Source: an uncultured Verrucomicrobiae bacterium
GTDB taxonomy: Bacteria > Verrucomicrobiota > Verrucomicrobiia > Limisphaerales > JAFGQR01
Reading direction: 5' to 3'
Assembly: GCA_963788655.1 (NCBI GenBank)
Contig: CAWBHS010000057.1
Span: 192,189 to 256,188 of the forward strand
Length of the DNA stretch: 64,000 nucleotides
Shown here: one piece after another, positions 1 through 64,000 of the stretch
Numbering within the stretch: position 1 is the first letter of the stretch
How the letters are laid out: every line of letters begins with the position of its first letter
The notes under the pieces: model-generated
Seen by the model: only the letters and a program-made list of their open reading frames with translations
The model's database searches: none
What the model was told of the DNA's origin: nothing
Translations under genes and position numbers: made by a program

Positions 1-861
1 CCGCTCCGTCAGTTTCTTAAAGCTTGGGATGGGAAACAAGCGCACCTGGACGAGGTCCAACACCGCCTGAAAAACGGACGCCTCATTTGGGTCGAAGTGG
101 CCCTGCATGGGTGTGATTTTGCCGGGCAGCGCGCCGTGCTGGTGGCCAGCGTAGATATCACCGAACGCAAGCGGGCTCTGCAAGCGCTGCACAAACTATC
201 CGGCCGGCTGCTGCGTTTGCAGGATGAAGAACGGCGCCGGATCGCCCGTGAATTACACGACACCACCACCCAGGATCTGGCGGCGCTGAGCATGAATCTT
301 TCCTTGCTGCAACCCGGGCTCCCGAAAGGTGATCCGCGCTGGGAACAGTTGCTGGCGGATTGCGCGCGCTTGGCGGCGAAAAGCACGCAGGAAATCCGAA
401 CCCTGTCCTATCTGCTGCACCCGCCGATGCTCGAAGTTTTGGGCTTGCCGGGAGCGGTACGCGAGTTGGTGGAGGGATTCGCCCGCCGCAGCGGTATCAA
501 AACCGAGTTTGACGCCCCGAAGGACTTTGGCCGTTTGCCGGCGGACGTGGAAACCGCCCTGTTTCGGGTTGTGCAGGAAAGCCTGGGTAACATCCACCGC
601 CACTCGGGCAGCCCCACCGCGCGGATCCAGTTGCGCCGCCACAATGGACAGTTGACGGTGGAAATTGCCGACACGGGTGGTGGCATTCCACCGGAAAAAC
701 TGGCCGGGTTGGCAAACGGAACGTCCGCCCTGGGTGTGGGTATTGCCGGCATGCGCGAACGGCTGCACCAACTTGGTGGCAAACTGGACGTGGCCAGCGG
801 ATCCGCGGGAACCCGGGTGAAAGCCGTGGTGCCCCTGAACCTTCGGACATCTGACGAGTGA
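1..861 (+). CDS. Sensor histidine kinase, C-terminal part (PAS-like / HisKA_3 / HATPase_c); 5' end lies outside the window
   Basis: Frame 1 is open from nt 1; track ORF 97..861 starts at an internal GTG. H-box RRIARELHDTTTQDL (NarX/DegS-type HisKA_3), N-box VVQESLGNIHRHS, G-boxes DTGGGIP and GVGIAGMRERL. A NarL-type regulator follows directly downstream. Confidence 0.85.
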   Translation, partial: PLRQFLKAWDGKQAHLDEVQHRLKNGRLIWVEVALHGCDFAGQRAVLVASVDITERKRALQALHKLSGRLLRLQDEERRRIARELHDTTTQDLAALSMNLSLLQPGLPKGDPRWEQLLADCARLAAKSTQEIRTLSYLLHPPMLEVLGLPGAVRELVEGFARRSGIKTEFDAPKDFGRLPADVETALFRVVQESLGNIHRHSGSPTARIQLRRHNGQLTVEIADTGGGIPPEKLAGLANGTSALGVGIAGMRERLHQLGGKLDVASGSAGTRVKAVVPLNLRTSDE

Positions 862-1026
862 AGGAGCGCGCCTCGTTGTCCCAGGAATCGGAGCAGTCCG
901 GCGGGCTGGACGCGGGGCAAATGATGCGGAAACGTTAACATGGACGTTGACGAAATTTTGTCGCCGCCATCACCGCCGGCAGCCGCGCGGATGGGGGAGA
1001 ACAACGTATGTCAGGATGACGTGAGT

Positions 1027-1647
1027 ATGGATACGCTGAACATTTTGATCGCTGATGACCACGAAATGGTGCGTCGCGGACTGAAAGCCGCTCTGACCGA
1101 ACGGCCGGGCTGGACAATTTGTGGTGAAGCGGCGACGGGACGCCAGGCGGTGGAACTGGCCGAGCAACTCAAACCGGATATTATCATCCTGGATGTCATG
1201 ATGCCGGGATTGAACGGCTTGGAGGCCACGCGTCAAATCCGGAAGGTATTGCCCGGCGCCGAGGTACTCATCCTGACCATGCACGAATCCGAAGAACTGG
1301 TGCGCGAAGTCCTGAGCGCCGGGGCGCGCGGTTACGTTCGCAAAAGCGATGCGGGGCGCACCGTGGTGCAAGCGGTCGAAACCCTCAGCCAGCATCAGCA
1401 GTATATCACCCCCGGCGTGGCGGAAGGACCAATTCACCCAGCCAGCTTCAATCCCGTGACGCCCCGGGAACGTCAGGTGCTACAACTCATCGCCGAAGGT
1501 AAAAGCAACAAAGAAGTGGCGCACGAATTGGGAATCAGTGTCCGCACCGCGGAAACGCATCGCACCAAAGTCATGCGCAAACTGAATCTGCGTTCCGCGA
1601 GCGACATTACCCGCTACGCAATCCGCAATCGGCTGATCGAGCCGTGA
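1027..1647 (+). CDS. NarL/FixJ-family response regulator (REC + LuxR-type HTH)
   Basis: Track ORF 940..1647. The conserved REC start MDTLNILIADDHEMVRRGL begins at ATG 1027. Phospho-acceptor context IIILDVMMPGLNG; C-terminal LuxR HTH TPRERQVLQLIAEGKSNKEVAHELGISVRTAETHRTKVMRKL. Confidence 0.9.
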   Translation: MDTLNILIADDHEMVRRGLKAALTERPGWTICGEAATGRQAVELAEQLKPDIIILDVMMPGLNGLEATRQIRKVLPGAEVLILTMHESEELVREVLSAGARGYVRKSDAGRTVVQAVETLSQHQQYITPGVAEGPIHPASFNPVTPRERQVLQLIAEGKSNKEVAHELGISVRTAETHRTKVMRKLNLRSASDITRYAIRNRLIEP

Positions 1648-1656
1648 TGCCCGCTT

Positions 1657-1908
1657 TCAGTGAGGTCTGATTTCCCGCACGCCCACCACCGGAACCGTCC
1701 CCCTTTCTCCGTATGCAGTTTTGTAGTGATACACTGATTCGTATTCGTCCAGCTTGGGCTTGCCCTTCGTCTCAATGATCGCTCCGCTGGTCAGGGTGAT
1801 GCGGTAATGCGGTGCGGCGCAACCGCCGAGGGCCGGAGCCAGCAACACGAGCACCGGAAGGAGCCATTTTCTCTGGAGCCAACCAACCAATGGAGACGAC
1901 ACTCTCAT
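1657..1908 (-). CDS. Small lipoprotein, YgdI/YgdR (DUF903)-like
   Basis: Track ORF 1657..1935; likely start is MRVSSPLVGW at 1908. Signal peptide with lipobox LGGC, then YRITLTSGAIIETKGKPKLDEYESVYHYKTAYGE, which resembles the DUF903 core. Family call is from memory of the consensus. Confidence 0.55.
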   Translation of the reverse strand: MRVSSPLVGWLQRKWLLPVLVLLAPALGGCAAPHYRITLTSGAIIETKGKPKLDEYESVYHYKTAYGERGTVPVVGVREIRPH

Positions 1909-1918
1909 CGGACAGAAT

Positions 1919-4223
1919 TCATTTCCCGTGAGCAACCAATTGCTTCGGCCCCGCCGGCAAATGGTCGCGGAGATAACGGGTGAGGAGTTCGAACAAATGC
2001 CGCCGGGTGTTGGCGCCTTCGCTGATGCTGTGGGTCCGGTTGGGATAGGCCATCAGGGAGAATTGCTTGTTGTCCTTGATGAGTTCATTCATCAGCACCG
2101 CGCAATTCTGGTAATGGACATTGTCGTCGGCAGTGCCATGGACCAGCAGAAGATTGCCCTTCAGTTGGTGGGCGAATGTGATCGGCGAACCGTTCTTGTA
2201 GCCATCGGCATTGTCGTCCGGCAGTCCCATATATCGTTCCTGGTAGATCGTATCGTAAAACCGTTGGTTGCTGATGAACGCAATCGCCATCGCCGTTTGA
2301 TACAGATCCGGATACCGAAAAATGGCGTTCAAGCTCATCGACCCGCCGCCGCTCCATCCCCAGATGCCGATCCGCTGCGGATCCACGCCGGGCCGCGATG
2401 CAATGATCTTCCGCGTGGCGGCTGCCTGGTCCGCCGAGGCAAGAATGCCGACCTGGCGATAAATGCACTTGCGGAACTCGCGCCCGCGCGGGGCGGCGGT
2501 GCCGCGGTTATCGACACTCATAACCAGATATCCTTGCTGCGCCAGGTAACAGTGCCAGAGGTACGGTGTCGCCGCCCCAGCGGTCCAACACCGTTTGGCC
2601 GGCGGGTTCACCATAGACATGAAAGAGCACCGGATACTTTTTTGCGGGATCAAAGTCCGGCGGCTGGATGCACCAGGCATCGAGTTGGACGCCGTCGCCG
2701 ATGTCCACGCGGAAGAATTCGCTGGGGCATGGTTGCAGTTTCTTGAGCTTGGCGCGCAGTTTGGAATTGTCGGCAATGACCCGGAGCGACTTGTGTTCCG
2801 GCAAGTCCACCAACTCGATGACCGGTGGATTGCCAAAGCTCGAATACGTGTGGAAGGCCCAACGGCAGTCCTTCGACAATTGATAGGAATGCGTGCCGGC
2901 ATGCCCTTTAGGAGTCACCCGTTTCGCCTTGCCCGAACCATCCAACGGCACGCGATACAGATAACGCTGCGCGGCGTTTTTGGGCGAGGCAATGAAATAA
3001 ACCCAGCCTTGTGCTTCATCCACGCCAGCAACATTAATAACATCGTACTTGCCTGAGGTCAGCAGGGTGGGCTTCCCGTGCCGGGTGACCACATACAGAT
3101 GCCGCCAGCCATCGCGTTCGCTCAACCACAGGAAACGTCGACCGTCCTCCAGCCAATGCCATTCATGGTTCACGTCCACCCAGGCATTGTCACGATCCGT
3201 GAACACCACTTTCGTCCGGCCGCTTTTCACCTGACCGCGGATCAGGTGGTTGGTGCTTTGCAGGCGATTGAGTTGTTGAAAAACAACCGACCGCGAATTG
3301 GGCGCCCATTCCATTTCCGGGATGTAATTGTTCCGTGGATCCGCCGACGTGTTGAACCAACGAGTCGGTCCTCCGCTGGCTTTGACCACGCCCACGCGGC
3401 AGGCGGAATTGGTCTGGCCCACCTTCGGATAGGGAAACGACGTGATCTTTGGGTACAGCGAGTCGGTGTAGTTGATGAGCTTGAAATCGCGGACCATCGA
3501 GGTATCGAACCGCCAATACGCCAGGCGCCGGCTGTCGGGACTCCAGCGGAATGCTTTACGCAGGTACAATTCTTCTTCGTACACCCAGTCCGACGTGCCG
3601 TTGATGAGCCGCTCCGAGCCATTGGTGGTCAGCGCGGTGATCTTAAGATTCTTAAGGTTTTGGACGTAGAGATTGTTCCGGCACACATACGCCACCCGCC
3701 GGCCGTCCGGCGAGAACGTGGCAAACATCATCGTGGCCGGCTCGGCGGGATCCCCAAGTTGCTGGAGGCTTTGGGTGCCACAGTCGAACAGCCAGTAATC
3801 GCCCCGGGTGTTCTGTCGCCAGACACGTTTGCTGTTGGTGAACAGGAGGAGCTTCTTACCATCGTCAGACCACGCGTAGCCATCGATGTTTAGTGGCTTC
3901 GACTTGCCGGCCGGGATTAGGTGTGAGGCTGGCACCAGGACCTTGCGGGCGCCAGATTCAGGATCGTAACGAACAATGTCTTTGCCACCTTTGACCTTCT
4001 TGGACGTCTCCAGCGTGGTATAGCCGGAGCCATCTTTGAGCCAGCGCGCCGGCCCCCCGGATTCGGTCTTGAATTCGTGCTTTTCAAAAATCCGATCCAG
4101 CGTCAGCCGGGATGGGTCCGGAGCTGATTCCGCCGCGCAGATATTCAGGGCGGTCAAGGCCAGCAGTGCGAAACCAGCCGCGAAAATCCGCCGGGCGTTC
4201 TTCCGCCACTTGAAATGGCGCAT
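1919..4223 (-). CDS. Dipeptidyl-peptidase IV family serine peptidase (S9B: DPPIV_N propeller + S9 catalytic domain), split by one apparent frameshift near 2570-2580
   Basis: Track ORFs 2508..4268 (propeller part, signal peptide MRHFKWRKNARRIFAAGFALLALTALNICAAE from ATG 4223) and 1919..2902 (catalytic part). Junction ...VYGEPAGQTVLDRWGG | TPYLWHCYLAQQGYLVMSVDNRG. Catalytic triad contexts GIWGWSGGG, LLLVHGTADDNVH, YPNRTHSI. Confidence 0.85.
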
Positions 4224-4400
4224 CGAAAAGTCAGTCGCAGATTGCGAACAGATTTCAGCGAAGATCATGGAAACAGTTTAGGCGGCCTGGAGGAAAAGGA
4301 AAAGCTTTTGCCCCCATGGTGCGCGCATTATCCGTGGATGCCGCTATTTAACAGCAACAAACCCTCATGGTAGCGGCTCTTCTTCAAGTGGAGCGTGATC

Positions 4401-4550
4401 AGTCGCGCCAGCGTTTGGAGTGCGTCCGGCTTGCCGGCGCTTTCGGGTGGAGAACAACCGGCAGAGCTTGTTTTGTGCTGTAAAATCTATGGCGTCCCCA
4501 AGCAACCGAAAGCGGGAGCAAGCTCCCCGCATTCCAAACGCTGGCGCGCC
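4401..4550. repeat. Palindromic dispersed intergenic element (family 1, copy 1)
   Basis: Arms TCGCGCCAGCGTTTGGAGTGC (4403-4423) and GCATTCCAAACGCTGGCGCGCC (4529-4550) form an imperfect inverted repeat. Each arm is followed inward by a GC hairpin half (CCGGCTTGCCGG / GGAGCTTGCTCC). The same element occurs in opposite orientation at 14623-14776. Confidence 0.7.
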
Positions 4551-4666
4551 AAGCGATTGCCCGCTCGAACACCGTCCGGTCGTGAAATGCAGTAGGTAGC
4601 GTCGCTTTCGAAGCGACTCAGCAATACCCGCACCATGGCCCTTCGGCCACCAAGCAAGACACCTCC

Positions 4667-6168
4667 CTACTCAATCCCGACCGTCAGTTTCTTAATGGGC
4701 TTGGCAAAGATGAGCAGCATGACGCCCGCGCCCACCGAGGTCAGCACGATGTGGAAATAGCGCACGGACATTTCATCCACGGCGTTGGCGTTGAATTCGC
4801 CGGCAATCAGACCGGCAAAGAGATTGCCCAGCGACGCGGCCAAAAACCAAACGCCCATCATTTGCCCCACCAGCCGTTTGGGTGAGAGTTTGGTCACCGA
4901 ACTCAAGCCCACCGGGCTGAGACACAGCTCGCCGACCGAGTGCAACAGGTAAGTGGTGATCAACCACGACGGCCAGACCTTGTGGCCGGCAGCAACAATT
5001 TTCGACGCCCCGGCCATTACCAGAAAGCCCAGACCAAGCAGGAGCAGACCGGCAGCGAATTTCACCGGGAGCGACGGATTCATACAACGCCGGGCCAGCG
5101 CCACCCACAGCCAGGCCATCACCGGCGCCAGGGTGATGATGTAAATTGGATTCAGCATCTGGAACCAACCGGCGGGAATCTCAAAGTGGAACCACGTCAG
5201 GACCCGGGCGGTGTAACGATCCGCAAACAGGTTCAAAGAAGAGCCGGCCTGCTCGAAGCCCGACCAGAACATCGCGGCCGCCACGAACAAGACCACAATC
5301 GCCCAAACGCGTTTCTTCTCGGTGGGATCCAGCTTAAAGAACACGAACACCAGGGTAAAATAAACCAGCGCCACGCCCACAATGATGTAGGTGGTAGCGC
5401 GCGCCAGGGAAACCGGATTGATTTTGATGACGCCCGTCAGCCCCAGAACTACCACCAACGCGATCAATCCCAAGCCACCATAGAACATCGCCCAGTGCCG
5501 CGGCGTGGCTCCTTCCCGGTGGCCCGGGTGAAGCCCGGCTTCGCCCAAGTGTTTGGCGGTGATTTTGTATTGAATCAGCCCCAGCACCATCCCGACGCCC
5601 GCCGCGCCAAAGCCGTAATGCCAGTTATGTTTTTCACCGAGCCAACTGCAAATAAACGGTCCCAGGGCCGCCCCCAGGTTGATGCCCATGTAGAAAATCG
5701 AAAAGCCGGCATCCCGCCGGGCGCCGCCCTCGGGATAAAGATCACCGATAATCGCGCTGATATTCGGCTTCAAAAATCCGGTGCCCAGAATCACCAGCAC
5801 CAGCCCCAGGTAAAACGTCTGGTCGGTCGGAATGGCCAACGTGAAATGCCCGGCGGCAATGATGACGCCGCCCGTGAACACGGACCGTTGCGCGCCCAAC
5901 AACCGGTCGGCTACCCAGCCCCCCGGCAGCGCCGCCAAATAGACGGCGGCGGTATAGAGTCCGTAAATGGCCGTGGCGGATTCGCATCCGTCATGCCCAT
6001 GCCGCCACGCACCGCGTCCACCATGAACAACACCAATAATGCGCGCATCCCGTAATAGCTGAAACGTTCCCACATCTCGGTGAAGAACAGCGTGTACAGG
6101 CCGCGCGGGTGGCGTTGCTTGGGCGCGACGGAGGGAATGTGATCGGAAAGAGGATCCTGGGTGGGCAT
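4667..6168 (-). CDS. POT/PTR2-family proton-dependent di-/tripeptide transporter, split by one apparent frameshift near 5980-5990
   Basis: Track ORFs 5911..6168 (N-terminus with PTR2 signature [27 protein letters not shown]) and 4667..6073 (rest, many TM segments). Junction ...GGMGMTDA | [26 protein letters not shown]. Confidence 0.85.
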
Positions 6169-6202
6169 GAGGATGGTTTAGGGGCGGTGGGGTTGGATTT
6201 GT

Positions 6203-6234
6203 TGAAGGGTTAAAGGGTTGAAGGGTTGAAAGGG
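6203..6234. repeat. Four tandem 8-nt units TGAAGGGT TAAAGGGT TGAAGGGT TGAAAGGG, 35-66 nt upstream of the POT start codon
   Basis: Read directly from the sequence at 6203-6234. The position relative to ATG 6168 (minus strand) suggests a 5' leader or promoter-proximal element. Confidence 0.6.
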
Positions 6235-6539
6235 AAAAGAGCTTGGTTGATTTGCGACGATGTTGCGGCCGAGCATTGCCGCGTTCCAGGTGCCGCCGCG
6301 TGAAGGCACGCGGCCTACAGGGTCATATAGGCCGGATCCCCGAACCCGGCGCCACCGCTTGGCGACGCGCTGCATGGTGGGCCTGGATACTTCACCCTCG
6401 CGGTAGCAGCCGATGTTAGGAAGCGGACCCAATGCACCCTGACCGCGCTCCGCCTCCTCACGTCGGCGGCTACAGTCTGCCAGTGTTTCAAGCGGGAAAT
6501 GAACCATCCGGGCTTGGCGTTCGCCACGCAGCAGAACCA

Positions 6540-8324
6540 TCATCGGGGCTCCTGCAATCGTTTGCGCACCAACTCGGGCAAATACTTCACCGGCACCGAT
6601 CCGTGCGCCAAGACAGCTTCGTGGTACCGGCCCAGGTCAAACGCCTCGCCCATTTCACGTTCAATGGCCTGACGCAACCGATAATGGGCCATGCGCCCCA
6701 CAAAGTACGTCGAGAGTTGAACGGAGCTTTGCTTCGAGCGAATGATCTTGAGACGCGCTTCGCCTTCGGATTGAAACCCGCCGTCCATCAGCAGGGCCAG
6801 CGCCTCTTCGTCGGTCATGTTGCCGCCCTGCATTTTGTGATCGAGAATGGCGTTCACCACGGCCCGAAGATAGAACTTGAGCTGCGTCAGGCGCAACGCG
6901 AGATTCCCGTCACCGTAACCCTGGTCCAGCATCATCTGCTCGGTGTACACGGCCCAACCCTCAACGAACACGCCCGATTGCAGCACGCGCCGAATGAGCG
7001 ACGGATTCTGGTTCGCATACTCGAATTGCACGTAATGGCCCGGATACGCTTCGTGGATGGTGAGGATTTGCAGCATGTGCCCGTTGTATTCTTCGAGGTA
7101 ACTTTGCACCCGCGCCGCGTCCCAATCCTTGGGCGGCGGACTCACCGCGTAATAACCGGTCGCCTTGGGATCCAGTGGTGGCGGTGAGTTCATGTAAGCG
7201 GTCGAATTGCCGCGCTGGAATTCCGGCATCTCGATGACCTGACACCGATCCGGTTGCGGCAGGCGCAACACACCGCTTTCGCTGATGAACTTCTTCAAAT
7301 GGGCGACCGTGGCCTGGGCATCGCGCACCAAGTTCTCTGGTTTGCCGTGTTCGTGGGCCACTTGGTCGAGCACAAGCTGGATGGTGGCGTGCCGACCGGC
7401 GACATCGTCCGGCGGCAACGCCCGTTTCGGGTAATAGTGACTCCAAAGCTGGCGGGCGATCACATACATGTCGCGCACCACCCGGTCGAATTCTGACTTC
7501 GCGTCGGCCAGCACCTGGTCGGCAGTCACACCGGCATCCAGGGTGAGTTCCAGCTTGCGGGCAAACTTGTCTTTGCCCAGACGCCAGGTGCCGTTGGCCT
7601 TCGGCAACAGGTTGTTTTCCAGGAATTGCTGATAACCATTGAGACACGCCACCACTTCTTGTGCCGCGGCTTGCAACGCCCCGAGTTGCCGCGTCTTCCC
7701 CGCCAGCAAGAACAGGTCGTTCTGATAAAAACCAATGGCGCCGCGATTCTGCCGGATGGCGGTTTCCAGGATGATGCGGGGCGGATTCTGGAGGCTTGCT
7801 TTCGCAGCAGCGACGACTTGCGGGATTTGCGCCATGCGCGCCAGGCAATTCGAGATGTTGGTTTCCTTGGGCAACGTGGATTGGGAGAGCAGCAGGTAAG
7901 TGCTGTCGCTGATGTAGTTGTTGTAAACGCGCGGATCGTTGGCGAAAGGATTCGTGCTCTCCGCCAACCAGATCGTGCGCTTCAAATCCTGCGCGAAGAT
8001 CTCGTAATCGATCTGCGCATTGCGGGAGAGCTTCACGTAATCGACTTGCTGGGGCAGCTCGGCGAGGGTGGAACGTGCGAGGGTGAGCCACGCGTCGCGG
8101 GCCGGTTGCGACAAGTCCTCCAGCAGCGCATCAAAGCGGTGATCCCCCAACTGGGTGGCCCCCTGCGGTTGCTGCCGGAAGTGCGCATCAAGGTATTGCC
8201 GGAAGAAGGCGTCGAGTTTGGCGTCCGCCGCTTGGGCGAACACCGGATTCAAGCTGGCGGCCAACATGCAAACCGCCGCCGCCACTGGAGCAGAAATCAC
8301 GTTTCTCATGGGGCTGGCGGTCAT
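6540..8324 (-). CDS. DUF885-family protein, secreted
   Basis: 594-aa intact ORF. N-terminal signal peptide ...AAAVCMLAASLNPVFAQA. Hallmark DUF885 motif ILTIHEAYPGHYVQFEY. Confidence 0.85.
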   Translation of the reverse strand: MTASPMRNVISAPVAAAVCMLAASLNPVFAQAADAKLDAFFRQYLDAHFRQQPQGATQLGDHRFDALLEDLSQPARDAWLTLARSTLAELPQQVDYVKLSRNAQIDYEIFAQDLKRTIWLAESTNPFANDPRVYNNYISDSTYLLLSQSTLPKETNISNCLARMAQIPQVVAAAKASLQNPPRIILETAIRQNRGAIGFYQNDLFLLAGKTRQLGALQAAAQEVVACLNGYQQFLENNLLPKANGTWRLGKDKFARKLELTLDAGVTADQVLADAKSEFDRVVRDMYVIARQLWSHYYPKRALPPDDVAGRHATIQLVLDQVAHEHGKPENLVRDAQATVAHLKKFISESGVLRLPQPDRCQVIEMPEFQRGNSTAYMNSPPPLDPKATGYYAVSPPPKDWDAARVQSYLEEYNGHMLQILTIHEAYPGHYVQFEYANQNPSLIRRVLQSGVFVEGWAVYTEQMMLDQGYGDGNLALRLTQLKFYLRAVVNAILDHKMQGGNMTDEEALALLMDGGFQSEGEARLKIIRSKQSSVQLSTYFVGRMAHYRLRQAIEREMGEAFDLGRYHEAVLAHGSVPVKYLPELVRKRLQEPR

Positions 8325-8500
8325 GATGCGTGAAACCGTTGCCCAGCGTCACGCCTTTTCTGAAATCGGGAAGGGGAGCGCGCCCGCCTCGGGCGCAGTC
8401 AACGGCGCCTCGCCGTTGACTCGAATGGAACGTTAGCCACAAGTTCAAACCGCCCTTCCATTCGCGATCCGAACAAAACCCGCCCCGTTTCGAATCGGCT

Positions 8501-8672
8501 GGTAGGGCGAGACTCCGTCGAGCCCTGACTTCGCCTCATCGCCGCCCCGTGACGGAAATCGAAACCGTGGGAAGGGTGCGGCGGATCGGATGTCCGGGAT
8601 TTCTCTTTGGTCGGGTTCGGGTTCTCGAAGACCAACCGGGGAATTCAGGGCTCGACGGAGTCTCGCCCTACC
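8501..8672. repeat. Palindromic dispersed element (family 2) with perfect 28-bp terminal inverted repeat
   Basis: GGTAGGGCGAGACTCCGTCGAGCCCTGA (8501-8528) is the exact reverse complement of 8645-8672; the spacer is 116 bp. It generates the spurious mirror ORFs 8399..8690 (-) and 8549..8857 (+). Confidence 0.8.
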
Positions 8673-8712
8673 GGGGCAGGGAACCCGCAATTGGCGGCGC
8701 AGATGCTCCTCA

Positions 8713-10226
<1,514 letters not shown>

Positions 10227-10227
10227 G

Positions 10228-11593
10228 TTAAACCTCCATAAGGATGCGCGCGGGTTCTTCCACCAACGCCTTGACCCGCCGCAGGAAGGTCACCGCCTCC
10301 CGGCCATCGACGAGCCGGTGATCGTAGGTCAACGCCACATACATCATCGGGCGGATAACCACCTGGCCGTTCAGGGCAATCGGGCGCTCCTGAATGGCGT
10401 GCATGCCGAGTACCCCGCTTTGCGGCGGATTGATGATCGGCGTGGACAACAGCGAACCAAACACGCCGCCATTGGTGATGGTGAACGTGCCGCCGGCCAG
10501 ATCGTCGGGCCGGATCTTGTTGTCGCGGGCGCGCTGGGCAAAATCCGCGATGGCCTGTTCGATCTCGGCGAAGCTCAACCGTCCGGCGTTGCGGAGCACC
10601 GGCACCACCAGCCCTTTGCCGCCGCCGATGGCAATGCCGATGTCGTGGTAATTGCGATACACGATGTCGTTGCCGCGAATCTCGGCGTTAAGCTGGGGAA
10701 TGTCCTTGAGCGCTTCGATGGTGGCTTTCACGAAGAAGGACATGAAGCCGAGTTTGATGTGGTAACGCTTGTGAAAGGTTTCCTGGTATTGCTGGCGGAG
10801 ACCCGCGACAGCCGACAGGTCAATTTCGTTGAACGTGGTGAGGAGCGCGGCTATTTGCTGGGCCTGCACCAGGCGCTCGCGCAATCTTGCGCCGCAACAG
10901 GCTCATGGGCACGACTTCCTCTTCGCGGTCGCCACCTGCCGCACCGCTCGCCGCTGGCGGCGCCGGCTCAGGCGCCGCGGCTGGCGTTTCCGCGGGGTGG
11001 GCTACGCCTTCGGCGGCCGCGCGCTGAACATCTTCCTTGAGCACACGTCCGCCCGGTCCAGTGGGCTCGACGGCGCCCGGCGAAACGCCACGCTCCGCCA
11101 TCAGGCGCGCAGCGGCGGGCATGACCCGCGCTTGGGTCGCCCCCTTTAAGGCGGGTTTCGACAGTGGCGGTTCTGCTTTGGTATCGGAAGGTTTGGCTGC
11201 GGCGGACTCAGAAGCCGGTGCTTCGGACTTGGCAGGTTTTGCTTTACCCGTTTCCTTGGAAGGGGGTTTTTGTTTTTCGGGCTTTGGAGCCTTCTTGCTC
11301 TCGTCCTCGTCCTTCTTCGAGGCGGTTTTCTCCGGTTTGCCTTGAGCCTCTCCGTCACCTTCTTCGAGGTAACCCACGATGTCGCCGACGGAAACGCGCT
11401 CGCCTTTTTGTTTCACGATTTTGCTCAAGCGCCCGGCGGCCGGCGCGGCAATTTCGACCGTGGCTTTGTCGGTTTCGATGACGACCACATTCTCGTCTTT
11501 CTTGACGGCGTCACCTTCCTGTTTGAGCCAATCGCCAATCTCCACTTCGGTGATCGATTCGCCGACGGAGGGGACTTTGATGGATTGAGGCAT
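10228..11593 (-). CDS. sucB: Dihydrolipoyllysine-residue succinyltransferase (E2 of 2-oxoglutarate dehydrogenase), one apparent +1 insertion at ~10885
   Basis: Track ORFs 10820..11593 (lipoyl domain [15 protein letters not shown], Ala/Pro/Lys linker, E3-binding segment) and 10228..10884 (catalytic domain with [13 protein letters not shown]). Observed ATT GCG c GAG CGC CTG; removing the c gives [17 protein letters not shown]. Confidence 0.85.
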
Positions 11594-14480
11594 AGTGTTT
11601 CAGTTTTCCGGGGTTACAGGTTCCAAACTCTTCGACGGCGGTAATGGTTTCGGTGCGCGGGCGCGGTCCGGGTTCTTCGGCGGCAAAGGCGCGTTCGAGC
11701 AATTGTTCCTGCTCGATCTGATGCGCGGCGGCGGAGCCGGTGGCCGGACTGGCCGAGGCCGGACGGCAGATGCCCGTGAACGGCAGGCGACCGAGGAACT
11801 CCATGCCCACAGTCACGCGGAGGTAGCGCCAGGCGCCCATGTTTTCCGGTTCCTCCTGCACCCAGATCACGTTGGTGCCATCGCGGCATTGCGCCAGCAG
11901 CGGTTCCAATTCCGCGCGAGGGAACGGATACTGTTGCTCCAGCCGCAGGATGGCCACTTCGTTGCGCTCGAGTTCTTCGCGTCGGGCGGCGAGGTCGTAA
12001 TAAAACTTGCCGCTGCACAACAACACCCGGTTGGCCGCGGCCAGGCAGACGCCGCGCTGGTCGGGCAACACGCGTTGGAAGCGGCCGCCAGTCAAAGTCC
12101 TCGATCGGAGAAACAACTTGGGGATGACGCAACATGCTCTTAGGCGTCATCACGACCAATGGCTTGCGCCACTTGCGCAAAACCTGCCGGCGTAACAAAT
12201 GGAAAAACTGCGCGGGCGTCGTCGGCACGGCGACCTGGAGGTTGTCTTCCGCCGCGAACATCAGAAACCGTTCCAGCCGGGCGCTGGAATGCTCCGGCCC
12301 CATGCCTTCAAAACCGTGCGGCAGCAGCAACACCAGTCCGCTCAATCGCCGCCATTTATCTTCGCCGCTCACGATGAAACTGGTCGATCATCACCTGGGC
12401 CGAGTTGGCGAAGTCGCCGAACTGCGCTTCCCAGCCCACCAAGCCATCGGGACAATCCAGGCTGTAGCCGTATTCGAAGCCCATCACCGCGAGTTCGGAC
12501 AACGGGCTGTTGCTGATCTCGACGAGCGCTTGATCCTTCGCCAAGTGTTGCAACGGCATGTAGGTCCGACCGGTTTCGACATCGTGCAACACGGCGTGAC
12601 GATGACTGAACGTGCCGCGTTCCGAATCCTGGCCGGTAAGCCGAAGACGATGGCCTTCAACCGCCAAGCTGGCCAGCGCCAGCATTTCGGCGGCGGCCCA
12701 GTCCAGGGGACGCTTGTCCCGGGCCATTTCGCGGCGAAGATCCAGCAGCCGCTGCAGTTTCGGAATGCACCTTGAAGCCGTCGGGCACTTCGGTCAGCCG
12801 TTCGAGCAATGCGACGGCTTGTTCGCGAGGCACGCCGGTGTCCACTTCATCCTCGCGCGGTTCGATGCCGCCCAGGTAGCCTTGCCAGACGCCGGTCAAG
12901 CTGCTGGGCAGCGAGGCGTGAAAATCGCCGCGAGCCTCGTTGAGTTGTTCCTCCAACAACTCATAACGCCGCCGGGCAATCTCGTCGGCTTCCGCGTCGC
13001 TGACTTCATCCAGTTTTCGCAGGTGCTTCAGGTAGCCTTCGCGCACCGATTTGCGTTCGCGAATGATGCGGTAGAGCAACGGCTGCGTGAACGAGGGTTC
13101 ATCGCCTTCGTTGTGACCGAGGCGGCGGTAACAATACATGTCAATGAACACGTCGAGCTTGAATTTCTGCCGGAAATCCATCGCCAGTTGCAGGCAATGA
13201 GCCACCGCTTCGGGATCTTCACCGTTTACGTGCAGAATGGGCGAAGGCAGCATTTTGCACACGCTGGTCGAATACATGCTCGAACGGCCCTGCGTGGGTT
13301 GGGTGGTGAAGCCGATCTGGTTGTTGACGATGATGTGCAACGCTCCGCCCACGTGATAGGTGTCCAGGCGGCTGAGGTTCAGTGTCTCCTGCATGATTCC
13401 TTCGCCAATGAACGCGGCATCGCCGTGGATCAGTAGTGGCATCACTTGATGGCGATCCAGGTCCATCAGGCGATCCTGTTTGGCGCGCACCCGGCCCAAC
13501 GCCACCGGATTCACGAACTCGAGGTGACTGGGATTGAAACAGAGCGAGAGATGAACCACCCGCCCCGCGCCGGTGGTGTAATCCCGGCTGTAGCCCAGGT
13601 GATATTTTACGTCGCCGCCGCCCAGGTAGAGATCGGGATCCTTGTCTTCGAACTCGCGGAAGATTTCGCGCGGGCTTTTGCCGATGATGTTGGCCAGCAC
13701 GTTCAACCGTCCGCGATGGGCCATGCCGACCACGATTTGCTGGACGCCCTGTTCGCCAGCTTTCTCGATGGCCAGGTCCAGCAAAGGGATCAGACTCTCG
13801 GCGCCCTCGAGGGAAAAGCTTTTGGCGCCCACATATTTCTTGCGCACGAACTCCTCGAACACCAGCGCGTCGGTCAGGCGGGAGAGAATGCGCAACTGCT
13901 GCTCGCGGGGAAGTGGGGTGCGGTATTGCACGTTTTCAATCCGCTCCTGGAGCCAGTGGCGCACCTCGAGGCGGTCAATGTGCATGAACTGGACACCAAG
14001 CGAACCGCAATACGTCTTGCGCAGCCGATCCACGATCTCGCGCAGCGTCAACCGCCCCTGCGCCTGCATCGTCTCGCAGACGAACTCGCGGTCCATGTCC
14101 GCCTCGGTGAAGCCGTAGTGCTCGACCTCCAATTCCGGCACGTGCGGCAGAAAATCGCTGAGCGGATCGATCTTCGCCCGAATGTGCCCGCGCACGCGAT
14201 AGGCGCGGATCAGGCGGTCAACGCGATGTTGGAGACGGATCATCTTTTCCAACTCAGCATCATCAGTCGCCTGGCGCGCTCCGGTGGGATTGAACAAACT
14301 GCGGTGGGGAAACGACGGTCCCAGTTTCAGCGTCCCATTTCCGGGTTCGCCATCGGCCAAGCCATCAAAATACGCTCGCCATTCCTCGGCGACGCTCGCG
14401 GGGTCGCGTGCATAGTCCGCGTAAAGCGACTCGACAAATTCCACGCTGCTGGCATCCGGTAATCGGCTCGTCGTCTTCAT
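11511..14480 (-). pseudogene. sucA: 2-oxoglutarate dehydrogenase E1 component, broken by at least three apparent frameshifts (~12764, ~12378, ~12093)
   Basis: Track ORFs 12657..14519, 12356..12727, 11614..12372 and 11511..12116 join as one SucA. Motifs: N-terminus MKTTSRLPDASSVEFVESLYADYARDPASV (ATG 14480), TPP region HGDAAFIGEGIMQETLNLS, IDQFI|[35 protein letters not shown]. The 3' end is uncertain. The last frame runs to 11511 and overlaps sucB by 83 nt. One more indel would place the stop at TGA 11600-11602, just before the sucB ATG. Confidence 0.8.
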
Positions 14481-14622
14481 CTCTTTTTCTGCAACGAGGA
14501 TACACAATAGTCGGGGCAAAGCAAAATGTTAGAATCAGCAGCCCATAGAAGAAGGGATCAAAAAGCCGAAGATTGAAGGCCGATAGCAGCGAGAAGCCGC
14601 CCGACGCAGAATGGATCGTGGT

Positions 14623-14776
14623 CAGTCGCGCCAGCGTCTGGAGTGCGTGGAGCTTGCTCCCGCTTTTGTTGAGGGCCTGGCTCACCTAGACTGGCCAGTG
14701 GGCGCAAGCGTTTGATCGCTCTGTTCCAACCGAAAGCGCCGGCAAGCCGGGCGCACTCCAGACGCTGGCGCGACTG
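14623..14776. repeat. Palindromic dispersed element (family 1, copy 2) with perfect 25-bp inverted repeat
   Basis: CAGTCGCGCCAGCGTCTGGAGTGCG (14623-14647) is the exact reverse complement of 14752-14776. The inner halves GGAGCTTGCTCCCGCTTT / GAAAGCGCCGGCAAGCCGG match the copy at 4401-4550 in flipped orientation. Confidence 0.8.
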
Positions 14777-14900
14777 CCCGGGCTGCTCCATGTCAGGCGG
14801 CAATCCATACGAGAGCGTTGGCCATGGTCGCTCGTCATTTTTGGCCCTTCTTGGGTGGCTCGATTTCGCTTACAAAAACGAAGTTACAGGTTCAAAGTCG

Positions 14901-14936
14901 AAAGAAATCCGAAGCCCGCAATCCGATTTCCGAAAA
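14901..14936. repeat. TTCGGATTTCGG-type repeat (family 3), reverse orientation
   Basis: AAAGAAATCCGAAGCCCGCAATCCGATTTCCGAAAA; its reverse complement contains GCTTCGGATTTCT and TTTTCGGAAATCGGA. Confidence 0.5.
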
Positions 14937-15080
14937 CAAGGACCAAGTAGCAGCTTACGTTTCTGGAGCGCGGATGAGGGCATCCGCGCTCCGATTGGCT
15001 CTTGGCGCGAACTCAGGAAAACACGAGTTGCCGCCACCCGGTTGACCTCCCGCCGACTTGAGCCCTTCGGGTCTCGATCC

Positions 15081-15122
15081 TCGGCCTTCGTTCAGAGCTC
15101 GGCTTTCGGCTTTCGGATTTGG
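15081..15122. repeat. TTCGGATTTCGG-type repeat (family 3)
   Basis: TCGGCCTTCGTTCAGAGCTCGGCTTTCGGCTTTCGGATTTGG. Confidence 0.5.
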
Positions 15123-15178
15123 CGCGCTTCGGTTTTGCACAGTTGCTTTCCCTCCTGATCCGGGTATAAACGCGCTCC

Positions 15179-16441
15179 ATGAAGCGATTTCCTTTAATCG
15201 CGTTTTTTGCCCTGATGTTTGCGATCTCCTGGGGCATCTGGTTTCCGCTGGCCGCAGTGATCCAGAATGCTCCGGACTGGGCGCGCTCCAGTCATTTGCC
15301 GGCCTTCCTGCAAGTGCTGGGCGCGTTCGGCCCCTGCTTTGCCGCGCTCGTGGTGACCGGCGTGGTGGACGGCGTGGAGGGCTTGCGGCAACTGTTCCGA
15401 CGGTTGCTGGTCTGGCGGGTCAACGTGAGTTGGTATGTGGTGGCCTTGTTGCTGCCCGCGGCCATCTCGCTGCTGATCACGGTCATTCACATGATGTTTG
15501 GCGGTGACGCGCCGGATTTTACGAATCCGCCCATTTACGCCGGCTACGGGAGCTTGCCGCAATGGATGCAATCGTACACGGCCTGGACCATCTTGATTCC
15601 CGTGTTCCTGATTCAACTCATCACCGGCAGTTCGGTGGGCGAAGAACTGGGCTGGCGGGGATTCGCCTTGACGCGCTTGCAGCGGCGGCTGAGCGCACTG
15701 GATGCCTCGCTCATCATCGCGGTGGTCTGGGCCGTTTGGGCGCAACCGTTGTTCCATTTGCAGCGAGTGCAAGCCGGCCCCTGGCTCACGGTTGAGGATT
15801 TCCGCAACCTGCCCCGGCTCGTGCAGCGCCTTCAACGGGGAACTGACCCAGTATCGCGGTTGGTGCAACGCCGTTTGTCGCCGCCGCTGCGGAGCGTGCT
15901 GCTGGCTTCCGACAGTTCGCCGGACAGCGCGAAAGCCCTCCAATTTCCCTTGCTCGTGGAACTCAACCAAATCCTCAATGGACCCTCGCTTTACGACGCG
16001 CAACGGTTCAAAGAGGTGCGCTTGTCCGCGGCCACCTATCGCTTGCTCGACTCGAAACCACAAGGGCTCCGGTTGGCTCGTTTGAACCGTTTGTTATTGC
16101 AGCAGGCTTACCCGGGGGACATTGGGAAGAGCTTCAGCGTGTATTTCCTACCGTTCATTCTGCTGCTGATTGGGGTGATCCCGGCGCAGATTCTGATTAC
16201 TTGGCTCTACAACAGTACCGGCGGCAGTTTGCTATTGGTGGTGCTGTACAACAATGCACTGAAAACCACCGACCTGTTCGTAGCCGCGCCGAACGCCGGC
16301 CAGGTGGTCTCGGTGGCGGCGTATTGGCTGGTCACACTGTTGATCGTTTCCGCCGTCGGCACCAAACGGTTAACCCTCCGGACGGTTTCCGCCGAAAAAC
16401 CAACCAGTGATACACCCGCTCAGGACGGGAGCTTGGCTTGA
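15179..16441 (+). CDS. CPBP-family (CAAX/Abi-type) intramembrane protease homologue with an internal hydrophilic insert
   Basis: Intact 420-aa ORF with multiple TM segments and CPBP motif 1 GEELGWRGFALTRL. A ~130-aa Arg/Leu-rich soluble segment (about nt 15750-16130) separates the motif-2 and motif-3 regions. Confidence 0.7.
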   Translation: MKRFPLIAFFALMFAISWGIWFPLAAVIQNAPDWARSSHLPAFLQVLGAFGPCFAALVVTGVVDGVEGLRQLFRRLLVWRVNVSWYVVALLLPAAISLLITVIHMMFGGDAPDFTNPPIYAGYGSLPQWMQSYTAWTILIPVFLIQLITGSSVGEELGWRGFALTRLQRRLSALDASLIIAVVWAVWAQPLFHLQRVQAGPWLTVEDFRNLPRLVQRLQRGTDPVSRLVQRRLSPPLRSVLLASDSSPDSAKALQFPLLVELNQILNGPSLYDAQRFKEVRLSAATYRLLDSKPQGLRLARLNRLLLQQAYPGDIGKSFSVYFLPFILLLIGVIPAQILITWLYNSTGGSLLLVVLYNNALKTTDLFVAAPNAGQVVSVAAYWLVTLLIVSAVGTKRLTLRTVSAEKPTSDTPAQDGSLA

Positions 16442-16613
16442 ACTACGGCAACACGAACCAATTCTCGTCAAGGCGGCGTTGAGAATCCGACAAGCGTGGA
16501 TGGGTGAAGGATTTGTTTTCAATGACGCGACCTGCAGGCCCCTCCAAACAGATGACATTTCCTTTTCTATGGGTGCGCCGGAAAGGGGCAACCGGCCTGC
16601 CAGCGATGCGTCA

Positions 16614-16874
16614 TCAATTGTTGCTGAAGTCGCCTGAAATCGGGATCGATCGCCGCCAATCCACTTCTGGGCCAACTGATCTCTCTTCCCATCGCAATAG
16701 GACAGCCGGATCAGTCTCCACGGCCTGAGGAGGTTCCAAAGACTCTTGGTGGCGATGGAAAAACCGGGTGAGTCGTTTCCGGGTTTCTTCAGCCCCGGCG
16801 TTGAACCCGTGGAGGTAGAAAACAACCGCAGCCGCCACGATCAGTCCCAAATAAACATAGTCTTTCGCAGTCAT
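16614..16874 (-). CDS. Hypothetical small membrane protein (86 aa), weak call
   Basis: ATG-initiated ORF in the otherwise non-coding 16442-17304 gap. One predicted TM helix YVYLGLIVAAAVVFYLHGF. No recognisable family and no clear RBS. Confidence 0.25.
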   Translation of the reverse strand: MTAKDYVYLGLIVAAAVVFYLHGFNAGAEETRKRLTRFFHRHQESLEPPQAVETDPAVLLRWEERSVGPEVDWRRSIPISGDFSNN

Positions 16875-17260
16875 ACTTCTGCCGCCAGCGCGTCTGGCGA
16901 ATCAGTGTTCGAAGGTCTAACTGCGGTGGTGAACAGCAAACAGGGTGCCGCGAGAAAGCAAAGCCGTGGTGGAGTCGCTAAAGTGGATTCAAATCCGCCA
17001 TGCCAAGGTATTGAATTCTGAGAATCCTGGAACGTGAAACCCCAGATTGAGAACCTATCCTGCCAGGAAGGTATCGAAGTATCGCATCAGCGGGAGCTTT
17101 ACGGTATTCGACTCTTGGGCTTCTTTTGGAAATCGAACTTGAGACTTCGGGCTTTATGGCGCCAAGTCGCCCTCCTCGGCAAATCCCTGAAGCTCAACAA
17201 ACTCCGATTAACAGCCAACGCCCGGCAAGGCGGACAGCCGCGTCTCATTCCGAGCCAGGT

Positions 17261-17285
17261 TCGGGCCTGGAATGTCCAGGCCCGA
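17261..17285 (-). terminator. GC-rich hairpin about 20 nt downstream of the giant gene A stop codon
   Basis: TCGGGCCTGG AATGT CCAGGCCCGA: perfect 10-bp stem with a 5-nt loop. No U-tract follows, so it is not a canonical intrinsic terminator. Confidence 0.35.
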
Positions 17286-17304
17286 GCCATTGGCCGGTCA
17301 TTGA

Positions 17305-20300
17305 TTAATGTTCCACCACCCGATAGAACCGATGGGGTTGGCCATCGAGCATTTGCTCGAGACTGGCCGTGGTGCCGTTCAGGGTGACCTCGCCGGGCAA
17401 CACCTTCCACTGGGCTTCCATGAGATTGTCTTTATACTCGACTTGGTAATTCTTGCCGGGAACCGCTTCCCAGGACAAGACCACCCGATCCGTACTGGCG
17501 GTAATGTTCAAGGCGATAGGAGCCGGGGTAAACTCCACTTGATCCACCCAGCCTCGATCCTGGCCGATGGCGCTGCCGTAATCCTTGACATAAACCCACC
17601 ACAGTACGTGACTGCCAGCCGGGATGGCGAACGCCTGTTGCTCCCAGTCCACGTCTCCAGAAATGTTAGTCTGCTCGACGCCGCCAGCGTAGAACCGCAG
17701 GAAGTCACGGTTGGTTTCGGAAGATACCTTCCACCAGAAAGTCAGCGTGCCCGGTCCCACTACCGTGGTTTCCAGCCAGGTTTGCTGATTGTCTTCGATC
17801 ATGCCGCTGCGCGTCGCGTCTTCTCCATCGTGGGTCAGGTTGGTCTGCGCAAGCCAAACAGCGTTGCCGCCCGTGGTCCAGACCAGGTTCGTGGCGTCCA
17901 GGGCCTCCGCCAATGACAACACTGCATTCGTCACCGTCAATTGCGCCGCGCCACTGGTGACGTTCCCGGCCGTATTGCTCACCCGCACCGAATAGGCACC
18001 GGTTTGATCAACCTGCACTGTATCCAACGTCAATTGCGCGGTGGTAGCGCCGCTCACGGTGGCGCCGTTCGCCAAGTCCGCCCCGCCGAACTGCCATTGG
18101 TAGCTGAAGGGCGCGGTGCCGCTCACCGCCACCGAGAAGCTGACTGTCGCCCCGACGCGCACGTTCCGGCTCTGAGGCTGGCTCGTGATGGCCGGTGGGA
18201 GGAGAACCGTCAAGACCGCGTCCTCACTGGTGACGCTGCTGGCGGCGTTGTTCACCACGACCGAATAGGCGCCCGCTTGACCGGCTTGCACATTGGCCAG
18301 CGTCAACTGCGCCGTCGTCGCGCCGCTCACGCCCGTGCCATCCGTCAGGTTGTTGCCGTTCAGACGCCACTGATAATTGAGCGGCGGGGTGCCACTGGCG
18401 GCCACCGAGAAGCTGGCCATCGTGCCTGCAGCCACGGTCTGGCCTTGCGGCTGGCTCGTAATCTCCGGCGGCAGGATAACGGACAAGAGCGCCTCATCAC
18501 TGGTGGTGTCTCCGGCGGCATTGCTCACCACCACGGTATAAGCGCCAGCCTGGGCGGCTTGCACGCCGGTCAGGGACAAGTGAGCCGTGGTGGCACCGCT
18601 CACGCCACTGCCGTTCACCAGGTCCGCGCCGTTGAACTGCCACTGGTAGGTGAACGGTTCGGTGCCCGTGGCTGCCACGTCGAACGTAACATTCCCGCCC
18701 AACGCCACGTTTTGGCTCGCCGGCGGGCTGGTGATTTCCGGAGTCATCGTCATGGTGACAATGGACAAACGGGCGCGCGAACTGACGATGCTGCCGGCCG
18801 CATTGCTCACCACGACCGAATAGTTGCCAGCTTGGGCCAACGGCACGTTGCCCAGACTCAAATAGGCCATGGTGGCGCCGCTGACGTTGCCGCCGTTCAC
18901 CAGATTGGTCCCGTTGAACCGCCATTGGTAAGCCAGCGGCGGCAAGCCCGTAGCGGACACGCTGAAGGAAATCGATTCGTTAGTGAGCACCGTCACACTG
19001 CGCGGCTGTTCCAGAATCGTTGGCAGGCGGTTCTGCGTAAAATTGACCGTGGCAAAGTCGTCGCCAGTGGCAACCGCTTGCGAACGGCCTGTCACCGCCA
19101 CATGCCCGTCGTTCGCGACTGCAATGGCGTTGGCCACGTCCGCCAACCCAGCAAAGTCGTAACTCATCGTCCAGGCTTGATTACCTTGGGTGGTGTATTT
19201 AACCACCAGATAATTTGTGTTGCCCGCGGTCTCCGTGGAACCTGCCACGAACGCGTTACCGGCCAAATCCAACGCCAACGAGGTGGCGTTGTCGTCACCG
19301 GCACCGCTATAGCCAATATCCCATTGTTTGTTGCCGGCGGCATCATACTTGATCGTGATCCAATCCCGGCCGTTGGCGGCGGTGGTGACAGTTCCCGCGA
19401 CGAGAACATTACCCGCCGCGTCAATGGCCAGCGCCCGTGCTTCGTCCTGATCATGGGCCGGACTGTCATAACGTTTCGCCCAAAGTTGGTGGCCGGCGGC
19501 ATCATACTTGACCGTGGCAAAGTCCGCCATGGTGCCAGTGCCCCAGGACGAGCCCGTGACGATCACGTTGCCCGTCGCATCCAGCGCGATGGCCGTGGCC
19601 ATGTCGGTTTGCACGGCGGGGCCCGAATACGTGGCCACCCACAGCACGTTGCCGGCGGAATCGTATTTCACGGTAGTAAAATCCATGCCGTTCGTCGTTC
19701 CAGTGGCGCCGCCCGTCACATACACATTGCCCATGGCATCGACGGCCAGTCCGGCAGCCTGGTCAAGATTTCCGGCCGGGCCATTGAAGCGCGCCGACCA
19801 TAGCTTGGCGCCGCTGGCATTGTATTTGACCGTGTTATAGTCATTGGCGGTGGTGCCGGTGACATAGACATTGCCGGCGCTGTCCACGACCACCTTGCAA
19901 GCGGAGTCATCACCCGCGAAGGAGAAACGCGCAACCCACAGTTGGTTGCCCTCGGATCCATACTTCACGGTGGCGTAATCGTAATTGCCGCCGAGCGATT
20001 GGCCGGTCACATACACGTTGCCAGCGTCATCCACCGTGATGGAATTGGCTGCATCGTAACCGTTACCCAGGCCGTTGTAACGCGCACTCCACAGTTTGGC
20101 GCCATCGGGCGCGTATTTGACTGTCAGATAATCGCTGCCGGACGATTCGCCCACGGAAACCCCGGTGACATACACGTTGCCGGCGTCATCCACCACCATC
20201 GCGTGCGCTTCATCGGCACCGTTGCCCGTCCCGTCGTAACGCGCGGCCCAATCGGTTTCCACATCCGCCACCAAGGTCAACGCCGCCGAAGCGCTGGTGA

Positions 20301-23300
20301 CCGTGCCATGCTGGTTGGTGACGACCACGGAATAGCTGCCGACTTGCGCGGCCTGCACATTGAGCAGGGTTAACCGGGGGGTCGCCGCACCGCTCACGCC
20401 GATGCCGTCGGTCAGGTTGGCGCCGTCGAGACGCCACTGGTAACTCAAGGGTTCGGTGCCGCCGGCGCCGACATCGAAACTCACCGTCGCGCCTGCCAAC
20501 ACAGTTTGGCTCACCGGTTGGGTGGTAATCGAGGGCGGCAGATTGACCGTCAAATGGGCGGCCGAACTCGCCACGCTGCCGGCCACATTGGTTACGATCA
20601 CCGTGTAATCACCCGCCCGGGCAGATTGAACGTTCGCCAGCGTCAGACTCGGCGTGGTCGCGCCGCTTACGCCCGTACCGTTCAGCAGGTTGGCCCCGTT
20701 GAACTGCCATTGGTAGCTCAACGGCGCGGTGCCGGTAGCGGTGACGGTAAAGGTCGCCGTTCCTCCGGCTACCACGGTGCGGCTCTGCGGCTGGCTGGAG
20801 ATCGCCGGCGGAATATTTACCGTCAACTGCGCGTTAACGCTGGTCACGCCGGCCGCCGCGTTGGTAACCATCACCGAGTAAGTGCCGGCTTGCGCGGCCT
20901 GCACGTTGGCCAAAGTCAGGTTGGGCGTGGTCGCGCCGCTCACGCCGCCACCGTTCGGCAGGATGGCACCGTTGTAGCGCCATTGGTAGCTCAACGGCGC
21001 GGAACCGCTGACGCCGACGCTGAAGGTGACGGTATCGCCCACCACCGCAGTTTGGTCGGTCGGTTGTCCGGTTATTACCGGCGAAAGGAACGCCCGCGCC
21101 TGGGTCACGGTGTACGGCTCACCCGCAATTACCAATACGCCCGTGCGTTCGGCCGGATCCGGATTTGCCGCCACGGTGTAGTTCACCGTGCCGTTACCGG
21201 TGCCGCTGGCCCCGGACGTAATGGTAAGCCAGGTATTCGTGCTGACGGCGGTCCAGTCACAACCGTCGATGGCAGTCACGCTGACTTGGGCGCTTTCCTG
21301 CCCTTCGCCATGGCTGCGGTTGGTGGGTGCAATTACGAAGGTGCAAGGCGCGCCGGACTGGGTTACCGGGAAGAGCTGGCCGGCGATATACAAGTTGCCA
21401 ATTCGCGCGAGGCCGGTGGGATTGGCAGCGACCGAGTAGGAAATGGTCCCGCTATTAGTGCCGTTGGCGCCAGCGGTGATCGTGATCCAACTGTTGGTAT
21501 TGCTCACGGTCCAACTGCACCCTTCGAGCGTCGTTAGACTAATCGCTCCGACTTCCGCGGTATGGCCATGGGAACCACTGGCAGGATTAAGGGTAAAGCT
21601 GCAATCCGCGCCGACCTGGGTCACCACGAAGGACCAGCCGCCCATTGACAGTTCCCCAACCCGAGTTAATGCGGTCGGATTAGCCGCCACGGCGTAACTC
21701 AGGGTGGTGCTGCCCGGGCCGTTGGTACTGGAGGTGATCGCGAGCCAATCGTTGGTGGTGTAAGCCGTCCAATTGCAGGTGCCACACGTAATAATGTCCA
21801 CCGAACCCGTCTCCGCCCCGGCCCCGTGGACCCGTTCCGTTGGGGCAATCGCAAACGCGCGCTGGCTCATTGTGAAGATTTGGTCGCCGATGATAAATAC
21901 GCCCGAGCGCTCGTTGACGCTAAGATTGGGCAACACGGTGTATTCAATCGGGCCGCTGCTCACTCCGTTGGTGCCGGCGGTGAAGATGATCCAATCGTTG
22001 GTGTTGATGATGGTCCACGGACAATCCGTGATGGTGGTCAGGGTTACATACGAACTGGCGCCGCCGTACCCGTGGGTGCGTTTGCTGGGCGACAAGTCGA
22101 ACGTGCAGGGAATCCCCTGCTGGCTCACCGTAAACGACAGTCCCGCCACCGCCACCACCCCGGTCCGCATCAGCGGGCTGGGATTGGCCGCGACGGAATA
22201 GTTCACCGTGCCCGGCACGGTGCCGCTCGCACCTGCTGTGATGGTGATCCAGGCATTCGTGCTGACGGCAGTCCATGGACAGCCCGGCACACCGGTGACA
22301 CTGATCTGACCGGTTGCGGCACTGGACGAATGGACGCGATTGCTTGGCGTCAGCCCATAGGTACAAGGTGCTCCGTCCTGGCTCACGGTATAGGCCTTGC
22401 CGGCAACCGTCATGACCCCGGAGCGCACCAAGTGGCTGGGATTGGCGCCCACGGTGTAGTTCACGGCGCCGTTGCCCGTGCCACTCGCACCCGAGGTGAT
22501 CGAGATCCAGGGGTTCGTGTTGACCACCGTCCACGGGCAGTTGGTGAGCGTGGTGACACCGACCTGCCCGGTGGACGAAAGGTAGCCGAAGGCTTGATTG
22601 GTCGCCGAAATCGCGAACGTGCAGGGCGAGCCAAACTGCTGCAGCAGGAACGTTTGACCGGCAATGTCCACGCCACCAATGCGATCGTTCGGTCTCTGAT
22701 TCTCTTGCACGGTGTAGTTGATGATGCCGTTGCCGGCGCCGTTGGTCAGACCGGTGAACACGATCCAGTCGTTCGTGTTGACCACGGTCCAACTGCACTC
22801 GCTCACCGTTAGCACGCTGATCTGGCCGGTCGTGGAGACGTAATCCACAATACGGTCCGTCGGCAGGAGGGTGTAGGTGCAGGGGCTGCCCAACTGGGTC
22901 ACCAAGTACGCGTTATCAGCAATGTTAAGGTAACCACTGCGCGCGTTAGGGCTATAGTTGTCGGTGGTCGTGTAGCGCAACGTCGCCGAGCCAAGCCCAC
23001 TGGCGCCGGCGGTGATCGTGATCCAACTGTTACTGTTGATGGTCACCCAACTACATTCGTTACTGGTGGCAACGCTCACCAAACCGGCTTCAATGCCGCT
23101 GCCGTGCAGACGGTTGGTGGGGGCAATGGCAAACGTGCAGGGCGCGCCATCCTGGGTCACCGGGAAGGCCTGGCCGGCGATGGTCAACGTGCCCGTGCGC
23201 GGGGCGGGAATCGGATTGGCCGCCACGGTGAAGGTCACGATGCCGTCCCCCGAACCGCTGGCCCCGGCGGACACCGCCAGCCAGGAGTTCGTGCTGACCG

Positions 23301-26300
23301 CCGTCCACGCACAACCCGGGATGGTGGTGACACTCACCTGGCCGGTAGCACCTTCATACCCGCTCGTGCCATTGGCCGGCTCCAGCGTGAAGGCGCAGGC
23401 GGCGCCCAATTGGTCGATGGTGAAGGTCTGGCCGGCAAGGGTCATCATGCCCGTGCGCGCGATGGCGGTGGGGTTGGCCTCGACGACGTATTCCACCGTC
23501 CCGCTGCCAATGCCGTTGGTGCCCGCGATAATTTCGATCCAGTCGTTGGTATTGTCCGTGGTCCAGGTGCATCCGGTAATGGTCGTCACGGTCACCTGTC
23601 CCGTTTCAACGAGATCGCTGTGGACCCGGTTGGCCGGGGTGAGCGCAAACGTACACGGCGCGCCGGTCTGACTAATGTCGAAGGTTTGCCCGGCAATCAC
23701 CACCGTGCCCGAGCGGCCATTGGCGTTCAAATTCTCGCCCACCGAATAATTCACGTTGCCGCTGCCGGTACCGTTGGCGCCGGAACTGATCGTGATCCAG
23801 GAATTAGTATTGACCACGGTCCAGTCGCACCCGTTGAGCGTCGTTACCGTCACCAATCCATTGGCGGCCTGGTAACCGTGTGAGGCGCTGGTCGCTGAAA
23901 GCGTGAAGTCACATGGGGCGCCGGATTGGCTGACGGCAAAGGCCTGGCCAGCAATCAGGAGGTTACCGGTGCGCGCGCTGCCGTTGGGATTGGCCGCGAC
24001 CCGGTAGCTGACGCTGCCATTATTCGTGCCGTTGAGGCTTGAGAGAATGGTGATCCAACTGTTGGAATTACTCACCGTCCAACTGCACCCGGTGATGGTC
24101 GTCACGTTGATCGAACCGGTTTCTTCAATATAACCATGGTTTCGGCTGTCTGGGGTCAGCATGAACGTGCAGGGAGCACCCGCCTGATTCACCGTGTATT
24201 GTTGGCCGGCAATGGTGAGTACCGCCGAGCGGGCGATGGCCGTCGGATTGGGCGCCACGGCGTACTGCACGTCGCCGCTGCTGACCCCGTTCGCGTTGGC
24301 GGTGATCGTAATCCAGGCGTTGGTATTCTCCACGAACCAGGTGCAATCATTGACCGCCGTCACGTGGACCGAACCGTTTTCCAGGCCGGAACCATGGGCT
24401 TGCTCGGTCGGTGAAATGGCATAGGTGCAAGGCGCACCCCACTGGATCAGCGGAACCGTCTTGTCCGCGATCAGCAGCACCCCGGCGCGCAAATTCGAGC
24501 TCGGATTGGCGGTCACCGAGTAGTTCACCGTCGCGTTGCCAAGGTAGTTGGTTCCCGTGGAAATCGTGATCCAGGCATTCGTACTCACGGCGGTCCAATC
24601 GCAACCACTGCTGGTCGTCACCGTAATCGTCCCGGATTCGGCGCCATACCCATGAATCAAACTGGTGGGGTTCACGGTATAGACGCACACAATGCCGGTT
24701 TGGCTGATCGTGAAGGGTTGCCCGGCAATCACCAGCACGCCGGTACGCACCCGCGGGCCTTCATTGGCGGTCACGCTGTATGCAACGGTGCCATTACCCG
24801 TGCCGCTGGCACCCGCGGTGATCGTGATCCAACTGTTGGTGTTCACCGTCGTCCAATCGCAATTGCCAACGGGCGTCACGCTGATCTGGCCGCTGTCCGC
24901 CGGGGCGGTGTGCGCCCGCTCAGTGGGTGCCAAGGTGGCGGTACAAGGAGTTGCCAACTGCGTCACGGCGTACGGCAGACCGGCAATGACGAACACGCCG
25001 GAGCGGTCAGTGAAGTTCGGATTGGCGTCCACGCTGTAGTTCACGTTGCCGGAACCAGTGCCGCTCGCGCCGGAGCTGATCGTAATCCAACTGTTGGTAT
25101 TGATGACGGTCCAATCACACCCCTCGATGGTTGTTACCAAAACCTCGCCGGCCTCCGCTCCATGACTGTGAACCCGCTGTTCCGGCGCAATCGCAAAGGT
25201 GCAGGGCGCGCCGTCTTGATTCACCGTGAACTGCTGGTCGGCGACGGTTAGCACGCCCGAGCGCGCGATGGCCGTAGGATTGGCGTCCACCGAATAGCTT
25301 ACGTTACCGTTGCCCGTGCCACTGCCGCCGGCGGTGATCGTGATCCAACTGTTCGGATTACTGACCGTCCAATCGCAGCCATTGAGCGTGGTCACGCTAA
25401 ACTGGCCGGCGCCGCCTTCGTAACCGTGAGGGCGATTGGCTGGCGCCAGCGCGAAGGTGCAGGGCGCGGCCGCTTGTTCTACGGTGAAGGTCTGATCGGC
25501 AATGGTCACCATCCCGGTGCGCGGCAGGCCATTGGGATTGGCGGCGACCGAATAGTTCACGGTGCCACTGCCATTGCCGCTGGCGCCGGCGGTGATGGTG
25601 ATCCAACTGTTCGGGTTGCTGACCGTCCAATCGCACCCGTCCAGTGTAGTCACGCCGATCACCCCTGTCTCGAGGCCGGCACCATGAGTTTGGCCGGTTG
25701 CGGAGAGGGCATAAGTGCAAGGAGCGCCCACTTGGGTGACCGTGAACGCTTGCTCGCCAATCACCAGGACGCCCGTCCGATCAATCGCCGTCGGATTAGC
25801 GGCGACGGTGTATTCCACGCTGCCACTATCCGTGCCGTTGGCGGCCGAAGTGATAGTGATCCAAGTATTGGTATTGACCACGCTCCAGTCGCAGCCGGGA
25901 ATCGTGGTAAGGGCCACGGTGCCGGTTTCTTCGCCGGAACCATGAACCTGGCTGGTGGGCGAAAGCACGTAGGCGCAAGCCGCGCCGGATTGGGTGACCG
26001 TGAACGTTTCTCCGGCAACCGTCAGCACGCCGGTTCGTTCCAACGCGGTCGGATTGGCGGCCACCGCATAGTTCACGCGTTCGCCACCGGAACCGTTGGG
26101 ATCGGACAACAGGGTGATCCAATCGTTGGAATTGTCCACGGTCCAGTTGCAACCACTGCCGCTGCGTTCCCAGAAATCCGGATAGTTCCAACCCATGACA
26201 GGCGGGGAGAACAAATCGATACCCACAGCGTCGCTGGCTTCCATGCCGCGAAATTGAATGGTCCAGGTGAGTGAATCCGGCACCGAGGCCACCAGCGGTA

Positions 26301-29300
26301 CGGCGGCATCCACTTGAAAGTCTTCAAAGATCAACGTGGCCCGCGTCGTGGCTGACACGCCGAACCAACCGCTGTCATACAACACGGTCTGCGGCGTCGG
26401 ATAGCCCGAGGCCGAATCCGAACCATCATTGGCGTAAAAGCGCACCCGGGCTTCGACGGTTCCGACGAAGTTCGCCTGGTTGCGATTCTCGCCCCAATAC
26501 TCCAATTCAAACTTGGTGATCTCGCGGGCTTGTCCATCCAGGATCACCTCGTCGCCCACTTCCAGCGTGCCCGGATTGAAGCGCACCAGAAGATCGTTCA
26601 CCGAATTGTCATACACCAGGCCATCAAATACGACGTTGGTTTCGGTGCCGTTCACCGTGCGTTGCGCGGCTTCCATGCGCGCGGCAAAGTCCACCGGTCC
26701 CAGTGAATTGGTCTTTAGCGCCCAACCGCCGTCGGGCACCACATCCACCGAACCATTTTCGGCGCCGGCGCCGTGAATCATTGCATCGGCGGACAAGGTG
26801 TAGTTACACACCAACCCAGCCTGATGAACGGTGAAGAGTTGACCGCCAATGACCAGTATTCCAGTGCGGGCGCTGCCGCTCAAGTTGGCTGCCACGTCGT
26901 AACTTACGGTGCCGCTATCAGTGCCAGCGGCGCCATCGGTAATCGTAATCCAATAGTTGGTATTGTTCACCGTCCAATCACACCCGCTGGCGGTGCTCAC
27001 GCTGATCGTACCGCTGTCCGTCGCCACGCCGTAATCCGCGCTGGTCGGCGTCAGCGTGAAGTCGCAAGGAACGCCCGCCTGCGTCACCGTGAAGTTTTGA
27101 TCCGCAATGACCAACACGCCGGTCCGCGGTTGGGCACTGGGATTGGCTGCCGCGGTGTAACTCACGCTGCCGCTGCCGGTGCCGCCGGCGCCGGCGTCAA
27201 TCGTAATCCAGTCGTTGGTGTTGACCACGGTCCACTCGCACTCAGCGAGGGTCGTGACCGCAATGGTGTCGCTGGCTGCGTCGGCGCTCAGGCTGGCGCT
27301 GGCAGGATCCAGCGTATAATTGCAGGTCGCCCCAGCTTGGCTCACTGTGAAAAATGTATCCGCAATACCCAGCACACCCGTCCGCGCGGCGGTCGTGGGA
27401 TTGGCGGTCACGGTGTAGGTCACCATTCCACTGTTCGTCCCCTCCAAATCCGAGGTGATCGCAATCCAGTCGTTGGTGTTGACCACGGTCCAACTGCACC
27501 CGGAAAGGGTGGTGAGCATGACCATGCCGGCTTCCGCGTCGGCACTGTGATCAGCGTAGGTTGGCAGGAGCGAATAGGTGCAGGGTGCGGCTCGCTGCGT
27601 GAGCGTCATGGTTTGGCCGTCGGCTTCCACCACGCCCGATCGCTCATAGCCGTTCGGATTGGCGGCCACCGTGTAGGTAATCGACGCGCTGCCCGAACCG
27701 GTCATGCCGGAAGTAATCGTGATCCAATCGTTGGTGTTGACCACGGTCCAATCGCAACCGGCGGTGGCGGTCATGGTCAGCGTCCCGCCCGCGGCGCCAT
27801 AGCCATGCGTGCGCGTCGAAGGAGACAGTTTATATGTGCAGGGCGTTCCCAATTGGCTGAGCGTGAACGGTTGGTCACCAATTACCACCACTCCTAACCG
27901 GGCTTCCAGGTTGGGATTGGCCGCCACGCTGTAGGAAATATCGGCATTGCCCAGGCCACTGGTCGCCGACTGGATCGAGATCCACGCATTGGTATTGACC
28001 ACCGTCCACGCGCATTCACTGCTGGTGGCCACGCTCACCAAATCGGTGGTGGCGCCGTAACCATGGGTCCGGTCAATCGGCGAGAGCGTATAGACGCAAC
28101 CCACGCCCGCTTGGGTCACCGTGAACGTTTCATCAGCGACATTAAACACACCGGTTCGCGCGCCGAAGTCCGGATTGGCCGTCAGCGTATAATCCACGGT
28201 GCCGTTGCCCGTGCCGGTCAAGGCCGAGGTGATCGTGATCCAGTCATTGGTGTTGATCACGGCCCAACTGCACTCGCTGGTTGTGGTAACGGCAACCGAT
28301 CCGTTTTCCACCCCGGCGCCATGGCTTTGCTCGGTCGGTGCCAACGCATACGTGCAGGCGATGCCAGTCTGGCTGACGGGGTACAGTTGGTCGCCAATAA
28401 GCAGCGTCCCCGCCCGGGCGCTGACGTTCGAATTGGCTTCGACCGTGTAGCTCACGCTGCCGTTGCCGTTGCCGCTCAATTCGGAAGTGATCGTGATCCA
28501 GCTATTGGTATTCACCACGGTCCAGGCGCAGTCGCTGCTCGTCGTTACCGCGATGGTGCCGTTTTCCGAACCAGTCCCGTGATTACCCGCCGCCGGATCA
28601 ATCGCATAAGCGCAGGGTGCGCCCGTTTGGGCGACCACGAACACCGTCAAGGGATCGCCTTCAATGGTCAGGTTGCCGGTGCGCGCGGTGCGGTCCAGGT
28701 TGGCCGCCACGTCAAAGTTCACCGTTCCTTCGCCGGTGCCGCTGGCGCCGGAGGTGATGGTGATCCAATCGTTGGTATTGATGATCCCCCACGTGCAAGT
28801 GGCGGTGGTCAGCACCGTCATCTGGGCGGTGGTGGCCTCCGCTCCGAGCACCAGGTTGGTCGGCGAGGTTTCATAGACGCAAAACGCACCGCGCTGGGTC
28901 AGGGTGAAGGGCTGGTCGCCGACCACCACGACGCCCGCTCGATCCAGGGCGCCCGTATTTTCGCTCAGGCTGTAATTCACGCTGCCGTCGCCCGTGCCGG
29001 TCGTCGCGGAAGTGATCGTAATCCAATCATTCGTCGTGACGACAGTCCAGGGACAGCCCAGGACCGCAGTAACGCTGATTTGCCCTTCGGTGGCCGCAAA
29101 ACCATGAACGCGGTCAGTCGGCGAAATAGAGTAACTGCACGGCCGGGCGCGCTGCGTCAGCGTGAGCGTTTCGCCTTCGATGACCACTGTGCCGATTCGC
29201 TCGCTCGAACTCGGGTTGCTAGCCACGTCGTAGTTGATCGTGCTGGTGCCGGTGCCGTTCGGACTCGAGGTGATGGTTATCCAATCGTTGGTGTTGATAA

Positions 29301-32300
29301 TGGTCCAACTGCATGCGCTGTCCGCCGTCAGGCTAAACGTATCGCTGGTTGCGCCGTATCCGTGCGTGCGGGTCGAGGGCGAAACCTTGTAAGTGCAAAC
29401 CTGCCCCAGTTGGCTCAAGGTAAAGGGTTGTCCGCCAATCAGCACCACGCCGGTCCGGAGCGAATACGCGGGATTGGCATCCACCGAATACCCGATATCC
29501 GCGTTGCCCGTACCGCTGAGCGGCGAGTTGATCGCGATCCAATCGTTGGTATTGACGATGGTCCAGGCGCACTCACTCGTCGTCGCCACGCTGACCAATC
29601 CCGTCGAGGCGCCATATCCGTGCGTGCGGTCGATCGGGGACAAATCGTAAGCGCAAGTCGCGCCAGCTTGATTGATCGTGAACAGCTCGCCGGAGATGGT
29701 TACGAAACCAGTGCGCGGGCTCAAACTCGGGTTGGCCCCCACCGAGTAGTTCACGGTGCCGTTGCCGGTGCCGCTGGCGCCCGCGTCGATGGTGATCCAC
29801 GCGTTGGTGTTTTCCACCGACCACGAACACTCGGCGTCAGTCGTTACCCCCACCTGACCGGCTTCAGCTCCTTCCCCATGATCCGCGCTGACCGGCGCCA
29901 GCGCGTAAGCGCAAGGGATGCCCGCTTGCATCACCGGGAATACTTCGTCGCCAATCGTGAGATTACCCGTCCGCGACAGGTGACTAGGGTTGGCGTCCAC
30001 AGTGTAAGCAACCGTTCCGTTATCGGTGTTGTCCAGGCTCGAGGTAATGGTGATCCAAGTGTTCGTGTTCACCACCGTCCAACTGCAACCGCTCGGCGTC
30101 GTCACGTCCACGGAACCGTTGTCAGCGTCCGCGCCATGACTGCCGGCCGCGGGCGTCAAGGTGTAGGCGCAGGGCGTAGCGTGTTGGGTCAGGGTCAGGG
30201 CGGCGTCGCCGATAACGAGCACGCCGACTCTCTCCACCGCGTCGGGATTAGCGGCGACGTCGTAGGTGATCTCGGCGTTGCCGGTGCCGCTGGCGGCGGA
30301 GGTGATGGTAATCCAGTCGTTGGTGTTGACGATGGTCCAGTCGCACTCGGTGCCGGCCGTCAAACTGATGGAATCGCTCGTCGCGCCGTAACCGTGCGTG
30401 CGATCCGGCGGCGAAAGCGTGTAGGTGCAGGGCGCGGCGGCTTGATTGATAGTAAAGGACTGGCCGGCAATGGATAAGACCGTCGAGCGAGGCGTCATAT
30501 CGGGATTGGTCGCCACGGTGTAATTCACACTGCCGTTCCCGGTTCCGCTGGCGCCGGAGTCAATCGTAACCCAGGCGCTGGGATTGACCACACTCCAGGC
30601 GCAGCCGGCGCCGGCAGTGACAGTCACCGCGCCCGTTTCCGTTCCAGCGCCATGGTCCGCGCTGGCCGGGGCGATCGCATAGGTGCAGTCGAGTCCCGCC
30701 TGATTCACTTGGAACGCCTGGCCGGCGACGGTAAGGAAGCCGCTGCGCGCCGTGTATTCGGGATTGGCCTCCACCGTGTAGTTCAACGCACCACTGCTCG
30801 TGTTGTCCAAGGCCGAAGTGATCGTAATCCAGGTGTTGGTGTTCACCACGCTCCAAGCACAACCCGTGAGCGTCGTCACGGTTGTGGTTCCCGAATCCGC
30901 GGTCGCCGGGTGATTGGCCACCGTGGGCGCGAACACATAGGTGCAAGTGGGGGCGCGTTGCGTGAGCGCCAGGGCCTGGCCGCCAATCAGCACCACGCCA
31001 CTCCGCTCGATGCCATTGGGATTGGCGGCGACATCGTACGTCACCGTTGTGCCGCCGGTGCCGTTCAGAGCCGAGGTAATCGTGATCCACCCGTTGGTGT
31101 TCACCACACTCCAGGCGCAGCCGGCGCTGGTGGTCAATCCCACGGTTCCGGAGGTCGCGGAGTAGCCATGCGTCCGGCTGGTGGTGGAGAGCTTGAACGT
31201 GCAAGGCGCCCCCAGTTGGCTCAAGCTGAAGGGCTGACCGCCAATCACCACCGTGCCGGCCCGGCCTTCCAGACTTGCGTTGGCGGTGACGCTGTACCGA
31301 GACGTCGGCGCTGCCGGTACCGCTCAGCGGCGAATTGATCGTGATCCAATCGTTGGTTTTGACCACCGTCCAATTGCATCCGCTGCTGGTCGCCACACTC
31401 ACCAAATCGGTGGTGGCCCCGTAGCCGTGGGTGCGGTCGAGTGGGGATAACGTGTACGCGCAGGCAAGGCCGGCCTGCGTCACGGTGAACGTTTCGCCGC
31501 CGATGGTCAGCGTTCCGCTCCGGCTGTTGAGATCCGAATTCGCGGCCACTTCATAACTCACGCTGCCACTACCGGTGCCGCTGGCAGCAGACGTCAGCGT
31601 GATCCACGCGGCGGAACTCTCCGCCGTCCAGTCGCACCCGCCGGCGGTCGTGACGGTCACAGTTCCTGGTCCTCCCGCCGCGTCGGGGTTGGCACTGATC
31701 GGCGTGAGCGCATACGTACACGTAGCCGCAGCTTGCGTCACGGTGAAGAGTTCTCCGGCAATCACCAGGTTGCCACTCCGGGGATTCAGTTCGGGATTGG
31801 CCGCGACGTCGTAATTCACCGAGCCGCTGCCGGAGCCGGTTGCCCCCGCGGTAATGGTGATCCAGGAATTCGTGTTGATCGTCTCCCAATCGCAACCATT
31901 GTCGGTGGTCACCGCCACGGTCCCCAGTCCGCCACCGGCGTTGAACGAGTCACTGTTCGCACCCAATGAATAAGCGCAACTCCCCTCAATGGTCACCGTG
32001 CCGTCCACGTACGTGGAACTCAATGGCGTGGCAAACTCGTCCGACACTTCGCGACCAATCGGCTGGTCTCCAAGAGTCACCGGGGTGGCGACCGTGCTCG
32101 TACCGGGAGCGGCGGCGAAGCACACGTCAACAACCACCTGGGAGCCTGCGGGAAAGGTGGAGCTGAAATAAAGCGCCACGGCGCATCCAACACGACCCGA
32201 CTCAGCCTGATTGGCGTTGAGCACCAAGGGGAACGCGCTGCTGGCGCCGCTGCCCAAACTCGCAGAGACGAAGGTCAGCAGGGCGGGATCGTAATTCAGA

Positions 32301-32485
32301 CTGAAGCCCAAGGCATTTTCATCGCCCTGGGCCTCCAGAAAAACTGACAGACACTGCGTCTGTCCACGGGAAACCGTCATGTCCCCAACCCGCAAACTTC
32401 GTTCAGCGCCGAAACTGGCTGACACAAGCGTCAGCATTAACAGCGAAACGACCGCCAAATACCTTGTGTTGACTGATTCTCTCAT
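17305..32485 (-). CDS. Giant secreted modular protein A (~5,059 aa): cohesin-like, 40 BACON-like repeats, 3 Ig, SBBP propeller, 4 Ig, FWWKVSSE module, RFYRVV C-terminal domain; one apparent +1 insertion at ~31302
   Basis: Track ORFs 30560..32485 and 17305..31251 are one gene. The first leaves frame inside a repeat (...SGTGSADVS|VQRHRQ) and the second resumes it (VIGGQPFSLSQLG). Removing one G (TCG g TAC) restores ADVSYSVTANASLEGRAGTVVIGGQPF. Signal peptide MRESVNTRYLAVVSLLMLTLVSASFGA. The 13.9 kb from 31251 to 17305 is a single unbroken frame. Confidence 0.9.
17308..17523 (-). other. Shared C-terminal domain, subtype 1 (protein A): ...VVLSWEAVPGKNYQVEYKDNL...RFYRVVEH
   Basis: The last 72 aa align by eye with the last 70 aa of protein D, and more loosely with the C-termini of B and C. 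Confidence 0.65.
17530..17929 (-). other. Unassigned ~130-aa FWWKVSSE...GWVDQV module (single copy in protein A)
   Basis: LSLAEALDATNLVWTTGGNAVWLAQTNLTHDGEDATRSGMIEDNQQTWLETTVVGPGTLTFWWKVSSETNRDFLRFYAGGVEQTNISGDVDWEQQAFAIPAGSHVLWWVYVKDYGSAIGQDRGWVDQVEF. The same module occurs 15 times in protein D. Confidence 0.7.
17935..19035 (-). repeat. Four Ig I-set-like domains (protein A)
   Basis: Same YQW.FNG / SGAT...L.L.NV...AG.Y.VVV.N consensus as at 20270-21090. Confidence 0.75.
19040..20265 (-). repeat. Eight SBBP-type beta-propeller repeats (protein A)
   Basis: Eight ~50-aa units of the type A..VDDAGNVYVTG.......DY.TVKY...G..LW.ARY, matching the PF06739-like pattern. Confidence 0.7.
20270..21090 (-). 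repeat. Three Ig I-set-like domains (protein A)
   Basis: P.IT.QP..Q.V..G..V.F.V...G..PLSYQW..NG..L.....VSGATTP.LTL.NVQ..Q.G.Y.V.V.N..G.V.S..A.LTV, three times. Confidence 0.75.
21095..31978 (-). repeat. Array of 40 tandem ~86-aa (258-nt) BACON-like repeats in protein A
   Basis: I counted the units one by one. Consensus: C.Y.L.P....HG.....G.V.VTT...C.W.VVNTN.WITITSG.SGTGNG.V.Y.V..NP....R.G.L.I.G..F.V.Q.G. Nearly every unit has two conserved Cys. Some units form 3-unit super-repeats (THGYG type / LDNT type / IDAG type). Confidence 0.75.
26165..26740 (-). other. ~190-aa unassigned domain nested inside one BACON-like repeat of protein A
   Basis: One unit is split: CNYTLSADAMIHGAGAENGSVDVVPDG [GWALKTNSLGPVDFAARMEAAQRTVNGTETNVVFDGLVYD...IDLFSPPVMGWNYPDFWERSGS] GCNWTVDNSNDWITLLSDPNGSGGERVNYAVAANP. 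Confidence 0.7.
31985..32404 (-). other. Cohesin-like domain (protein A, N-terminal)
   Basis: LRVGDMTVSRGQTQCLSVFLEAQGDENALGFSLNYDPALLTFVSASLGSG...VVVDVCFAAAPGTSTVATPVTLGDQPIGREVSDEFATPL. It shows the cohesin pattern (set of variants -> G.S..L.YDP..L.FVS...G) and is clearly paralogous to 36743-37168 and 57400-57828. Confidence 0.6.
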
Positions 32486-32675
32486 ATTTCGATCCCATTT
32501 ATTGCCAATCCTTTAAATAGTCGGCTGCCAGCCGGTTTTCTGAAATCCGTAAGACCCCTAAGCCGGCCATCGGGGAAATACCTAAAAGGCTCTCCGGGCA
32601 ATTGCGGTACGGCGCGGCTCGCCCCGCTTAACGCGGTAATCCGGGATTTGTTCCTCATTGGAGACTGCGTCCGGG

Positions 32676-35600
32676 CTATTGTTGCTTCACGGCCCGGTAA
32701 AATCGTTGCGCAAAATTGGTGGTGCCAAGGTCGATGAAATCGATGGTCCCCAGCGTATTGGTCAGGCGAGACAGCGTATCCCAATGCACCAGATTGGTTG
32801 AACCTTGCACTTCCCAAATCTCGCCGGGCACGCCGGACAGCGTCAGCTTCATTTGTCCGGTGGCGGCGGGCATGGTGATCGGCCCGAGGGTGACGCCCAC
32901 AGTGGAAAACTGCTGGGTGACCGTGAACAATTGATTGGCCACGACCAACTGGCCCGTACGCTCCTCAAGACCGGTATTGGCGCTCACTTCATAGCTCACG
33001 CTGCCGTCGCCGGAACCACTCTCGCCCGCGGAGATCGTGATCCAGTCATTGGGGTTTTCGACGGTCCAATTGCACCCGTCGCCGGCCGTCACCGTAATCA
33101 AGCCGCTTTCCGAGCCCGGACCATGAGTAGCCTCGGTCGGCGCAATTACCCAGGTGCAATCCGATCCCGACTGGGTCACGGTAAAGAGCGCAAACGGATC
33201 GCCGGGAATGGTCAACATACCGGTCCGTTCATTGCGCGTCGGATTGGGCGCCACGGTGTAGGTCACGGTGCCGAAGTTGGTGCCGTCCGGACTGGAAGTG
33301 AGGGTGATCCAACTGTTGGTGCTGACCACCGTCCAACTGCAACTGGTCAGCGAGGAGATGGCCACTTGGGCAGTTTCCTGGGCCGGGCCGTGGATGCGGT
33401 TGGTCGGCGAGAACTCGAAGAGGCAAAACGCGCCGCGTTGGTTCAAGGTGAAAACCTGATCGGCAACAAACACGAGCCCGGTCCGTTCGAGAGCGCTGAT
33501 ATTGGGCGGAATCGTATAACTGAATTCGCCGTTGCCGCTGCCGGTGGTGCTCGAACTGATCGTGATCCAGGCGTTCGTGTTGGATACCGTCCAATTGCAG
33601 CCGTCGTTGGCCGTCACGCTCACGGTGCCGCTGCTGGCGCCGCTGCCGTGCAACCGGTCCTCCGGGGATAATTTGTAACTACAGGTTTGGCCCTGTTGCC
33701 CCAGGTTGAAGGGTTGGCCGCCAATAACCACCACGCCGGAACGGTCATTGAACGTGTCATTGGCTGCCACGGAGTAACTGACCTCGCCGGGGCCGGTACC
33801 GGTCAGGCCCGAGGTGATCGTGATCCAACTGTTCGTATTCTCGACGAGCCATTCACATCCGTTCAGCGTGGTCACGCTCACCGTCCCGGCCGCAGCGCCG
33901 TAACCGTGCGTGCGACTGCCCGGGGTGATGGAATAGGTACACGGTGAACCAATTTGCGTCACGCGGAACGCTTCGCTGCCAATGGTCACCACGCCGGTGC
34001 GGTTACTCAGGCCCGCATTGGCGTCCACGGAGTATTGCACTTGCGTGCTGCCGGTGCCGGTGGGGCTGGAGCTGATCGTAATCCAATCGTTGGTGTTGAC
34101 CACGGTCCACGTGCAGCCGTCGAGCGTTGTCAGGTCCACCGTGTCCGCGGCGGCGCCGTAACCATGGGTGCGGTCAATGGGAGACAACTTATAGGTGCAG
34201 GGCCGTCCCACTTGACTCACGCTGAACACCTGATTGGCGATCACGATCACGCCTGCCCGGCCTTCGATGCCCGGATTATCTTGCACGGCATACTCCACGT
34301 CGCCACTGCCGGTCATGCTCGGGGCGGAGTTGATCGTGATCCAAGTGTTGGTGTTCACTACGTCCCACGTGCAACCGTCGAGCGTCACCACACTCACTTG
34401 GTCTGTAGCCGCGCCGTAACCGTGCGTGCGATTGATCGGCGTCAATGCATACGTGCAGGGCACGCCCGCCTGGATCAACGTAAAGGGTGTGCCGCCAACG
34501 GTCACTACACCGGTCCGGTCATTCAGGCCGGAATTATCCGCCACGTTGTAGTTCACCGTAGTACTGCCCTGCCCATTCGAGCTCGTCGTAATGGTGATCC
34601 AACTATTGGTGTTAACGATCGTCCAACTGCACCCGCTGAGGGTGGTGAGGCCGATCGTGCCAGCGCTGGCGCCGTAACCGTGGTTGCGACTGGTCGGTGA
34701 CAAGGCGTATTCACAGGGGGCGCCGGTTTGCGTCAGCACAACCGTTTCGCCGCCAATCACGAGCGTCCCGGTCCGGGCGTTGGGACCTTCGTTGGCGGCC
34801 ACCGTGTAGTTGATGGTAGCACTGCCGCTGCCTTCGGGATTGGAGGCAATGGTAATCCAAGTGTTGGTGTTCACCACACTCCAGACGCATCCATCGAGCG
34901 CAACCAAGTTCACACTGTCGGCCGCCGCGCCGTAACCGTGCGTGCGGGTCGTCGGCGTCAATGCATACGTGCAGGGCACGCCCGCCTGGATCAACGTAAA
35001 GGGTGTGCCGCCAATGGTCACCACGCCGGTCCGGTCATTCAGACCGGGATTGGCCACCACGGTGTAGTTCACCGTGGTACTGCCCTGACCGTTGGGACTC
35101 GTCGTGATGCTGATCCAGCTATTGGTGTTGACGATCGTCCAAGTGCATCCGCTGAGGGTGGTGAGGCCGATCATGCCGGCGCTGGCGCCGTAACCGTGGT
35201 TGCGACTGGTTGGCGACAAAGCGTATTCACACAGGGCGCCGGTTTGCGTCAGGACGAGCGTTTCACCCCCAATCACGAGCGTCCCGGTCCGGGCGTCGGG
35301 ACCTTCGTTGGCGGCCACCGTGTAGTTGATAATCGCGCTGCCGCTGCCCTCGGGGTTCGAGGTGATGGTAATCCAAGTGTTGGTGTTCACCACGCTCCAG
35401 GCGCAACCATCGAGCGTCGCCAAGCTCACACTGTCAACCGCCGCTCCGTAACCGTGCGTGCGGGTCGTCGGCGTCAATGCATAGGTGCAGGGCACGCCCG
35501 CCTGGGTCAATGTGAACGGCGCGCCGCCAATGGTCACCACGCCGATCCGGTCGTTCAAGCCGGGATTGGCCACCACGGTGTAGTTCACCGTGGTACTGCC

Positions 35601-36404
35601 CTGCCCGTTGGGACTCGTCGTGATGCTGATCCAGCTATTGGTGTTGACGATCGTCCAACTGCACCCGCTGAGGGTATTGAGGCCAATCGTACCAGCGCTG
35701 GCGCCGTAGCCGTGATTACGACTGGTCGGAGTCAAGGTATAGGTACACGGGGCGCCGGTTTGGATCAGGACGAATGTTTCACCGCCAATCACCACCGTCC
35801 CACTCCGGTCGTTGGGGCCTGGATTGGCGGCCACCGTGTAGTTGACTTCAGTGCTGCCGGTGCCTTCGAGGCTCGTCGTGATGGTAATCCAGGCATTGGT
35901 GTTCTCCACGGTCCAGGGGCAGCCGATGACGGAGGTCAAGCTGACGGCGCCGCCAGTCGCGCCATATCCATGGGTCCGCCCGGTCGGCGACAACTTGTAG
36001 GTGCAAGGGCGCCCGCGTTGCGTCACGTTGAACGGTTGGTCAGCAATGACGAGCACGCCCGTCCGCTCGGCGGAACTTGGATTGGCGTCCACACTGTAGA
36101 GGATGTCGCTGGTGCCGGCGCCACTGGCGCTGGACAGAATGTCGATCCAGGTGTTCGTGTTCACCACCGTCCAGGCACAGCCGCTGGTGGTCACCACGGA
36201 AACCCGATCGGTGGTGGCGCCGTAACCGTGCGTGCGCTCTATCGGGGAGAGCGCATACGTACAAGGCTCGCTCGCTTGGGCTGGGCTTTGACCGAGGACA
36301 GCCAAAGTTATCGCCAAGGGCATAAGGGCCCTCCACACCTTCTGGTTGAAGAAATTTCTCATACTTCTGCTCTCGTTTGCTTGTGGTTCGTTACACCATT
36401 TCAT
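32676..36404 (-). CDS. Secreted protein B (~1,230 aa): 13 BACON-like repeats + RFYRAV C-terminal domain
   Basis: Intact track ORF 32676..36404. The likelier start is ATG 36362 (MRNFFNQKVWRALMPLAITLAVLGQSPAQA = signal peptide). I counted 13 units, then ...LVHWDTLSRLTNTLGTIDFIDLGTTNFAQRFYRAVKQQ. Confidence 0.9.
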   Translation of the reverse strand: MKWCNEPQANESRSMRNFFNQKVWRALMPLAITLAVLGQSPAQASEPCTYALSPIERTHGYGATTDRVSVVTTSGCAWTVVNTNTWIDILSSASGAGTSDILYSVDANPSSAERTGVLVIADQPFNVTQRGRPCTYKLSPTGRTHGYGATGGAVSLTSVIGCPWTVENTNAWITITTSLEGTGSTEVNYTVAANPGPNDRSGTVVIGGETFVLIQTGAPCTYTLTPTSRNHGYGASAGTIGLNTLSGCSWTIVNTNSWISITTSPNGQGSTTVNYTVVANPGLNDRIGVVTIGGAPFTLTQAGVPCTYALTPTTRTHGYGAAVDSVSLATLDGCAWSVVNTNTWITITSNPEGSGSAIINYTVAANEGPDARTGTLVIGGETLVLTQTGALCEYALSPTSRNHGYGASAGMIGLTTLSGCTWTIVNTNSWISITTSPNGQGSTTVNYTVVANPGLNDRTGVVTIGGTPFTLIQAGVPCTYALTPTTRTHGYGAAADSVNLVALDGCVWSVVNTNTWITIASNPEGSGSATINYTVAANEGPNARTGTLVIGGETVVLTQTGAPCEYALSPTSRNHGYGASAGTIGLTTLSGCSWTIVNTNSWITITTSSNGQGSTTVNYNVADNSGLNDRTGVVTVGGTPFTLIQAGVPCTYALTPINRTHGYGAATDQVSVVTLDGCTWDVVNTNTWITINSAPSMTGSGDVEYAVQDNPGIEGRAGVIVIANQVFSVSQVGRPCTYKLSPIDRTHGYGAAADTVDLTTLDGCTWTVVNTNDWITISSSPTGTGSTQVQYSVDANAGLSNRTGVVTIGSEAFRVTQIGSPCTYSITPGSRTHGYGAAAGTVSVTTLNGCEWLVENTNSWITITSGLTGTGPGEVSYSVAANDTFNDRSGVVVIGGQPFNLGQQGQTCSYKLSPEDRLHGSGASSGTVSVTANDGCNWTVSNTNAWITISSSTTGSGNGEFSYTIPPNISALERTGLVFVADQVFTLNQRGAFCLFEFSPTNRIHGPAQETAQVAISSLTSCSWTVVSTNSWITLTSSPDGTNFGTVTYTVAPNPTRNERTGMLTIPGDPFALFTVTQSGSDCTWVIAPTEATHGPGSESGLITVTAGDGCNWTVENPNDWITISAGESGSGDGSVSYEVSANTGLEERTGQLVVANQLFTVTQQFSTVGVTLGPITMPAATGQMKLTLSGVPGEIWEVQGSTNLVHWDTLSRLTNTLGTIDFIDLGTTNFAQRFYRAVKQQ
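32679..32909 (-). other. Shared C-terminal domain, subtype 2 (protein B)
   Basis: ATGQMKLTLSGVPGEIWEVQGSTNLVHWDTLSRLTNTLGTIDFIDLGTTNFAQRFYRAVKQQ aligns with protein C PEGGVKLILFGEPGAVWELQSSADLEHWDPLTTVTNTTGTVEYIDADAINANPRFYRAVSQ. Confidence 0.7.
32910..36263 (-). repeat. Array of 13 BACON-like repeats (protein B), including a 516-bp higher-order repeat
   Basis: Unit length is exactly 86 aa. Units 3/5/7 and 4/6 are near-identical. The string GTCAATGCATA(C/G)GTGCAGGGCACGCCCGCCTGG recurs at 34441, 34957 and 35473, exactly 516 bp apart. Confidence 0.85.
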
Positions 36405-36529
36405 TCGTCACTGGATTCGGAAATTCGTAAATCCCCCCGGCGCGCCCTCCGCAGATTCGCGGCGCGCGGGGACGGGGATTTGCTGAAACTGGAACATGAT
36501 CGCGCATTGCCATGATTGGTTCGCACTGG

Positions 36530-39500
36530 TTATTGGCTTACCGCCCGATAGAATCGCGGGTTCGCGTTGATGGCATCCGCGTCGATGTATTCCACGGTGC
36601 CGGTCGTATTGGTCACGGTGGTCAAGGGATCCCAGTGTTCGAGATCCGCCGAGCTTTGCAATTCCCACACGGCACCCGGCTCACCGAACAGGATCAGCTT
36701 CACGCCTCCCTCCGGAAGGGGCGCGACCTCTTGGAACATGACGCCGCTGGTGATGGTGACCGTCGCATTCTCGTAGGTCGCTTCCAGGATGTTGGCAAAC
36801 GAGTCCGATACCTCGCGGCCAATGGGGAAATCACCCATGGTGACGGAAGTGGAAGCCGTCTCACTCACCTCCGCCGCCTGGAAACAAACCTCGGCAATCA
36901 CGTGCGTCCCGGTTGTGAATGCGGTCCCAAACGGCAGCGCGATCAGCAAGCCCACCGCGCCGGAATCGGCGTGCGCCGTATTGACAATCACGGTGGCGTT
37001 GCTGGCGTCGCTGCCCTTGGTAGCCGACAGGAAGGTCAACAACTCCGGATCGAAGTTGAGGCTGAAGCTCAAGGCATTTTCATCGCCTTGGGCCTCCAGT
37101 AGAATTTGCAGGCAATTGGACTGGCCGCTGCCAATATTCATGTTGGCGACCGTGATCACGCGCTGTTGCTGGGGCGCAAAACCTTTGGTGGACGACGCGC
37201 CCGCGCCCGGATCGAGCAACAGCGGCGCAAATCCCGGGGCGGAACCGCCCACGGGTACCGCCGGGTCCAATCCCGCGGCATAACGCCCGGCCTGCACCCA
37301 ATCGGAAATGGTGATGCTGCCGTTACCGGAAGGTTTGGGCGCGCAGTCCACCCGGGAAAATTCGCACGGATCGGTGGTGGTATCGAGGCCCGCGGCAAAG
37401 CGCCCGACCTGCACCCAGTCGGAAATGGAAATCGCTCCGTTGCCGTTGGGCCGCGGCGCAGCATCGGCCATCAGACCGCTGCACGAACTGCCGCCACTGA
37501 CCACCACGGTGAAACTTTGGGTCGCGCTCAAGCTCGGCACCCCGCTGTCCGTGGCGGACACCAGCACCCCGTTGGTACTGGGGCCCTGACCCGAGCCAGG
37601 GGTCCAGGTGAAGACGCCCGCCGGGCTGACGCTGGCACCGGCGGGTCCCGAAACCAGGGAATACGTGAACGTTTGTGCCGGCAGATCGGTATCGATCACC
37701 GGGATCGTGAGACTGACCAAGGTGCCGACACTGACCGACTGGTCCGCCATGGGATCAATGACCGGTGGATTGTTCACCTCGTTAACCGTCACGGTAAACG
37801 TCTGGGTGTCATTCAATGCCGGTTCTCCGTTGTCGGTGACGGCGACGGTGATCGAGTAATCGACGCCGCCCTGGGATTCGATGGGAGTCCAGGTGAACCC
37901 ACCCGTTGCCGGATCAATGGCAGCCCCGTACGGCGCTCCCGCCATCAACGAAAAGGTCAACGGCTGGGCCGGCACGTCGCCGTCGGTGGCGAACACCGTA
38001 AAACTCAGTAATTGGCCTTCATTCACGCTGCGGTCCAGAATCGGCCCCAGCGTCGGCGCATACACATTGCCAGTGACAATGTTGGAGGTGCCGGGCGTGG
38101 GCGTGGTCATGAATTGGAAACCACCGGTAAGGTTGCCATCGTGGAAGCGCCCCTGGCTGACGTCGGCGATTTGGCTGCCGAAAATAACCGTATCCACATT
38201 CACGCCTTCAGGACTGAACAGGCCGATTTCATCCCCGCTCTTCGAGATTTTGAAACTGGTGTGCAGGGCGTTTCCCATCATGTTGGTGCCGGAATTGTCA
38301 TTGTCCGCCCAGCAGAGCAGGAAGCTGTTCGGCGCGAGGGTAACGCCCTCGGGAATGCGCCATTCCTTCTCATTGTTCAAGCTGTCGGTCAGATAGAACC
38401 CGGACAAATTGAGCGTGAGCGACCCGAAGTTGTAGAGTTCGAACCAGTCGTCATACCGCTGCGTGAGGGGATCCAGCAACGTGCGCGTGTTGCTGGCCAT
38501 CCACTCGTTGATCACCACCGGCACCGGCGCCGGATTGTTGGCCGCGCCGGGCGTCACGAAATAGAACAGTTGTTGGTCAAACAGTTGTCCGTCCGGGTAG
38601 GCGCCAAAGGACAAGCCGGGGGACATGTTGGTGTAATTGAGGTAATCCACGATCAACTGCCCGCGGGAGAGCGCCACCGAGCCATTGACCGGATCGAGCC
38701 GGAAAGAGGTGTGCAACACCGACTCCGTGGAAAGCTCCGGCTGGCCATCGGCAAAGATGATGCGGAACTCGCCGGGATTGATCAAGGTGCCGGCGGGGAA
38801 GGCCCATTCATTCAGCGGGTCATAGGTCGCAGAAAGGAAGAAACCGTCGAGCGACAGGATGTTGGTGCTGCTGTTGTACAGTTCGATCCAAGGTTGGGGT
38901 GTGCCGGAATTGTCCACCAAACCGTCCGGATTGTCCGGCTGGACTTCATTGATCCAGACCAATGGATAAGCCGGCAGCGTACCGGTACCCCAATTGGCCT
39001 CGCCGGGCGTGGCGTACGCGGGACGTGCGTCGAGCTCGGACAGAAAGGAGCCCACCCCCAAACGCACAGTGAGCGTGTTGGCGGTGGAACCGGGATTCGA
39101 GCGGTACCAGAAACTCAGGGTGTAAGTGTTGGCGGTGTTGATGGTGGTCACGTCCTGGTACAGGCAGCGCGACGTACTGCCTGACCGCGCAAAGACCAGG
39201 TGCAGGCTGCTGGCACCGGAATGGGCCAGGGCTGTGCTGACCGCGGAGCCCTCCGCACCGTTGGAGCCCAGCACGCCCCAATCACTGCCCAGCGGTAATT
39301 CGAACTCGCCGTTTCGCACCGCGTTGTCGCCGACCCCGGGCACCGACCCTGGCACCAGCGTCATGTCGTCGATATAAATATCCCCCGCGGCATCGAGGTA
39401 GAGGTAAATACGGGTGCCGGACGGTTTGCCGGTAAAGCTGAAGAAATGCCAGGCGGACCCGTCATCCCAGTTGCTCACCCGGGAGTTGTCCTGGGCGGCA

Positions 39501-42500
39501 TCGATGAGTTGCAGTGATTTGCCTGCGCCGGGGGTAGCCGGACCGGCGGGCCAGGGCGGTTCGGCGCGGAACTTCACCTGGTCGATGACGATGTCCGTCT
39601 CATTGGTCGTCGGGGCGCGCTGGAGCAACGTCAGCCGTTCCCCGTCGGGATCGAGGTTGCCGTTGAATTCGCCGGCGATCCGCGGGCCAGTCCCATAGGC
39701 CGTTTGGAACGCGACGGTGTCCTTCACCACCATCAGGAACTCCTGCGGGCCAATAATGGTTCCGGGACCGAAATTAAAATCGACGCCCTTCAACCGAAAG
39801 TCGGCCAGGCCAAACGTGGTGTTGGTGGAGCGATTGTAAATCTCGACGTACTCAGCATTGGTGACGGCAGGATTATACATGATTTCGTTGATCACCAGGC
39901 TGTCTTCCAGCCGGCTGACCGGGCCGTCGAAATAGATGGTCATGGCGGTGGTGGCATCGCCCAGTGGATTGCCATCGGCGTCGTAGCCTTGCACGACGAG
40001 GTGGTTGGTCTGGCCGCTGAGCGGTACTTGCGTGGACCAGTTGGTGATGGTGGACCAGGTGATCGGATAAGCCACGCCGTTGATGGTGATCTCGCGCGCG
40101 GAAATCGAAGCCGTGCCCTCAAGGGTCACCAGGGTGCTGCTACTGGTATAATCAACCCCGCCGTGGGTGGTGATTGCAAAGTCCACGTCCGCCTGCTGGA
40201 GCAACCAGAAGATGTAATCGCGCCGGGCGCCCAGGAAGTTTTTCACCGCGGTGGGTTCGGCCGCGTTGATGCCGCTAGCCAGGTAGGCGGCATTGCGGGC
40301 GTCGAGCACCGGGTGCAACCGGGAGGGATCGAGCGGGCCGTAGGCGGCATCCTCGAGGGCCTGCCAATAATAGCGCAGCACCAGGGGTTGGTTGAAGAGA
40401 TTGGTGATCGGCGGATCGGAGAAATCAAAGAGCGAATCCGTGGGATTGCCGGAGAACGCGGCGTCGATGTCCCAGATGAAGAACCTCCAGGACATCGCCA
40501 CCGGGCTTGTACAGGAAAGCGTTCTGGCCGCCGGGTTTGGTGGCGTCACCTTTGATGCGGCGGCTGCCATACAGGTCGGTGTTATTGATGATGCGCTCCG
40601 CCGCAAATGATCGCGCCCATTCGAGGATATCCACATTAGGATAGACTTGCGCGGCATAGGCATCGCCCGTGGCGGTCGTATTCAAAATGTCCACCAGGCT
40701 AAAGAGGTTGGTGTAATTGTGGGCCGAATCCTTCACCGCGCGCTTGGGAAACGTTTGACGGTAGCGGGCCAGTTTCTTGACCCCACCCGTCGTCGTAAAG
40801 GGCAGGAGGCTGGGAAGCGTATTGCCATGGTGGGTGGTGTCGTCGCTGTACTCATACCAGTACGCCACCTTGTACAATCGCCCGCGGGAGCTGTCGGGAT
40901 ACCATTGGGCATCAAAATCCTTGTTCGGCCGCTGGGTATCTTCGTAAATGATGCCCCGGCGCAAACCGTTAATAAACATATTGACCGCGCGTCGATGGAG
41001 CGCCGGAATGCCAAGTTGATCGACCAGCCAGAAACCAATTTGTTCATCCAATCCCGTGGCGTCTTTGCCCCACAGACCGGGTTGCTGCACCCGGATGGAA
41101 TCCGCATCCATCAGTCGGTCATCCGACGGCAGGAGAATCTGGTAATCGCAGTTCGTGCCGATAGGCGAATCATACAGTTTGGTGTGGGCCGGACTGCCGG
41201 CGTAGTGGCTGCCCGCGTTGTAAATGGTGCGAAAGTTGCCATAGACAAACGTGCCGGCAAAAATATCGTTGCTGAATTTCTCCTGCGCCAGCCAGTTGTT
41301 CAGGCTCGCCTGGGTCAGCCAGAAACGGTAGGTGCCGTAGGTGGCCAGGGGTTGTTCGCTGCCAAAGTTCACCAGGCATTCGCGGGTCGGGGCGTCGTTC
41401 GGAAATCGCGTCGTCGCCGCCGGCGAATACTGGTCGGTAGCTTGCACGTAAAACGCCACCAAGGTGCCCTTCGGCTGGCCGGGAATGGTGGCCGCATACA
41501 CCCCGTCCTTGGGAATCGCGTCGCCACCGGTGCCATTGTCCACCATCGTCAACGTGGCCGGAGCACCAAAGGGATCGATGCGATAGATCACTTGGACGGA
41601 GGCCAGCCCGTCGGGATCGTACACGCGGGCCCGGATGACGACCGGCTCGCCGTCCGCCGGCAGCACCGGAGTAGGAGTGATGTCGTCAATGGCCGGGCCG
41701 GTGTTGGCCGCCCAGCGGCTGTTGCGTTCACCGGGCGTTCCGAGATTGGGCGGCACGTCGAGCACGCCGGCAACTTCCAACATGTTACCGCGAAGTCGAA
41801 AGAGGATTTCCGGCTTGCCATGGAGCCATTTGACGCGAGCGGTGATGGATCCGACGACGTTGGAGGGATAGCTCTGGGTCAGATGGGTATAAATCCGATT
41901 GGCACCGGTGTCGCCACCATCGGTCGCCACGACGTGCAGCGAGCGGGTGCTGTTGTAGCCGGTGGTTTCCAGGTAGCAATGTTTATGGTTGCCCTGGAAG
42001 ACCCAATAGTCCAAGCCGGTTTGAAAGGTCGAGTTGGTGACCATGTTCAGACCGCCGGCCGTGTCGGTAACGCGCACATCCACGTTGTCCACCAGGCACT
42101 CACCCCGATCCAGCATCGTAATTTGCAGCGAGTCCCAATCGCTCGGGGAATCGTCGCCGTTGTCGAGCCGGCCACTGGTGGTCACCAGGGTCCACGGGCT
42201 CTTGGCCGAATCGTCACTGTCGGCCCAGTTGCTCGCCAGGCGATTGTCGCTGCGGGGATCGATGAGTTCGAGGCTGCTGCCTTCGCCATCATTCCATTTG
42301 CCCCAACGGCCCCCGGTGCCATAACTCACCTCGTCCACGACGATGTAAATGAGGTTGGTTTTCACCACGCCGTTCAGGTTGGTGCTGACGACGGTGTCGG
42401 GCATCGACACCGCGATCCGTTCCCCGGAATTCTTGAGGCTGCCACCATAGTCGCCCACCGTATTGTTGGCGTTCAGAACGGGATATTTCGACCGCAACTG

Positions 42501-45500
42501 CAGCGCGTTCTTGGCCACCACCAGATAGCCGTTGGCGGGAACGGTGGTGTTGGTAGGAAACGCGAAATCAATCCCGTCCGTCATCTGCCAGCCGGTCAAA
42601 TTGATCGTCGTGCCGCCCCGGTTGTACAATTCCACGTACTCGTCGTTATCGTCGTCGGTGATTGGGTGATACATGATTTCGTTGATCACCAGGCTGGGGA
42701 GGCGCAAGCCGGCATTGGGCGCCCCGGGCGTCTTGGCGGACAGCGGATGGAACATTGGGGCCCCATCGGGATACCGGCCGGTGGCTACGCCGTTCTGTTG
42801 ACCCTCAAACATCACCACATCGACGACGCGGGTCTGGTTCGAGTTGATGAAGAAAATGGTTTCGCCACCGGCATCGAGGGCAAAACCCAGCGTGGTTTCC
42901 GTGAAATACACGAATCCCGTTGGGCCAATGGTAGTGCCGTTGGGAATCCGGAATTTGTTCGTGCTGAAATCGTCACTGAGCCAGCAGCCGGATAAATCCA
43001 CCGGCGAGGTGCTGTGGTTGTACAGTTCGATCCAATCCAATTCCGGCAAATCGGTGTGGGCCAGGAACTCGTTAATCTTGACGTTGCGCACTGATTCGTA
43101 GCGCACCCCGTCCACCCGGCCCGGTGACCCGCCGATCAATTCGCTGGGACCCCACGCTTCCACGTGCCCCTCGCCGTACGACGGGCGGGCCAAAACCAGC
43201 GAATGTCCTGCGCCATCGGCCACCACCGGCCACGGCGGCTTGGTGTTGTATTCCACTTCGAGGAGGACGGCGTCCGCGGGGTTGCGCAAGCGGACGGTAC
43301 CGGATTTGTTGGAGAGACTGTTCGTGTAAGGCCCGATCACATTCGCAATGCCATAGACGGCTTGAAGATCGGCCGGATTGCGCGCAATCACCAGGAAGGC
43401 GCCGCCTTGCAGGATGGTTCCCGGAGGAAACGTATAACTCAGATCCCCCGTGATGCGGTAGCCACTGATGTCTTCGTAGAAGGGATTGGTGTTGTACAAC
43501 TCCACGAATTCCAGACTGCGGCCATCAGCACGGGGCGCCGGGTGATACATGATTTCACTGAACACCAACGCCGTGCGACGGGACGACGGACCCAACGGTT
43601 CGGTGGTAATCGGCAGCAGCCCCACCACCTCGCCTGAGCAGTCACTGAAATCCCGGAATTGTGCGCTCACGCTTTGCTCCGGACTGTGGCTGGCGACGGC
43701 GAAGCCCAGGTAGATGGTCGAGGACACCGACAGATAAGCGGTGCCGAGCAGCGTCCAAGTGTGACCATCATAGCTGGCGTAGCCATTGAAGCGGGTGCCA
43801 CCCACGCGTTCGAGCCGCAACCACGTGGCCGGGTAGTTCACCGGGAACGTGCCCATTGCCTGTGGCAGCGCGCCCGTGTTGGTGCGCGCCTGGAAGAACG
43901 TGCCCACGATACTGGGCGTGCAAAACACCCCCGCATACCGACTGTTGGTGCCCAAATCTTCCCGCGCCATTAAACCCGCCATGGTCCACGGATCGGCAAA
44001 GTCCAGGCCCTGCACCCGCACCTTCACATCAAAATCCCCCCGGCGCTGTTGGTAGCCAAAGTTAAATAGATCGCTGGCGCTGTTCAGATCGCCGCCGGCA
44101 ACGGTCATGTCCACCCCGGTGCCCGCAAACACCAGCGAACCCGGTTGGGACACCGTCCCGATGTCTTGCGGAAAGAAATCAGCCGCCAGGAAAGTGAACG
44201 GTGAGTTCGCCGCGATCATGTTCGCAGCGACGGCCCGGTCGCGCACCCCGCTGACGGTGATCGTGTAGTCGGTACCAAACGTCAGCGGCCCGGTGCTGAG
44301 GGTCACGGCACGATAGTCGCCACTCAACGTCGCGGACACAAGGTCCACTCCCGGGATGTTGTAGTTGGCCAATTGGGTGGCTGACGCAGTCTCGACGGGT
44401 TCGGTAAAATAAACCACCACATGGTTGGCACCGTCGTTGTACACATTGGCCAGCGCGGGCGGCGTCACGTCCGCCGCGACATTCAACGTGGCGGCCACGG
44501 TATTGGTGGTCCCGACAGGATTGGACAACACGCATCGAAAGGTCGCGCCATTATCAGCGAGGGCCACCATCGAAAGGGTGTAGGCGGCGTTCGTGGCGCC
44601 GGAAATATTCAGGCCGTTTTTCTGCCATTGGAAGGCGACCGGATCCAGGTTACTGACCGCGGCGTTAAAGGTCACCGTGGCGCCCTCGACCACATTGGTG
44701 GTGGCGGGTTCCAAAACAATGAGCGGCAGGGTCATGCCATAAGGCGTGCAGCGAGCCGCCGGAATGGGTTCCTCGAACGTCCCGTCAGGCAATTGCCAGC
44801 GCACCGCCAAATGGTCGGGTGGGTACCCGCCGGAAACGGCGAATTGCGACAAGGCCTCGAGGTAGTATTGCTGGCCGGCGACCAAGGGAATGACCACGGA
44901 CTTTTGGTTGGGTTGCAAGCCCCATTGCCGCGAGGACACAGTACGTGTCCGCGATTACCGACGCAATTTGCCGCGCGCTCGCCGGATTCTCATTGGTGCC
45001 CAGCAACAGGATGCCGGTATCGTCCGCCGCGATCCAGAAGGTGTAGTCGCCAGTAACCGGCGGCAGGAGCCGGGCACGCAACCGCTGTCCGTAATTGTTG
45101 AGCAGCCAACCCGGAGTCTCGAACGCATTGGTCAACAGTTCGACGCTGGTCGGCGAATTCGGGTACGCCGGGCTATTGGTTAAATCGGACACAAAACGGC
45201 TCGCCACTCCGGTAAAAATTTCGCGGTAGATACCCTTCAACTGCACCGTGAAGGTCCAAGGCGAATTGGCGGCAATCGCGTTCCGCGCGGCGGCCCGATC
45301 CCGGACATTTTTGACCGTGAGCAGGTAGGCCGTGCCGCGCACCAGGGGTGAAGTCGTCAGACGCACTTCACGCGTCGTCGCGCCCATCACGGCCTTGCTG
45401 ACGGTCGCGCCGTTGTTGAGGGTGTAATTGGCGGCGTTGGTGGCGGTGTTCAGTTCCACCGGCTCGCTGAAGAGCACCTGCACCGTGTTCGTGGTAAGGT

Positions 45501-46497
45501 TGGCCGCGCTGGAAAAGACCGGGGCAATGGTGTCCGGGAGCACGGTCAGAATGGCTTCGCTCGAGGTTTGCACGCCGAAGATGTTGCTGACCACGCAACG
45601 GAACCGTGCGCCGTTGTCATTGGTGGTCACCGCCGAAAGCGTGTAGGTGGCGCCGGTGATCCCGGAGAGCACCCCACCGTCGCGCTGCCACTGGTAACCC
45701 ACCGCATCCAGGTTGGCTACTTCCACGTGGAAACTGGCCGGCGCATTCTCCAGCACGGTGGTCGAGGAGGGCTGCCGCAACAGCACGGGTTGGGTCGAGG
45801 GCGCGGCACCAAAAGGGAGCAGCCGCGTGGCTGGCATCGGCAGTTCCATGGTGCCATCGGGAAGCTTCCAGCCGACGTTGAGGAAATCGTATCCCAAGCC
45901 CGCGCTTTGCAGCGCTTCGATGTAATAGCGTTTGCCGGCTTCGAGATAGATGCTGGGTGATTGCTGGCTGGGATGATTGAAATAGGTACCGTAGGTCACG
46001 GTATTGGTCACCATGCCAATGAGTTGTTTGTTGGCCGGACTCTCGTCCGTGCTCAAGAGCAGTTGGCCGGTGTCATCAGCGGCAATCCAAAACACGTACG
46101 TGCCCGACACCGGTGGCACCACCAACGCGCGCAACCGCTGCCCGTAATAGTCACCGTATTGAAGCGGCGTCGTGAATTCATTGGTCAGCACCTCGGTGAA
46201 CGTGGGGAAATCGGGGAAGCTGGAATCGTTCGTCAACCCCAGCAGCGAACTACTGATGAGCCCGGTATAGACCTGGCGGTAAACGCCGTACGATTGGCCC
46301 CAAGCCGGTGTCCCCGCTCCCAGCAGGAGCAGCAGCGCGGCGAGCAGGCCGCGCCATCCGCTGAATATCCTGGCGACCGGGCGGTGGCGCCGCGCTTCGC
46401 TTCCCATCGCTCGGGGAGTTTGTGGTCTCGCCAAGCGTCTCATGTGCAATTGCATAAATGACCTTTCTAAAGGTTGATCCCTCCCTGGACCGACCAC
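36530..46497 (-). CDS. Giant secreted CotH-kinase-family protein C (~3,300 aa): PA14 x2, Ig/SbsA-Ig, jelly-roll, lamin-tail domains x6, CotH, He_PIG-like Ig x2, dockerin-like pair, cohesin-like, RFYRAV domain; two apparent frameshifts (~44945, ~40500)
   Basis: Track ORFs 44785..46497, 40425..44939 and 36530..40663 join. The second PA14 is split (...NENPASARQIASVIADT | SSRQWGLQPNQKSVVIPLVAGQQYYLEAL). CotH is split (...NAFLYKPGG | MSWRFFIWDIDAAFSGNP). Signal peptide ...RIFSGWRGLLAALLLLLGAGTPAWGQ. Start codon is ambiguous (46497/46455/46443/46407). LTD signatures LVFSEIMYHP..LEFVELYN, VKINEFLAHT..WIELYN, LVINEIMYHP..EYVELYN, LVINEIMYNP..EYVEIYN, VWINEVQPDN..WIELYN, VVINEWMASN..WFELYN. Confidence 0.85.
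36533..36742 (-). other. Shared C-terminal domain, subtype 2 (protein C)
   Basis: VMFQEVAPLPEGGVKLILFGEPGAVWELQSSADLEHWDPLTTVTNTTGTVEYIDADAINANPRFYRAVSQ. Confidence 0.7.
36743..37168 (-). other. Cohesin-like domain (protein C)
   Basis: VITVANMNIGSGQSNCLQILLEAQGDENALSFSLNFDPELLTFLSATKGSD...HVIAEVCFQAAEVSETASTSVTMGDFPIGREVSDSFANIL. Close paralogue of 31985-32404. Confidence 0.6.
37265..37470 (-). other. Dockerin-like duplicated segment (protein C)
   Basis: Two 22-27-aa copies: APRPNGNGAISISDWVQVGRFAAGLD and APKPSGNGSITISDWVQAGRYAAGLD. Each has an N-G-N-G-x-I-x-I-x-D loop followed by a helix, like the dockerin calcium-loop/helix duplication. The first Asp of the canonical loop is absent. Confidence 0.5.
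40200..41340 (-). other. CotH kinase-like domain (protein C), contains the ~40500 frame break
   Basis: RFWLTQASLNNWLAQEKFSNDIFAGTFVYGNFRTIYNAGSHYAGS...VNMFINGLRRGIIYEDTQRPNKDFDAQWYP...RLYKVAYWYEY...FFIWDIDAAFSG...RRDYIFWLLQ. The CotH + LTD pairing is a known architecture. Confidence 0.65.
44740..45238 (-). other. PA14-like domain 2 (protein C), contains the ~44945 frame break
   Basis: KGIYREIFTGV...GQRLRARLLPPVTGDYTFWIAADDTGILLLGTNENPASARQI...LVAGQQYYLEALSQFAVSGGYPPDHLAVRWQLPDG. Confidence 0.6.
45832..46290 (-). other. PA14-like domain 1 (protein C)
   Basis: YGVYRQVYTGL...GQRLRALVVPPVSGTYVFWIAADDTGQLLLSTDESPANKQLI...YLEAGKRYYIEALQSAGLGYDFLNVGWKLPDG. Confidence 0.6.
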
Positions 46498-46522
46498 GTT
46501 CTTGTCTTAACGAATGATCGGA

Positions 46523-49500
46523 TCAATACTCCACGACTTGATAGAACCTTTGAACTTGTTTGCCCTCAGGATCTTCGATGGCAGCCGTCGTGGCCGTCAG
46601 GGTCAGTTGGCCCGCCACCAGGTTCCAGTCGGGGTCCGATAGGTTGTCTTTGTAATAAATTCGATACGTCTTGCCGGGCAGGGTATCCCAGGTCAGCACC
46701 ACCGTGGTGTTGTTGATCACCAGGTTGGGCCGAATGGTGCCGGTCGGTTCCTCGGGAATCGTGCTGGAAACAAATTCCACTTCGTCCACCCAGGCCGCGT
46801 CTTGACCGGTCGCGCCACTGGCATTCTTCGAATAACGCCACTTCAATAGTTGCGTGCCGGACGGCACCGGGAAGGTCAGCCATTGCCAATCGACTTCGCC
46901 GGTCAGGCGCGCCTGTTCGAAGTTGCCCACGTAGAATCGCAATTGATCGACATTCGTTTCCGAAGACACCTTCCACCAGAAGCTGACCGTGCCCGGGCCT
47001 TCGACCCAGGTTTCCAAACGGGTGTTCTGACCGTCCGTAATCGGACCGCTGCGCGCGGCGTCCACGCCGTCGTGGGTCACGCTCGTCTGCGTGAACCAGG
47101 AGGCATCGCCCACCAGGTCGAAGGTCAGATACGGCGCGTTCAACGCATCCGCCACCGTGATGATGTCCAGGAACGCGGCGGCGCTGGGCACGACGCCGAT
47201 CGCGTTGCTCACGACCACCGAGTAATCACCTTCCTGGGCGGCCACCACGTTGCTCAAGGTCAAGGTAGCCGTCGTGGTGCCGCGGACGTCGCCGCTCTCA
47301 ACGAGGTTGGTCCCGTTGAATTGCCATTGATAGCTCAGCGGCAACGTGCCGGCGGCGACCACGTTGAAAGTTGTCGTTTCGCCCGTGCTTGCTCGGGCGC
47401 TGGCCGGTTGGCGGGTAATCACCGGACCGGTGCTCGCCGAGCCAACCGTCAACACGGCCCCGTCACTGGTCACGGTGCCGGCGCCGTTGCTCACCACCAG
47501 CGAATAGGTGCCCGCTTGGCCCGGTTGCACGTTGGCCAGGGTCAACGTGGGGGTCGTCGCCCCGGAGGCACCCGCACCATTGAGCAACCCGGCGCCATCA
47601 AAGAGCCATTGGTACGTCAGCGGCAACGAACCAGTCGCCTCGACGCTGAAGACCAGCGTCGCGCCGGCGCTTTCGTTCCGGCTGGCGGGTTGCACCGTGA
47701 TGGCCGGCGCGGTCAGGGCGCCGGTTGGCGCGTATTCCACCTGGTCCACCCACGCCGCATCCTGGCCGGCCGAACCGCTGGCGTCCTTCGAGTAACGCCA
47801 CTTCAGCAGGTTCGTTCCGGCCGGCACGTCGAAGGTCAGTTGCTGCCAATCCACTTCGCCGGAAATGCGCGCCTGTTCGTCGGCGCCCACGTAGAACCGC
47901 AATTGATCGTTGTTCGCTTCGGACGACACTTTCCACCAGAAGCTCACCGTGCCGGGACCTTCAACCCAGGTTTCCAGACGGGTGTTTTGCCCATCGGGAA
48001 TGACTCCGCTTTGGGCTGCATCCAGGCCGTCGTGGGTAACGTTGGTTTGGGCCACCCAGGCGGTATAGCCCGCCATACTTAAAGTCAGGTACGGCGCATC
48101 CACTGCTTCGGGCAGGGTCAGGACGGTCAAGAGGGCGCTGGCGCTGGTGACGCTGCCCAACGCATTGTTGATCACGACCGAGTAGTTGCCGGTCTCGGTA
48201 CCCTGCACATTATTCAACGTGAGGGTCGGGGTGGTCACCCCACTGGCAGCGCCACCGTCTTCCAGATTGGTTCCGTTGAACTGCCATTGATAGGTGAACG
48301 GTGCGGTGCCCGTGACCACAACGTCGAAGCTGACCGTGGCCCCCTCACCCACCCGATCACCCGAAGGTTGGCGAATGATGACCGGCGCACTGGGTCCGCC
48401 GGTGGGAATGAACTGAACTTCATCCACCCAGCCCGCGTCCTGGCCCGCCACGCCGCTGGCGTCCTTCGAATAACGCCACTTGAGCAACTGGATACCGTTG
48501 GGCACGTCAAAGGTGAGCTGTTGCCAGCCGGTTTCGCCGCTGATGCGGGCCAACTCGGTGCTGCTCAGGTAAAACCGTAATTGATCATTGTTGGTTTCCG
48601 ACGAAACCTTCCACCAGAAGCTGAGGAGCCCCGGTCCATTCACCCACGTTTCCAGCCGCGTATTCTGGCCATTGGCAATCACCCCGCTGCGCGCCGCATC
48701 GACGCCGTCATGCGACAAGGCCGATTGCGCAATCCAGGAGGCGTCACCGCCCTGGGTCAAATTCAATTGCAGGTCGTCCACCGCTTCGGCCAGCGTGATC
48801 ACGGTCAAGTGGGTGGAAGGGCTGGTGACACTGCCCACGGAATTGCTCACCACCACCGAGTAGTCGCCTTCCTGGGCGGCCAACACGTGGTTGATCGTCA
48901 GGCTGGGTGAGGTCGCACCGCTCACGTTGCCGTCACTGGTCAGGTCCACGCCGTTGAACCGCCATTGATAACCGAGCGGCTCCGTGCCGATGGCGCCCAC
49001 GGTGAGCGTAATGTCCAAGCCCTCCATAATGGTTTGTTTCGTGGGCGGACTGGCGATGACGGGCGGAGTCGGAATCGCGGCGGAGACAAACACGACTTCA
49101 TCGACCCAACCCCGATCCTGCCCCACCGCCAGGCTGCCGTTCTTGGCGTAGGCCCATTCGAGAACCACGGCGCCGGCCGGCAGGCCAAAGGAGCGCCATT
49201 CCCAATCGACTTCGCCGGAGATGCGCGCTTTCTCGGAACCGTTCACGGAAAACCGCACAATGTCGTTGCCGGGTTCGGACGAAACCTTCCACCAAAAGCC
49301 GATGATGCCCGGGCCGGTGACGGTGGTTTGGAAGGCGGTCACCTGGCTGTTGGCAATCGCGCCGCTGCGCGCGGCATCGACGCCGTCGTGCATGACGTTG
49401 GTCTGGCCCACCCACGGCGGGAAGCCCGATTTCGTCCACACCCAGTCCGGAGTTTCGAGGGCTTCGGCCAGGCCCATCACCGGGGTGACCGTGAGCACGG

Positions 49501-52500
49501 CGTTGGCACTGGTCACACTGCCGGCGGCGTTGCTGACGATCACGGAGTATGTGCCGGCCAACGCCAACTGCGCGCTGCTCAACAGCAGCGTGGCGTTGGT
49601 GGCGCCGGTCACGGTGCCGCCGTCCATCAGGTTGGTCCCGTTGTGCCGCCATTGATACGCCAAGGGGGGCGTGCCGGACGCCACCACCGTGAACGTGGCG
49701 GGCAGTTCCTCGTCCACGGTGGCGCTGGCGGGTTGCTGCGCAATCGTCGGAACCAAGGGCAAAAACTGGACCTGATCCACCCAACCCCGGTCCTGGCCGG
49801 CGGTCACGCTGCTGTTCTTGTAATAGCGCCATTCCAATTCGTGGCTGCCGGCGGTGAGGGCCAAGATCTGCTGCTGCCAATCCACTTCACCGGAAATCGT
49901 CACGGTCGAGGAGCCGTCCAGGTAAAACCGCAAGCGGTCGTTGCTGGGTTCCGAGGAAACCTTCCACCACCAACTCAGCGTGCCGGGCCCGGTGACGGTC
50001 GTGGTCAAATAACTGCTTTGACCGTCCTGAACGGTGCCGCTCCAGGCCGCATCAATCCCGTCATGGGTTTGGATCGGCTGCCCCTGCCACAGGGCATCAC
50101 CGGTGGTGGTCCAGATCCAATTGGTGGTGTCCAGCGCCTCCGCCAATGGCAGCACCTCATAGACGTTCAACAGGGCGTTGGAACTGACGACCGAGCTTTC
50201 CGTATTGCTCACTTCGACCGAGTAATTGCCGGCCTGGGCCATTTGCGCGTTGGTCAACACCAGGCTCGCCGTGGTAGCGCCCGTGATGCCCGCGCCGTCC
50301 ACCAAATTAGTGCCATTAAATCGCCATTGGTAATTGAGCCCGATGCCGCTGGCGCCCACGCTGAAGGTCGCCGTTTCGCCCGTGCCCACGGTCTGGTCTT
50401 GCGGCTGGGTGTTGATGTTGGCGTCCGTATTGACACTCAACAACGCCTCGGGGCTGATGGCGGTGCCCGACGTGTTCCAGACCACCACGGAATAGATTCC
50501 CGCCTGGGCCGGCTGCACGTTGGCCAACCGTAGCGTAGCGGTAGTGGTGCCGCTCACGTCGCCGCCATTGACCAAGTCAATCCCGTTGAACTGCCACTGG
50601 TAGGACAACGGCTGCGTGCCACCGGCGCCCACTCCGAACGTAGCAGTGCTGCCGACGCCCACGGTTTGACTGAAGGGCGGGCTGATGATGATCGGGCCGA
50701 GGGAACCTTCGGTGAATTGCACTTGATCGACCCAGCCCCGGTCCTGCCCGAGAGTGGTGCTGCCGTTCTTGGAATAGCGCCATTCCAAATCATGATTGCC
50801 CGAACCCAATTCCACCATTTGCCACTGCCAATCGACTTCGCCGGAAATCGTCAACGAAGTGGAGCCATCCACGTAAAGCCGCAACCGGTCGTTGCTGGGT
50901 TCGGACGAAACCTTCCACCAAAAGCTGACCGTGCCGGGGCCGGCGACGGTGGTGAACATGGACGAGCTCTGCCCATCGGCGATGATGCCACTGCGGCCGC
51001 CATCCACGCCGTCGTGCATGACATTGGTTTCGCCCACCCAGGGCAACGAGCCGCCCGTAGTCCACGTCCAAGTGGGCGTGTCCAGAGCATCCGCCAGCGG
51101 CAGGCCGCGAATCACCGTCAGAACCGCGTTGGAACTGAGCACCCGGGCGGCGGCGTTGGTCACGACCAACCGGTAAATGCCGGCCTGATCAAGGCGGACG
51201 TTGGTCAGCTTAAGCGTATTCTTGGTGGCGCCGCTAATGTCGAGCCCATCGACCAGATTAATGTTGTTGAGCTGCCAGTGGTAGTCCAAGGGGGCGGTGC
51301 CCGTGGCGGCGGCGGTGAACGTCACGGACGCGCCTTCATCGACCGTCAGGCTCAGGGGTTGCTGAGCGTGTACACGGGCGGAAAGATGGGCGCGTATTGT
51401 ATCTGGTCCACCCAGGCCTGGTCTTCACCCTGCGTGACGCTCCCATTCTTCATGTAGCGCCAGCGCAACGACTGCCAGCCGGGCGGCACATCGAAGGTCA
51501 TTTGGACCCAGTTGGTGTTGATGCCCGAGGTGCTGTCCAGGTCCACGCCCCCGACATAGAACCGCATCCGGTCCAGCAAGTTTTCCGAGGAAATTTTCCA
51601 CCAGAACGTCACGCGGCCCGGTCCGTTGACGTAAGTTTCCATCCAGCTTTCCTGTTCATCGATGATCGTACCGCTCTCCATGCACGTGCCGCCGGCGTGC
51701 GCGTAGTTGGTTGGCCACTTGCCAATAGGCGTCGCCGCCGGTGATCCAATGGCCATTCCAAAGCTGCCCAGTGGTTTCCAGGGCGTCAGAGATCGGCTGG
51801 CCGGGAAACAAGGTGAGCGTCACATTGGTGCTGATGTCGCGGCCGCCGGGATTTTCCACGATCACCGAATAGTCGCCAGCATTCACAGGTTGGACATTCG
51901 AGACAATCATCGTGGAATTGGTGGAGAAAACTATCGTGCCATTATCGAAGAGCAAATTGCCATTGAAGCGCCAACGGTAATCAAACGGACGCGTCCCAAT
52001 GGCGCTCACCTTGAACGTCGCCGAGGCACCCAGTTCCGCCAGGACCGGCATCGGCGGAGTGTCGATCACGGGTGCCGCCGGACCAAAGCTCACCTGGTCG
52101 AGCCAGGCCCGGTCCTGGCCGGCGCTGCCACTGGCGTCTTTCATGTACTGCCAACGCAATACCTGACTGACGTTGGTGACCTCGAAGGTGCGCCACTGCC
52201 AGTCCACCTCACCGGAGATGTTCAGCTTCTCGACGCCATCCACCTGGAAACTCAACCGGTCGCGGTTGGCCTCCGACGAAACCTTCCACCAAAAACTGAC
52301 GGCGCCCGGCCCCACCACGGTTTCCACATAATTAGACTGGCCATTGGGAATGGGGCCGCTTTCCGCGGCATCCAGCCAATCGTAATTGACAGCGCTTTGA
52401 CCCACCCAGGGCGAATAGCCGCCCAGCGACCAACCCCAAATTGGCGTATCCACGGCCTCGGCCACGGAGATCACCGGAATAATCGTCAGCAGGGCATTCG

Positions 52501-55500
52501 GTACTGATGGCCAGACTGTAGGGATTGCGCACCACGACCGAATACGAGCCTTCGTCGGCGGCCTGTACATTGGCCAGAGTCAGCGTGGGAGTGGTCGCCC
52601 CGCTGACATTGACGCTGTCGGCCAGGTTCACTCCGTTCACGCGCCATTGGTAACTCAACGGCGCCGAACCCACGGCGGCTGAATTGAAGGTAACCGTGGC
52701 GCCGGGGCCAATGTTCTTGTTGACCGGCTGAACCGTAAGCACCGGCGGGGTGGGGCCGGACGAAGGAATGTACTGCACCTGGTCCACCCAGCCGCGATCC
52801 TGCCCGTTGGATCCGCTAACGTCTTTGGCATAAACCCAGCGTAACACTTGGTTGCCCGCCGGCAGTTCAAAGGTGAGCCATTGCCAATCAACTTCCCCCG
52901 AGATCGCCGCCAAACTGGCGTCATTGACCGTGAACTGCAACACATCCCGATTGGTTTCCGAAGAAACCTTCCACCAGAACCGGATGGTGCCCGGCCCGGT
53001 GAGCGCCACCTCAAGACTGGTGATCTGACCATTCCCGATGGCACCGCTGCGGGCGGCGTCGATGCCATCGTGTGACAAGTTGGTCTGGGCCACCCAGGGC
53101 GTGGTCAGACTGGTGAGCCAATTCAAGTAGGTGGCGTTGACCGCTTCCGCCAAGGTCAACGCCGCGGCGACGGAGAGATTGGCCGGGGTACTGATGGCGG
53201 CGCCGCACCGCGTTGCTCACGACTACCGTGTAGGCTCCCGCGTGGGCGGAGCGCACGTTCGAGATGATCAGATGAGGGGTGGTCGCGCCGCTGATACTGC
53301 CACCGTCCACCAGTTGTTCCCCGTTGAACCACCACTGATAACTTAGCGGCGGCGTGCCCGAAGCGGCCACGGTGAAGGACACCGTGGCGCCTTCGCTCAC
53401 GCTTTGACCGAGCGGACTGCTGGTAATTTGCGGCGGGGTGAACACCGCCAGATGCGCATCGGCACTGGCCACACTGCCCACGGCGTTCGCGACCATCACC
53501 GAATAGGCGCCGGCCTGTTCGGCCTGCGCGTTGCCCAGCGTCAGCGTCGGTGTGGTGGCGCCACCAACACTACCGCCGTCATTCAGGTTCATCCCGTTGA
53601 ATCGCCATTGGTACGTCAACGGCGCCGTGCCGCTGGCCTCGACCGAAAAGACCACGTTGCTGCCCGCCTGCACATTCAAATTCAAAGGCTCAGTGACAAT
53701 GTCCGGCGGCGTACTCACGGTCAGCAATCCGTAAACCTTTTCATGGGTCACCTTGGTTTGCGCGATCCAGGACGCGTCACCGCCCATGCTCAATGTCAAA
53801 TACGGTGCGTCCACCGCGTTGGGCAAGGTCAATACAGTCAACACGGCTTGAGCGCTGGTCGTCATACCGCTCGCGTTGCTGACCACCACCGAGTAATGGC
53901 CGGCGTCAACCGCCTGCGCATCGTTTAACATCAAGGTGGCCGTCGTGGCGCCGTTGATCGAACCGCCATCGGCCAGCGGCATTCCCGCGCGCTGCCATTG
54001 GTAGCTCAACGGCGCCGTGCCGGCGGCTTCCACGGTGAAGCTGACTGCCGCGCCTTCGCCGACACGTTGGTTGGCGGGCTGCGTCGTAATCAACGGAGCC
54101 ACCGTCACTGCCGGAGTATATTGAACCTGGTCCACCCAGGCCGCATCCCGACCGCCGGTGTTGGCGTCGTCTTTTGAATAACGCCACTTGAGCAATTGGA
54201 TGCCGGCCGGCACGGCAAAGGTCTGCTGCCGCCAATCCATTTCGCCGGAGATGCGCGCCTGCTCGATGCTGCCCACATAGAACCGCAATTGATCCTTGTC
54301 CTGCTCCGAAGAAACCTTCCACCAAAAGCTCACAGTGCCGGGGCCTTCGACCCACGTTTCCAAACGCGTGTTCTGACCGTTGGTGATGACCCCGCTGCGC
54401 GCCGCATCCGCCGCGTCGTGCGCAAATTCAGCTTGCGGAATCCAGGCGGCGTCGCCGGCCACGTCCATCGTCAGAGCGGGGGCATCCACCGCTTCGGCCA
54501 AGGTCAGGGTCGTCAGCAGCGCGTTGGGGCTGGTAACGCTGCCCACCGCGTTGGTGACTACCACCGTGTAGCGCCCGGCCTGGGCCGTGGTCACATTGGT
54601 CAACGTGAGGGTGGCGGTGTTGGCGCCGCTGATCTGTTCGCCATCGAAGAGGTTCGTGCCGTTAAGTTGCCATTGGTAATTCAAGGGGGACGTTCCGCTG
54701 GCCTCGACGTTGTAAGTAACGGTCGCCCCCGCGGGCACGCTTTGGTTTAATGGCGCACGGGTGATGATGGGCACGGTCGGACCGCCGTCGGGGAGATATT
54801 CCACCTGATCCACCCACCCGGCGTCCTGCCCCCCGGTGCCGGTGTCGTCCTTCGAATAACGCCACTTGAGCAACTGGAGGCCGGCCGGCACCGGATACGA
54901 TTGCCATTGCCAATCGGTTTCCCCGCTAATGCGAGCCATTTCGTCGTTGCCCACGTAGAAGCGCAATTGGTCGTTCTCCGGTTCCGAGGAAACCTTCCAC
55001 CAGAAGCTGACTGTGCCGGACCTTCGACCCAGGTTTCCAGCCGCGTGTTCTGGCCATCGGTGATCAAACCACTGCGGGCCGAGTCGGGCCGGGCAACCGC
55101 GCCTTCCACGTCTTCGCTGCTGGCGGAGCCGGCGTCGTTGCTCACGCGCACCGAATAGATGCCCGCTTGCGCGGACTGCACGCCGGTGATCGTCAACGCG
55201 CTGCTCGTGGCGCCACTGATGCGGCCGCCATTGACCAGATTGGTACCGTCGTATTGCCACTGGTACTGAAGCGGGGCCTGGCCCAGGGCGCCAACGGTGA
55301 AGGTGACCGTGTCGCCCGCAACCACGCTGAAGCTGTCCGGTTGTTTGGTAATCACCGGAGCCGTGATCAACGACAGAGAGGCATTGGGACTGATCGCGGT
55401 ACCCACCGCGTTGGTGACCACCACCGAGTAAGCCCCCGCCTCGGCCTCCTGCACGTTGCTCAACGTCAGGATGTCACTGGTGGCGCCGCTGAGGTTGCCG

Positions 55501-58500
55501 CCATCGACCAGGTTGGTGCCGTGGAATTGCCATTGGTAACTTAGCGGCGTGGAACCCGCGGCGCCCACCCGGAACGTGGCGGTCGATCCGACGACCACGC
55601 GCTGGTTGGCCGGCGGATTGGCAATCATGGGCGCCGTGGTCGCGTCGGTGGGCAGATAAAACACCTGATCCACCCAGGCGCGGTCCTGGCCGGCGGACTG
55701 GCTGCCATTCTTGACATACCGCCATTCCAACGTCTGGCTGCCCGAGGGCACGTCGAACAGTTGCCATTCCCAATCGACTTCACCGGAAATGCGGAGTTGC
55801 TCCGAGCCGCCCAGATAGAACCGCAATTGATCGTTGCTCGGTTCGGAAGAAACCTTCCACCAGAAACCCACCCGGCCCGGGCCGGTGACGGTGGTGCGAA
55901 TCGCGTTGTTCTGGCCGTCGGTGATGGCTCCGCTTTGCGCGGCGTCCATGCCATCGTGTGCCACCGTTGGCTGTCCCACCCACACTGGAGTTCCGGTGGT
56001 GGTCCAGGTCAAGTTCGTGGTGTCAAGTGCTTGATCCAACGGCACCACCGGGGTCACCACCAGCACGGCGCCGGAACTGGCGAGGCCGCCGCCGAGACCA
56101 TCCACGACTACCGTGTAGGTTCCGGCTTGTGCGGCTGGCACACTGGTCAGTCGCAGCGTGGCGGTTTTCGCCCCGCTCACGTTGCCGCCATCGGTCAGAG
56201 CGGCCCCATTCAACTGCCATTGATAGGTCAATGGCGGCGTGCCCGTGGCGGCCACACTGAAGGTGACGGTACTGCCTTCGTTCACACTCTGGCTCGCCGG
56301 TTGGCTGGTAATGGCCGGCGCCACCGCGGCAAATTGCACTTGATCCACCCAGCCCCGGTCTTGCCCGCCATCGGTGCTGCCGTTCTTGTAATACCGCCAC
56401 TGCAAATCATGGCTGCCGGAATTCAGGTTGTAGGTCACGAGCTGCCAATCAACTTCTCCGGAAATCGTCAAGATCGAGGAGCCATCCACGTAGAATCGCA
56501 GCCGGTCGTTGCTGGGTTCCGAAGAAACTTTCCACCAAAAACTCAGCGTGCCCGGCCCGCTGATCGTGGCCTCGAGATAGGTGCTCTGGCCGCCAGTAAC
56601 GGCCCCGCTCCGGGCAGCGTCCACGCCGTCATGCGCGACCGCCGCTTGCCCGGTCCACGAGGCGGAACCGGTGGTGGTCCAATTGATGTTCGCCGTGTCC
56701 AGCGCCTGGGCCAACGGCAAGACCGGAGAAACAGTCAACAGCGCGTTCTGGCTGCTGACGCTACCCATCGCATTGCTCACCGTGACCGAGTAAACCCCGC
56801 CCTGCCCCAACTGCACATTGGACAGCCGCAGGGTCGTGGTCTGCGAGCCACTCACCGAGCCGCCGTCCGCCAGGTCGGCCCCGTTGAACTGCCACCGGTA
56901 ACCGAACGGCGGGGTGCCTGAGGCCGCCACACTGAAACTGACCGTCGCGCCGGCATCCACGCTCTGGCTCGCGGGTTCCTGGGTAATCGTCGGCGCCCAC
57001 GGCTCGAATTGGACACGGTCCACCCAACCGTGGTCCTGGCCGTAGGCCAGACTGCTGTTTTTGGTGTAGCGCCATTCCAACGTCTGATTGCCGGAGCCGA
57101 CATCAAACGAACGCCATTCCCAATTGACTTCGCCGGAAATACGCACCAGTTCCGAGCCGTCCGCGTAAAACCGCAAGGTGTCATTGTCCGGCTCGGAAGA
57201 AACCTTCCACCAAAAACTCACCGTGCCCGGGCCCACAACGGTGGTTTGCAACCTGGAATCTTGGCCATCGGCCACGGCGCCGCTCCCGGCAGCATCAACA
57301 AAATCGTGGGTGACGTTGGTCTGGCAGGTCCACGCGGCGCTGCCGCTGGTAGTCCAGGCGGATTGCGGCGCGTCCACGGCATCCCACAAGGCGCATTCGC
57401 CGATCACCGTCACCGTGGCATCCCAGTATTGGCCGGCAAGCGGTTGGGCAATCAGATCCAGCAATTCGCGGCCCACCGGTTGGTCGCACAGCACCAGGGG
57501 CGTTGGCACCGGCCCGCTGGCTTGCAACCCCAGGAAACATACTTCGACCACCGGCTGCATCCCGGCGGGAATGACCCGGCCTGCCGGCATCGCCAGCATG
57601 AAACCCACCTGACCCGGCACCGCCGGATTGTTGCTCACACTCAGGGATGCACCCGGCGCGCCGGCACCGGGTTGCGCCGACGCAAAAGCAAGCAAAGCGG
57701 GATCAAAGCACACACTGAAACGCAGAACATTTTCGTTGCCGTGGGCCTCCAATGTCACCGGCACACAAACCGTCTCGCCGCTGGGGATCACGGTATCTGG
57801 CACTTGCACCAAGTGGAGACCGTTGTCTTGGGAAACCAGGTAGGTCTGGCCGGCAATCTCCAAGGCACCGCTGCGCGCGGCGTTGGTATTGGCGTCCACA
57901 GTATAAACTACGCTGCCGTTGCTGAGGCCGGTCGCGCCGGAAAGGATGTTGATCCACGGGTTCGTGTTGATCACGCTCCATTGACAAGCCGGCCCGGCCG
58001 TTACCTGGAATTCGCCGGCCTCCCAGCTTTCACCGTGAATCCAACCGGTCGGAGACAGAGTGTAGGTACACGGGATTCCTGCCTGGGTCACCGTGAACGG
58101 TTGGCCAGCAATGGTCAACTCTGCGCTACGGGACGTCACAGTCGGATTGGCCGCCACCACGTAACTCACCGTGCCGGGGCCGGGGCCGGTGGCGCCGGCG
58201 AGGATGGTGATCCAACTGCTCGGATTGACGACACTCCAGTCGCAGCCGCCGATGGTGGTCACCGCCACTTCACCGGTTTCCTGCATGTAACCGTGAACAC
58301 GATTGGTCGGTGCCAGGGCGTAAGCGCAGGGCGATTGGGTCAGGGTAAACAGCTCGCCGCCAATGTCCAGCAAGCCAGTTCGCGCCGTGGCGCTGGCGTT
58401 GGGGGCCACCTGGAACGTCACGGTCCCGTTGCCGGTGCCGGTGGCTGCCGAGGTCAGGGTGATCCACGCGTTGGTATTGAGGATGGTCCAATCGCACTTG

Positions 58501-61500
58501 GTGTTGGCCAGCACGCTCACCTGGCCGGCGCCGCCAGCGTCCGGCAGGAGTTGCGCGCTCGGCGCGATGGCCACCGAACAATTGGTACCCCATTGGCTCA
58601 TGGCGAACACCTGGTCGGCGACCACCAAGTTGCCGGTGCGCATCCGGGCGCTCTGATTATCCGTGACGGAATAGCCAATGGTGGTGTTGCCCACACCACT
58701 GGTAGCGGAAGTGATGGTGATCCAATTGTTGGTATTGTCCACCGTCCAAGAGACAAGGATCTTTGGTGTAAAGATTGATCGTGCCGGTCGAAGCGCCGTA
58801 GCCATGAAAGCGATTGGTCGGCGACAACGAGTAGGTGCAGGCCACGCCCAATTGGGTAATCGGGAACATGTCTGGTCACCGATGAACACTGCGCCTGCCC
58901 GCGGGCTGGTCGTCGGATTATCGGCCACCGCGTAGGCGACCTGCCCGCTGCCGGTGCCGGTCGCCCCGGAGAGAATCGTGATCCAACTATTCGTGGAGGA
59001 AGCCGTCCAATTGCAATTACCGCCGGTGACTTCCACGCTCCCACTGGTTGCTCCGTAGCCGTGGACCCGATCCTGCGGGGACAACTCGACCGGACAAAGG
59101 GTGACTTTTACGGCCACCGGAGCGGAAACCGCTTCGGCACCCGCCGGATCGGCAACCCGGGCCCGGACCAACCGGCTGCCAAGGGTCTGGTAACGGTTGG
59201 TGTAAAAGAGACTCTGCACCGGCGGGGTGTCAAAATAGCCGTCGCCGTTGAGATCCCATTCGACTTCAATCAGGGACGAACTGTGCTCCGGATCCGTGGT
59301 GCCCGAGGCGTCGAAAACCACCTCCTCACCCAAGGCGGGCGTGGCCGGAGTGATTTTGATGATCGGCCAGGGCGCATGGTTCACCACCGGCGTCAATTGG
59401 ATCGTGGTGCTGACGCTCCGCTGGTTGCCCTGGCGGTCCAGGACGGTGACCGTATAGTCGTTGGCCTGCGCCGGATTGTAGAACGGCGTGCTGAACGTCC
59501 GGGTTACGTTGGTGCCCGTGAGCACCATTTCGTCCACGAGCGTCCACTCAAAATTTTCGTTCCAGGACAGCAGCGCCGCCGACAGTCCCCCGACATCCGC
59601 AGCGGTAAAAGTGATTTGCACGACGCCCCGCACGGGGGCATTGGTGCCCGCGGTGATCACCGTCACATTGGGCTTGGTATCGTCGGTGACCAGCGTGCCC
59701 GGGTTGAAGAAGGGATGGACGTTCAAGGCCAACGCGGCTCCGTAGGACAACCGGGTGTAGTTGAAGGGATACAGGCGGGAAAAAAGCGCGCCCCGGATTC
59801 CCCGAAAGCCATGGCCCATCAGATTGCCGTTGAAGTTCTCGTCGTTGCGATAATCGTGAATCAGCCCGAACGCCTCCGCCAGGTGCTGCATGCCGCCGCC
59901 CAACGCGGCCGAACTGATGCTGCTCAGCGAGGTGCCTTCATACCAGGAGAAGGATACGTCCTGTTTGAGCGGATAGGGGCCGAGCTCCGGCAGGACCAGA
60001 TTGTTGTAAATGACATTGTTCGTCAAGTAGGCCGGCAGGCAGCGGATCAGGGAATCGCTGCCCATCATGGCCCACCCGGCATTCCGGCTGGAATCGCCAT
60101 AATTGTCGGCCGCATCCAGTTTCCCAGAGATGAAACCGTCACTGTTCTCGACATGGGTTTCGGGGACCATCCACCACACTTCGCCGGACGCACCCACTGA
60201 CAGTCCGGCGGCCTGCACCGCATCCACGACCCGCTGGCCGGTGATGTCGCCCCGCAAATAGCTGTCCGTTTGGGGCAAATGCACCGTGTGGATCAGGGGC
60301 GTCACCCCATCGGCCTCCGTCTCGAACCCGAAGGTCTTCGGGCCAAATCCATTCCGTTCCATCTGCTCGCGAAACCAGTCGCGGTAAAGCTGGATCGCGT
60401 TTTGGAGGCTGGCCACGGCATTGCTCTGGGCCACCCGGTTGGTCGGGATCAAGTAAGCCACCCGCACCAACGCGGCGTTGAATCCAGCAGCAACGTCAAT
60501 CGCGACGATGTTGGTGGCCACCGTGTAATGCTCCAGGTCATTGGGCGTGAAGATGACGGTTAACAACTGGTTGTTCCCCACGGGCAACACGGTGCCGACC
60601 GGGGGCGTATAAGCGAAGGAGCCCGGCACGTTGGCGGTGGCATTGAGTTGAAGGTCGCTCAACGGTGTCCCGCTCATGATGGCGGCCGGTTTGGCCCAGG
60701 TAATAATGGGCACCACCTTGCCCCCGCTGGTGACGTTGATGGTGACGCTCTGCATGGCGGCAAGGTAATTCACACTGTCGGCCGGGGTGAAGGTCACTGA
60801 CAAGATTTGGCCGCTGCCGGCGCTCAAAACGGTGCCCGCCGGCGGGGTATAAACAAACGTGCCCGGGACGTTGGCGGTGGCGTTGAGTTGCTCCACGCTC
60901 AAGGCGATCCCGTTGGTAATATCGGCCGGGGGCGCCCAGGTAATGACGGGCAGCGCCGGCGACACATTAATTGCCACGCTCTTGGTGGCGATCACGTAAT
61001 TGCCGGAGTCTGCCGGCGTGAACGTGGCGGTGAGGGTCTGCCCATTGCCGGCGTTGAGCAGGGTTCCCGGGAGCGGATTGTAACCAAACACGCCCGGGAC
61101 ATTTGCCGTGGCATTGAGCTGGGCCGCGCCCAACTGCGTTCCGTAGGTGATGGCCGCGGGATTGGCCCAAGTGATCGCCGGCATGGCTTTCAGCACGTTG
61201 ATGGTCACGGTCTGCGTGACTACCGAATATTGGTTGGTATCTTGCGGCGTGAAGACGACCGACAAGGTCTGGCCGTTGCCGGCGTTCAACGTGGTGCCGA
61301 CCGGCGGCGTATAAACGAACGCACCCGCCACGTTGGCCTTGGCTTTGAGTTGGGCGTCGCTCAATGCGGTACCATAAGTGATGTCGTTCGGGTCGTACCA
61401 GTTCACCAGCGTGCCGGCGGTCCGCAGCCATAGCGGCCCCACGTCCACGGCCGCCAACGGCGGGTTGGTGATAGCCGCGGCGGACAATTGATCGCAGCCC

Positions 61501-63023
61501 ACGTCTTTGGCCGCCGGCCGGAACTGGCCTTCCATATCCACCGTTACGTAATCATAATTCCCCTGGGCGGCGCCGAGTGCGGGACTGTTGGTGGCGGGAC
61601 GCCACAGGCCGTCGGGGGCCAACTCCAGCAATGGATCGACCATGGTGATGCCGCTGTTGGGCGGAATGCGCAGGGTGGCGCCATACATGATGTTGCCCTG
61701 CCAGAACATGTTCACCGGCTCGAGACGCTGGTCCACAAGCTTGTTGGTGGTGTAAACGACATTGTTGGCAATCGTGCAATCCAACGGCGGGAGCGTCGTC
61801 GTTTCCGAGGTGCCGGTCAGCGTCGCCTCCAGCCCGATCAGGATGCTGTCATCGCAGTTGACAAACGTGTTGAAAGCCACGGTGGCACGTTTGACCTGCA
61901 AGTAACCGTTCTGAGGACTGTTGATCAATCCCTGCATCAGGGCCAGAGAGGCGTGCGACGCCGAGCCGGTCAGGTCCACGAAATAGTTGTCATAGATTTT
62001 ATGGTCCTCGCCGCACACCCGGACCCCACCGGTAAGCGGTTTACCGTTACCAAAGAAGTAATTGCCCTCGACGACGGAGCCGTTGCCATGACGCAAGGTC
62101 AGGGCACCTTCGCATTCGAAGAAGGTGTTGCCGCGATAGGTGTTTTCGCCGGACTTGCCCGAGACCACTTCGACATCACCGTCGCACTGCTCGAAGAAAT
62201 TGTACTCCACCAGGGCGCGGGAAAGGTTCAGCGACACGTCGCTGGTGCCAATGCGGATGGTTTCCCCGCCGTTGCGTCCCAGGGGCGGCCGCGGGCCGAA
62301 ATGATTGTGGTCGATGCGATGGTAATTGGGATGGTCCGGCTGGCTGTCCACCCACACCACGAAGGTGGTGCCGCCATTGTTCTTGCCTTTGAAGTAGCAG
62401 TGGTCCACCCGGTTGCTGGTGCCATACAGCGACACCCAGAGGGTTTCCAAACTGGGATCCGCCGGGTTATAATCGATGATGGCGCACTCGGTCAGCCGAC
62501 AATTGTTGGCCACCGAGATCGTGGATTCGCGGAAGGAGATGACTTCATCGGACGTCACGAAGCCGTTTACGAATTGCAGGCCATCGACCACCAGGTAGCT
62601 GCCCGCCAGGCGAAGCCGGGATGTGCCGCTCAGGATCACCTGGCCGGGCGTTTGCGCTCGCAGCGTAATGGGATTGGCCGCGGTGCCATTGGCTTTGAAC
62701 AGGATGTCCGCGTTCTGCCAGACCCCATCGCGCATAATCAGAGTGTCGCCCGGCCGGGCGAACAACAAGGTCACGGAAAGGTCCGCCACACTCGTCACCA
62801 AAAACTCGGTGCCCCGTGCCACTCCGCTCAGCATTAGTAAGGCAAGCAGCAGGCACCAGCCGCGACCGCGGCGAAGCATTGCCCCATAAGACTTCTCTCG
62901 ACTCAACACATTCATAGTACTTCCATTCAAATTCATCGGACGCACACAGCCGTCCGGGAGGTCGTCCAATTGACCTCCCGAACACACTGCTTCATAGGGA
63001 AAAATTCCACGGCGAAACTTCAT
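46523..63023 (-). CDS. Giant secreted protein D (~5,450 aa): PL6 polysaccharide lyase, 4 MBG, unassigned globular domain, Ig/PKD, 5 BACON-like, cohesin-like, ~15 FWWKVSSE modules alternating with ~18 Ig, RFYQVV domain; about 7 apparent frame breaks
   Basis: Track ORFs 54747..63023, 53011..55260, 52332..53159, 51656..52570, 51352..51756 and 46523..51325 continue the same alternating module/Ig pattern across each junction, with breaks at ~55018, ~53207, ~52511, ~51720 and ~51365. A compensating pair lies at ~58866/~58762. Likely start is ATG 62879 (MLRRGRGWCLLLALLMLSGVARG = signal peptide); the longest ORF starts at 63023. Confidence 0.85.
46526..46735 (-). other. Shared C-terminal domain, subtype 1 (protein D)
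   Basis: IRPNLVINNTTVVLTWDTLPGKTYRIYYKDNLSDPDWNLVAGQLTLTATTAAIEDPEGKQVQRFYQVVEY aligns with the C-terminus of protein A. Confidence 0.7.
46740..57400 (-). repeat. Alternating array of ~15 FWWKVSSE modules and ~18 Ig I-set domains (protein D)
   Basis: I parsed the modules in order: M-I-M-I-M-I-I-M(partial)-I-M-I-M(partial)-I-I-M-I-M-I-M-I-M-I-I-M-I-M-I-M-I-M-I-I-M. Module consensus: LAEA.D...L.W.T.G...W..QT.V.HDG.DAA.SG.I.DGQ...L.T.V.GPGT.SFWWKVSSE..ND.LRFY.......ISGE.DW....F..P.G...L.W.Y.KD.S...G.D..WVDQV. Confidence 0.8.
57400..57828 (-). other. Cohesin-like domain (protein D)
   Basis: LHLVQVPDTVIPSGETVCVPVTLEAHGNENVLRFSVCFDPALLAFASAQPGAG...VVEVCFLGLQASGPVPTPLVLCDQPVGRELLDLIAQPL. Confidence 0.6.
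57835..59095 (-). repeat. Five BACON-like repeats (protein D)
   Basis: Same two-Cys consensus as in A and B. The unit 1/unit 2 junction (end of unit 1 through the start of unit 2) carries the compensating frame-break pair; track ORF 58657..58869 shows the true frame MFPITQLGVACTYSLSPTNRFHGYGASTGTINLYTKDPC. Confidence 0.75.
59100..59700 (-). other. Ig-like + PKD-like domains
   Basis: KPNVTVITAGTNAPVRGVVQITFTAADVGG... and LGEEVVFDASGTTDPEHSSSLIEVEWDLNGDGYFD...RLVRARVADPAG (PKD pattern). Confidence 0.55.
59700..60490 (-). other. Unassigned ~260-aa globular domain with a degenerate metzincin-like string
   Basis: ALVRVAYLIPTNRV...LYRDWFREQMERNGFG...GGGMQHLAEAFGLIHDYRNDENFNGNLMGHGF. HLAEAFGLIHD resembles HExxHxxGxxHD but lacks the canonical HExxH. 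No family assigned. Confidence 0.3.
60490..61420 (-). repeat. Four tandem MBG (YGX-type) domains
   Basis: Four ~85-aa units: ITYGT.L...QLNATANVPG.F.Y.P..GT.L.AG.GQ.L...FTP.D..NY......V.I.V. Confidence 0.7.
61500..62810 (-). other. PL6-family polysaccharide lyase domain (chondroitinase B / alginate lyase fold)
   Basis: NGGETIRIGTSDVSLNLSRALVEYNFFEQCDGDVEVVSGKSGENTYRGNTFFECEGALTLRHGNGSVVEGNYFFGNG matches the remembered PF14592 core (GGE.IR.G ... N.F..C.GE.E..S.KS..N....N.F....G.L.LRHG....V.GN.F.G). Confidence 0.7.
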
Positions 63024-63048
63024 ATAGGTTTTCAGGTCAGGGATCCGG

Positions 63049-64000
63049 TCATGGTCGGATATAGTATTCGATCATACCGGGCTGAACTGCGCTGTCCTTG
63101 TAACTGACCACACCGGCGCTGTTGGATTTGACGCTCGAAGACACTCCATTTCTGAGCAAGGTGTAAGACGTGCTCGGCGCGAGATCCCCGACGGTGTAAG
63201 AGATGCTGTGGGTGGAGGAACCCGCCTGCACCACCCAGCCCTTGCTCAGGTCGCCGCTCATGTTCCAGATGTTGATCCCCAGTAGGGCGACCCCGGCATC
63301 CGGCACCGCTTGAAAATTTCGCGTGACCACGGTCGAGGTTTTGCTGATTTGCGCCGAGTTCAACGTCAGCGAACTCTTGGTCGGCGAGAGCGTGGTGGCC
63401 AAGCCGTCCTCTTCGGGATCGAAAACGTGCCCCTGGAGATCCTCGAAGTAGGCCGAACTATATACATCCAGTTGCAGGTGGACGGTGGGTTGATCGGCGA
63501 TGGTAATACTGCCGGCGAAATTGGGGCTGCCCTCGGCACGGACCGTTTCTTCGTCGGGAATCAAGTTGCCCTGAAGCCGGTTACGCTGGCCATTGACAAA
63601 CCATAACAGACCATAGTTTTGCGTGAACAGGTTCCCCTGGAAAACGTTATCGTCGCTTTCCTTGAGAAAGATGCCCCGGCCCCGATTGCCGTGAACCACA
63701 TTGTTGAGAAACCGGTTGCGCTTGTTGCGGCCATCAAAGTCCGGCCGCGGCGGATCGCTGCCGCGATAAAGATAGATCCCGTAGTTACTGCCGAAGGAAA
63801 GACTCGTTGTCATCCGCCTCGTTGTCCAGACAGCCGACGCTCAGACGGATGCCGCTCTTGTAGTTGTACCAACAGGTATTGTGGCGAATCAACGTCCGGC
63901 TGGTTTCGAAGATGCCAATCCCCGAATCCCCATTGTGCAAGCAGGCGTTCTGCTCGACCAGCGAATCGTTGCAACTGCGGTGCAGCATGATGCCGTTGCC
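63049..64000 (-). CDS. Right-handed parallel beta-helix repeat protein (pectate-lyase fold), 5' end outside the window; one apparent frameshift near 63810
   Basis: Track ORFs 63785..63988 (...GDSGIGIFETSRTLIRHNTCWYNYKSGIRLSVGC) and 63049..63813 (NYGIYLYRGS...NNVVHGNRGRGIFLKESDDNVFQGNLFTQNYG...) carry typical N..GN...GI.L beta-helix rungs. The stop lies only 25 nt upstream of the longest gene D ORF. Confidence 0.65.

Follow-up and report, generated by a model that had tools for sequence, protein, structure and literature searches.

Verrucomicrobiota are major degraders of polysaccharides in soil and water, and we know of no account of how they export or display their large enzymes. The window analyzed here, a 64,000-nucleotide stretch of DNA from an uncultured Verrucomicrobiae bacterium, bears a run of giant modular genes, which a preliminary description took for one coordinated and undescribed extracellular machinery. 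This raises the question of whether the genes constitute such a machinery or a neighborhood of separately evolving proteins. The locus is not a new dedicated system. On balance, and with some reserve, we favor reading the block as a lineage-specific cluster of independently evolving, Sec-exported, glycan-binding stalk proteins, of which one end (the genes U and D) is tied to an alginate-like exopolysaccharide. The four giants A-D would thus have been juxtaposed in a single lineage, each evolving on its own and each apparently built from a module set general to the phylum. Their host fits a soil-dwelling member of Verrucomicrobiota of the subdivision 3/Limisphaerales-Verrucomicrobiales type. 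The leads that the locus offers are a terminal domain without annotation, which we term RFYR after its conserved strand, and cohesins without dockerins.

Architecture of the five-gene block

The five consecutive genes (all features for which we give coordinates lie on the minus strand) are arranged in the order U-D-C-B-A with short gaps of 25-190 nt, as had been described: 25 nt between U and D, 25 nt between D and C, 125 nt between C and B (167 nt if the start of B is taken at 36362) and 190 nt between B and A. Once the ORF pieces are joined (two in A, three in C and at least six in D, with B being intact), the products amount to ~5,060 aa for A, 1,242 aa for B, ~3,320 aa for C and ~5,500 aa for D, close to the earlier estimates of about 5,060, 1,230, 3,300 and 5,450 aa. 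Judged by eye, all four display an N-terminal signal peptide with a positive n-region, a hydrophobic core and a small-x-small site, again in keeping with the preliminary description, and are accordingly predicted to be exported via Sec. Promoter and terminator scans of the window did no better than chance and predicted no site within the intergenic gaps, terminator-like ones included; likewise, no Rfam family matched in the window or in the leader regions of A and B. The common direction of the genes, the short gaps and the lack of a terminator-like site within them count against treating the genes as independent, and the five may be co-transcribed and functionally coupled in this genome.

Gene A (17305-32485; one frame change near 31260-31310) codes for a signal peptide, a cohesin (31967-32410), about 41 BACON units (21088-31990), three I-set domains, an SBBP beta-propeller (19030-20268), four further I-set domains, a jelly-roll (17530-17961) and the RFYR domain (17308-17529); its BACON array holds a 214-aa insert at 26167-26808 without a Pfam match. 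Gene B (32676-36404) is simpler, with a signal peptide, 13 BACON units and the RFYR domain. Both appear to specify BACON-array fibers. The sharing of modules across the block stood up to profile and structure comparison, which recovered them as truly homologous: besides the arrays of A and B there are 5-6 BACON units in D, while I-set domains number 7 in A, 2 in C and 18 in D. The module with the signature FWWKVSSE, with one copy in A and 16 in D, is a jelly-roll, for which an AF2 model of the copy from A (pLDDT 92) retrieved CBM4, CBM22 and CBM61, the C-terminal domain of VesC and meprin MAM-type jelly-rolls as Foldseek neighbors. It has no match in our local copy of Pfam, being the second module of the block without a model there, and together with an RFYR domain it also constitutes small proteins of just 385 aa. 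A further model, PF28588.1, which is not in the local Pfam copy, is listed for three homologues and may describe either the jelly-roll or the RFYR domain.

Gene C (36530-46497; two frame changes) codes for a signal peptide, PA14, Ig, Big_5, Ig and DUF1349-like domains and three LTDs, followed by CotH, a CBM4_9-like domain, three more LTDs, He_PIG, a cohesin and the RFYR domain. Its CotH kinase-like domain (40439-41063) spans a frame change near 40490, and its score rises from 29 bits on the raw ORF to 48.9 bits after frame joining (cut-off 23.8). The catalytic heads had been placed at the N-termini of both C and D; this holds for the PL6 lyase of D but not for C, where CotH lies mid-protein (approximately residues 1,800-2,020 of 3,320) with three LTDs on either side, and the N-terminus is instead formed by PA14 plus Ig. 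A 1,504-aa query from C recovered 796 scored homologues at E<=1e-10 in the protein database. The top homologues listed, named 'lamin tail domain-containing protein', come from Verrucomicrobiales, Limisphaerales or subdivision 3, are typically ~2,000-2,600 aa long and share 45-62% identity over 69-99% (mostly >90%) of the query; members of the family occur alone or as tandem paralogues. C shares with these Verrucomicrobial PA14-LTD-CotH-LTD proteins the CotH domain with LTD flanks (six LTDs in all), a colinear order and the same RFYR ending, but exceeds them by ~700-1,300 aa and includes a cohesin ahead of its C-terminal domain. It is hence best regarded as a probable enlarged member of a ubiquitous family, on whose LTD/CotH proteins in Verrucomicrobiota our literature search yielded nothing relevant.

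In overall form, A-D recall the giant repetitive adhesins of the RTX/T1SS type, such as LapA, SiiE and MpIBP, in which stalks of several thousand residues, made of Ig-like repeats, hold modules for ligand binding or enzymatic activity at a distance from the cell. However, A-D possess N-terminal Sec signal peptides and a different set of modules, and neither RTX/HemolysinCabind repeats nor a T1SS signal had a Pfam match in them. Long Ig-like-repeat stalks presenting modules, again of a different set, are also known from giant PVC proteins, with A-D being far smaller than the 30,000-aa class of Omnitrophota (bioRxiv 10.1101/2023.11.21.568195).

The U-D pair and its probable polyuronate context

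Gene D (46523-63023; at least seven frame changes) opens with a signal peptide and a PL6 lyase head, followed by an Ig-like/PKD region, 5-6 BACON units, a cohesin, a jelly-roll/I-set array and the RFYR domain. The head (61740-62798) matches PF14592 (Chondroitinase_B) with 342 bits over profile positions 1-359 of 426, and its sequence assigns it to the beta-helix catalytic domain of polysaccharide lyase family 6. Among solved structures it is far closer to alginate lyases (7O84, E=1e-98; AlyGC 5GKD, E=7e-93) than to chondroitinase B (1e-35), and it shares 50-66% identity with stand-alone enzymes annotated as poly(beta-D-mannuronate) lyase. Behind it, 16 FWWKVSSE jelly-rolls alternate with 18 I-set domains (46772-57434), with one or two I-set domains per jelly-roll. 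D can thus be pictured as an alginate-type PL6 lyase mounted on a stalk of ~5,000 aa made of BACON units, a single cohesin and an alternation of 16 CBM-like jelly-rolls with Ig domains. Colinear orthologues of D were found in two loci, L002 (~64% nucleotide identity) and L053 (60% amino acid identity over the head).

Upstream of D lies the C-terminal third of U (63049-64000), a right-handed beta-helix protein with Beta_helix and NosD matches, whose gene is itself frame-broken and runs past the window edge at 64000. U is 52-62% identical (tblastx) to a 604-aa beta-helix gene that directly precedes the D orthologue in L053, the product of which has the AlgG structures 4OZZ and 4NK6 as its best structure matches (E=6e-17). 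Going by this resemblance, U is likely an AlgG-like polyuronate C5-epimerase. The U-D pair, kept in L053, is the sole conserved adjacency of the block among the relatives compared. There, the order is a GT2 glycosyltransferase-type gene, a membrane-fusion protein, a UDP-glucose/GDP-mannose dehydrogenase, the beta-helix gene and the D-like gene; a further locus, L054, shares this upstream set, and there two beta-helix genes and an Alginate_lyase gene precede the PL6 protein. With a PL6 head of the alginate-lyase type and an AlgG-like U, this part of the block connects to a recognized sort of polyuronate locus. Because the genes upstream of U lie beyond the window, we extrapolated its alginate-type setting from relatives that share 50-60% identity. 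With this in mind, U-D would represent the distal end of a conserved locus for a polyuronate (alginate-like) exopolysaccharide. The arrangement is reminiscent of the AlgG/AlgL operon of Pseudomonas and Azotobacter, in that the relatives place an epimerase-like beta-helix protein and a polyuronate lyase together, downstream of genes for GT2, a membrane-fusion-like protein and a GDP-mannose/UDP-glucose dehydrogenase-type enzyme. It differs in that the lyase is of the PL6 rather than the PL5 family and is fused to a stalk of ~5,000 aa.

What the lyase acts upon is the point at which the principal alternative diverges. D and the other BACON-, PA14- and CBM-rich proteins might serve nutrient foraging rather than remodeling of the self-matrix, by capturing and cutting exogenous acidic polysaccharides at the cell surface, such as microbial or algal alginate and pectin-like polymers, as a Verrucomicrobial counterpart of the surface enzymes of polysaccharide-utilization loci. 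Consistent with this, PL6 enzymes that FCB phyla secrete through T9SS share 50-57% identity with the head of D; L054 additionally encodes alginate lyases of the PL5 and PL7 types that bear F5/8 type C domains; and an association with carbohydrates is common to the BACON, PA14, CBM4_9-like and jelly-roll modules. However, the conserved upstream neighbors are biosynthetic (GT2, membrane-fusion protein, sugar-nucleotide dehydrogenase and AlgG-like epimerase), and no transporter or uronate-catabolism genes were found beside the block within the window. We accordingly consider foraging a possible but rather unlikely role. Under the preferred interpretation, as an end of an exopolysaccharide locus, the jelly-rolls of D would bind the polymer, and the lyase would trim or remodel it at a distance from the cell. 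With an alginate-type lyase carried on a 5,000-residue CBM-like/Ig stalk and its gene kept beside that for an AlgG-like epimerase, the pair suggests that these bacteria use tethered enzymes to organize an acidic exopolysaccharide or trim it.

The RFYR terminal domain

The RFYR domain had been proposed to close all four giants, and exactly four copies are indeed present in the 64 kb, each ending one of A, B, C and D. It is an FN3-like beta-sandwich of ~75 aa that falls into two subtypes, one shared by A (coordinates above) and D (46526-46747, ending in RFYQVVEY), and the other by B (32679-32900) and C (36533-36754). A profile of the domain matches 47,096 representatives of 50%-identity clusters, and in 118 of the best 150 matches the last copy lies at the extreme C-terminus. 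Of 120 C homologues, 104 have the same ending, as do 32 of 120 PL6 homologues, the latter with a minimal PL6-RFYR architecture of ~565 aa. The domain thus represents a very large terminal family, for which the searched copies of Pfam and NCBIfam contain no model and which probably closes thousands of secreted Verrucomicrobial proteins. Internal tandem copies, in which the RFYR strand is kept, also exist, and these argue against a role purely as a sorting signal.

A close parallel is with the cargo of type IX secretion, which bears a C-terminal beta-sandwich (Por_Secre_tail) of likewise ~75 aa. The parallel extends to the PL6 family itself: homologues of the head of D from FCB phyla (Ignavibacteria, KSB1 and Calditrichaeota) bear the T9SS tail PF18962 where the Verrucomicrobial ones bear RFYR. 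However, the RFYR domain has no sequence match to the T9SS tail models and, as noted, also occurs as internal tandem repeats. The T9SS tail (PF18962/TIGR04183) had no Pfam match on the whole proteins or on two isolated C-terminal domains (E<=10), and NCBIfam models for the T9SS tail, PEP-CTERM/exosortase and LPXTG had none within the final 200-300 aa of the four giants, whose tails end in RFYRxxx without a hydrophobic segment. As these direct model searches gave no match, we rejected membership of the T9SS, PEP-CTERM, LPXTG and RTX classes, and the earlier statement that the export and anchoring of the proteins cannot be assigned to a described system stands. We know of no T9SS in Verrucomicrobiota, and a literature search on the RFYR motif and on C-terminal sorting in Verrucomicrobiota returned nothing relevant.

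We infer that the RFYR domain mediates either retention at the cell surface or passage through the outer membrane. A more far-reaching proposal would make it the tag of an undescribed Verrucomicrobiota route of outer-membrane export or surface-anchoring, analogous to the T9SS C-terminal domain, with the cohesins of A, C and D cross-linking the tagged fibers; this we regard as doubtful. Nevertheless, the RFYR domain, the FWWKVSSE module and the dockerin-less cohesins offer handles on protein sorting in Verrucomicrobiota.

Cohesins, gene order and integrity of the locus

Cohesin-like domains had been reported in A, C and D, and each of these has exactly one, the three being mutually related at E 1e-33 to 1e-43. 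That of C (36731-37171), situated directly before the RFYR domain, scores 27.7 bits against Pfam Cohesin (cut-off 24.1); those of A and D (57384-57821), detected with a local HMM (E=1e-75 for D), are sub-threshold in Pfam, yet Cohesin is the best-scoring family for each. A 26-sequence profile matched only cohesins in the PDB (E ~8e-4), and all of the top 50 Foldseek matches of an AF2 model built from a 3-sequence alignment (pLDDT 64.5) were cohesins (TM 0.6-0.67). The copies share 36-50% amino acid identity and are closest to one another. None of 120 C-family homologues has a cohesin, which points to a local acquisition in C, and this, together with a mutual closeness greater than expected for unrelated acquisitions, hints at domain exchange within the locus. 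The three cohesins possibly have a shared partner.

These observations lend some color to the original proposal that A-D form one coordinated extracellular scaffold. Spelled out further, such a scaffold would have the cohesins bind a non-dockerin partner, such as the RFYR domain or another module, and tie fibers and enzymes into a cellulosome-like superstructure. The cohesin fold of the module, the co-directional and tightly spaced genes, and a further locus (L046) in which a gene ending in cohesin-RFYR is directly followed by one starting with a cohesin are all compatible with it. Further, like the cellulosomal scaffoldins CipC and ScaB and the non-cellulosomal NagJ of Clostridium perfringens, the cohesins here lie inside large secreted modular proteins with both carbohydrate-active and carbohydrate-binding modules. 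Against this, no dockerin appeared among the Pfam matches of any ORF piece within the window, and the D-x-[ND]-x-[DN]-G calcium-loop pattern was absent from every long minus-strand ORF. In place of a scaffoldin array there is a single cohesin per protein and none in B, and neither SLH nor LPXTG/sortase anchors were matched; hence, a cellulosome-type reading lacks its second half. The host, moreover, is diderm, being a Verrucomicrobium, and the enzyme in question is a lyase of PL6 rather than a cellulase. In soil metagenomes, this type of cohesin also turns up in many architectures that are unrelated.

Gene order likewise argues against the scaffold. Apart from U-D, the beta-helix-D-C-B-A order is mostly not kept in relatives: unrelated genes follow the D orthologue in L002, and the closest relatives of C (62%, 50% and 52% identity; loci L055, L056/L057 and L058) have no D-, B- or A-like neighbors, their surroundings consisting of two-component regulators, RNase R or additional paralogues of C. 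The C-B-A order was seen in none of the 48 metagenome loci bearing this cohesin type, and a scan of GTDB-representative contigs with back-translated patterns from the middle of C, which were perhaps too specific, gave one weak Ig-repeat locus and no close relative. Since the module vocabulary is phylum-wide rather than locus-specific, the order is largely unconserved, dockerins are missing from the block, and the heads of D (PL6 alginate-lyase type) and U (AlgG-like) are not orphans, the case for one coordinated machinery fails, and we hold the scaffold to be quite improbable.

Least credible of all is an artefact or a decaying locus, with the giants being pseudogenes or else scattered, repeat-rich genes wrongly assembled into one place, a reading which we rejected despite at least ten frame changes (one in A, two in C and at least seven in D) and a highly repetitive sequence: frame breaks are about as dense in the flanking housekeeping genes DPP4, sucA and sucB, for which reason we take the breaks to be assembly indels; the domains stay in register across every shift; repeat-driven chimerism is unlikely because the repeat units share only 55-65% DNA identity, too low to mislead an assembler, and GC and GC3 are uniform over block and flank; the C fragment of this very window is recorded in the protein database on a 360-kb contig; and the D orthologues of L002 and L053 keep the same domain order.

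Finally, a 21-nt motif occurs upstream of two of the genes, as GGGGATTTACGAATTTCCGAA for B (36416-36436), 54 nt upstream of an ATG at 36362, and as GGGGTCTTACGGATTTCAGAA for A (32538-32558), 53 nt upstream of its ATG. It was not found in 58 comparison loci; in the window it has two matches against 0.03 expected by chance. As the spacing is alike in the two genes, the true start of B is probably the ATG at 36362.

Layout of the block and its modules

The ORF map bears out the preliminary description of five co-directional minus-strand genes over 17305-64000. These are the four giant genes A (17305-32485, two ORF pieces joined), B (32676-36404, an intact ORF), C (36530-46497, three pieces joined) and D (46523-63023, at least six pieces joined), together with the beta-helix gene U upstream of D, which runs from 63049 past the window edge; from U to A the intergenic gaps are 25, 25, 125 and 190 nt. 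Domain matches stay in register over every frame change of the block, and housekeeping genes of the left flank are broken into overlapping ORFs just as A, C and D are, namely those for a DPP4-type peptidase (1919-4268) and for the E2 and E1 components of 2-oxoglutarate dehydrogenase (sucB, 10228-11593; sucA, 11511-14519). These split genes show that indel error is general in the assembly, at roughly one per 4-6 kb. The frame breaks are therefore assembly errors, and pseudogenisation is ruled out as their source. Nor is there any sign of a chimeric assembly, given that GC content and GC3 are uniform over block and flank, that the repeats are no more than 55-65% identical in nucleotide sequence from unit to unit, and that a fragment of this very C is recorded in the protein database on a 360-kb contig.

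Module maps built from Pfam and locally built HMMs agree with the list of shared modules first drawn up for A-D. Behind its signal peptide, A carries a cohesin, about 41 BACON repeats, three I-set domains, an SBBP propeller, four further I-set domains, a jelly-roll (the FWWKVSSE module) and the closing RFYR domain; B has a signal peptide, 13 BACON units and the RFYR domain. D combines a signal peptide, a PL6 lyase head, an Ig-like/PKD region, five to six BACON repeats, a cohesin, 16 units of a jelly-roll with one or two I-set domains, and the RFYR domain. C was thought to begin with CotH, which in fact lies mid-protein (about 40439-41063; 48.9 bits after repair of a frame change at about 40490): its order is signal peptide, PA14, Ig, Big_5, Ig, a DUF1349-like domain, three LTDs and CotH, followed by a CBM4_9-like domain, three LTDs, He_PIG, a cohesin and the RFYR domain. 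Within A, a 214-aa stretch (26167-26808, minus) that has no Pfam match breaks the BACON array. Convergent with the end of A is a 420-aa ORF (15179-16441, plus) with a weak match, of 27 bits, to Rce1-like/CPBP intramembrane proteases.

Terminal domain, jelly-roll and cohesin

The RFYR domain occurs in exactly four copies in the 64 kb, one closing each of A (17308-17529), B (32679-32900), C (36533-36754) and D (46526-46747), all on the minus strand; the A and D copies form one subtype and those of B and C the other. It drew no significant match from Pfam or NCBIfam, and Tissue_fac and fn3, the sole Pfam matches, are far below the cut-offs. Searched against 1.84 billion clusters at 50% identity, a 31-copy profile recovered 47,096 representatives (E<=1e-3); those few whose organism is named belong to Verrucomicrobiae, Verrucomicrobiia or Verrucomicrobiota. 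The last copy ends at most 12 residues from the C-terminus in 118 of the 150 best matches, typically as RFYRxxxP. Many proteins also have internal tandem copies, as many as about 25 in one array, in which the RFYR strand is retained. The motif is thus part of how an FN3-like fold is built, rather than a terminal signal as such. The smallest PL6 homologues (32/120) consist of PL6 and the RFYR domain only, at about 565 aa; in those of Ignavibacteria, KSB1 and Calditrichaeota this head is joined to the T9SS tail PF18962 instead. It is telling that on PL6 lyases the RFYR domain holds the place of the T9SS tail in the FCB-phylum homologues.

The FWWKVSSE module likewise has no model in the Pfam copy searched. 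It is predicted to be a jelly-roll (pLDDT 92), and the resemblance of the modelled fold to CBM4, CBM22, CBM61, the VesC C-terminal domain and the meprin MAM domain argues that it is a CBM-like module. The remote database lists PF28588.1, an accession absent from our Pfam copy, on three homologous proteins (P0004, P0007 and P0008); it may model either the jelly-roll or the RFYR domain and be of very recent date.

Three kinds of evidence make the assignment as a cohesin sound: a Pfam Cohesin match to the copy in C (27.7 bits), a PDB search with a 26-sequence profile that matched cohesins only, and an AF2 model, itself modest (pLDDT 64.5), for which all of the top 50 Foldseek matches are cohesins. 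A Pfam search of the ORFs and a scan for the calcium-loop pattern found no dockerin in the block.

Neighbourhoods in relatives

The reading of A-D as one coordinated machinery is not borne out. Of the expected synteny beta-helix-D-C-B-A, the U-D part is kept, as the sole conserved neighbourhood of the block, and the order D-C-B-A was not found in the relatives examined. Colinear D orthologues are present in two fetched loci, L002 and L053, with unrelated genes following the one in L002. The C family consists of PA14-LTD-CotH-LTD proteins; 796 homologues were scored, under the name 'lamin tail domain-containing protein', and 104 of 120 end in the RFYR domain. Its members closest to C (L055, at 62% identity, L056/L057 and L058) have as neighbours a HisKA_3/LuxR pair, RNase R or two further C paralogues, and none of these loci has a D-, B- or A-like gene beside them. 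Scanning metagenomes with a profile of the cohesin yielded 48 cohesin-bearing soil loci of many architectures, in none of which C-B-A recurs. From the family sizes and the failed synteny it follows that the shared vocabulary is phylum-wide and the clustering lineage-specific.

How the cluster arose is hinted at by three features. The cohesins of A, C and D are each other's closest relatives; the cohesin of C is unique within its family (0/120 homologues); and one 21-nt motif, GGGG(A/T)(T/C)TTACG(A/G)ATTTC(C/A)GAA, precedes both A and B at the same spacing, at 32538-32558 (minus), 53 nt upstream of the A ATG, and at 36416-36436 (minus), 54 nt upstream of an ATG at 36362. Together they point to duplication within the locus and to exchange of domains. 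The motif, with a chance expectation of 0.03 matches, was found in none of the 58 loci fetched, and its sites match no Rfam family. Its spacing suggests 36362 as the true start of B, and for A and B either paralogous leaders or a promoter or regulatory site of their own. The genes of the block might still be co-regulated in this genome.

Local amplification of C-family giant genes also occurs elsewhere, as L058 has three tandem paralogues of 2,410, 2,467 and 2,473 aa on one contig (8561-25793). In L046 (9187-10426) a gene ending in a cohesin and the RFYR domain has, no more than about 180 nt further on, a neighbour that opens with a cohesin, an arrangement resembling the C-to-A transition minus B. 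A HisKA_3 kinase and LuxR/GerE response regulator adjoin C-family genes in three related loci (L055, 6930-9265; L056, 5713-9460); the window's own such pair (97-1647, plus) lies 35 kb from C on the opposite strand.

Known systems and the U-D locus

Direct model searches within the window reject membership of cellulosome-, T9SS- and RTX-type systems: cellulosomal scaffoldins resemble the block in the cohesin only, T9SS cargo in the position and fold of the terminal domain only, and RTX adhesins in size only. The block belongs with the giant, modular surface proteins of PVC bacteria that act on carbohydrates; giant PVC genes in general have been described (bioRxiv 10.1101/2023.11.21.568195). Its main interest is general and not specific to the locus: it lies in the very large terminal family and the jelly-roll family, both without a model in the libraries searched, and, as a third point, in a cohesin for which no dockerin was found.

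As to function, the visible part of U is 52-62% identical to a beta-helix protein of L053 whose best match is the mannuronan C5-epimerase AlgG (E=6e-17), and the D head matches PL6 alginate lyases (E ~1e-98) far better than chondroitinase B. In L053 (61-6436) a GT2 (Glyco_tranf_2_3), a membrane-fusion-like protein, a UDP-glucose/GDP-mannose dehydrogenase and this AlgG-like beta-helix protein precede the D-like gene; the set recurs in L054 (138-9777), there with two AlgG-like beta-helix genes and, also ahead of the PL6 protein, a lyase of PL5 type. By their gene content, these are alginate-operon-like sets in Verrucomicrobiota; the equivalent region of the present genome lies past window position 64000. 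On this context and the AlgG and PL6 matches, we read U-D as probably that end of an alginate-like polyuronate locus at which the polymer is modified and cut. A long stalk carries the lyase of D, and the 16 CBM-like modules of this stalk would bind the polymer; A, B and C would be glycan-binding fibres too, likewise exported by Sec. What we say of substrate, of location and of the part played by the RFYR domain is inferred. The main rival is foraging on an exogenous acidic polysaccharide. L054 has alginate lyases of PL7 type as well as of PL5 type.

Follow-up and report, generated by a model that had tools for sequence, protein, structure and literature searches.

The four minus-strand gene units A to D of the 64-kb window (the whole stretch of DNA that was analysed) are each closed by a related C-terminal domain of 70-75 aa, as translation of the four sites revealed. 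All four tails belong to a single uncatalogued domain family (about 65-75 aa), which is very large and found mostly in Verrucomicrobiota (Verrucomicrobiae, "subdivision 3", Limisphaerales, and Pedosphaera), the group of the window itself, and the domain is almost always the last one of a Sec-exported multi-domain extracellular protein, usually in a single copy. It probably serves as a common surface-retention or export tag. As polysaccharide degraders, Verrucomicrobiota are abundant in soil, freshwater, and the gut, and their genomes encode very large exoproteomes; to our knowledge, how these exoproteins reach the cell surface and stay there is essentially unstudied.

Tail domains and their gene units

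The gene units were delineated from the ORF list, N-termini, and Pfam matches, together with overlapping open frames for A, C, and D. The units and their tails are as follows:

17305..32485, minus strand: gene unit A, about 5,000 aa
17308..17532, minus strand: gene A tail domain, subtype 1, ending RFYRVVEH (stop codon 17305-17307; HMM E = 6e-36)
32676..36404, minus strand: gene B, 1,228-1,242 aa, intact ORF
32679..32915, minus strand: gene B tail domain, subtype 2, ending RFYRAVKQQ (stop codon 32676-32678; HMM E = 3e-32)
36530..46497, minus strand: gene unit C, about 3,300 aa
36533..36748, minus strand: gene C tail domain, subtype 2, ending RFYRAVSQ (stop codon 36530-36532; HMM E = 6e-30)
46523..63023, minus strand: gene unit D, about 5,400 aa, in at least four pieces
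46526..46744, minus strand: gene D tail domain, subtype 1, ending RFYQVVEY (stop codon 46523-46525; HMM E = 6e-35)

Minus-strand translation reproduced the tail sequences given for the four sites in the preliminary description, with C-termini reading ...VVLSWEAVPGKNYQVEYKDNLMEAQWKVLPGEVTLNGTTASLEQMLDGQPHRFYRVVEH in gene A, ...VVLTWDTLPGKTYRIYYKDNLSDPDWNLVAGQLTLTATTAAIEDPEGKQVQRFYQVVEY in gene D, ...MKLTLSGVPGEIWEVQGSTNLVHWDTLSRLTNTLGTIDFIDLGTTNFAQRFYRAVKQQ in gene B, and ...VKLILFGEPGAVWELQSSADLEHWDPLTTVTNTTGTVEYIDADAINANPRFYRAVSQ in gene C; in gene A, the HMM envelope of the tail corresponded to residues 4598-4672 of the open frame 17308-31323. The domain ended in RFY(R/Q)(A/V)V plus two or three residues. 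Two details had to be corrected, since RFYR, previously ascribed to all four proteins, is RFYQ in gene D, and the proteins end four or five residues after RFY(R/Q) in every case rather than two to five after RFYR. The relatedness of the four C-termini, as first described, was confirmed by translation, HMM, and pairwise BLASTP, with 43% identity between the A and D tails (E = 5e-23), 51% between those of B and C (E = 1e-23), and 24-33% for cross-subtype pairs (locally aligned stretches of 27-67 residues, E = 5e-7 to 1e-2). Searched against the six-frame translation of the window, the four-tail HMM found these four copies only (E = 1e-30 to 1e-37). The similarity between A and D reached beyond the tail to the last ~600 residues (41% identity), and the two are therefore paralogous at their C-terminal ends, while the region common to B and C is the tail alone, about 86 aa.

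Ahead of the tails, the gene units have different architectures. Gene unit A (N-terminus MRESVNTRYLAVVSLLMLTLVSASFGA) comprises a signal peptide, more than 20 BACON repeats, SBBP, Ig I-set repeats, a lectin-like domain, and the tail, and a frameshift splits it into ORFs 30560-32485 and 17305-31251. Gene B, whose product is P0103 in the public protein collection (from a contig of 360,468 bp), encodes a signal peptide, 11 BACON repeats, and the tail, which is directly preceded by a BACON domain (Pfam). Gene unit C consists of three overlapping ORFs (44785-46497, 40425-44939, and 36530-40663) and runs from a signal peptide through PA14, Ig, LTD, CotH, LTD, He_PIG, and a cohesin-like domain to the tail; its CotH match ends at profile position 205 of 322, 19 residues short of the ORF end, and its cohesin-like domain (E = 3e-4) lies just ahead of the tail; such domains also occur in 2 of 60 relatives (E = 3e-12). 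Gene unit D has a signal peptide, a chondroitinase-B-like beta-helix, PKD/BACON, many Ig I-set repeats, a lectin-like domain, and the tail. The "four giant proteins" of the preliminary description thus stand as four gene units, but three of them are split by frameshifts into two to five overlapping ORFs.

DPP4 and DUF885, Sec-type periplasmic enzymes encoded in the same window, are without the tail. Among the genes of the window we found neither a sorting enzyme nor candidate export machinery, in agreement with the earlier remark that no dedicated sorting enzyme was visible there. The CPBP/Rce1-like ORF at 15179-16441, which adjoins gene A, was considered as a myxosortase-like sorting protease and rejected, because an intramembrane protease would find no membrane segment in the tails to act on and because no such gene recurs beside other carriers.

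A large family at the protein end

The domain extends beyond this locus: in public protein data, the four-tail profile matched 12,913 representative clusters (50% identity, E ≤ 1e-3). The family signature is L.l.G.PG..Y.vq.StdL..W..l...t...g...f.D..a.N...RFYR[AVL][VL]x(P), followed by the C-terminus, and its polar and aromatic positions W, D, N, and R-F-Y-R are invariant or nearly so across sequences that are 20-40% identical. The carriers are annotated as "hypothetical protein" or equivalent. When the last 131 aa of A-D were analysed by hmmscan, no Pfam family matched the four tails above its gathering threshold (best sub-threshold matches Tissue_fac, E = 0.017, and fn3_SORL1, E = 0.14), and no NCBIfam model matched at E ≤ 10. 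Across 60 relatives no Pfam family consistently covered the tails, with fn3 matching 9 of the 60 multi-copy relatives when counted per protein over any part; the tail had no PDB sequence match, and literature searches on the domain returned nothing relevant. A profile search for homologous proteins with the four tails gave short, fragmentary proteins only, which therefore said little on architecture.

Genomic copies were sought in reference genomes with a hand-made degenerate, stop-free DNA pattern for D-x4-N-x3-RFYRAV. About 90 of the 113 genuine copies (~80%) lay in metagenome-assembled genomes (MAGs) labelled Verrucomicrobiota, and the DUF885 protein of the window shares 69-74% identity with proteins bearing the names Verrucomicrobiae or Limisphaerales. 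The taxonomic labels of some sampled MAGs are not reliable, with near-identical tails found in bins labelled as three different phyla; three low-GC scaffolds with the label CPR/Patescibacteria, a group generally considered to lack an outer membrane, also contained genuine copies. Several MAGs recurred two to five times among only 120 sampled hits, alongside the four copies in the window.

The position of the domain was strongly biased. A stop codon followed within 8 codons in 108 of the 113 genuine genomic copies (96%; after 2-3 codons in 96 of them), compared to a generous expectation of 25% (binomial P ~3e-58), and the last copy lay within 10 residues of the protein end in 140 of the top 150 representatives, a list that over-represents multi-copy proteins because it was ranked by summed score. 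The tails end one to six residues past the last strand, usually in Pro and with no hydrophobic segment, the final residue of the 108 terminal genomic copies being Pro in 72, Gln in 17, and Tyr in only 3. Tandem arrays of 2-9 copies exist and run to the C-terminus, and the 150 top representatives contained 360 internal copies. Internal positions, named in the preliminary description as grounds for refutation, thus do occur in the tandem arrays, but in the large majority of carriers the domain is at the extreme C-terminus. RF[YF]R was kept in 81% of terminal and 67% of internal copies (P = 0.004); since internal copies keep it, RFYR is the last beta-strand of the domain and not a terminal signal motif.

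AlphaFold2 (AF2) modelling predicted a compact Ig/Fn3-like beta-sandwich of six to seven strands for the tail, the gene A model (pLDDT 83.8) having six main strands and a seventh short bridge and the gene B model (pLDDT 87.4) six strands and one helical turn. In Foldseek searches, generic Ig-, Fn3-, and CBM-like structures matched alike (TM 0.5-0.66; best E = 4e-3, none at E ≤ 1e-3), and weak resemblances to CBM21, CBM56, and discoidin modules appeared in structure and sequence comparisons. With this generic fold and with RFYR in 67% of internal copies, the conserved motif could be purely structural. As for a known Fn3/Ig family of no positional bias, the alternative raised at the outset, the Ig/Fn3-like character of the fold holds, but the C-terminal bias is strong and no Pfam family matches.

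The passengers of the tail are diverse, with 62 Pfam families among 41 carriers; further carrier domains include LRR, Laminin_G, BACON, CARDB, PD40, and S8 subtilases, the giant S8 subtilases combining an N-terminal hydrophobic anchor with C-terminal tail arrays. Signal-peptide-like N-termini were present in all four tail genes of the window. A crude heuristic with high background scored them in 43 of 51 complete relatives and in 139 of 365 control ORFs, and thus in most carriers. The suggested co-occurrence with a specific protease, transporter, or outer-membrane protein gene was not found: in 120 loci of up to 8 kb, with ORFs of ≥120 aa clustered, no neighbour gene recurred beside the tail genes, and the ORF clusters that did recur represented tail carriers, generic response regulators, and shadow ORFs. 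At one locus, a single instance, a tail ORF adjoins a GspE/secretin operon.

Retention, sorting, or structure

We favour, at roughly even confidence, the reading that the tail is a new, largely Verrucomicrobiota-specific C-terminal envelope-targeting module, most plausibly for non-covalent retention. A tail-bearing protein would first be exported by Sec; the folded tail may then attach to a shared envelope component, which could be an outer-membrane receptor or a surface glycan such as LPS or exopolysaccharide. In this way, giant glycan binders and enzymes would be kept at the cell surface, with tandem copies adding avidity. The tail would differ from a short, cleaved, sortase-type signal. Binding is favoured over a pure export signal by the tandem arrays, the copies on CPR-labelled scaffolds, the S8 subtilases with both an N-terminal anchor and tail arrays, and the weak CBM21/CBM56/discoidin echoes. 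The sorting or anchoring tag proposed in the preliminary description is consistent with the terminal position, the varied passengers, the signal-peptide-like N-termini, the failure of Pfam and NCBIfam models to match, and the tail-less DPP4 and DUF885; the internal copies with RFYR, the generic fold, and the lack of a sorting enzyme, transporter, or recurrent neighbour speak against it.

Known envelope-binding modules offer a partial parallel. SLH, LysM, cell-wall-binding repeats, and CBM21/CBM56 are likewise small autonomous modules at one end of diverse secreted proteins, and SLH/LysM/CBM-type modules share with the tail a variable copy number from one to several, consistent with avidity; beta-sandwich CBMs further resemble it in fold and in conserved aromatic and Arg residues. 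The tail nevertheless has no significant similarity to any SLH, LysM, or CBM module, and its 96% terminal rule is stricter than that of most CBMs.

An unlikely alternative is a secretion or sorting signal in the manner of the T9SS C-terminal domains (CTDs) of Bacteroidota (type A, TIGR04183/PF18962 Por_Secre_tail; type B, TIGR04131), in which a dedicated verrucomicrobial outer-membrane translocon or sortase-like enzyme would recognise the folded terminal sandwich and Sec-exported cargo would be moved across the outer membrane, possibly with cleavage of the tail and covalent attachment of the cargo. The anatomy agrees: T9SS CTDs are Ig-like beta-sandwiches of 70-100 aa at the extreme C-terminus of Sec-exported proteins, and the tail (70-80 aa) matches them by model and position, as it does in having many carriers per genome, unrelated passengers with Sec signal peptides, and restriction to one lineage. 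The somewhat better preservation of RF[YF]R in terminal copies and the secretin neighbour point the same way, but the latter is an anecdote. T9SS CTDs, however, are not known to occur internally or more than once per protein, and the C-terminal export signals known to us are likewise single copies, whereas tail arrays with internal copies are common; copies on scaffolds labelled as a group generally considered to lack an outer membrane are also hard to accommodate. Membership by sequence was rejected, no CTD model matching the last 131 aa of A-D at E ≤ 10 (hmmscan, Pfam and NCBIfam). Candidate machinery was absent from the window, including PorK/L/M/N, Sov, and PorU/V, and none recurred in the neighbourhoods; we know of no T9SS described from Verrucomicrobiota.

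Somewhat more doubtful still is that the tail plays no part in targeting and is an ordinary structural module of Fn3/Ig type, spread by domain shuffling as a stable cap or spacer at the C-terminus, its terminal bias arising from exchange of gene 3' ends or from folding or protease stability of the last domain. The generic sandwich with no specific structural neighbour, the weak fn3 and Tissue_fac matches, tandem repeats resembling those of other Ig spacers with RFYR kept internally, and the failure to find a partner in 120 loci are all compatible with it, and Fn3/Ig spacers (PF00041 and relatives) are like the tail in overall fold and size, subtype 1 even showing an Fn3-like pattern "...vsW....G..Y.v.Y". 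By Pfam threshold, membership of PF00041 was rejected, the four tails giving no fn3 match, and the tail has its own signature (W...D..a.N...RFYR) and a C-terminal rule foreign to Fn3 domains. A 96% stop rate in more than 100 independent genes of unrelated upstream architecture is hard to explain without selection on position; the other Ig, BACON, and Fn3 repeats of the same proteins show no terminal rule, and the near-invariant W, D, N, and R-F-Y-R exceed the needs of a core in sequences this divergent.

Least probable, and in our view very unlikely, is dockerin-like docking, in which multi-protein surface assemblies would form by oligomerisation through the tail or by its plugging of diverse secreted proteins into a scaffold or receptor domain on another surface protein. 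Cellulosomes likewise use a conserved C-terminal module across varied enzymes and binders, and some carriers have cohesin-like domains, but these are rare and sit on the tail-bearing proteins themselves rather than on separate scaffolds, and dockerin (PF00404) was rejected because the models are all-beta, bar one helical turn in B, with no EF-hand-like helices and no Pfam match.

Other C-terminal systems were also compared. LPXTG/sortase, PEP-CTERM/exosortase, GlyGly-CTERM/rhombosortase, and MYXO-CTERM/myxosortase similarly equip many exported proteins within a single lineage with a shared C-terminal element, but their tripartite signals consist of a motif, a transmembrane helix, and a basic cluster, whereas the tails are folded soluble domains. 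LPXTG, PEP-CTERM, GlyGly-CTERM, and MYXO-CTERM membership was rejected, as no C-terminal hydrophobic segment and no Pfam or NCBIfam match was present; the sequence ends and hmmscan results thus bear out the original statement that the proteins have no trailing TM helix, PEP-CTERM, LPXTG, or T9SS-CTD-like tail. An outer-membrane barrel beta-signal was rejected in view of the last residue, mostly Pro and rarely Tyr, and of the 70-aa sandwich, which is not a barrel.

Implications for the verrucomicrobial surface

A domain of at least ~13,000 sequence clusters is missing from the copies of Pfam, NCBIfam, and PDB searched, and it obeys a nearly absolute rule of being the final domain of exported proteins. 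The family is well defined and ready for modelling and deposition. The tail offers an easy computational way to mark the surface and extracellular proteins of Verrucomicrobiota, and phylogenetic profiling on it a route to its partner, be that a ligand, a receptor, or machinery. Should the tail be a structural cap only, its positional rule would still need explaining; should the partner be a dedicated translocon or attachment system, this would constitute a new protein-sorting pathway. More speculatively, and we consider it doubtful, the RFYR tail may address proteins to a verrucomicrobial pathway yet to be discovered, one that reads a folded C-terminal beta-sandwich and carries Sec-exported proteins, including giants, across or onto the outer membrane, filling the role of the T9SS with unrelated machinery. 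If so, possession of the tail would mark out the proteins that a whole phylum secretes or carries on its surface.

Four related C-terminal tails in the window

The four giant secreted-type gene units A, B, C and D lie head-to-tail on the minus strand of the window, from 17305 to 63023, and translation showed that each ends in a related segment of 70-75 aa, hereafter the tail, which closes with ...RFY(R/Q)(A/V)V, 2-3 further residues and the stop. All four N-termini are signal-peptide-like and the modules are of extracellular type.

Tails of the four gene units and the modules of their carriers
17308-17532, minus strand: tail of A (subtype 1); more than 20 BACON repeats, SBBP and Ig I-set repeats
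32679-32915, minus strand: tail of B (subtype 2); 11 BACON repeats
36533-36748, minus strand: tail of C (subtype 2); PA14, LTD, CotH, He_PIG and a cohesin-like domain
46526-46744, minus strand: tail of D (subtype 1); chondroitinase-B-like beta-helix, PKD/BACON and many Ig repeats

The preliminary description had placed the tails correctly, and its proposal of a related terminal domain on all four units was borne out by the translations, the pairwise identities and a four-tail profile, which recovered these four copies only from the six-frame translation of the window; its universal RFYR ending needs amending, as D has RFYQ. Identity was 43% between the A and D tails, 51% between B and C, and 24-33% across subtypes over local alignments of 27-67 residues (E 5e-7 to 1e-2). 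The A-D likeness extends over a paralogous C-terminal region of ~600 residues (41% identity) and so cannot count as separate evidence for a tag. B and C have their last ~86 residues in common and nothing else, which makes this pair the informative example of tail modularity. Directly before their tails, A and D also share a second domain of ~60 aa (17533-17700 and 46745-46918, minus strand; ...DWE..AF.IP.G...L.W.Y.KD....G.D..WVD.VEF), which resembles MAM/jelly-roll-like domains preceding tails elsewhere (InhA-like_MAM in 3 of 41 carriers, and faintly at the metagenomic locus L001).

Three of the four units are split into overlapping ORFs, the split genes or pieces of the window including 1919-4268, 8710-10226, 11614-14519 and 40425-44939 (all minus strand), and the CotH match of C ends early, at profile position 205 of 322. 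DPP4 is broken into DPPIV_N and Peptidase_S9, lipoamide dehydrogenase into Pyr_redox_2 and Pyr_redox_dim, and 2-oxoglutarate dehydrogenase E1 into E1_dh and Transket_pyr; because housekeeping genes are broken as well, the frameshifts are most likely assembly indel errors rather than real pseudogenes. DPP4 (2508-4268) and a DUF885 protein (6540-8324; 69-74% identity to proteins named Verrucomicrobiae or Limisphaerales), both on the minus strand, are the window's two periplasmic-type enzymes with a clear Sec signal and carry no tail, so the tail marks just a subset of exported proteins. The names of the DUF885 relatives suggest a Verrucomicrobiota MAG as the source of the window. Just upstream of D, a beta-helix (NosD/Beta_helix) ORF (63049-63813, minus strand) ends in VVSYKDSAVQPGMIEYYIRP before its stop and gave no match to the tail HMM; since the ORF shows no signal peptide within the window, it probably represents the 3' part of a fifth gene of secreted type that runs off the window and would have no RFYR tail.

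A generic fold and an uncatalogued family

Against Pfam and NCBIfam at E<=10, the four tails matched nothing except sub-threshold Tissue_fac and fn3_SORL1, in agreement with the earlier remark that no PEP-CTERM, LPXTG or T9SS-CTD-like tail is present. Among 60 multi-copy relatives no Pfam family consistently spanned the tails, the commonest being MIB_HERC2 and F5_F8_type_C_2 (15/60 each, mostly below threshold) and fn3 (9/60). AlphaFold2 models were confident (pLDDT 83.8 for the A-type tail and 87.4 for the B-type) and all-beta, with six main strands; Foldseek against the PDB returned generic Ig, Fn3 and CBM-like sandwiches only (TM ~0.5-0.66, none at E<=1e-3), and a profile search of PDB sequences gave no significant match. 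Public carriers are named 'hypothetical protein', 'internalin A' or 'YDG domain-containing protein', and a full-text literature search found no description of the domain. The fold is thus generic and the sequence family uncatalogued in every library searched here. When compared with known classes, the tail belonged neither to T9SS CTDs, PEP-CTERM/LPXTG-type signals or OMP beta-signals nor to dockerins or Pfam fn3; it would fit best among the C-terminal beta-sandwich targeting or anchoring domains.

Position, passengers and taxonomic spread

The four-tail profile gave 12,913 matches at E<=1e-3, and 596 at E<=1e-10, among 1.84 billion representative proteins. The best 150 of the 12,913 carry one to nine copies each, and in 140 of these 150 no more than 10 residues separate the end of the last copy from the C-terminus, the usual ending being ...RFYR[VLA]xxxP. 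The same 150 contain a further 360 copies at internal positions, for the most part in tandem with linkers of 2-15 residues, and both subtypes are found internally as well as terminally. Among copies aligned to the model end, RF[YF]R is kept in 81% of terminal versus 67% of internal ones (P=0.004); its frequency in internal copies makes RFYR the last beta-strand of the domain, not a protein-end motif.

Because ranking by summed score biases this list toward multi-copy proteins, an independent DNA-level test was made with a stop-free degenerate pattern for D-x4-N-x3-RFYRAV, which hit at least 120 loci in GTDB species-representative genomes. Among the 120 matches listed, 113 were genuine domains by HMM (E<1e-3), and in 108 of these 113 (96%) a stop lay no more than 8 codons beyond the domain, the interval being 2 codons in 67 cases and 3 in 29 (P ~3e-58 against a generous chance expectation of 25%); the final residue was Pro in 72 of the 108 terminal copies, and the genes were mostly single-copy, with two copies in only about six.

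Passengers vary widely: 41 complete carriers yielded 62 Pfam families, among them Metallophos, beta-lactamase, Peptidase_S8, LRR_5, Laminin_G_3, RCC1, Glucodextran_B and MAM, and further passengers are LRR, BACON, CARDB/TSP3 and PD40. A crude signal-peptide heuristic was positive in 43/51 complete carriers versus 139/365 control ORFs from the same loci. In a family of 2,300-3,400 aa proteins (P0069, P0079, P0086, P0091, P0094, P0110, P0144 and P0181), a conserved hydrophobic anchor at the N-terminus, M(R/K)F.SRTWFL.SLLFF..., goes together with C-terminal arrays of 2-7 tail copies; the three scanned (P0069, P0079 and P0110) are S8 subtilases that also have a P-domain, and two of them a PPC.

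Among the matches listed, ~90 of the 113 genuine copies lie in Verrucomicrobiota-labelled MAGs (Verrucomicrobiae, subdivision 3, Pedosphaera, Limisphaerales). In this set several MAGs account for 2-5 hits each, and the window alone holds four copies, so genomes probably carry many. The other labels are heterogeneous and some are doubtful. Bins with the labels Oscillochloris, Acidoferrum and Bifidobacteriaceae share near-identical tails, TIIYA(T/S)TNL..WTP(I/L)YTNP...RFYRAV(A/E)Q, and carriers of typical verrucomicrobial style sit in other bins of 60% GC that are labelled Bifidobacterium or Klebsiella (the loci concerned are L015, L056 and L107, and also L022, L077, L078 and L093); the likely cause is an error of binning or labelling, or else horizontal transfer. 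Three scaffolds of low GC (41-48%), with the labels Nomurabacteria, Taylorbacteria and Patescibacteria, also carry convincing tails (L094 2-247, L095 5337-7733 and L097 3-533), with the CPR-like neighbours metK and PNPase at L094 and membrane-protein ORFs near L095; one carrier on these scaffolds is a 798-aa signal-peptide protein. CPR are generally considered to have no outer membrane, and these copies suggest either that the domain is able to work without one or that it was transferred horizontally.

Candidate partners and the role of the tail

No recurrent neighbour of tail-bearing genes was found across the 120 loci listed, and no secretion or sortase-like gene in the window, as the preliminary description had noted for sorting enzymes. 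A 420-aa ORF (15179-16441, plus strand), convergent with the 3' end of A, matched the CPBP/Rce1-like intramembrane proteases (E 5e-6), a family that includes myxosortase; it is not credible as the sorting enzyme, because the tails are soluble and have no membrane segment and no gene of this kind recurs beside other carriers. In a single case, at L001 (340-8168) on a 278-kb metagenomic contig, a tail ORF of 55 aa (P0039) comes after an InhA-like MAM protein, immediately downstream of an operon for a GspE-type ATPase and a secretin.

The tail thus defines a domain family of Ig/Fn3-like type that is very large, uncatalogued and found chiefly in Verrucomicrobiota, and almost without exception it closes exported multi-domain proteins whose passengers are unrelated to one another. 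We infer that it is a shared C-terminal targeting module, which in the favoured version would bind a common envelope component and so retain its carriers non-covalently at the surface. A T9SS-CTD-like export signal, improbable but a serious rival, shares the terminal position; a binding module fits better than a one-shot signal because tandem multiplication suggests avidity, copies occur on CPR-labelled scaffolds and tails are found on N-terminally anchored subtilases. An equally serious, equally doubtful rival is a purely structural cap. A dockerin-like docking role is less likely still, the tail lying outside the dockerins. The sorting or anchoring tag first proposed is partly supported: the terminal rule, the diverse cargo and the lack of any entry in the searched domain libraries are real and striking, while internal tandem copies and the structural nature of RFYR speak against it.

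Follow-up and report, generated by a model that had tools for sequence, protein, structure and literature searches.

A giant exported protein carrying forty tandem two-cysteine BACON domains, possibly as a spacer rod, in a conserved verrucomicrobial-type gene cluster

The locus analysed here raises the question of what its many two-cysteine repeats are, and what a single polypeptide comprising forty of them in tandem might be for. A profile HMM built from the units of the window (the whole stretch of 64,000 nucleotides under study) was searched on its six-frame translation. This recovered 40 units in gene A (21097-31981, or 31987 in register), 13 in gene B (32910-36269) and five in gene D (57828-59099). 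Every one of the 58 lies on the minus strand; the period is 86 aa, and the per-unit E-values run from 1e-25 to 1e-39. The count given in an earlier note on this DNA is thus reproduced, with coordinates agreeing almost to the base, and its consensus of the unit agrees with the newly derived one, in which C4, C32, W34, W42, N64, R70 and Q85 are invariant across 51 aligned window units. One unit of gene A is interrupted by a frameshift at 31297/31298 and another by a 190-aa insertion at ~26158-26730; one unit of gene D is cut by a frameshift near 58752. The principal features are:

17305..32485, minus strand: gene A, conceptual single ORF of 5,059 aa
32405..32485, minus strand: Sec-type signal peptide of A, read from the translation, with a putative cleavage site between MRESVNTRYLAVVSLLMLTLVSASFGA and the following E
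31988..32404, minus strand: divergent cohesin-like N-terminal domain of A (sub-threshold in Pfam; family profile A3)
26818..31987, minus strand: BACON units 1-20 of A, 86 aa each (unit HMM, Pfam, unit alignment)
25987..26817, minus strand: BACON unit 21 of A, split by a nested domain, both cysteines kept
26158..26727, minus strand: nested all-β domain of 190 aa in unit 21, in the loop just before Cys2 (homologue comparison)
21097..25986, minus strand: BACON units 22-40 of A (unit HMM)
17308..21090, minus strand: C-terminal modules of A (Pfam and translation)
32676..36404, minus strand: gene B, with a signal peptide, 13 BACON units (32910-36269) and a C-terminal RFYRAV domain
57828..59099, minus strand: the five BACON units of gene D (unit HMM)

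Pfam searches place the units in the BACON/BACON_2 families, as had been surmised from the consensus: gene A matches PF13004 with 514.6 bits (cut-off 25; E=2.5e-158; 28 stretches) and PF19190 with 436.5 bits (E=7.4e-134), and genes B (233.1 and 185.5 bits, respectively) and D (50.6 and 41.6 bits) likewise score far over the gathering cut-offs. An AF2 model of a single unit (pLDDT 96.1) contains nine β-strands, and Foldseek ranks the BACON domain of BoGH5A first among its PDB matches (3ZMR; TMq 0.82, rmsd 1.7 A). Additionally, sequence-profile searches align the units with the BACON regions of 8VA4, 9S8X and 3ZMR. Profiles and model alike indicate that the 86-aa units are true BACON domains. 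Their context departs from the typical one, i.e., single or few N-terminal copies in lipoproteins of Bacteroidota PULs, in that 5-40 copies form internal arrays in proteins without a lipobox from a Verrucomicrobiota-like host; this is a contextual, not a structural, feature and hence no bar to membership of the family.

The remainder of the gene A product surrounds the array with modules of other kinds. N-terminal hydrophobic signal peptides, judged by eye, are present on A, B and two metagenomic relatives (P0121 and P0122), and that of A lacks a lipobox in its translation. The domain between signal peptide and array, taken alone, falls below threshold against Pfam Cohesin (PF00963; 14.9-15.7 bits, cut-off 24.1; E=0.018-0.03). 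Its family profile retrieves the cohesins 1G1K and 2VN5 from the PDB at E=5e-5, with all ten of ten PDB matches being cohesins, and six of the eight family members match Pfam Cohesin (best 1.2e-9). Cohesin-like domains also occur in gene D and in ORF 36530-40663; no dockerin EF-hand motif was found in any frame of the 64-kb window. The domain nested in unit 21 is a circularly permuted copy of one found otherwise in small stand-alone verrucomicrobial proteins, which end in a PEP-CTERM (26 of 48) or FYRL-type tail; its model (pLDDT 74.5) has weak matches to CBM16/CBM61 folds. Beyond the array follow, in order, three I-set Ig domains, an SBBP β-propeller region, four I-set Ig domains, one copy of a ~130-aa "FWWKVSSE" module and a C-terminal domain of ~74 aa ending RFYRVVEH, in which no match to a known sorting signal was found. 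An exosortase substrate with PEP-CTERM could be ruled out for both A and B, which end in a β-type domain of ~60-74 aa (RFYRVVEH and RFYRAVKQQ, respectively), and a T1SS-exported RTX giant adhesin was likewise rejected, as A has no RTX/HemolysinCabind matches in Pfam and does have an N-terminal signal peptide. The C-terminal RFYR domain is a candidate sorting or anchoring element.

Gene A is the giant cohesin and BACON member of a conserved three-gene cluster, which further comprises the BACON-only gene B and, upstream, a PA14/LTD/CotH giant (36530-46497); A would work together with these two products. The same cluster recurs in five or more further contigs; its giant member has 21, 28, 40 or 50 units and, in one case that is readable in part, no fewer than 36. 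Gene D extends over at least 54747..63023, and past a frameshift an overlapping ORF (53011..55260) carries on; its domains are a Chondroitinase_B-type β-helix lyase, PKD, the five BACON units, a cohesin-like domain, FWWKVSSE modules and Ig domains. Neighbouring genes give Pfam matches to PA14 and CBM_4_9-like domains, and no phage context was seen in the window.

Among 1.84 billion representative proteins, the two-cysteine profile matches 27,581. The longest array, in a single protein, has 50 units and the next longest 28; arrays with 10-28 units occur frequently in Verrucomicrobiota, Acidobacteriota, Deltaproteobacteria and other groups. The earlier view that BACON domains usually come in one to a few copies, mainly in Bacteroidota, holds for characterised BACONs only, given these numbers and the long arrays in other phyla. 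Similarly, an array of 40 units, previously described as extreme, ranks among the largest of its kind and is not unique. A is a large member of a widespread, uncharacterised family of multi-BACON proteins. Its metagenomic relatives P0121 (50 units), P0122 (28), P0125 (21) and the product of a syntenic 5,966-aa gene in L082 (at least 36 units in its readable part) share the same start, from signal peptide through cohesin-like domain to two-cysteine array, as well as the C-terminal RFYR domain and the three-gene synteny. They differ in their C-terminal halves, which contain Cys-rich HYR-like repeats, a dockerin-like module and cohesin instead of the Ig, SBBP propeller and "FWWKVSSE" regions of A. 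The dockerin-like modules, accompanied by cohesin modules, were seen only in P0121, P0122 and P0125, and the nested domain of unit 21 was seen in none of the relatives.

Regarding function, we lean towards A being a very large exported protein of a soil bacterium with Pedosphaera/Limisphaerales-like affinity (Verrucomicrobiota), without enzymatic activity and located at the surface or outside the cell, in which a disulfide-stapled BACON rod serves as a spacer holding binding modules far from the cell. Consecutive units have no separate linkers, only ~4-5 residues leading from the final strand of one to Cys1 of its successor. Forty BACON domains placed back to back would form a long, stiff and protease-resistant rod, with a length of perhaps ~140-160 nm at ~3.5-4 nm per Ig-like domain. 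Such a rod could have the spacer or stalk function already put forward for BoGH5A and its lone BACON, separating the N-terminal divergent cohesin tip and the mid-length nested CBM-like β domain from the C-terminal Ig, β-propeller and "FWWKVSSE" modules and the C-terminal domain, with one end presumably anchored. The lack of a catalytic domain in the array of A and the BACON-only make-up of B speak for a spacer role.

Alternatively, and in our estimation with a smaller yet appreciable likelihood, the BACON units might themselves be functional, in which case A would be a lectin or adhesin with many binding sites and high avidity for a polysaccharide, whether of plant, fungal, EPS or mucin-like type. 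The name of BACON reflects its original prediction as a carbohydrate-binding domain. Further, the locus encodes a Chondroitinase_B-type lyase giant with BACON units of its own (gene D) and has the PA14 and CBM_4_9-like matches nearby, the domain nested in unit 21 bears a weak resemblance to CBM16/CBM61, and the surface-type residues W34, W42, N40, N64 and R70 are conserved in 58 of 58 units. However, these invariant residues are the same as in all BACONs and may determine the fold rather than bind a ligand, and the BoGH5A BACON, studied by Larsbrink et al. in 2014, reportedly does not bind xyloglucan. Additionally, structural work summarised in PMC6949934 describes bacterial BACONs as linkers, including the sole structurally studied cellular BACON.

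A more far-reaching proposal, which we consider rather unlikely, is that the three-gene cluster builds an undescribed extracellular scaffold of soil Verrucomicrobiota from tunable disulfide-stapled rods with cohesin tips and sorting by the RFYR domain. Rods of 21 to 50 or more units would then present cohesin tips that dock dockerin-bearing partners, and the new ~70-aa C-terminal RFYR domain would sort or anchor the whole structure. This domain may be interchangeable in function with PEP-CTERM, since both alternate on one small-protein family.

Both the spacer and the scaffold proposals invoke a stapled unit, which directs attention to the cysteine pair. The 58 extracted units contain 117 cysteines, one of which is an out-of-frame artefact; the 116 real ones match the figure of about 116 given before, and gene A has 84, with 80 inside its array. 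The accompanying claim of a strictly conserved pair in an oxidising location is likewise supported by the invariance of C4 and C32 in the 51 aligned units and the Sec-type signal peptides. Among 2,633 homologous units, 2,613 have both cysteines, 14 have neither and six have a single one, or effectively four, as two of these are alignment shifts (Fisher p = 4e-32). Unit 21 retains both despite the 190-aa insertion between them, and unit 38 of A has lost Cys1 by a 4-aa deletion and carries CGTC at the Cys2 site, with a second cysteine three residues before Cys2. The solved BACONs, from Bacteroides, have neither cysteine, and the alignments mark the pair as a trait of the subfamily. Joint retention or loss over the 2,633 units supports an intradomain Cys1-Cys2 disulfide. 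In the unit topology strand 1 begins directly after Cys4 and strand 4 directly after Cys32. Cys1, located in the linker that leads into the unit, and Cys2, where the B-C loop ends, could form an intradomain bond after Sec export; this bond would fasten that linker to the body of the domain and make each unit more stable.

It appears improbable that the cysteines instead link neighbouring units or other molecules, giving a cross-linked fibre or sheet, or that they coordinate metal. Cys1 does lie within the inter-unit linker, so that pairing with the preceding unit is sterically conceivable, the counts alone would also be compatible with a bond from Cys2 of unit i to Cys1 of unit i+1, and covalent cross-linking is possible in giant surface proteins. 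However, the two cysteines tend to be lost jointly from one unit (neither is present in 14, a single one in at most six, effectively four), which fits intra-unit pairing better than the i/i+1 arrangement, both cysteines are kept in the terminal units of every array, and the single-unit AF2 model is confident over both (pLDDT at least 89 per 10-residue block). In the Ig fold generally, strand A starts at the same end of the domain at which the B-C loop finishes, and this probably also applies to these units, bringing both cysteines to the same end.

In the raw sequence gene A appears as two ORFs, 30560..32485 and 17305..31251, owing to one extra G at 31297, and the statement of the earlier note that 40 units occur in one polypeptide holds only once this base is removed. 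One unitig of 151 nt, assembled from an independent soil metagenome (run X1), spans 31215-31366 without the extra G; hence A is most likely one ORF of 5,059 aa, a correction that rests on this single low-depth unitig (depth 2), which could represent a strain polymorphism instead of exposing an assembly error. Unitigs of two independent soil metagenomes match gene A with 99-100% identity at six places, in scattered pieces of 151-265 nt. TRF found no DNA-level tandem repeat in the array, whose periodicity exists at the protein level only; mean identity between units is 46% in amino acids, and even the closest pairs within A reach at most 73% in protein and 72% in DNA. The low mean identity and the blank TRF result make collapse or expansion of the array during assembly unlikely and, together with the presence of the fold-defining residues in every unit, suggest that it is old and under selection. 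Unit comparisons reveal old collinear block duplications in A (units 3-5 with 16-18, 8-11 with 14-17, and 4-6 with 7-9) and no block structure in units 22-40. A three-unit super-periodicity proposed for the array is therefore partial: the THGYG/LDNT/IDAG triple recurs at units 4-6, 7-9 and 17-19, within the old blocks of units 1-20, but is absent from units 22-40. Gene B records a recent period-2 duplication, with B03/05/07 at 84-88% identity and B04/06 at 90%.

That the length or frame of the array is unreliable, through an error-prone assembly or because A is a decaying pseudogene, is very improbable: apparent frameshifts do affect the otherwise conserved DPP-IV gene (1919-4268), the PA14/LTD/CotH gene (36530-46497), gene D (~58752 and 54747-55260) and A itself (31297), but the units of A are too diverged for collapse or expansion, the soil unitigs agree with A and correct its frameshift, the frame is open with all fold-defining residues in every unit, and the giant ORFs are intact in syntenic relatives with 21-50 units.

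Compared with known systems, A recalls cellulosomal scaffoldins and non-cellulosomal cohesin proteins by the putative, divergent cohesin at its N-terminus. Scaffoldins have a cohesin array, whereas A has one such domain, under the Pfam threshold, in a Gram-negative verrucomicrobial setting with no dockerin found in the window. Giant surface adhesins of Gram-negative bacteria that consist of Ig-like repeats, such as SiiE and the LapA/RTX adhesins, run to thousands of residues, with tens of tandem Ig-like domains forming a rod and ligand-binding modules at one end; their repeats are BIg- or Cadherin-like and rigidified by Ca2+, and their export by T1SS uses C-terminal RTX signals. A resembles them as a giant, putatively rod-like series of tandem Ig-like β-sandwich domains with binding modules at one end, and differs in its Sec signal peptide, its Cys-pair BACON units, its unrelated C-terminal domain and the lack of RTX/T1SS matches in the Pfam results. 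The tandem-repeat BACON protein of crAssphage has eight units and adjoins phage tail genes (de Jonge et al. 2019, PMC6949934). Like A, in which BACON_2 is also strong, this PF19190 protein has a tandem array of conserved order that arose by domain duplication and then remained stable; A has 40 units, in a cellular setting of housekeeping and surface-protein genes. The BACON of Bacteroides ovatus BoGH5A (3ZMR; PF13004) is a single N-terminal domain beside a lipidated cysteine in a Bacteroidota PUL enzyme and, like other solved BACONs, lacks the cysteine pair, in contrast to the 40 internal tandem copies of the non-enzymatic, verrucomicrobial A; with these it has in common the fold, the Pfam family and the W/W/N/R core, and probably also the role of a spacer.

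Scanning the six-frame translation of the window with a profile HMM of the two-cysteine repeat unit recovered 58 copies, as the earlier note had counted, with per-unit E-values from 1e-25 to 1e-39 and no matches at other sites of the window:

21097-31981, minus strand: 40 units in the giant gene A (17305..32485)
32910-36269, minus strand: 13 units in gene B (32676..36404)
57828-59099, minus strand: 5 units in gene D

The unit period is exactly 86 aa, and three units are interrupted: the third of A (A3) and the second of D (D2), each by a frameshift, and the twenty-first of A (A21), by a 190-aa insertion. Inspection of a 51-unit alignment returns the consensus that the earlier note had proposed, with C4, C32, W34, W42, N64, R70 and Q85 invariant. 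Both Pfam profiles by which the note's assignment was to be judged, BACON (PF13004) and BACON_2 (PF19190), match the units far above their gathering scores. Further, an AlphaFold2 model of unit 40 with the 51-unit alignment as input (pLDDT 96.1, nine beta strands) finds its best PDB match in the BACON domain at the N-terminus of a Bacteroides ovatus xyloglucanase of family GH5 (3ZMR; TMq 0.82, rmsd 1.7 A), on which it superposes, and a profile search of PDB sequences leads to 8VA4, 9S8X and 3ZMR, each in its BACON portion. The units hence belong to the BACON domain family. A phage origin, as the label "viral BACON" might imply, is ruled out by the gene content of the window, which is chromosomal, with housekeeping genes for a histidine kinase/response regulator, DPP-IV, a POT transporter, a thioredoxin-reductase-like protein and 2-oxoglutarate dehydrogenase. 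BACON is among the most often annotated and least understood of the "binding" domains; that the units are themselves lectins, in keeping with such annotations, appears rather unlikely, the sole structural work on the domain, to our knowledge, pointing to a passive spacer.

The predicted total of about 116 cysteines proved accurate, with 116 counted across the 58 units, and 80 of the 84 cysteines of A fall inside its array. Conservation of the pair was surveyed in 241 homologous proteins, with 2,820 of their units aligned to the unit HMM: both positions are covered in 2,633 of these units, of which 2,613 carry two cysteines there, 14 carry none and six carry one, two of these six being alignment shifts of one or two residues (Fisher's exact test for joint occurrence of Cys1 and Cys2, p = 4e-32). 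Most units have exactly two cysteines. A21 retains both, despite a 190-aa domain lodged between them just ahead of Cys2, while A38 (21616-21864, minus strand) is the only unit of A without Cys1, which was lost with a 4-aa deletion; its Cys2 site reads C-G-T-C, the additional cysteine lying three residues before Cys2, and this may constitute a local compensating pair. The joint retention or loss of the cysteines, their number per unit, the behavior of A21 and A38, and the signal peptides on A and B all fit, and strongly suggest, a predicted disulfide within each domain that would form after export. In the unit model, Cys4 (Cys1) lies ahead of strand 1 (residues 6-9) and Cys32 (Cys2) ahead of strand 4 (33-38). 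In Ig-like sandwiches strand A begins at the same end of the domain at which the B-C loop terminates, and from this general topology it is plausible that the two residues are close in the fold. The same cysteines could alternatively form inter-unit or intermolecular bonds, a distinctly improbable arrangement for a pair that is kept or lost jointly within a unit. In profile alignments, the solved BACONs 8VA4, 9S8X and 3ZMR have no cysteine at the Cys32 position, nor at Cys4 where it is covered, and by this comparison the pair marks a BACON subfamily without structural characterization.

As assembled, gene A is divided between two overlapping minus-strand ORFs in different frames, 17305..31251 (4,648 aa) and 30560..32485 (641 aa), the latter opening with the signal peptide and including the first repeat units. 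Comparison of the three frames across the junction indicates that removing a single G at 31297 joins both perfectly into a product of 5,059 aa, the window having TCG-G-TAC as against ..TCC TAC.. or ..GGG TAT.. in paralogous units. In a look-up of public soil-metagenome runs, a 151-nt unitig of one run (X1) covering 31215-31366 differs solely by the absence of one base at 31297; its depth of only about 2 makes it supportive of the removal, not conclusive. Unitigs of X1 and a further run (X3) also match A or B at 99-100% over 18223-18487, 22171-22321, 26778-26928, 29134-29486, 31051-31201, 31444-31594 and 35482-35635. Apparent single-base frameshifts split conserved genes at 1919-4268, 36530-46497, 51656-55260, ~58752 and 31297: the DPP-IV gene (1919-4268) is broken into Peptidase_S9 and DPPIV_N ORFs, a PA14/LTD/CotH gene (36530-46497) is split into three, and D and its C-terminal continuation are likewise frameshifted. 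This pattern suggests that the assembly is indel-prone and possibly long-read; the read comparison covered the frameshift at 31297, where the extra base is absent. On account of the unitig lacking this G and of intact syntenic relatives, a single ORF is the best reading of A. Additionally, identity between units of A reaches at most 73% (aa) or 72% (nt), and TRF run on 17000-36500 found no repeat at the DNA level, so that collapse or expansion of the array by assembly is unlikely. That gene A is an artefact or a pseudogene, as its split frame might be taken to mean, is in the face of this evidence barely credible.

All-against-all alignment of the units, an analysis suggested in the earlier note, reveals that those of A are old (mean identity 46%), with block duplications in units 1-20 and several recurring types: A03/A10/A16 (70-73%), A04/A07/A11/A17 (56-62%), A05/A08/A18 (53-58%) and A06/A09/A19 (51-60%). 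The three-unit super-periodicity claimed for the array is sustained insofar as the THGYG/LDNT/IDAG triple recurs at units 4-6, 7-9 and 17-19 and collinear blocks are significant in units 1-20 (permutation test, top-three statistic p <= 0.003), the best being 3-5 with 16-18 and 8-11 with 14-17. However, the lag profile of A is flat (0.44-0.49), which rules out a strict period-3 super-repeat, and collinear blocks in units 22-40 are not significant (permutation test, p > 0.15). Units 3-7 of B (34467-35756, minus strand) represent a recent period-2 (516-nt) tandem duplication, B03/B05/B07 being 84-88% and B04/B06 90% identical, with like figures for protein and DNA; beyond these units the arrays are old and diverged. 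Both A13 and B12 end in an unusual GDP..(V/L)F.V, which hints that portions of the two arrays are paralogous.

A word-indexed search with B retrieved 593 proteins at E <= 1e-10 among 8,000 candidates scored, the named ones coming from Verrucomicrobiota, Deltaproteobacteria, Vicinamibacterales, Pyrinomonadaceae and Candidatus Acidoferrum; the 120 of the 593 that were listed have 6-23 units each and about two cysteines per unit. Searched exhaustively with the two-Cys profile, a set of 1.84 billion representative proteins gave 27,581 matches at E <= 1e-3, 16,805 at E <= 1e-10 and 5,088 at E <= 1e-30. The notion that BACON occurs in one to a few copies, mainly in Bacteroidota, thus describes the characterized examples but not sequence space, where such matches abound and long arrays occur outside that phylum. 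The Pfam BACON seed was itself drawn from Bacteroidetes, and crAssphage BACON copies number eight (PMC6949934). The 40 units of A take second place by unit count, behind the 50 full units of P0121 (5,503 aa) and ahead of 28, 28, 24, 23, 23, 22, 21 and so on, in a ranking by bit score with a profile built from the two-Cys subfamily, which very divergent long arrays could escape; the array is therefore extreme, as had been supposed, but not unique. The literature searched gave no account of large BACON arrays from sources other than phages and Bacteroidota, an absence that is no proof that none exists.

The same-strand neighbors of A are all giant exported multidomain proteins:

44785-46497, 40425-44939 and 36530-40663, minus strand: ORFs with PA14, Ig, six LTD, CotH, He_PIG and cohesin domains
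54747-63023, minus strand: D, whose N-terminal domain is a right-handed beta-helix lyase of Chondroitinase_B type (E = 6e-102)

The three ORFs probably represent a single gene of about 3,450 aa broken by frameshifts, and are followed by B and then A; an I-set Ig protein of 1,600 aa lies farther upstream, as does D. The latter further contains Ig-like repeats, a weak peptidase-like region, PKD, its five BACON units, a cohesin-like domain, modules with the signature FWWKVSSE and I-set Ig domains; in domain content D resembles a secreted polysaccharide lyase of giant size, with BACON units between enzyme and binding parts. A look-up of contigs with B-like homologues recovered the same three-gene order in five others (L078, L080, L081, L082 and L083).

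Composition of the conserved three-gene cluster
Position 1: PA14/LTD/CotH/LTD protein, ~3,300 aa
Position 2: BACON-only protein, 859-1,215 aa, 9-13 units
Position 3: giant protein with signal peptide, cohesin-like domain as in A and BACON array; relatives with 21, 28 and 50 units
Window copy: 17305-46497, minus strand, the giant member being A with 40 units

A is hence a member of a conserved, uncharacterized gene cluster. The number of units in its giant member differs between genomes (21, 28, 40, 50, or at least 36 visible), the last figure coming from a 5,966-aa relative on L082, where 36 units are visible up to residue 3,288 and the array is still running. A scan of GTDB species representatives with the 4,648-aa ORF returned 77 loci, nearly all from Verrucomicrobiota (Pedosphaera, Limisphaerales), but mostly picked up Ig-domain patterns; only one locus has BACON units, and neither an A orthologue nor a near-identical genome was found among these representatives. 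The stretch is accordingly assigned to a soil verrucomicrobial source. Convergent to the 3' end of A is a 420-aa ORF (15179-16441, plus strand) with a weak match to Rce1-like/CPBP intramembrane proteases (E = 5e-6).

Besides its BACON units, A contains further modules, some shared with its neighbors:

31988-32404, minus strand: N-terminal cohesin-like domain of A
26158-26727, minus strand: nested all-beta insert of 190 aa, within the A21 loop that directly precedes Cys2
17308-17529, 32679-32909, ~36533-36740 and ~46526-46730, minus strand: C-terminal domain of ~60-74 aa ending in RFYR[AV]V/RFYQVV
17530-17925 and 13 sites between 46981 and 57215, minus strand: module of ~130 aa, FWWKVSSE...GQDRGWVDQV

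The N-terminal domain scores below the Pfam Cohesin cut-off on its own; nevertheless, six of eight members of its family match Pfam Cohesin, and a profile of all eight gives ten matches, each a cohesin, among them 1G1K and 2VN5 of solved structure (E = 5e-5). A motif scan for dockerins across the window found none. The A21 insert, which has no match in Pfam or NCBIfam, is 47-55% identical to about 48 stand-alone proteins of 215-311 aa, mostly unnamed metagenome entries; such small secreted verrucomicrobial proteins otherwise consist of this domain. In the stand-alone proteins the domain ends with the segment W-x-L-x-T-N...D-F-A-A-R-M-E-A, which in A stands at its start; by this displacement to the front, the insert is a circularly permuted copy. 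Its model is all-beta (pLDDT 74.5), and since Foldseek gives weak CBM16/CBM61-like matches only (TM 0.3-0.4), its fold is left unassigned.

In the C-terminal third of A, an SBBP propeller region is flanked by three and four I-set Ig domains, and one FWWKVSSE module is present along with the C-terminal domain. This C-terminal domain, finishing in RFYR[AVL] in every cluster member, is common to A, B, ORFs 36530-40663 and 46523-51325 and all syntenic members (L078-L083); the versions in A and B have no match in Pfam or NCBIfam. Of the stand-alone homologues of the insert, 26 terminate in PEP-CTERM and 16 in an RFYR-type domain, and on account of this alternation the latter may be a sorting or anchoring module. 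FWWKVSSE modules, without matching Pfam families, number 14 in the window (one in A, six in ORF 46523-51325, several in D and its continuation) and usually alternate with I-set Ig domains.

The most economical reading of A and B is that they are exported, non-catalytic structural proteins in which the BACON array would serve as a stiff spacer, with one disulfide stapling each unit and pinning the incoming linker. The resulting rod would keep the cohesin tip, the CBM-like domain nested in A21 and the Ig/propeller end, as modules for binding, away from the cell; for sorting or anchoring, the conserved C-terminal domain is a candidate. The literature searched gave no description of such a two-Cys BACON array, the proposed rod of a giant surface protein in Verrucomicrobiota, within a conserved three-gene cluster.

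These proteins are natural test material for BACON function: B is almost nothing but BACON units, and A has 40 with a cysteine pair absent from characterized BACONs. The candidate sorting domain alternating with PEP-CTERM and the circularly permuted domain inside a BACON loop offer independent leads. If the disulfide-stapled rod model holds, it would furnish a clue to the cell-surface organization of the abundant, poorly cultured soil Verrucomicrobiota, with rod length apparently varying among related genomes. Nothing known is overturned thereby, the domain family, its fold and giant repeat surface proteins all being established; such rods would then be the equivalent, Sec-exported and independent of calcium, of the giant Ig-repeat adhesins.
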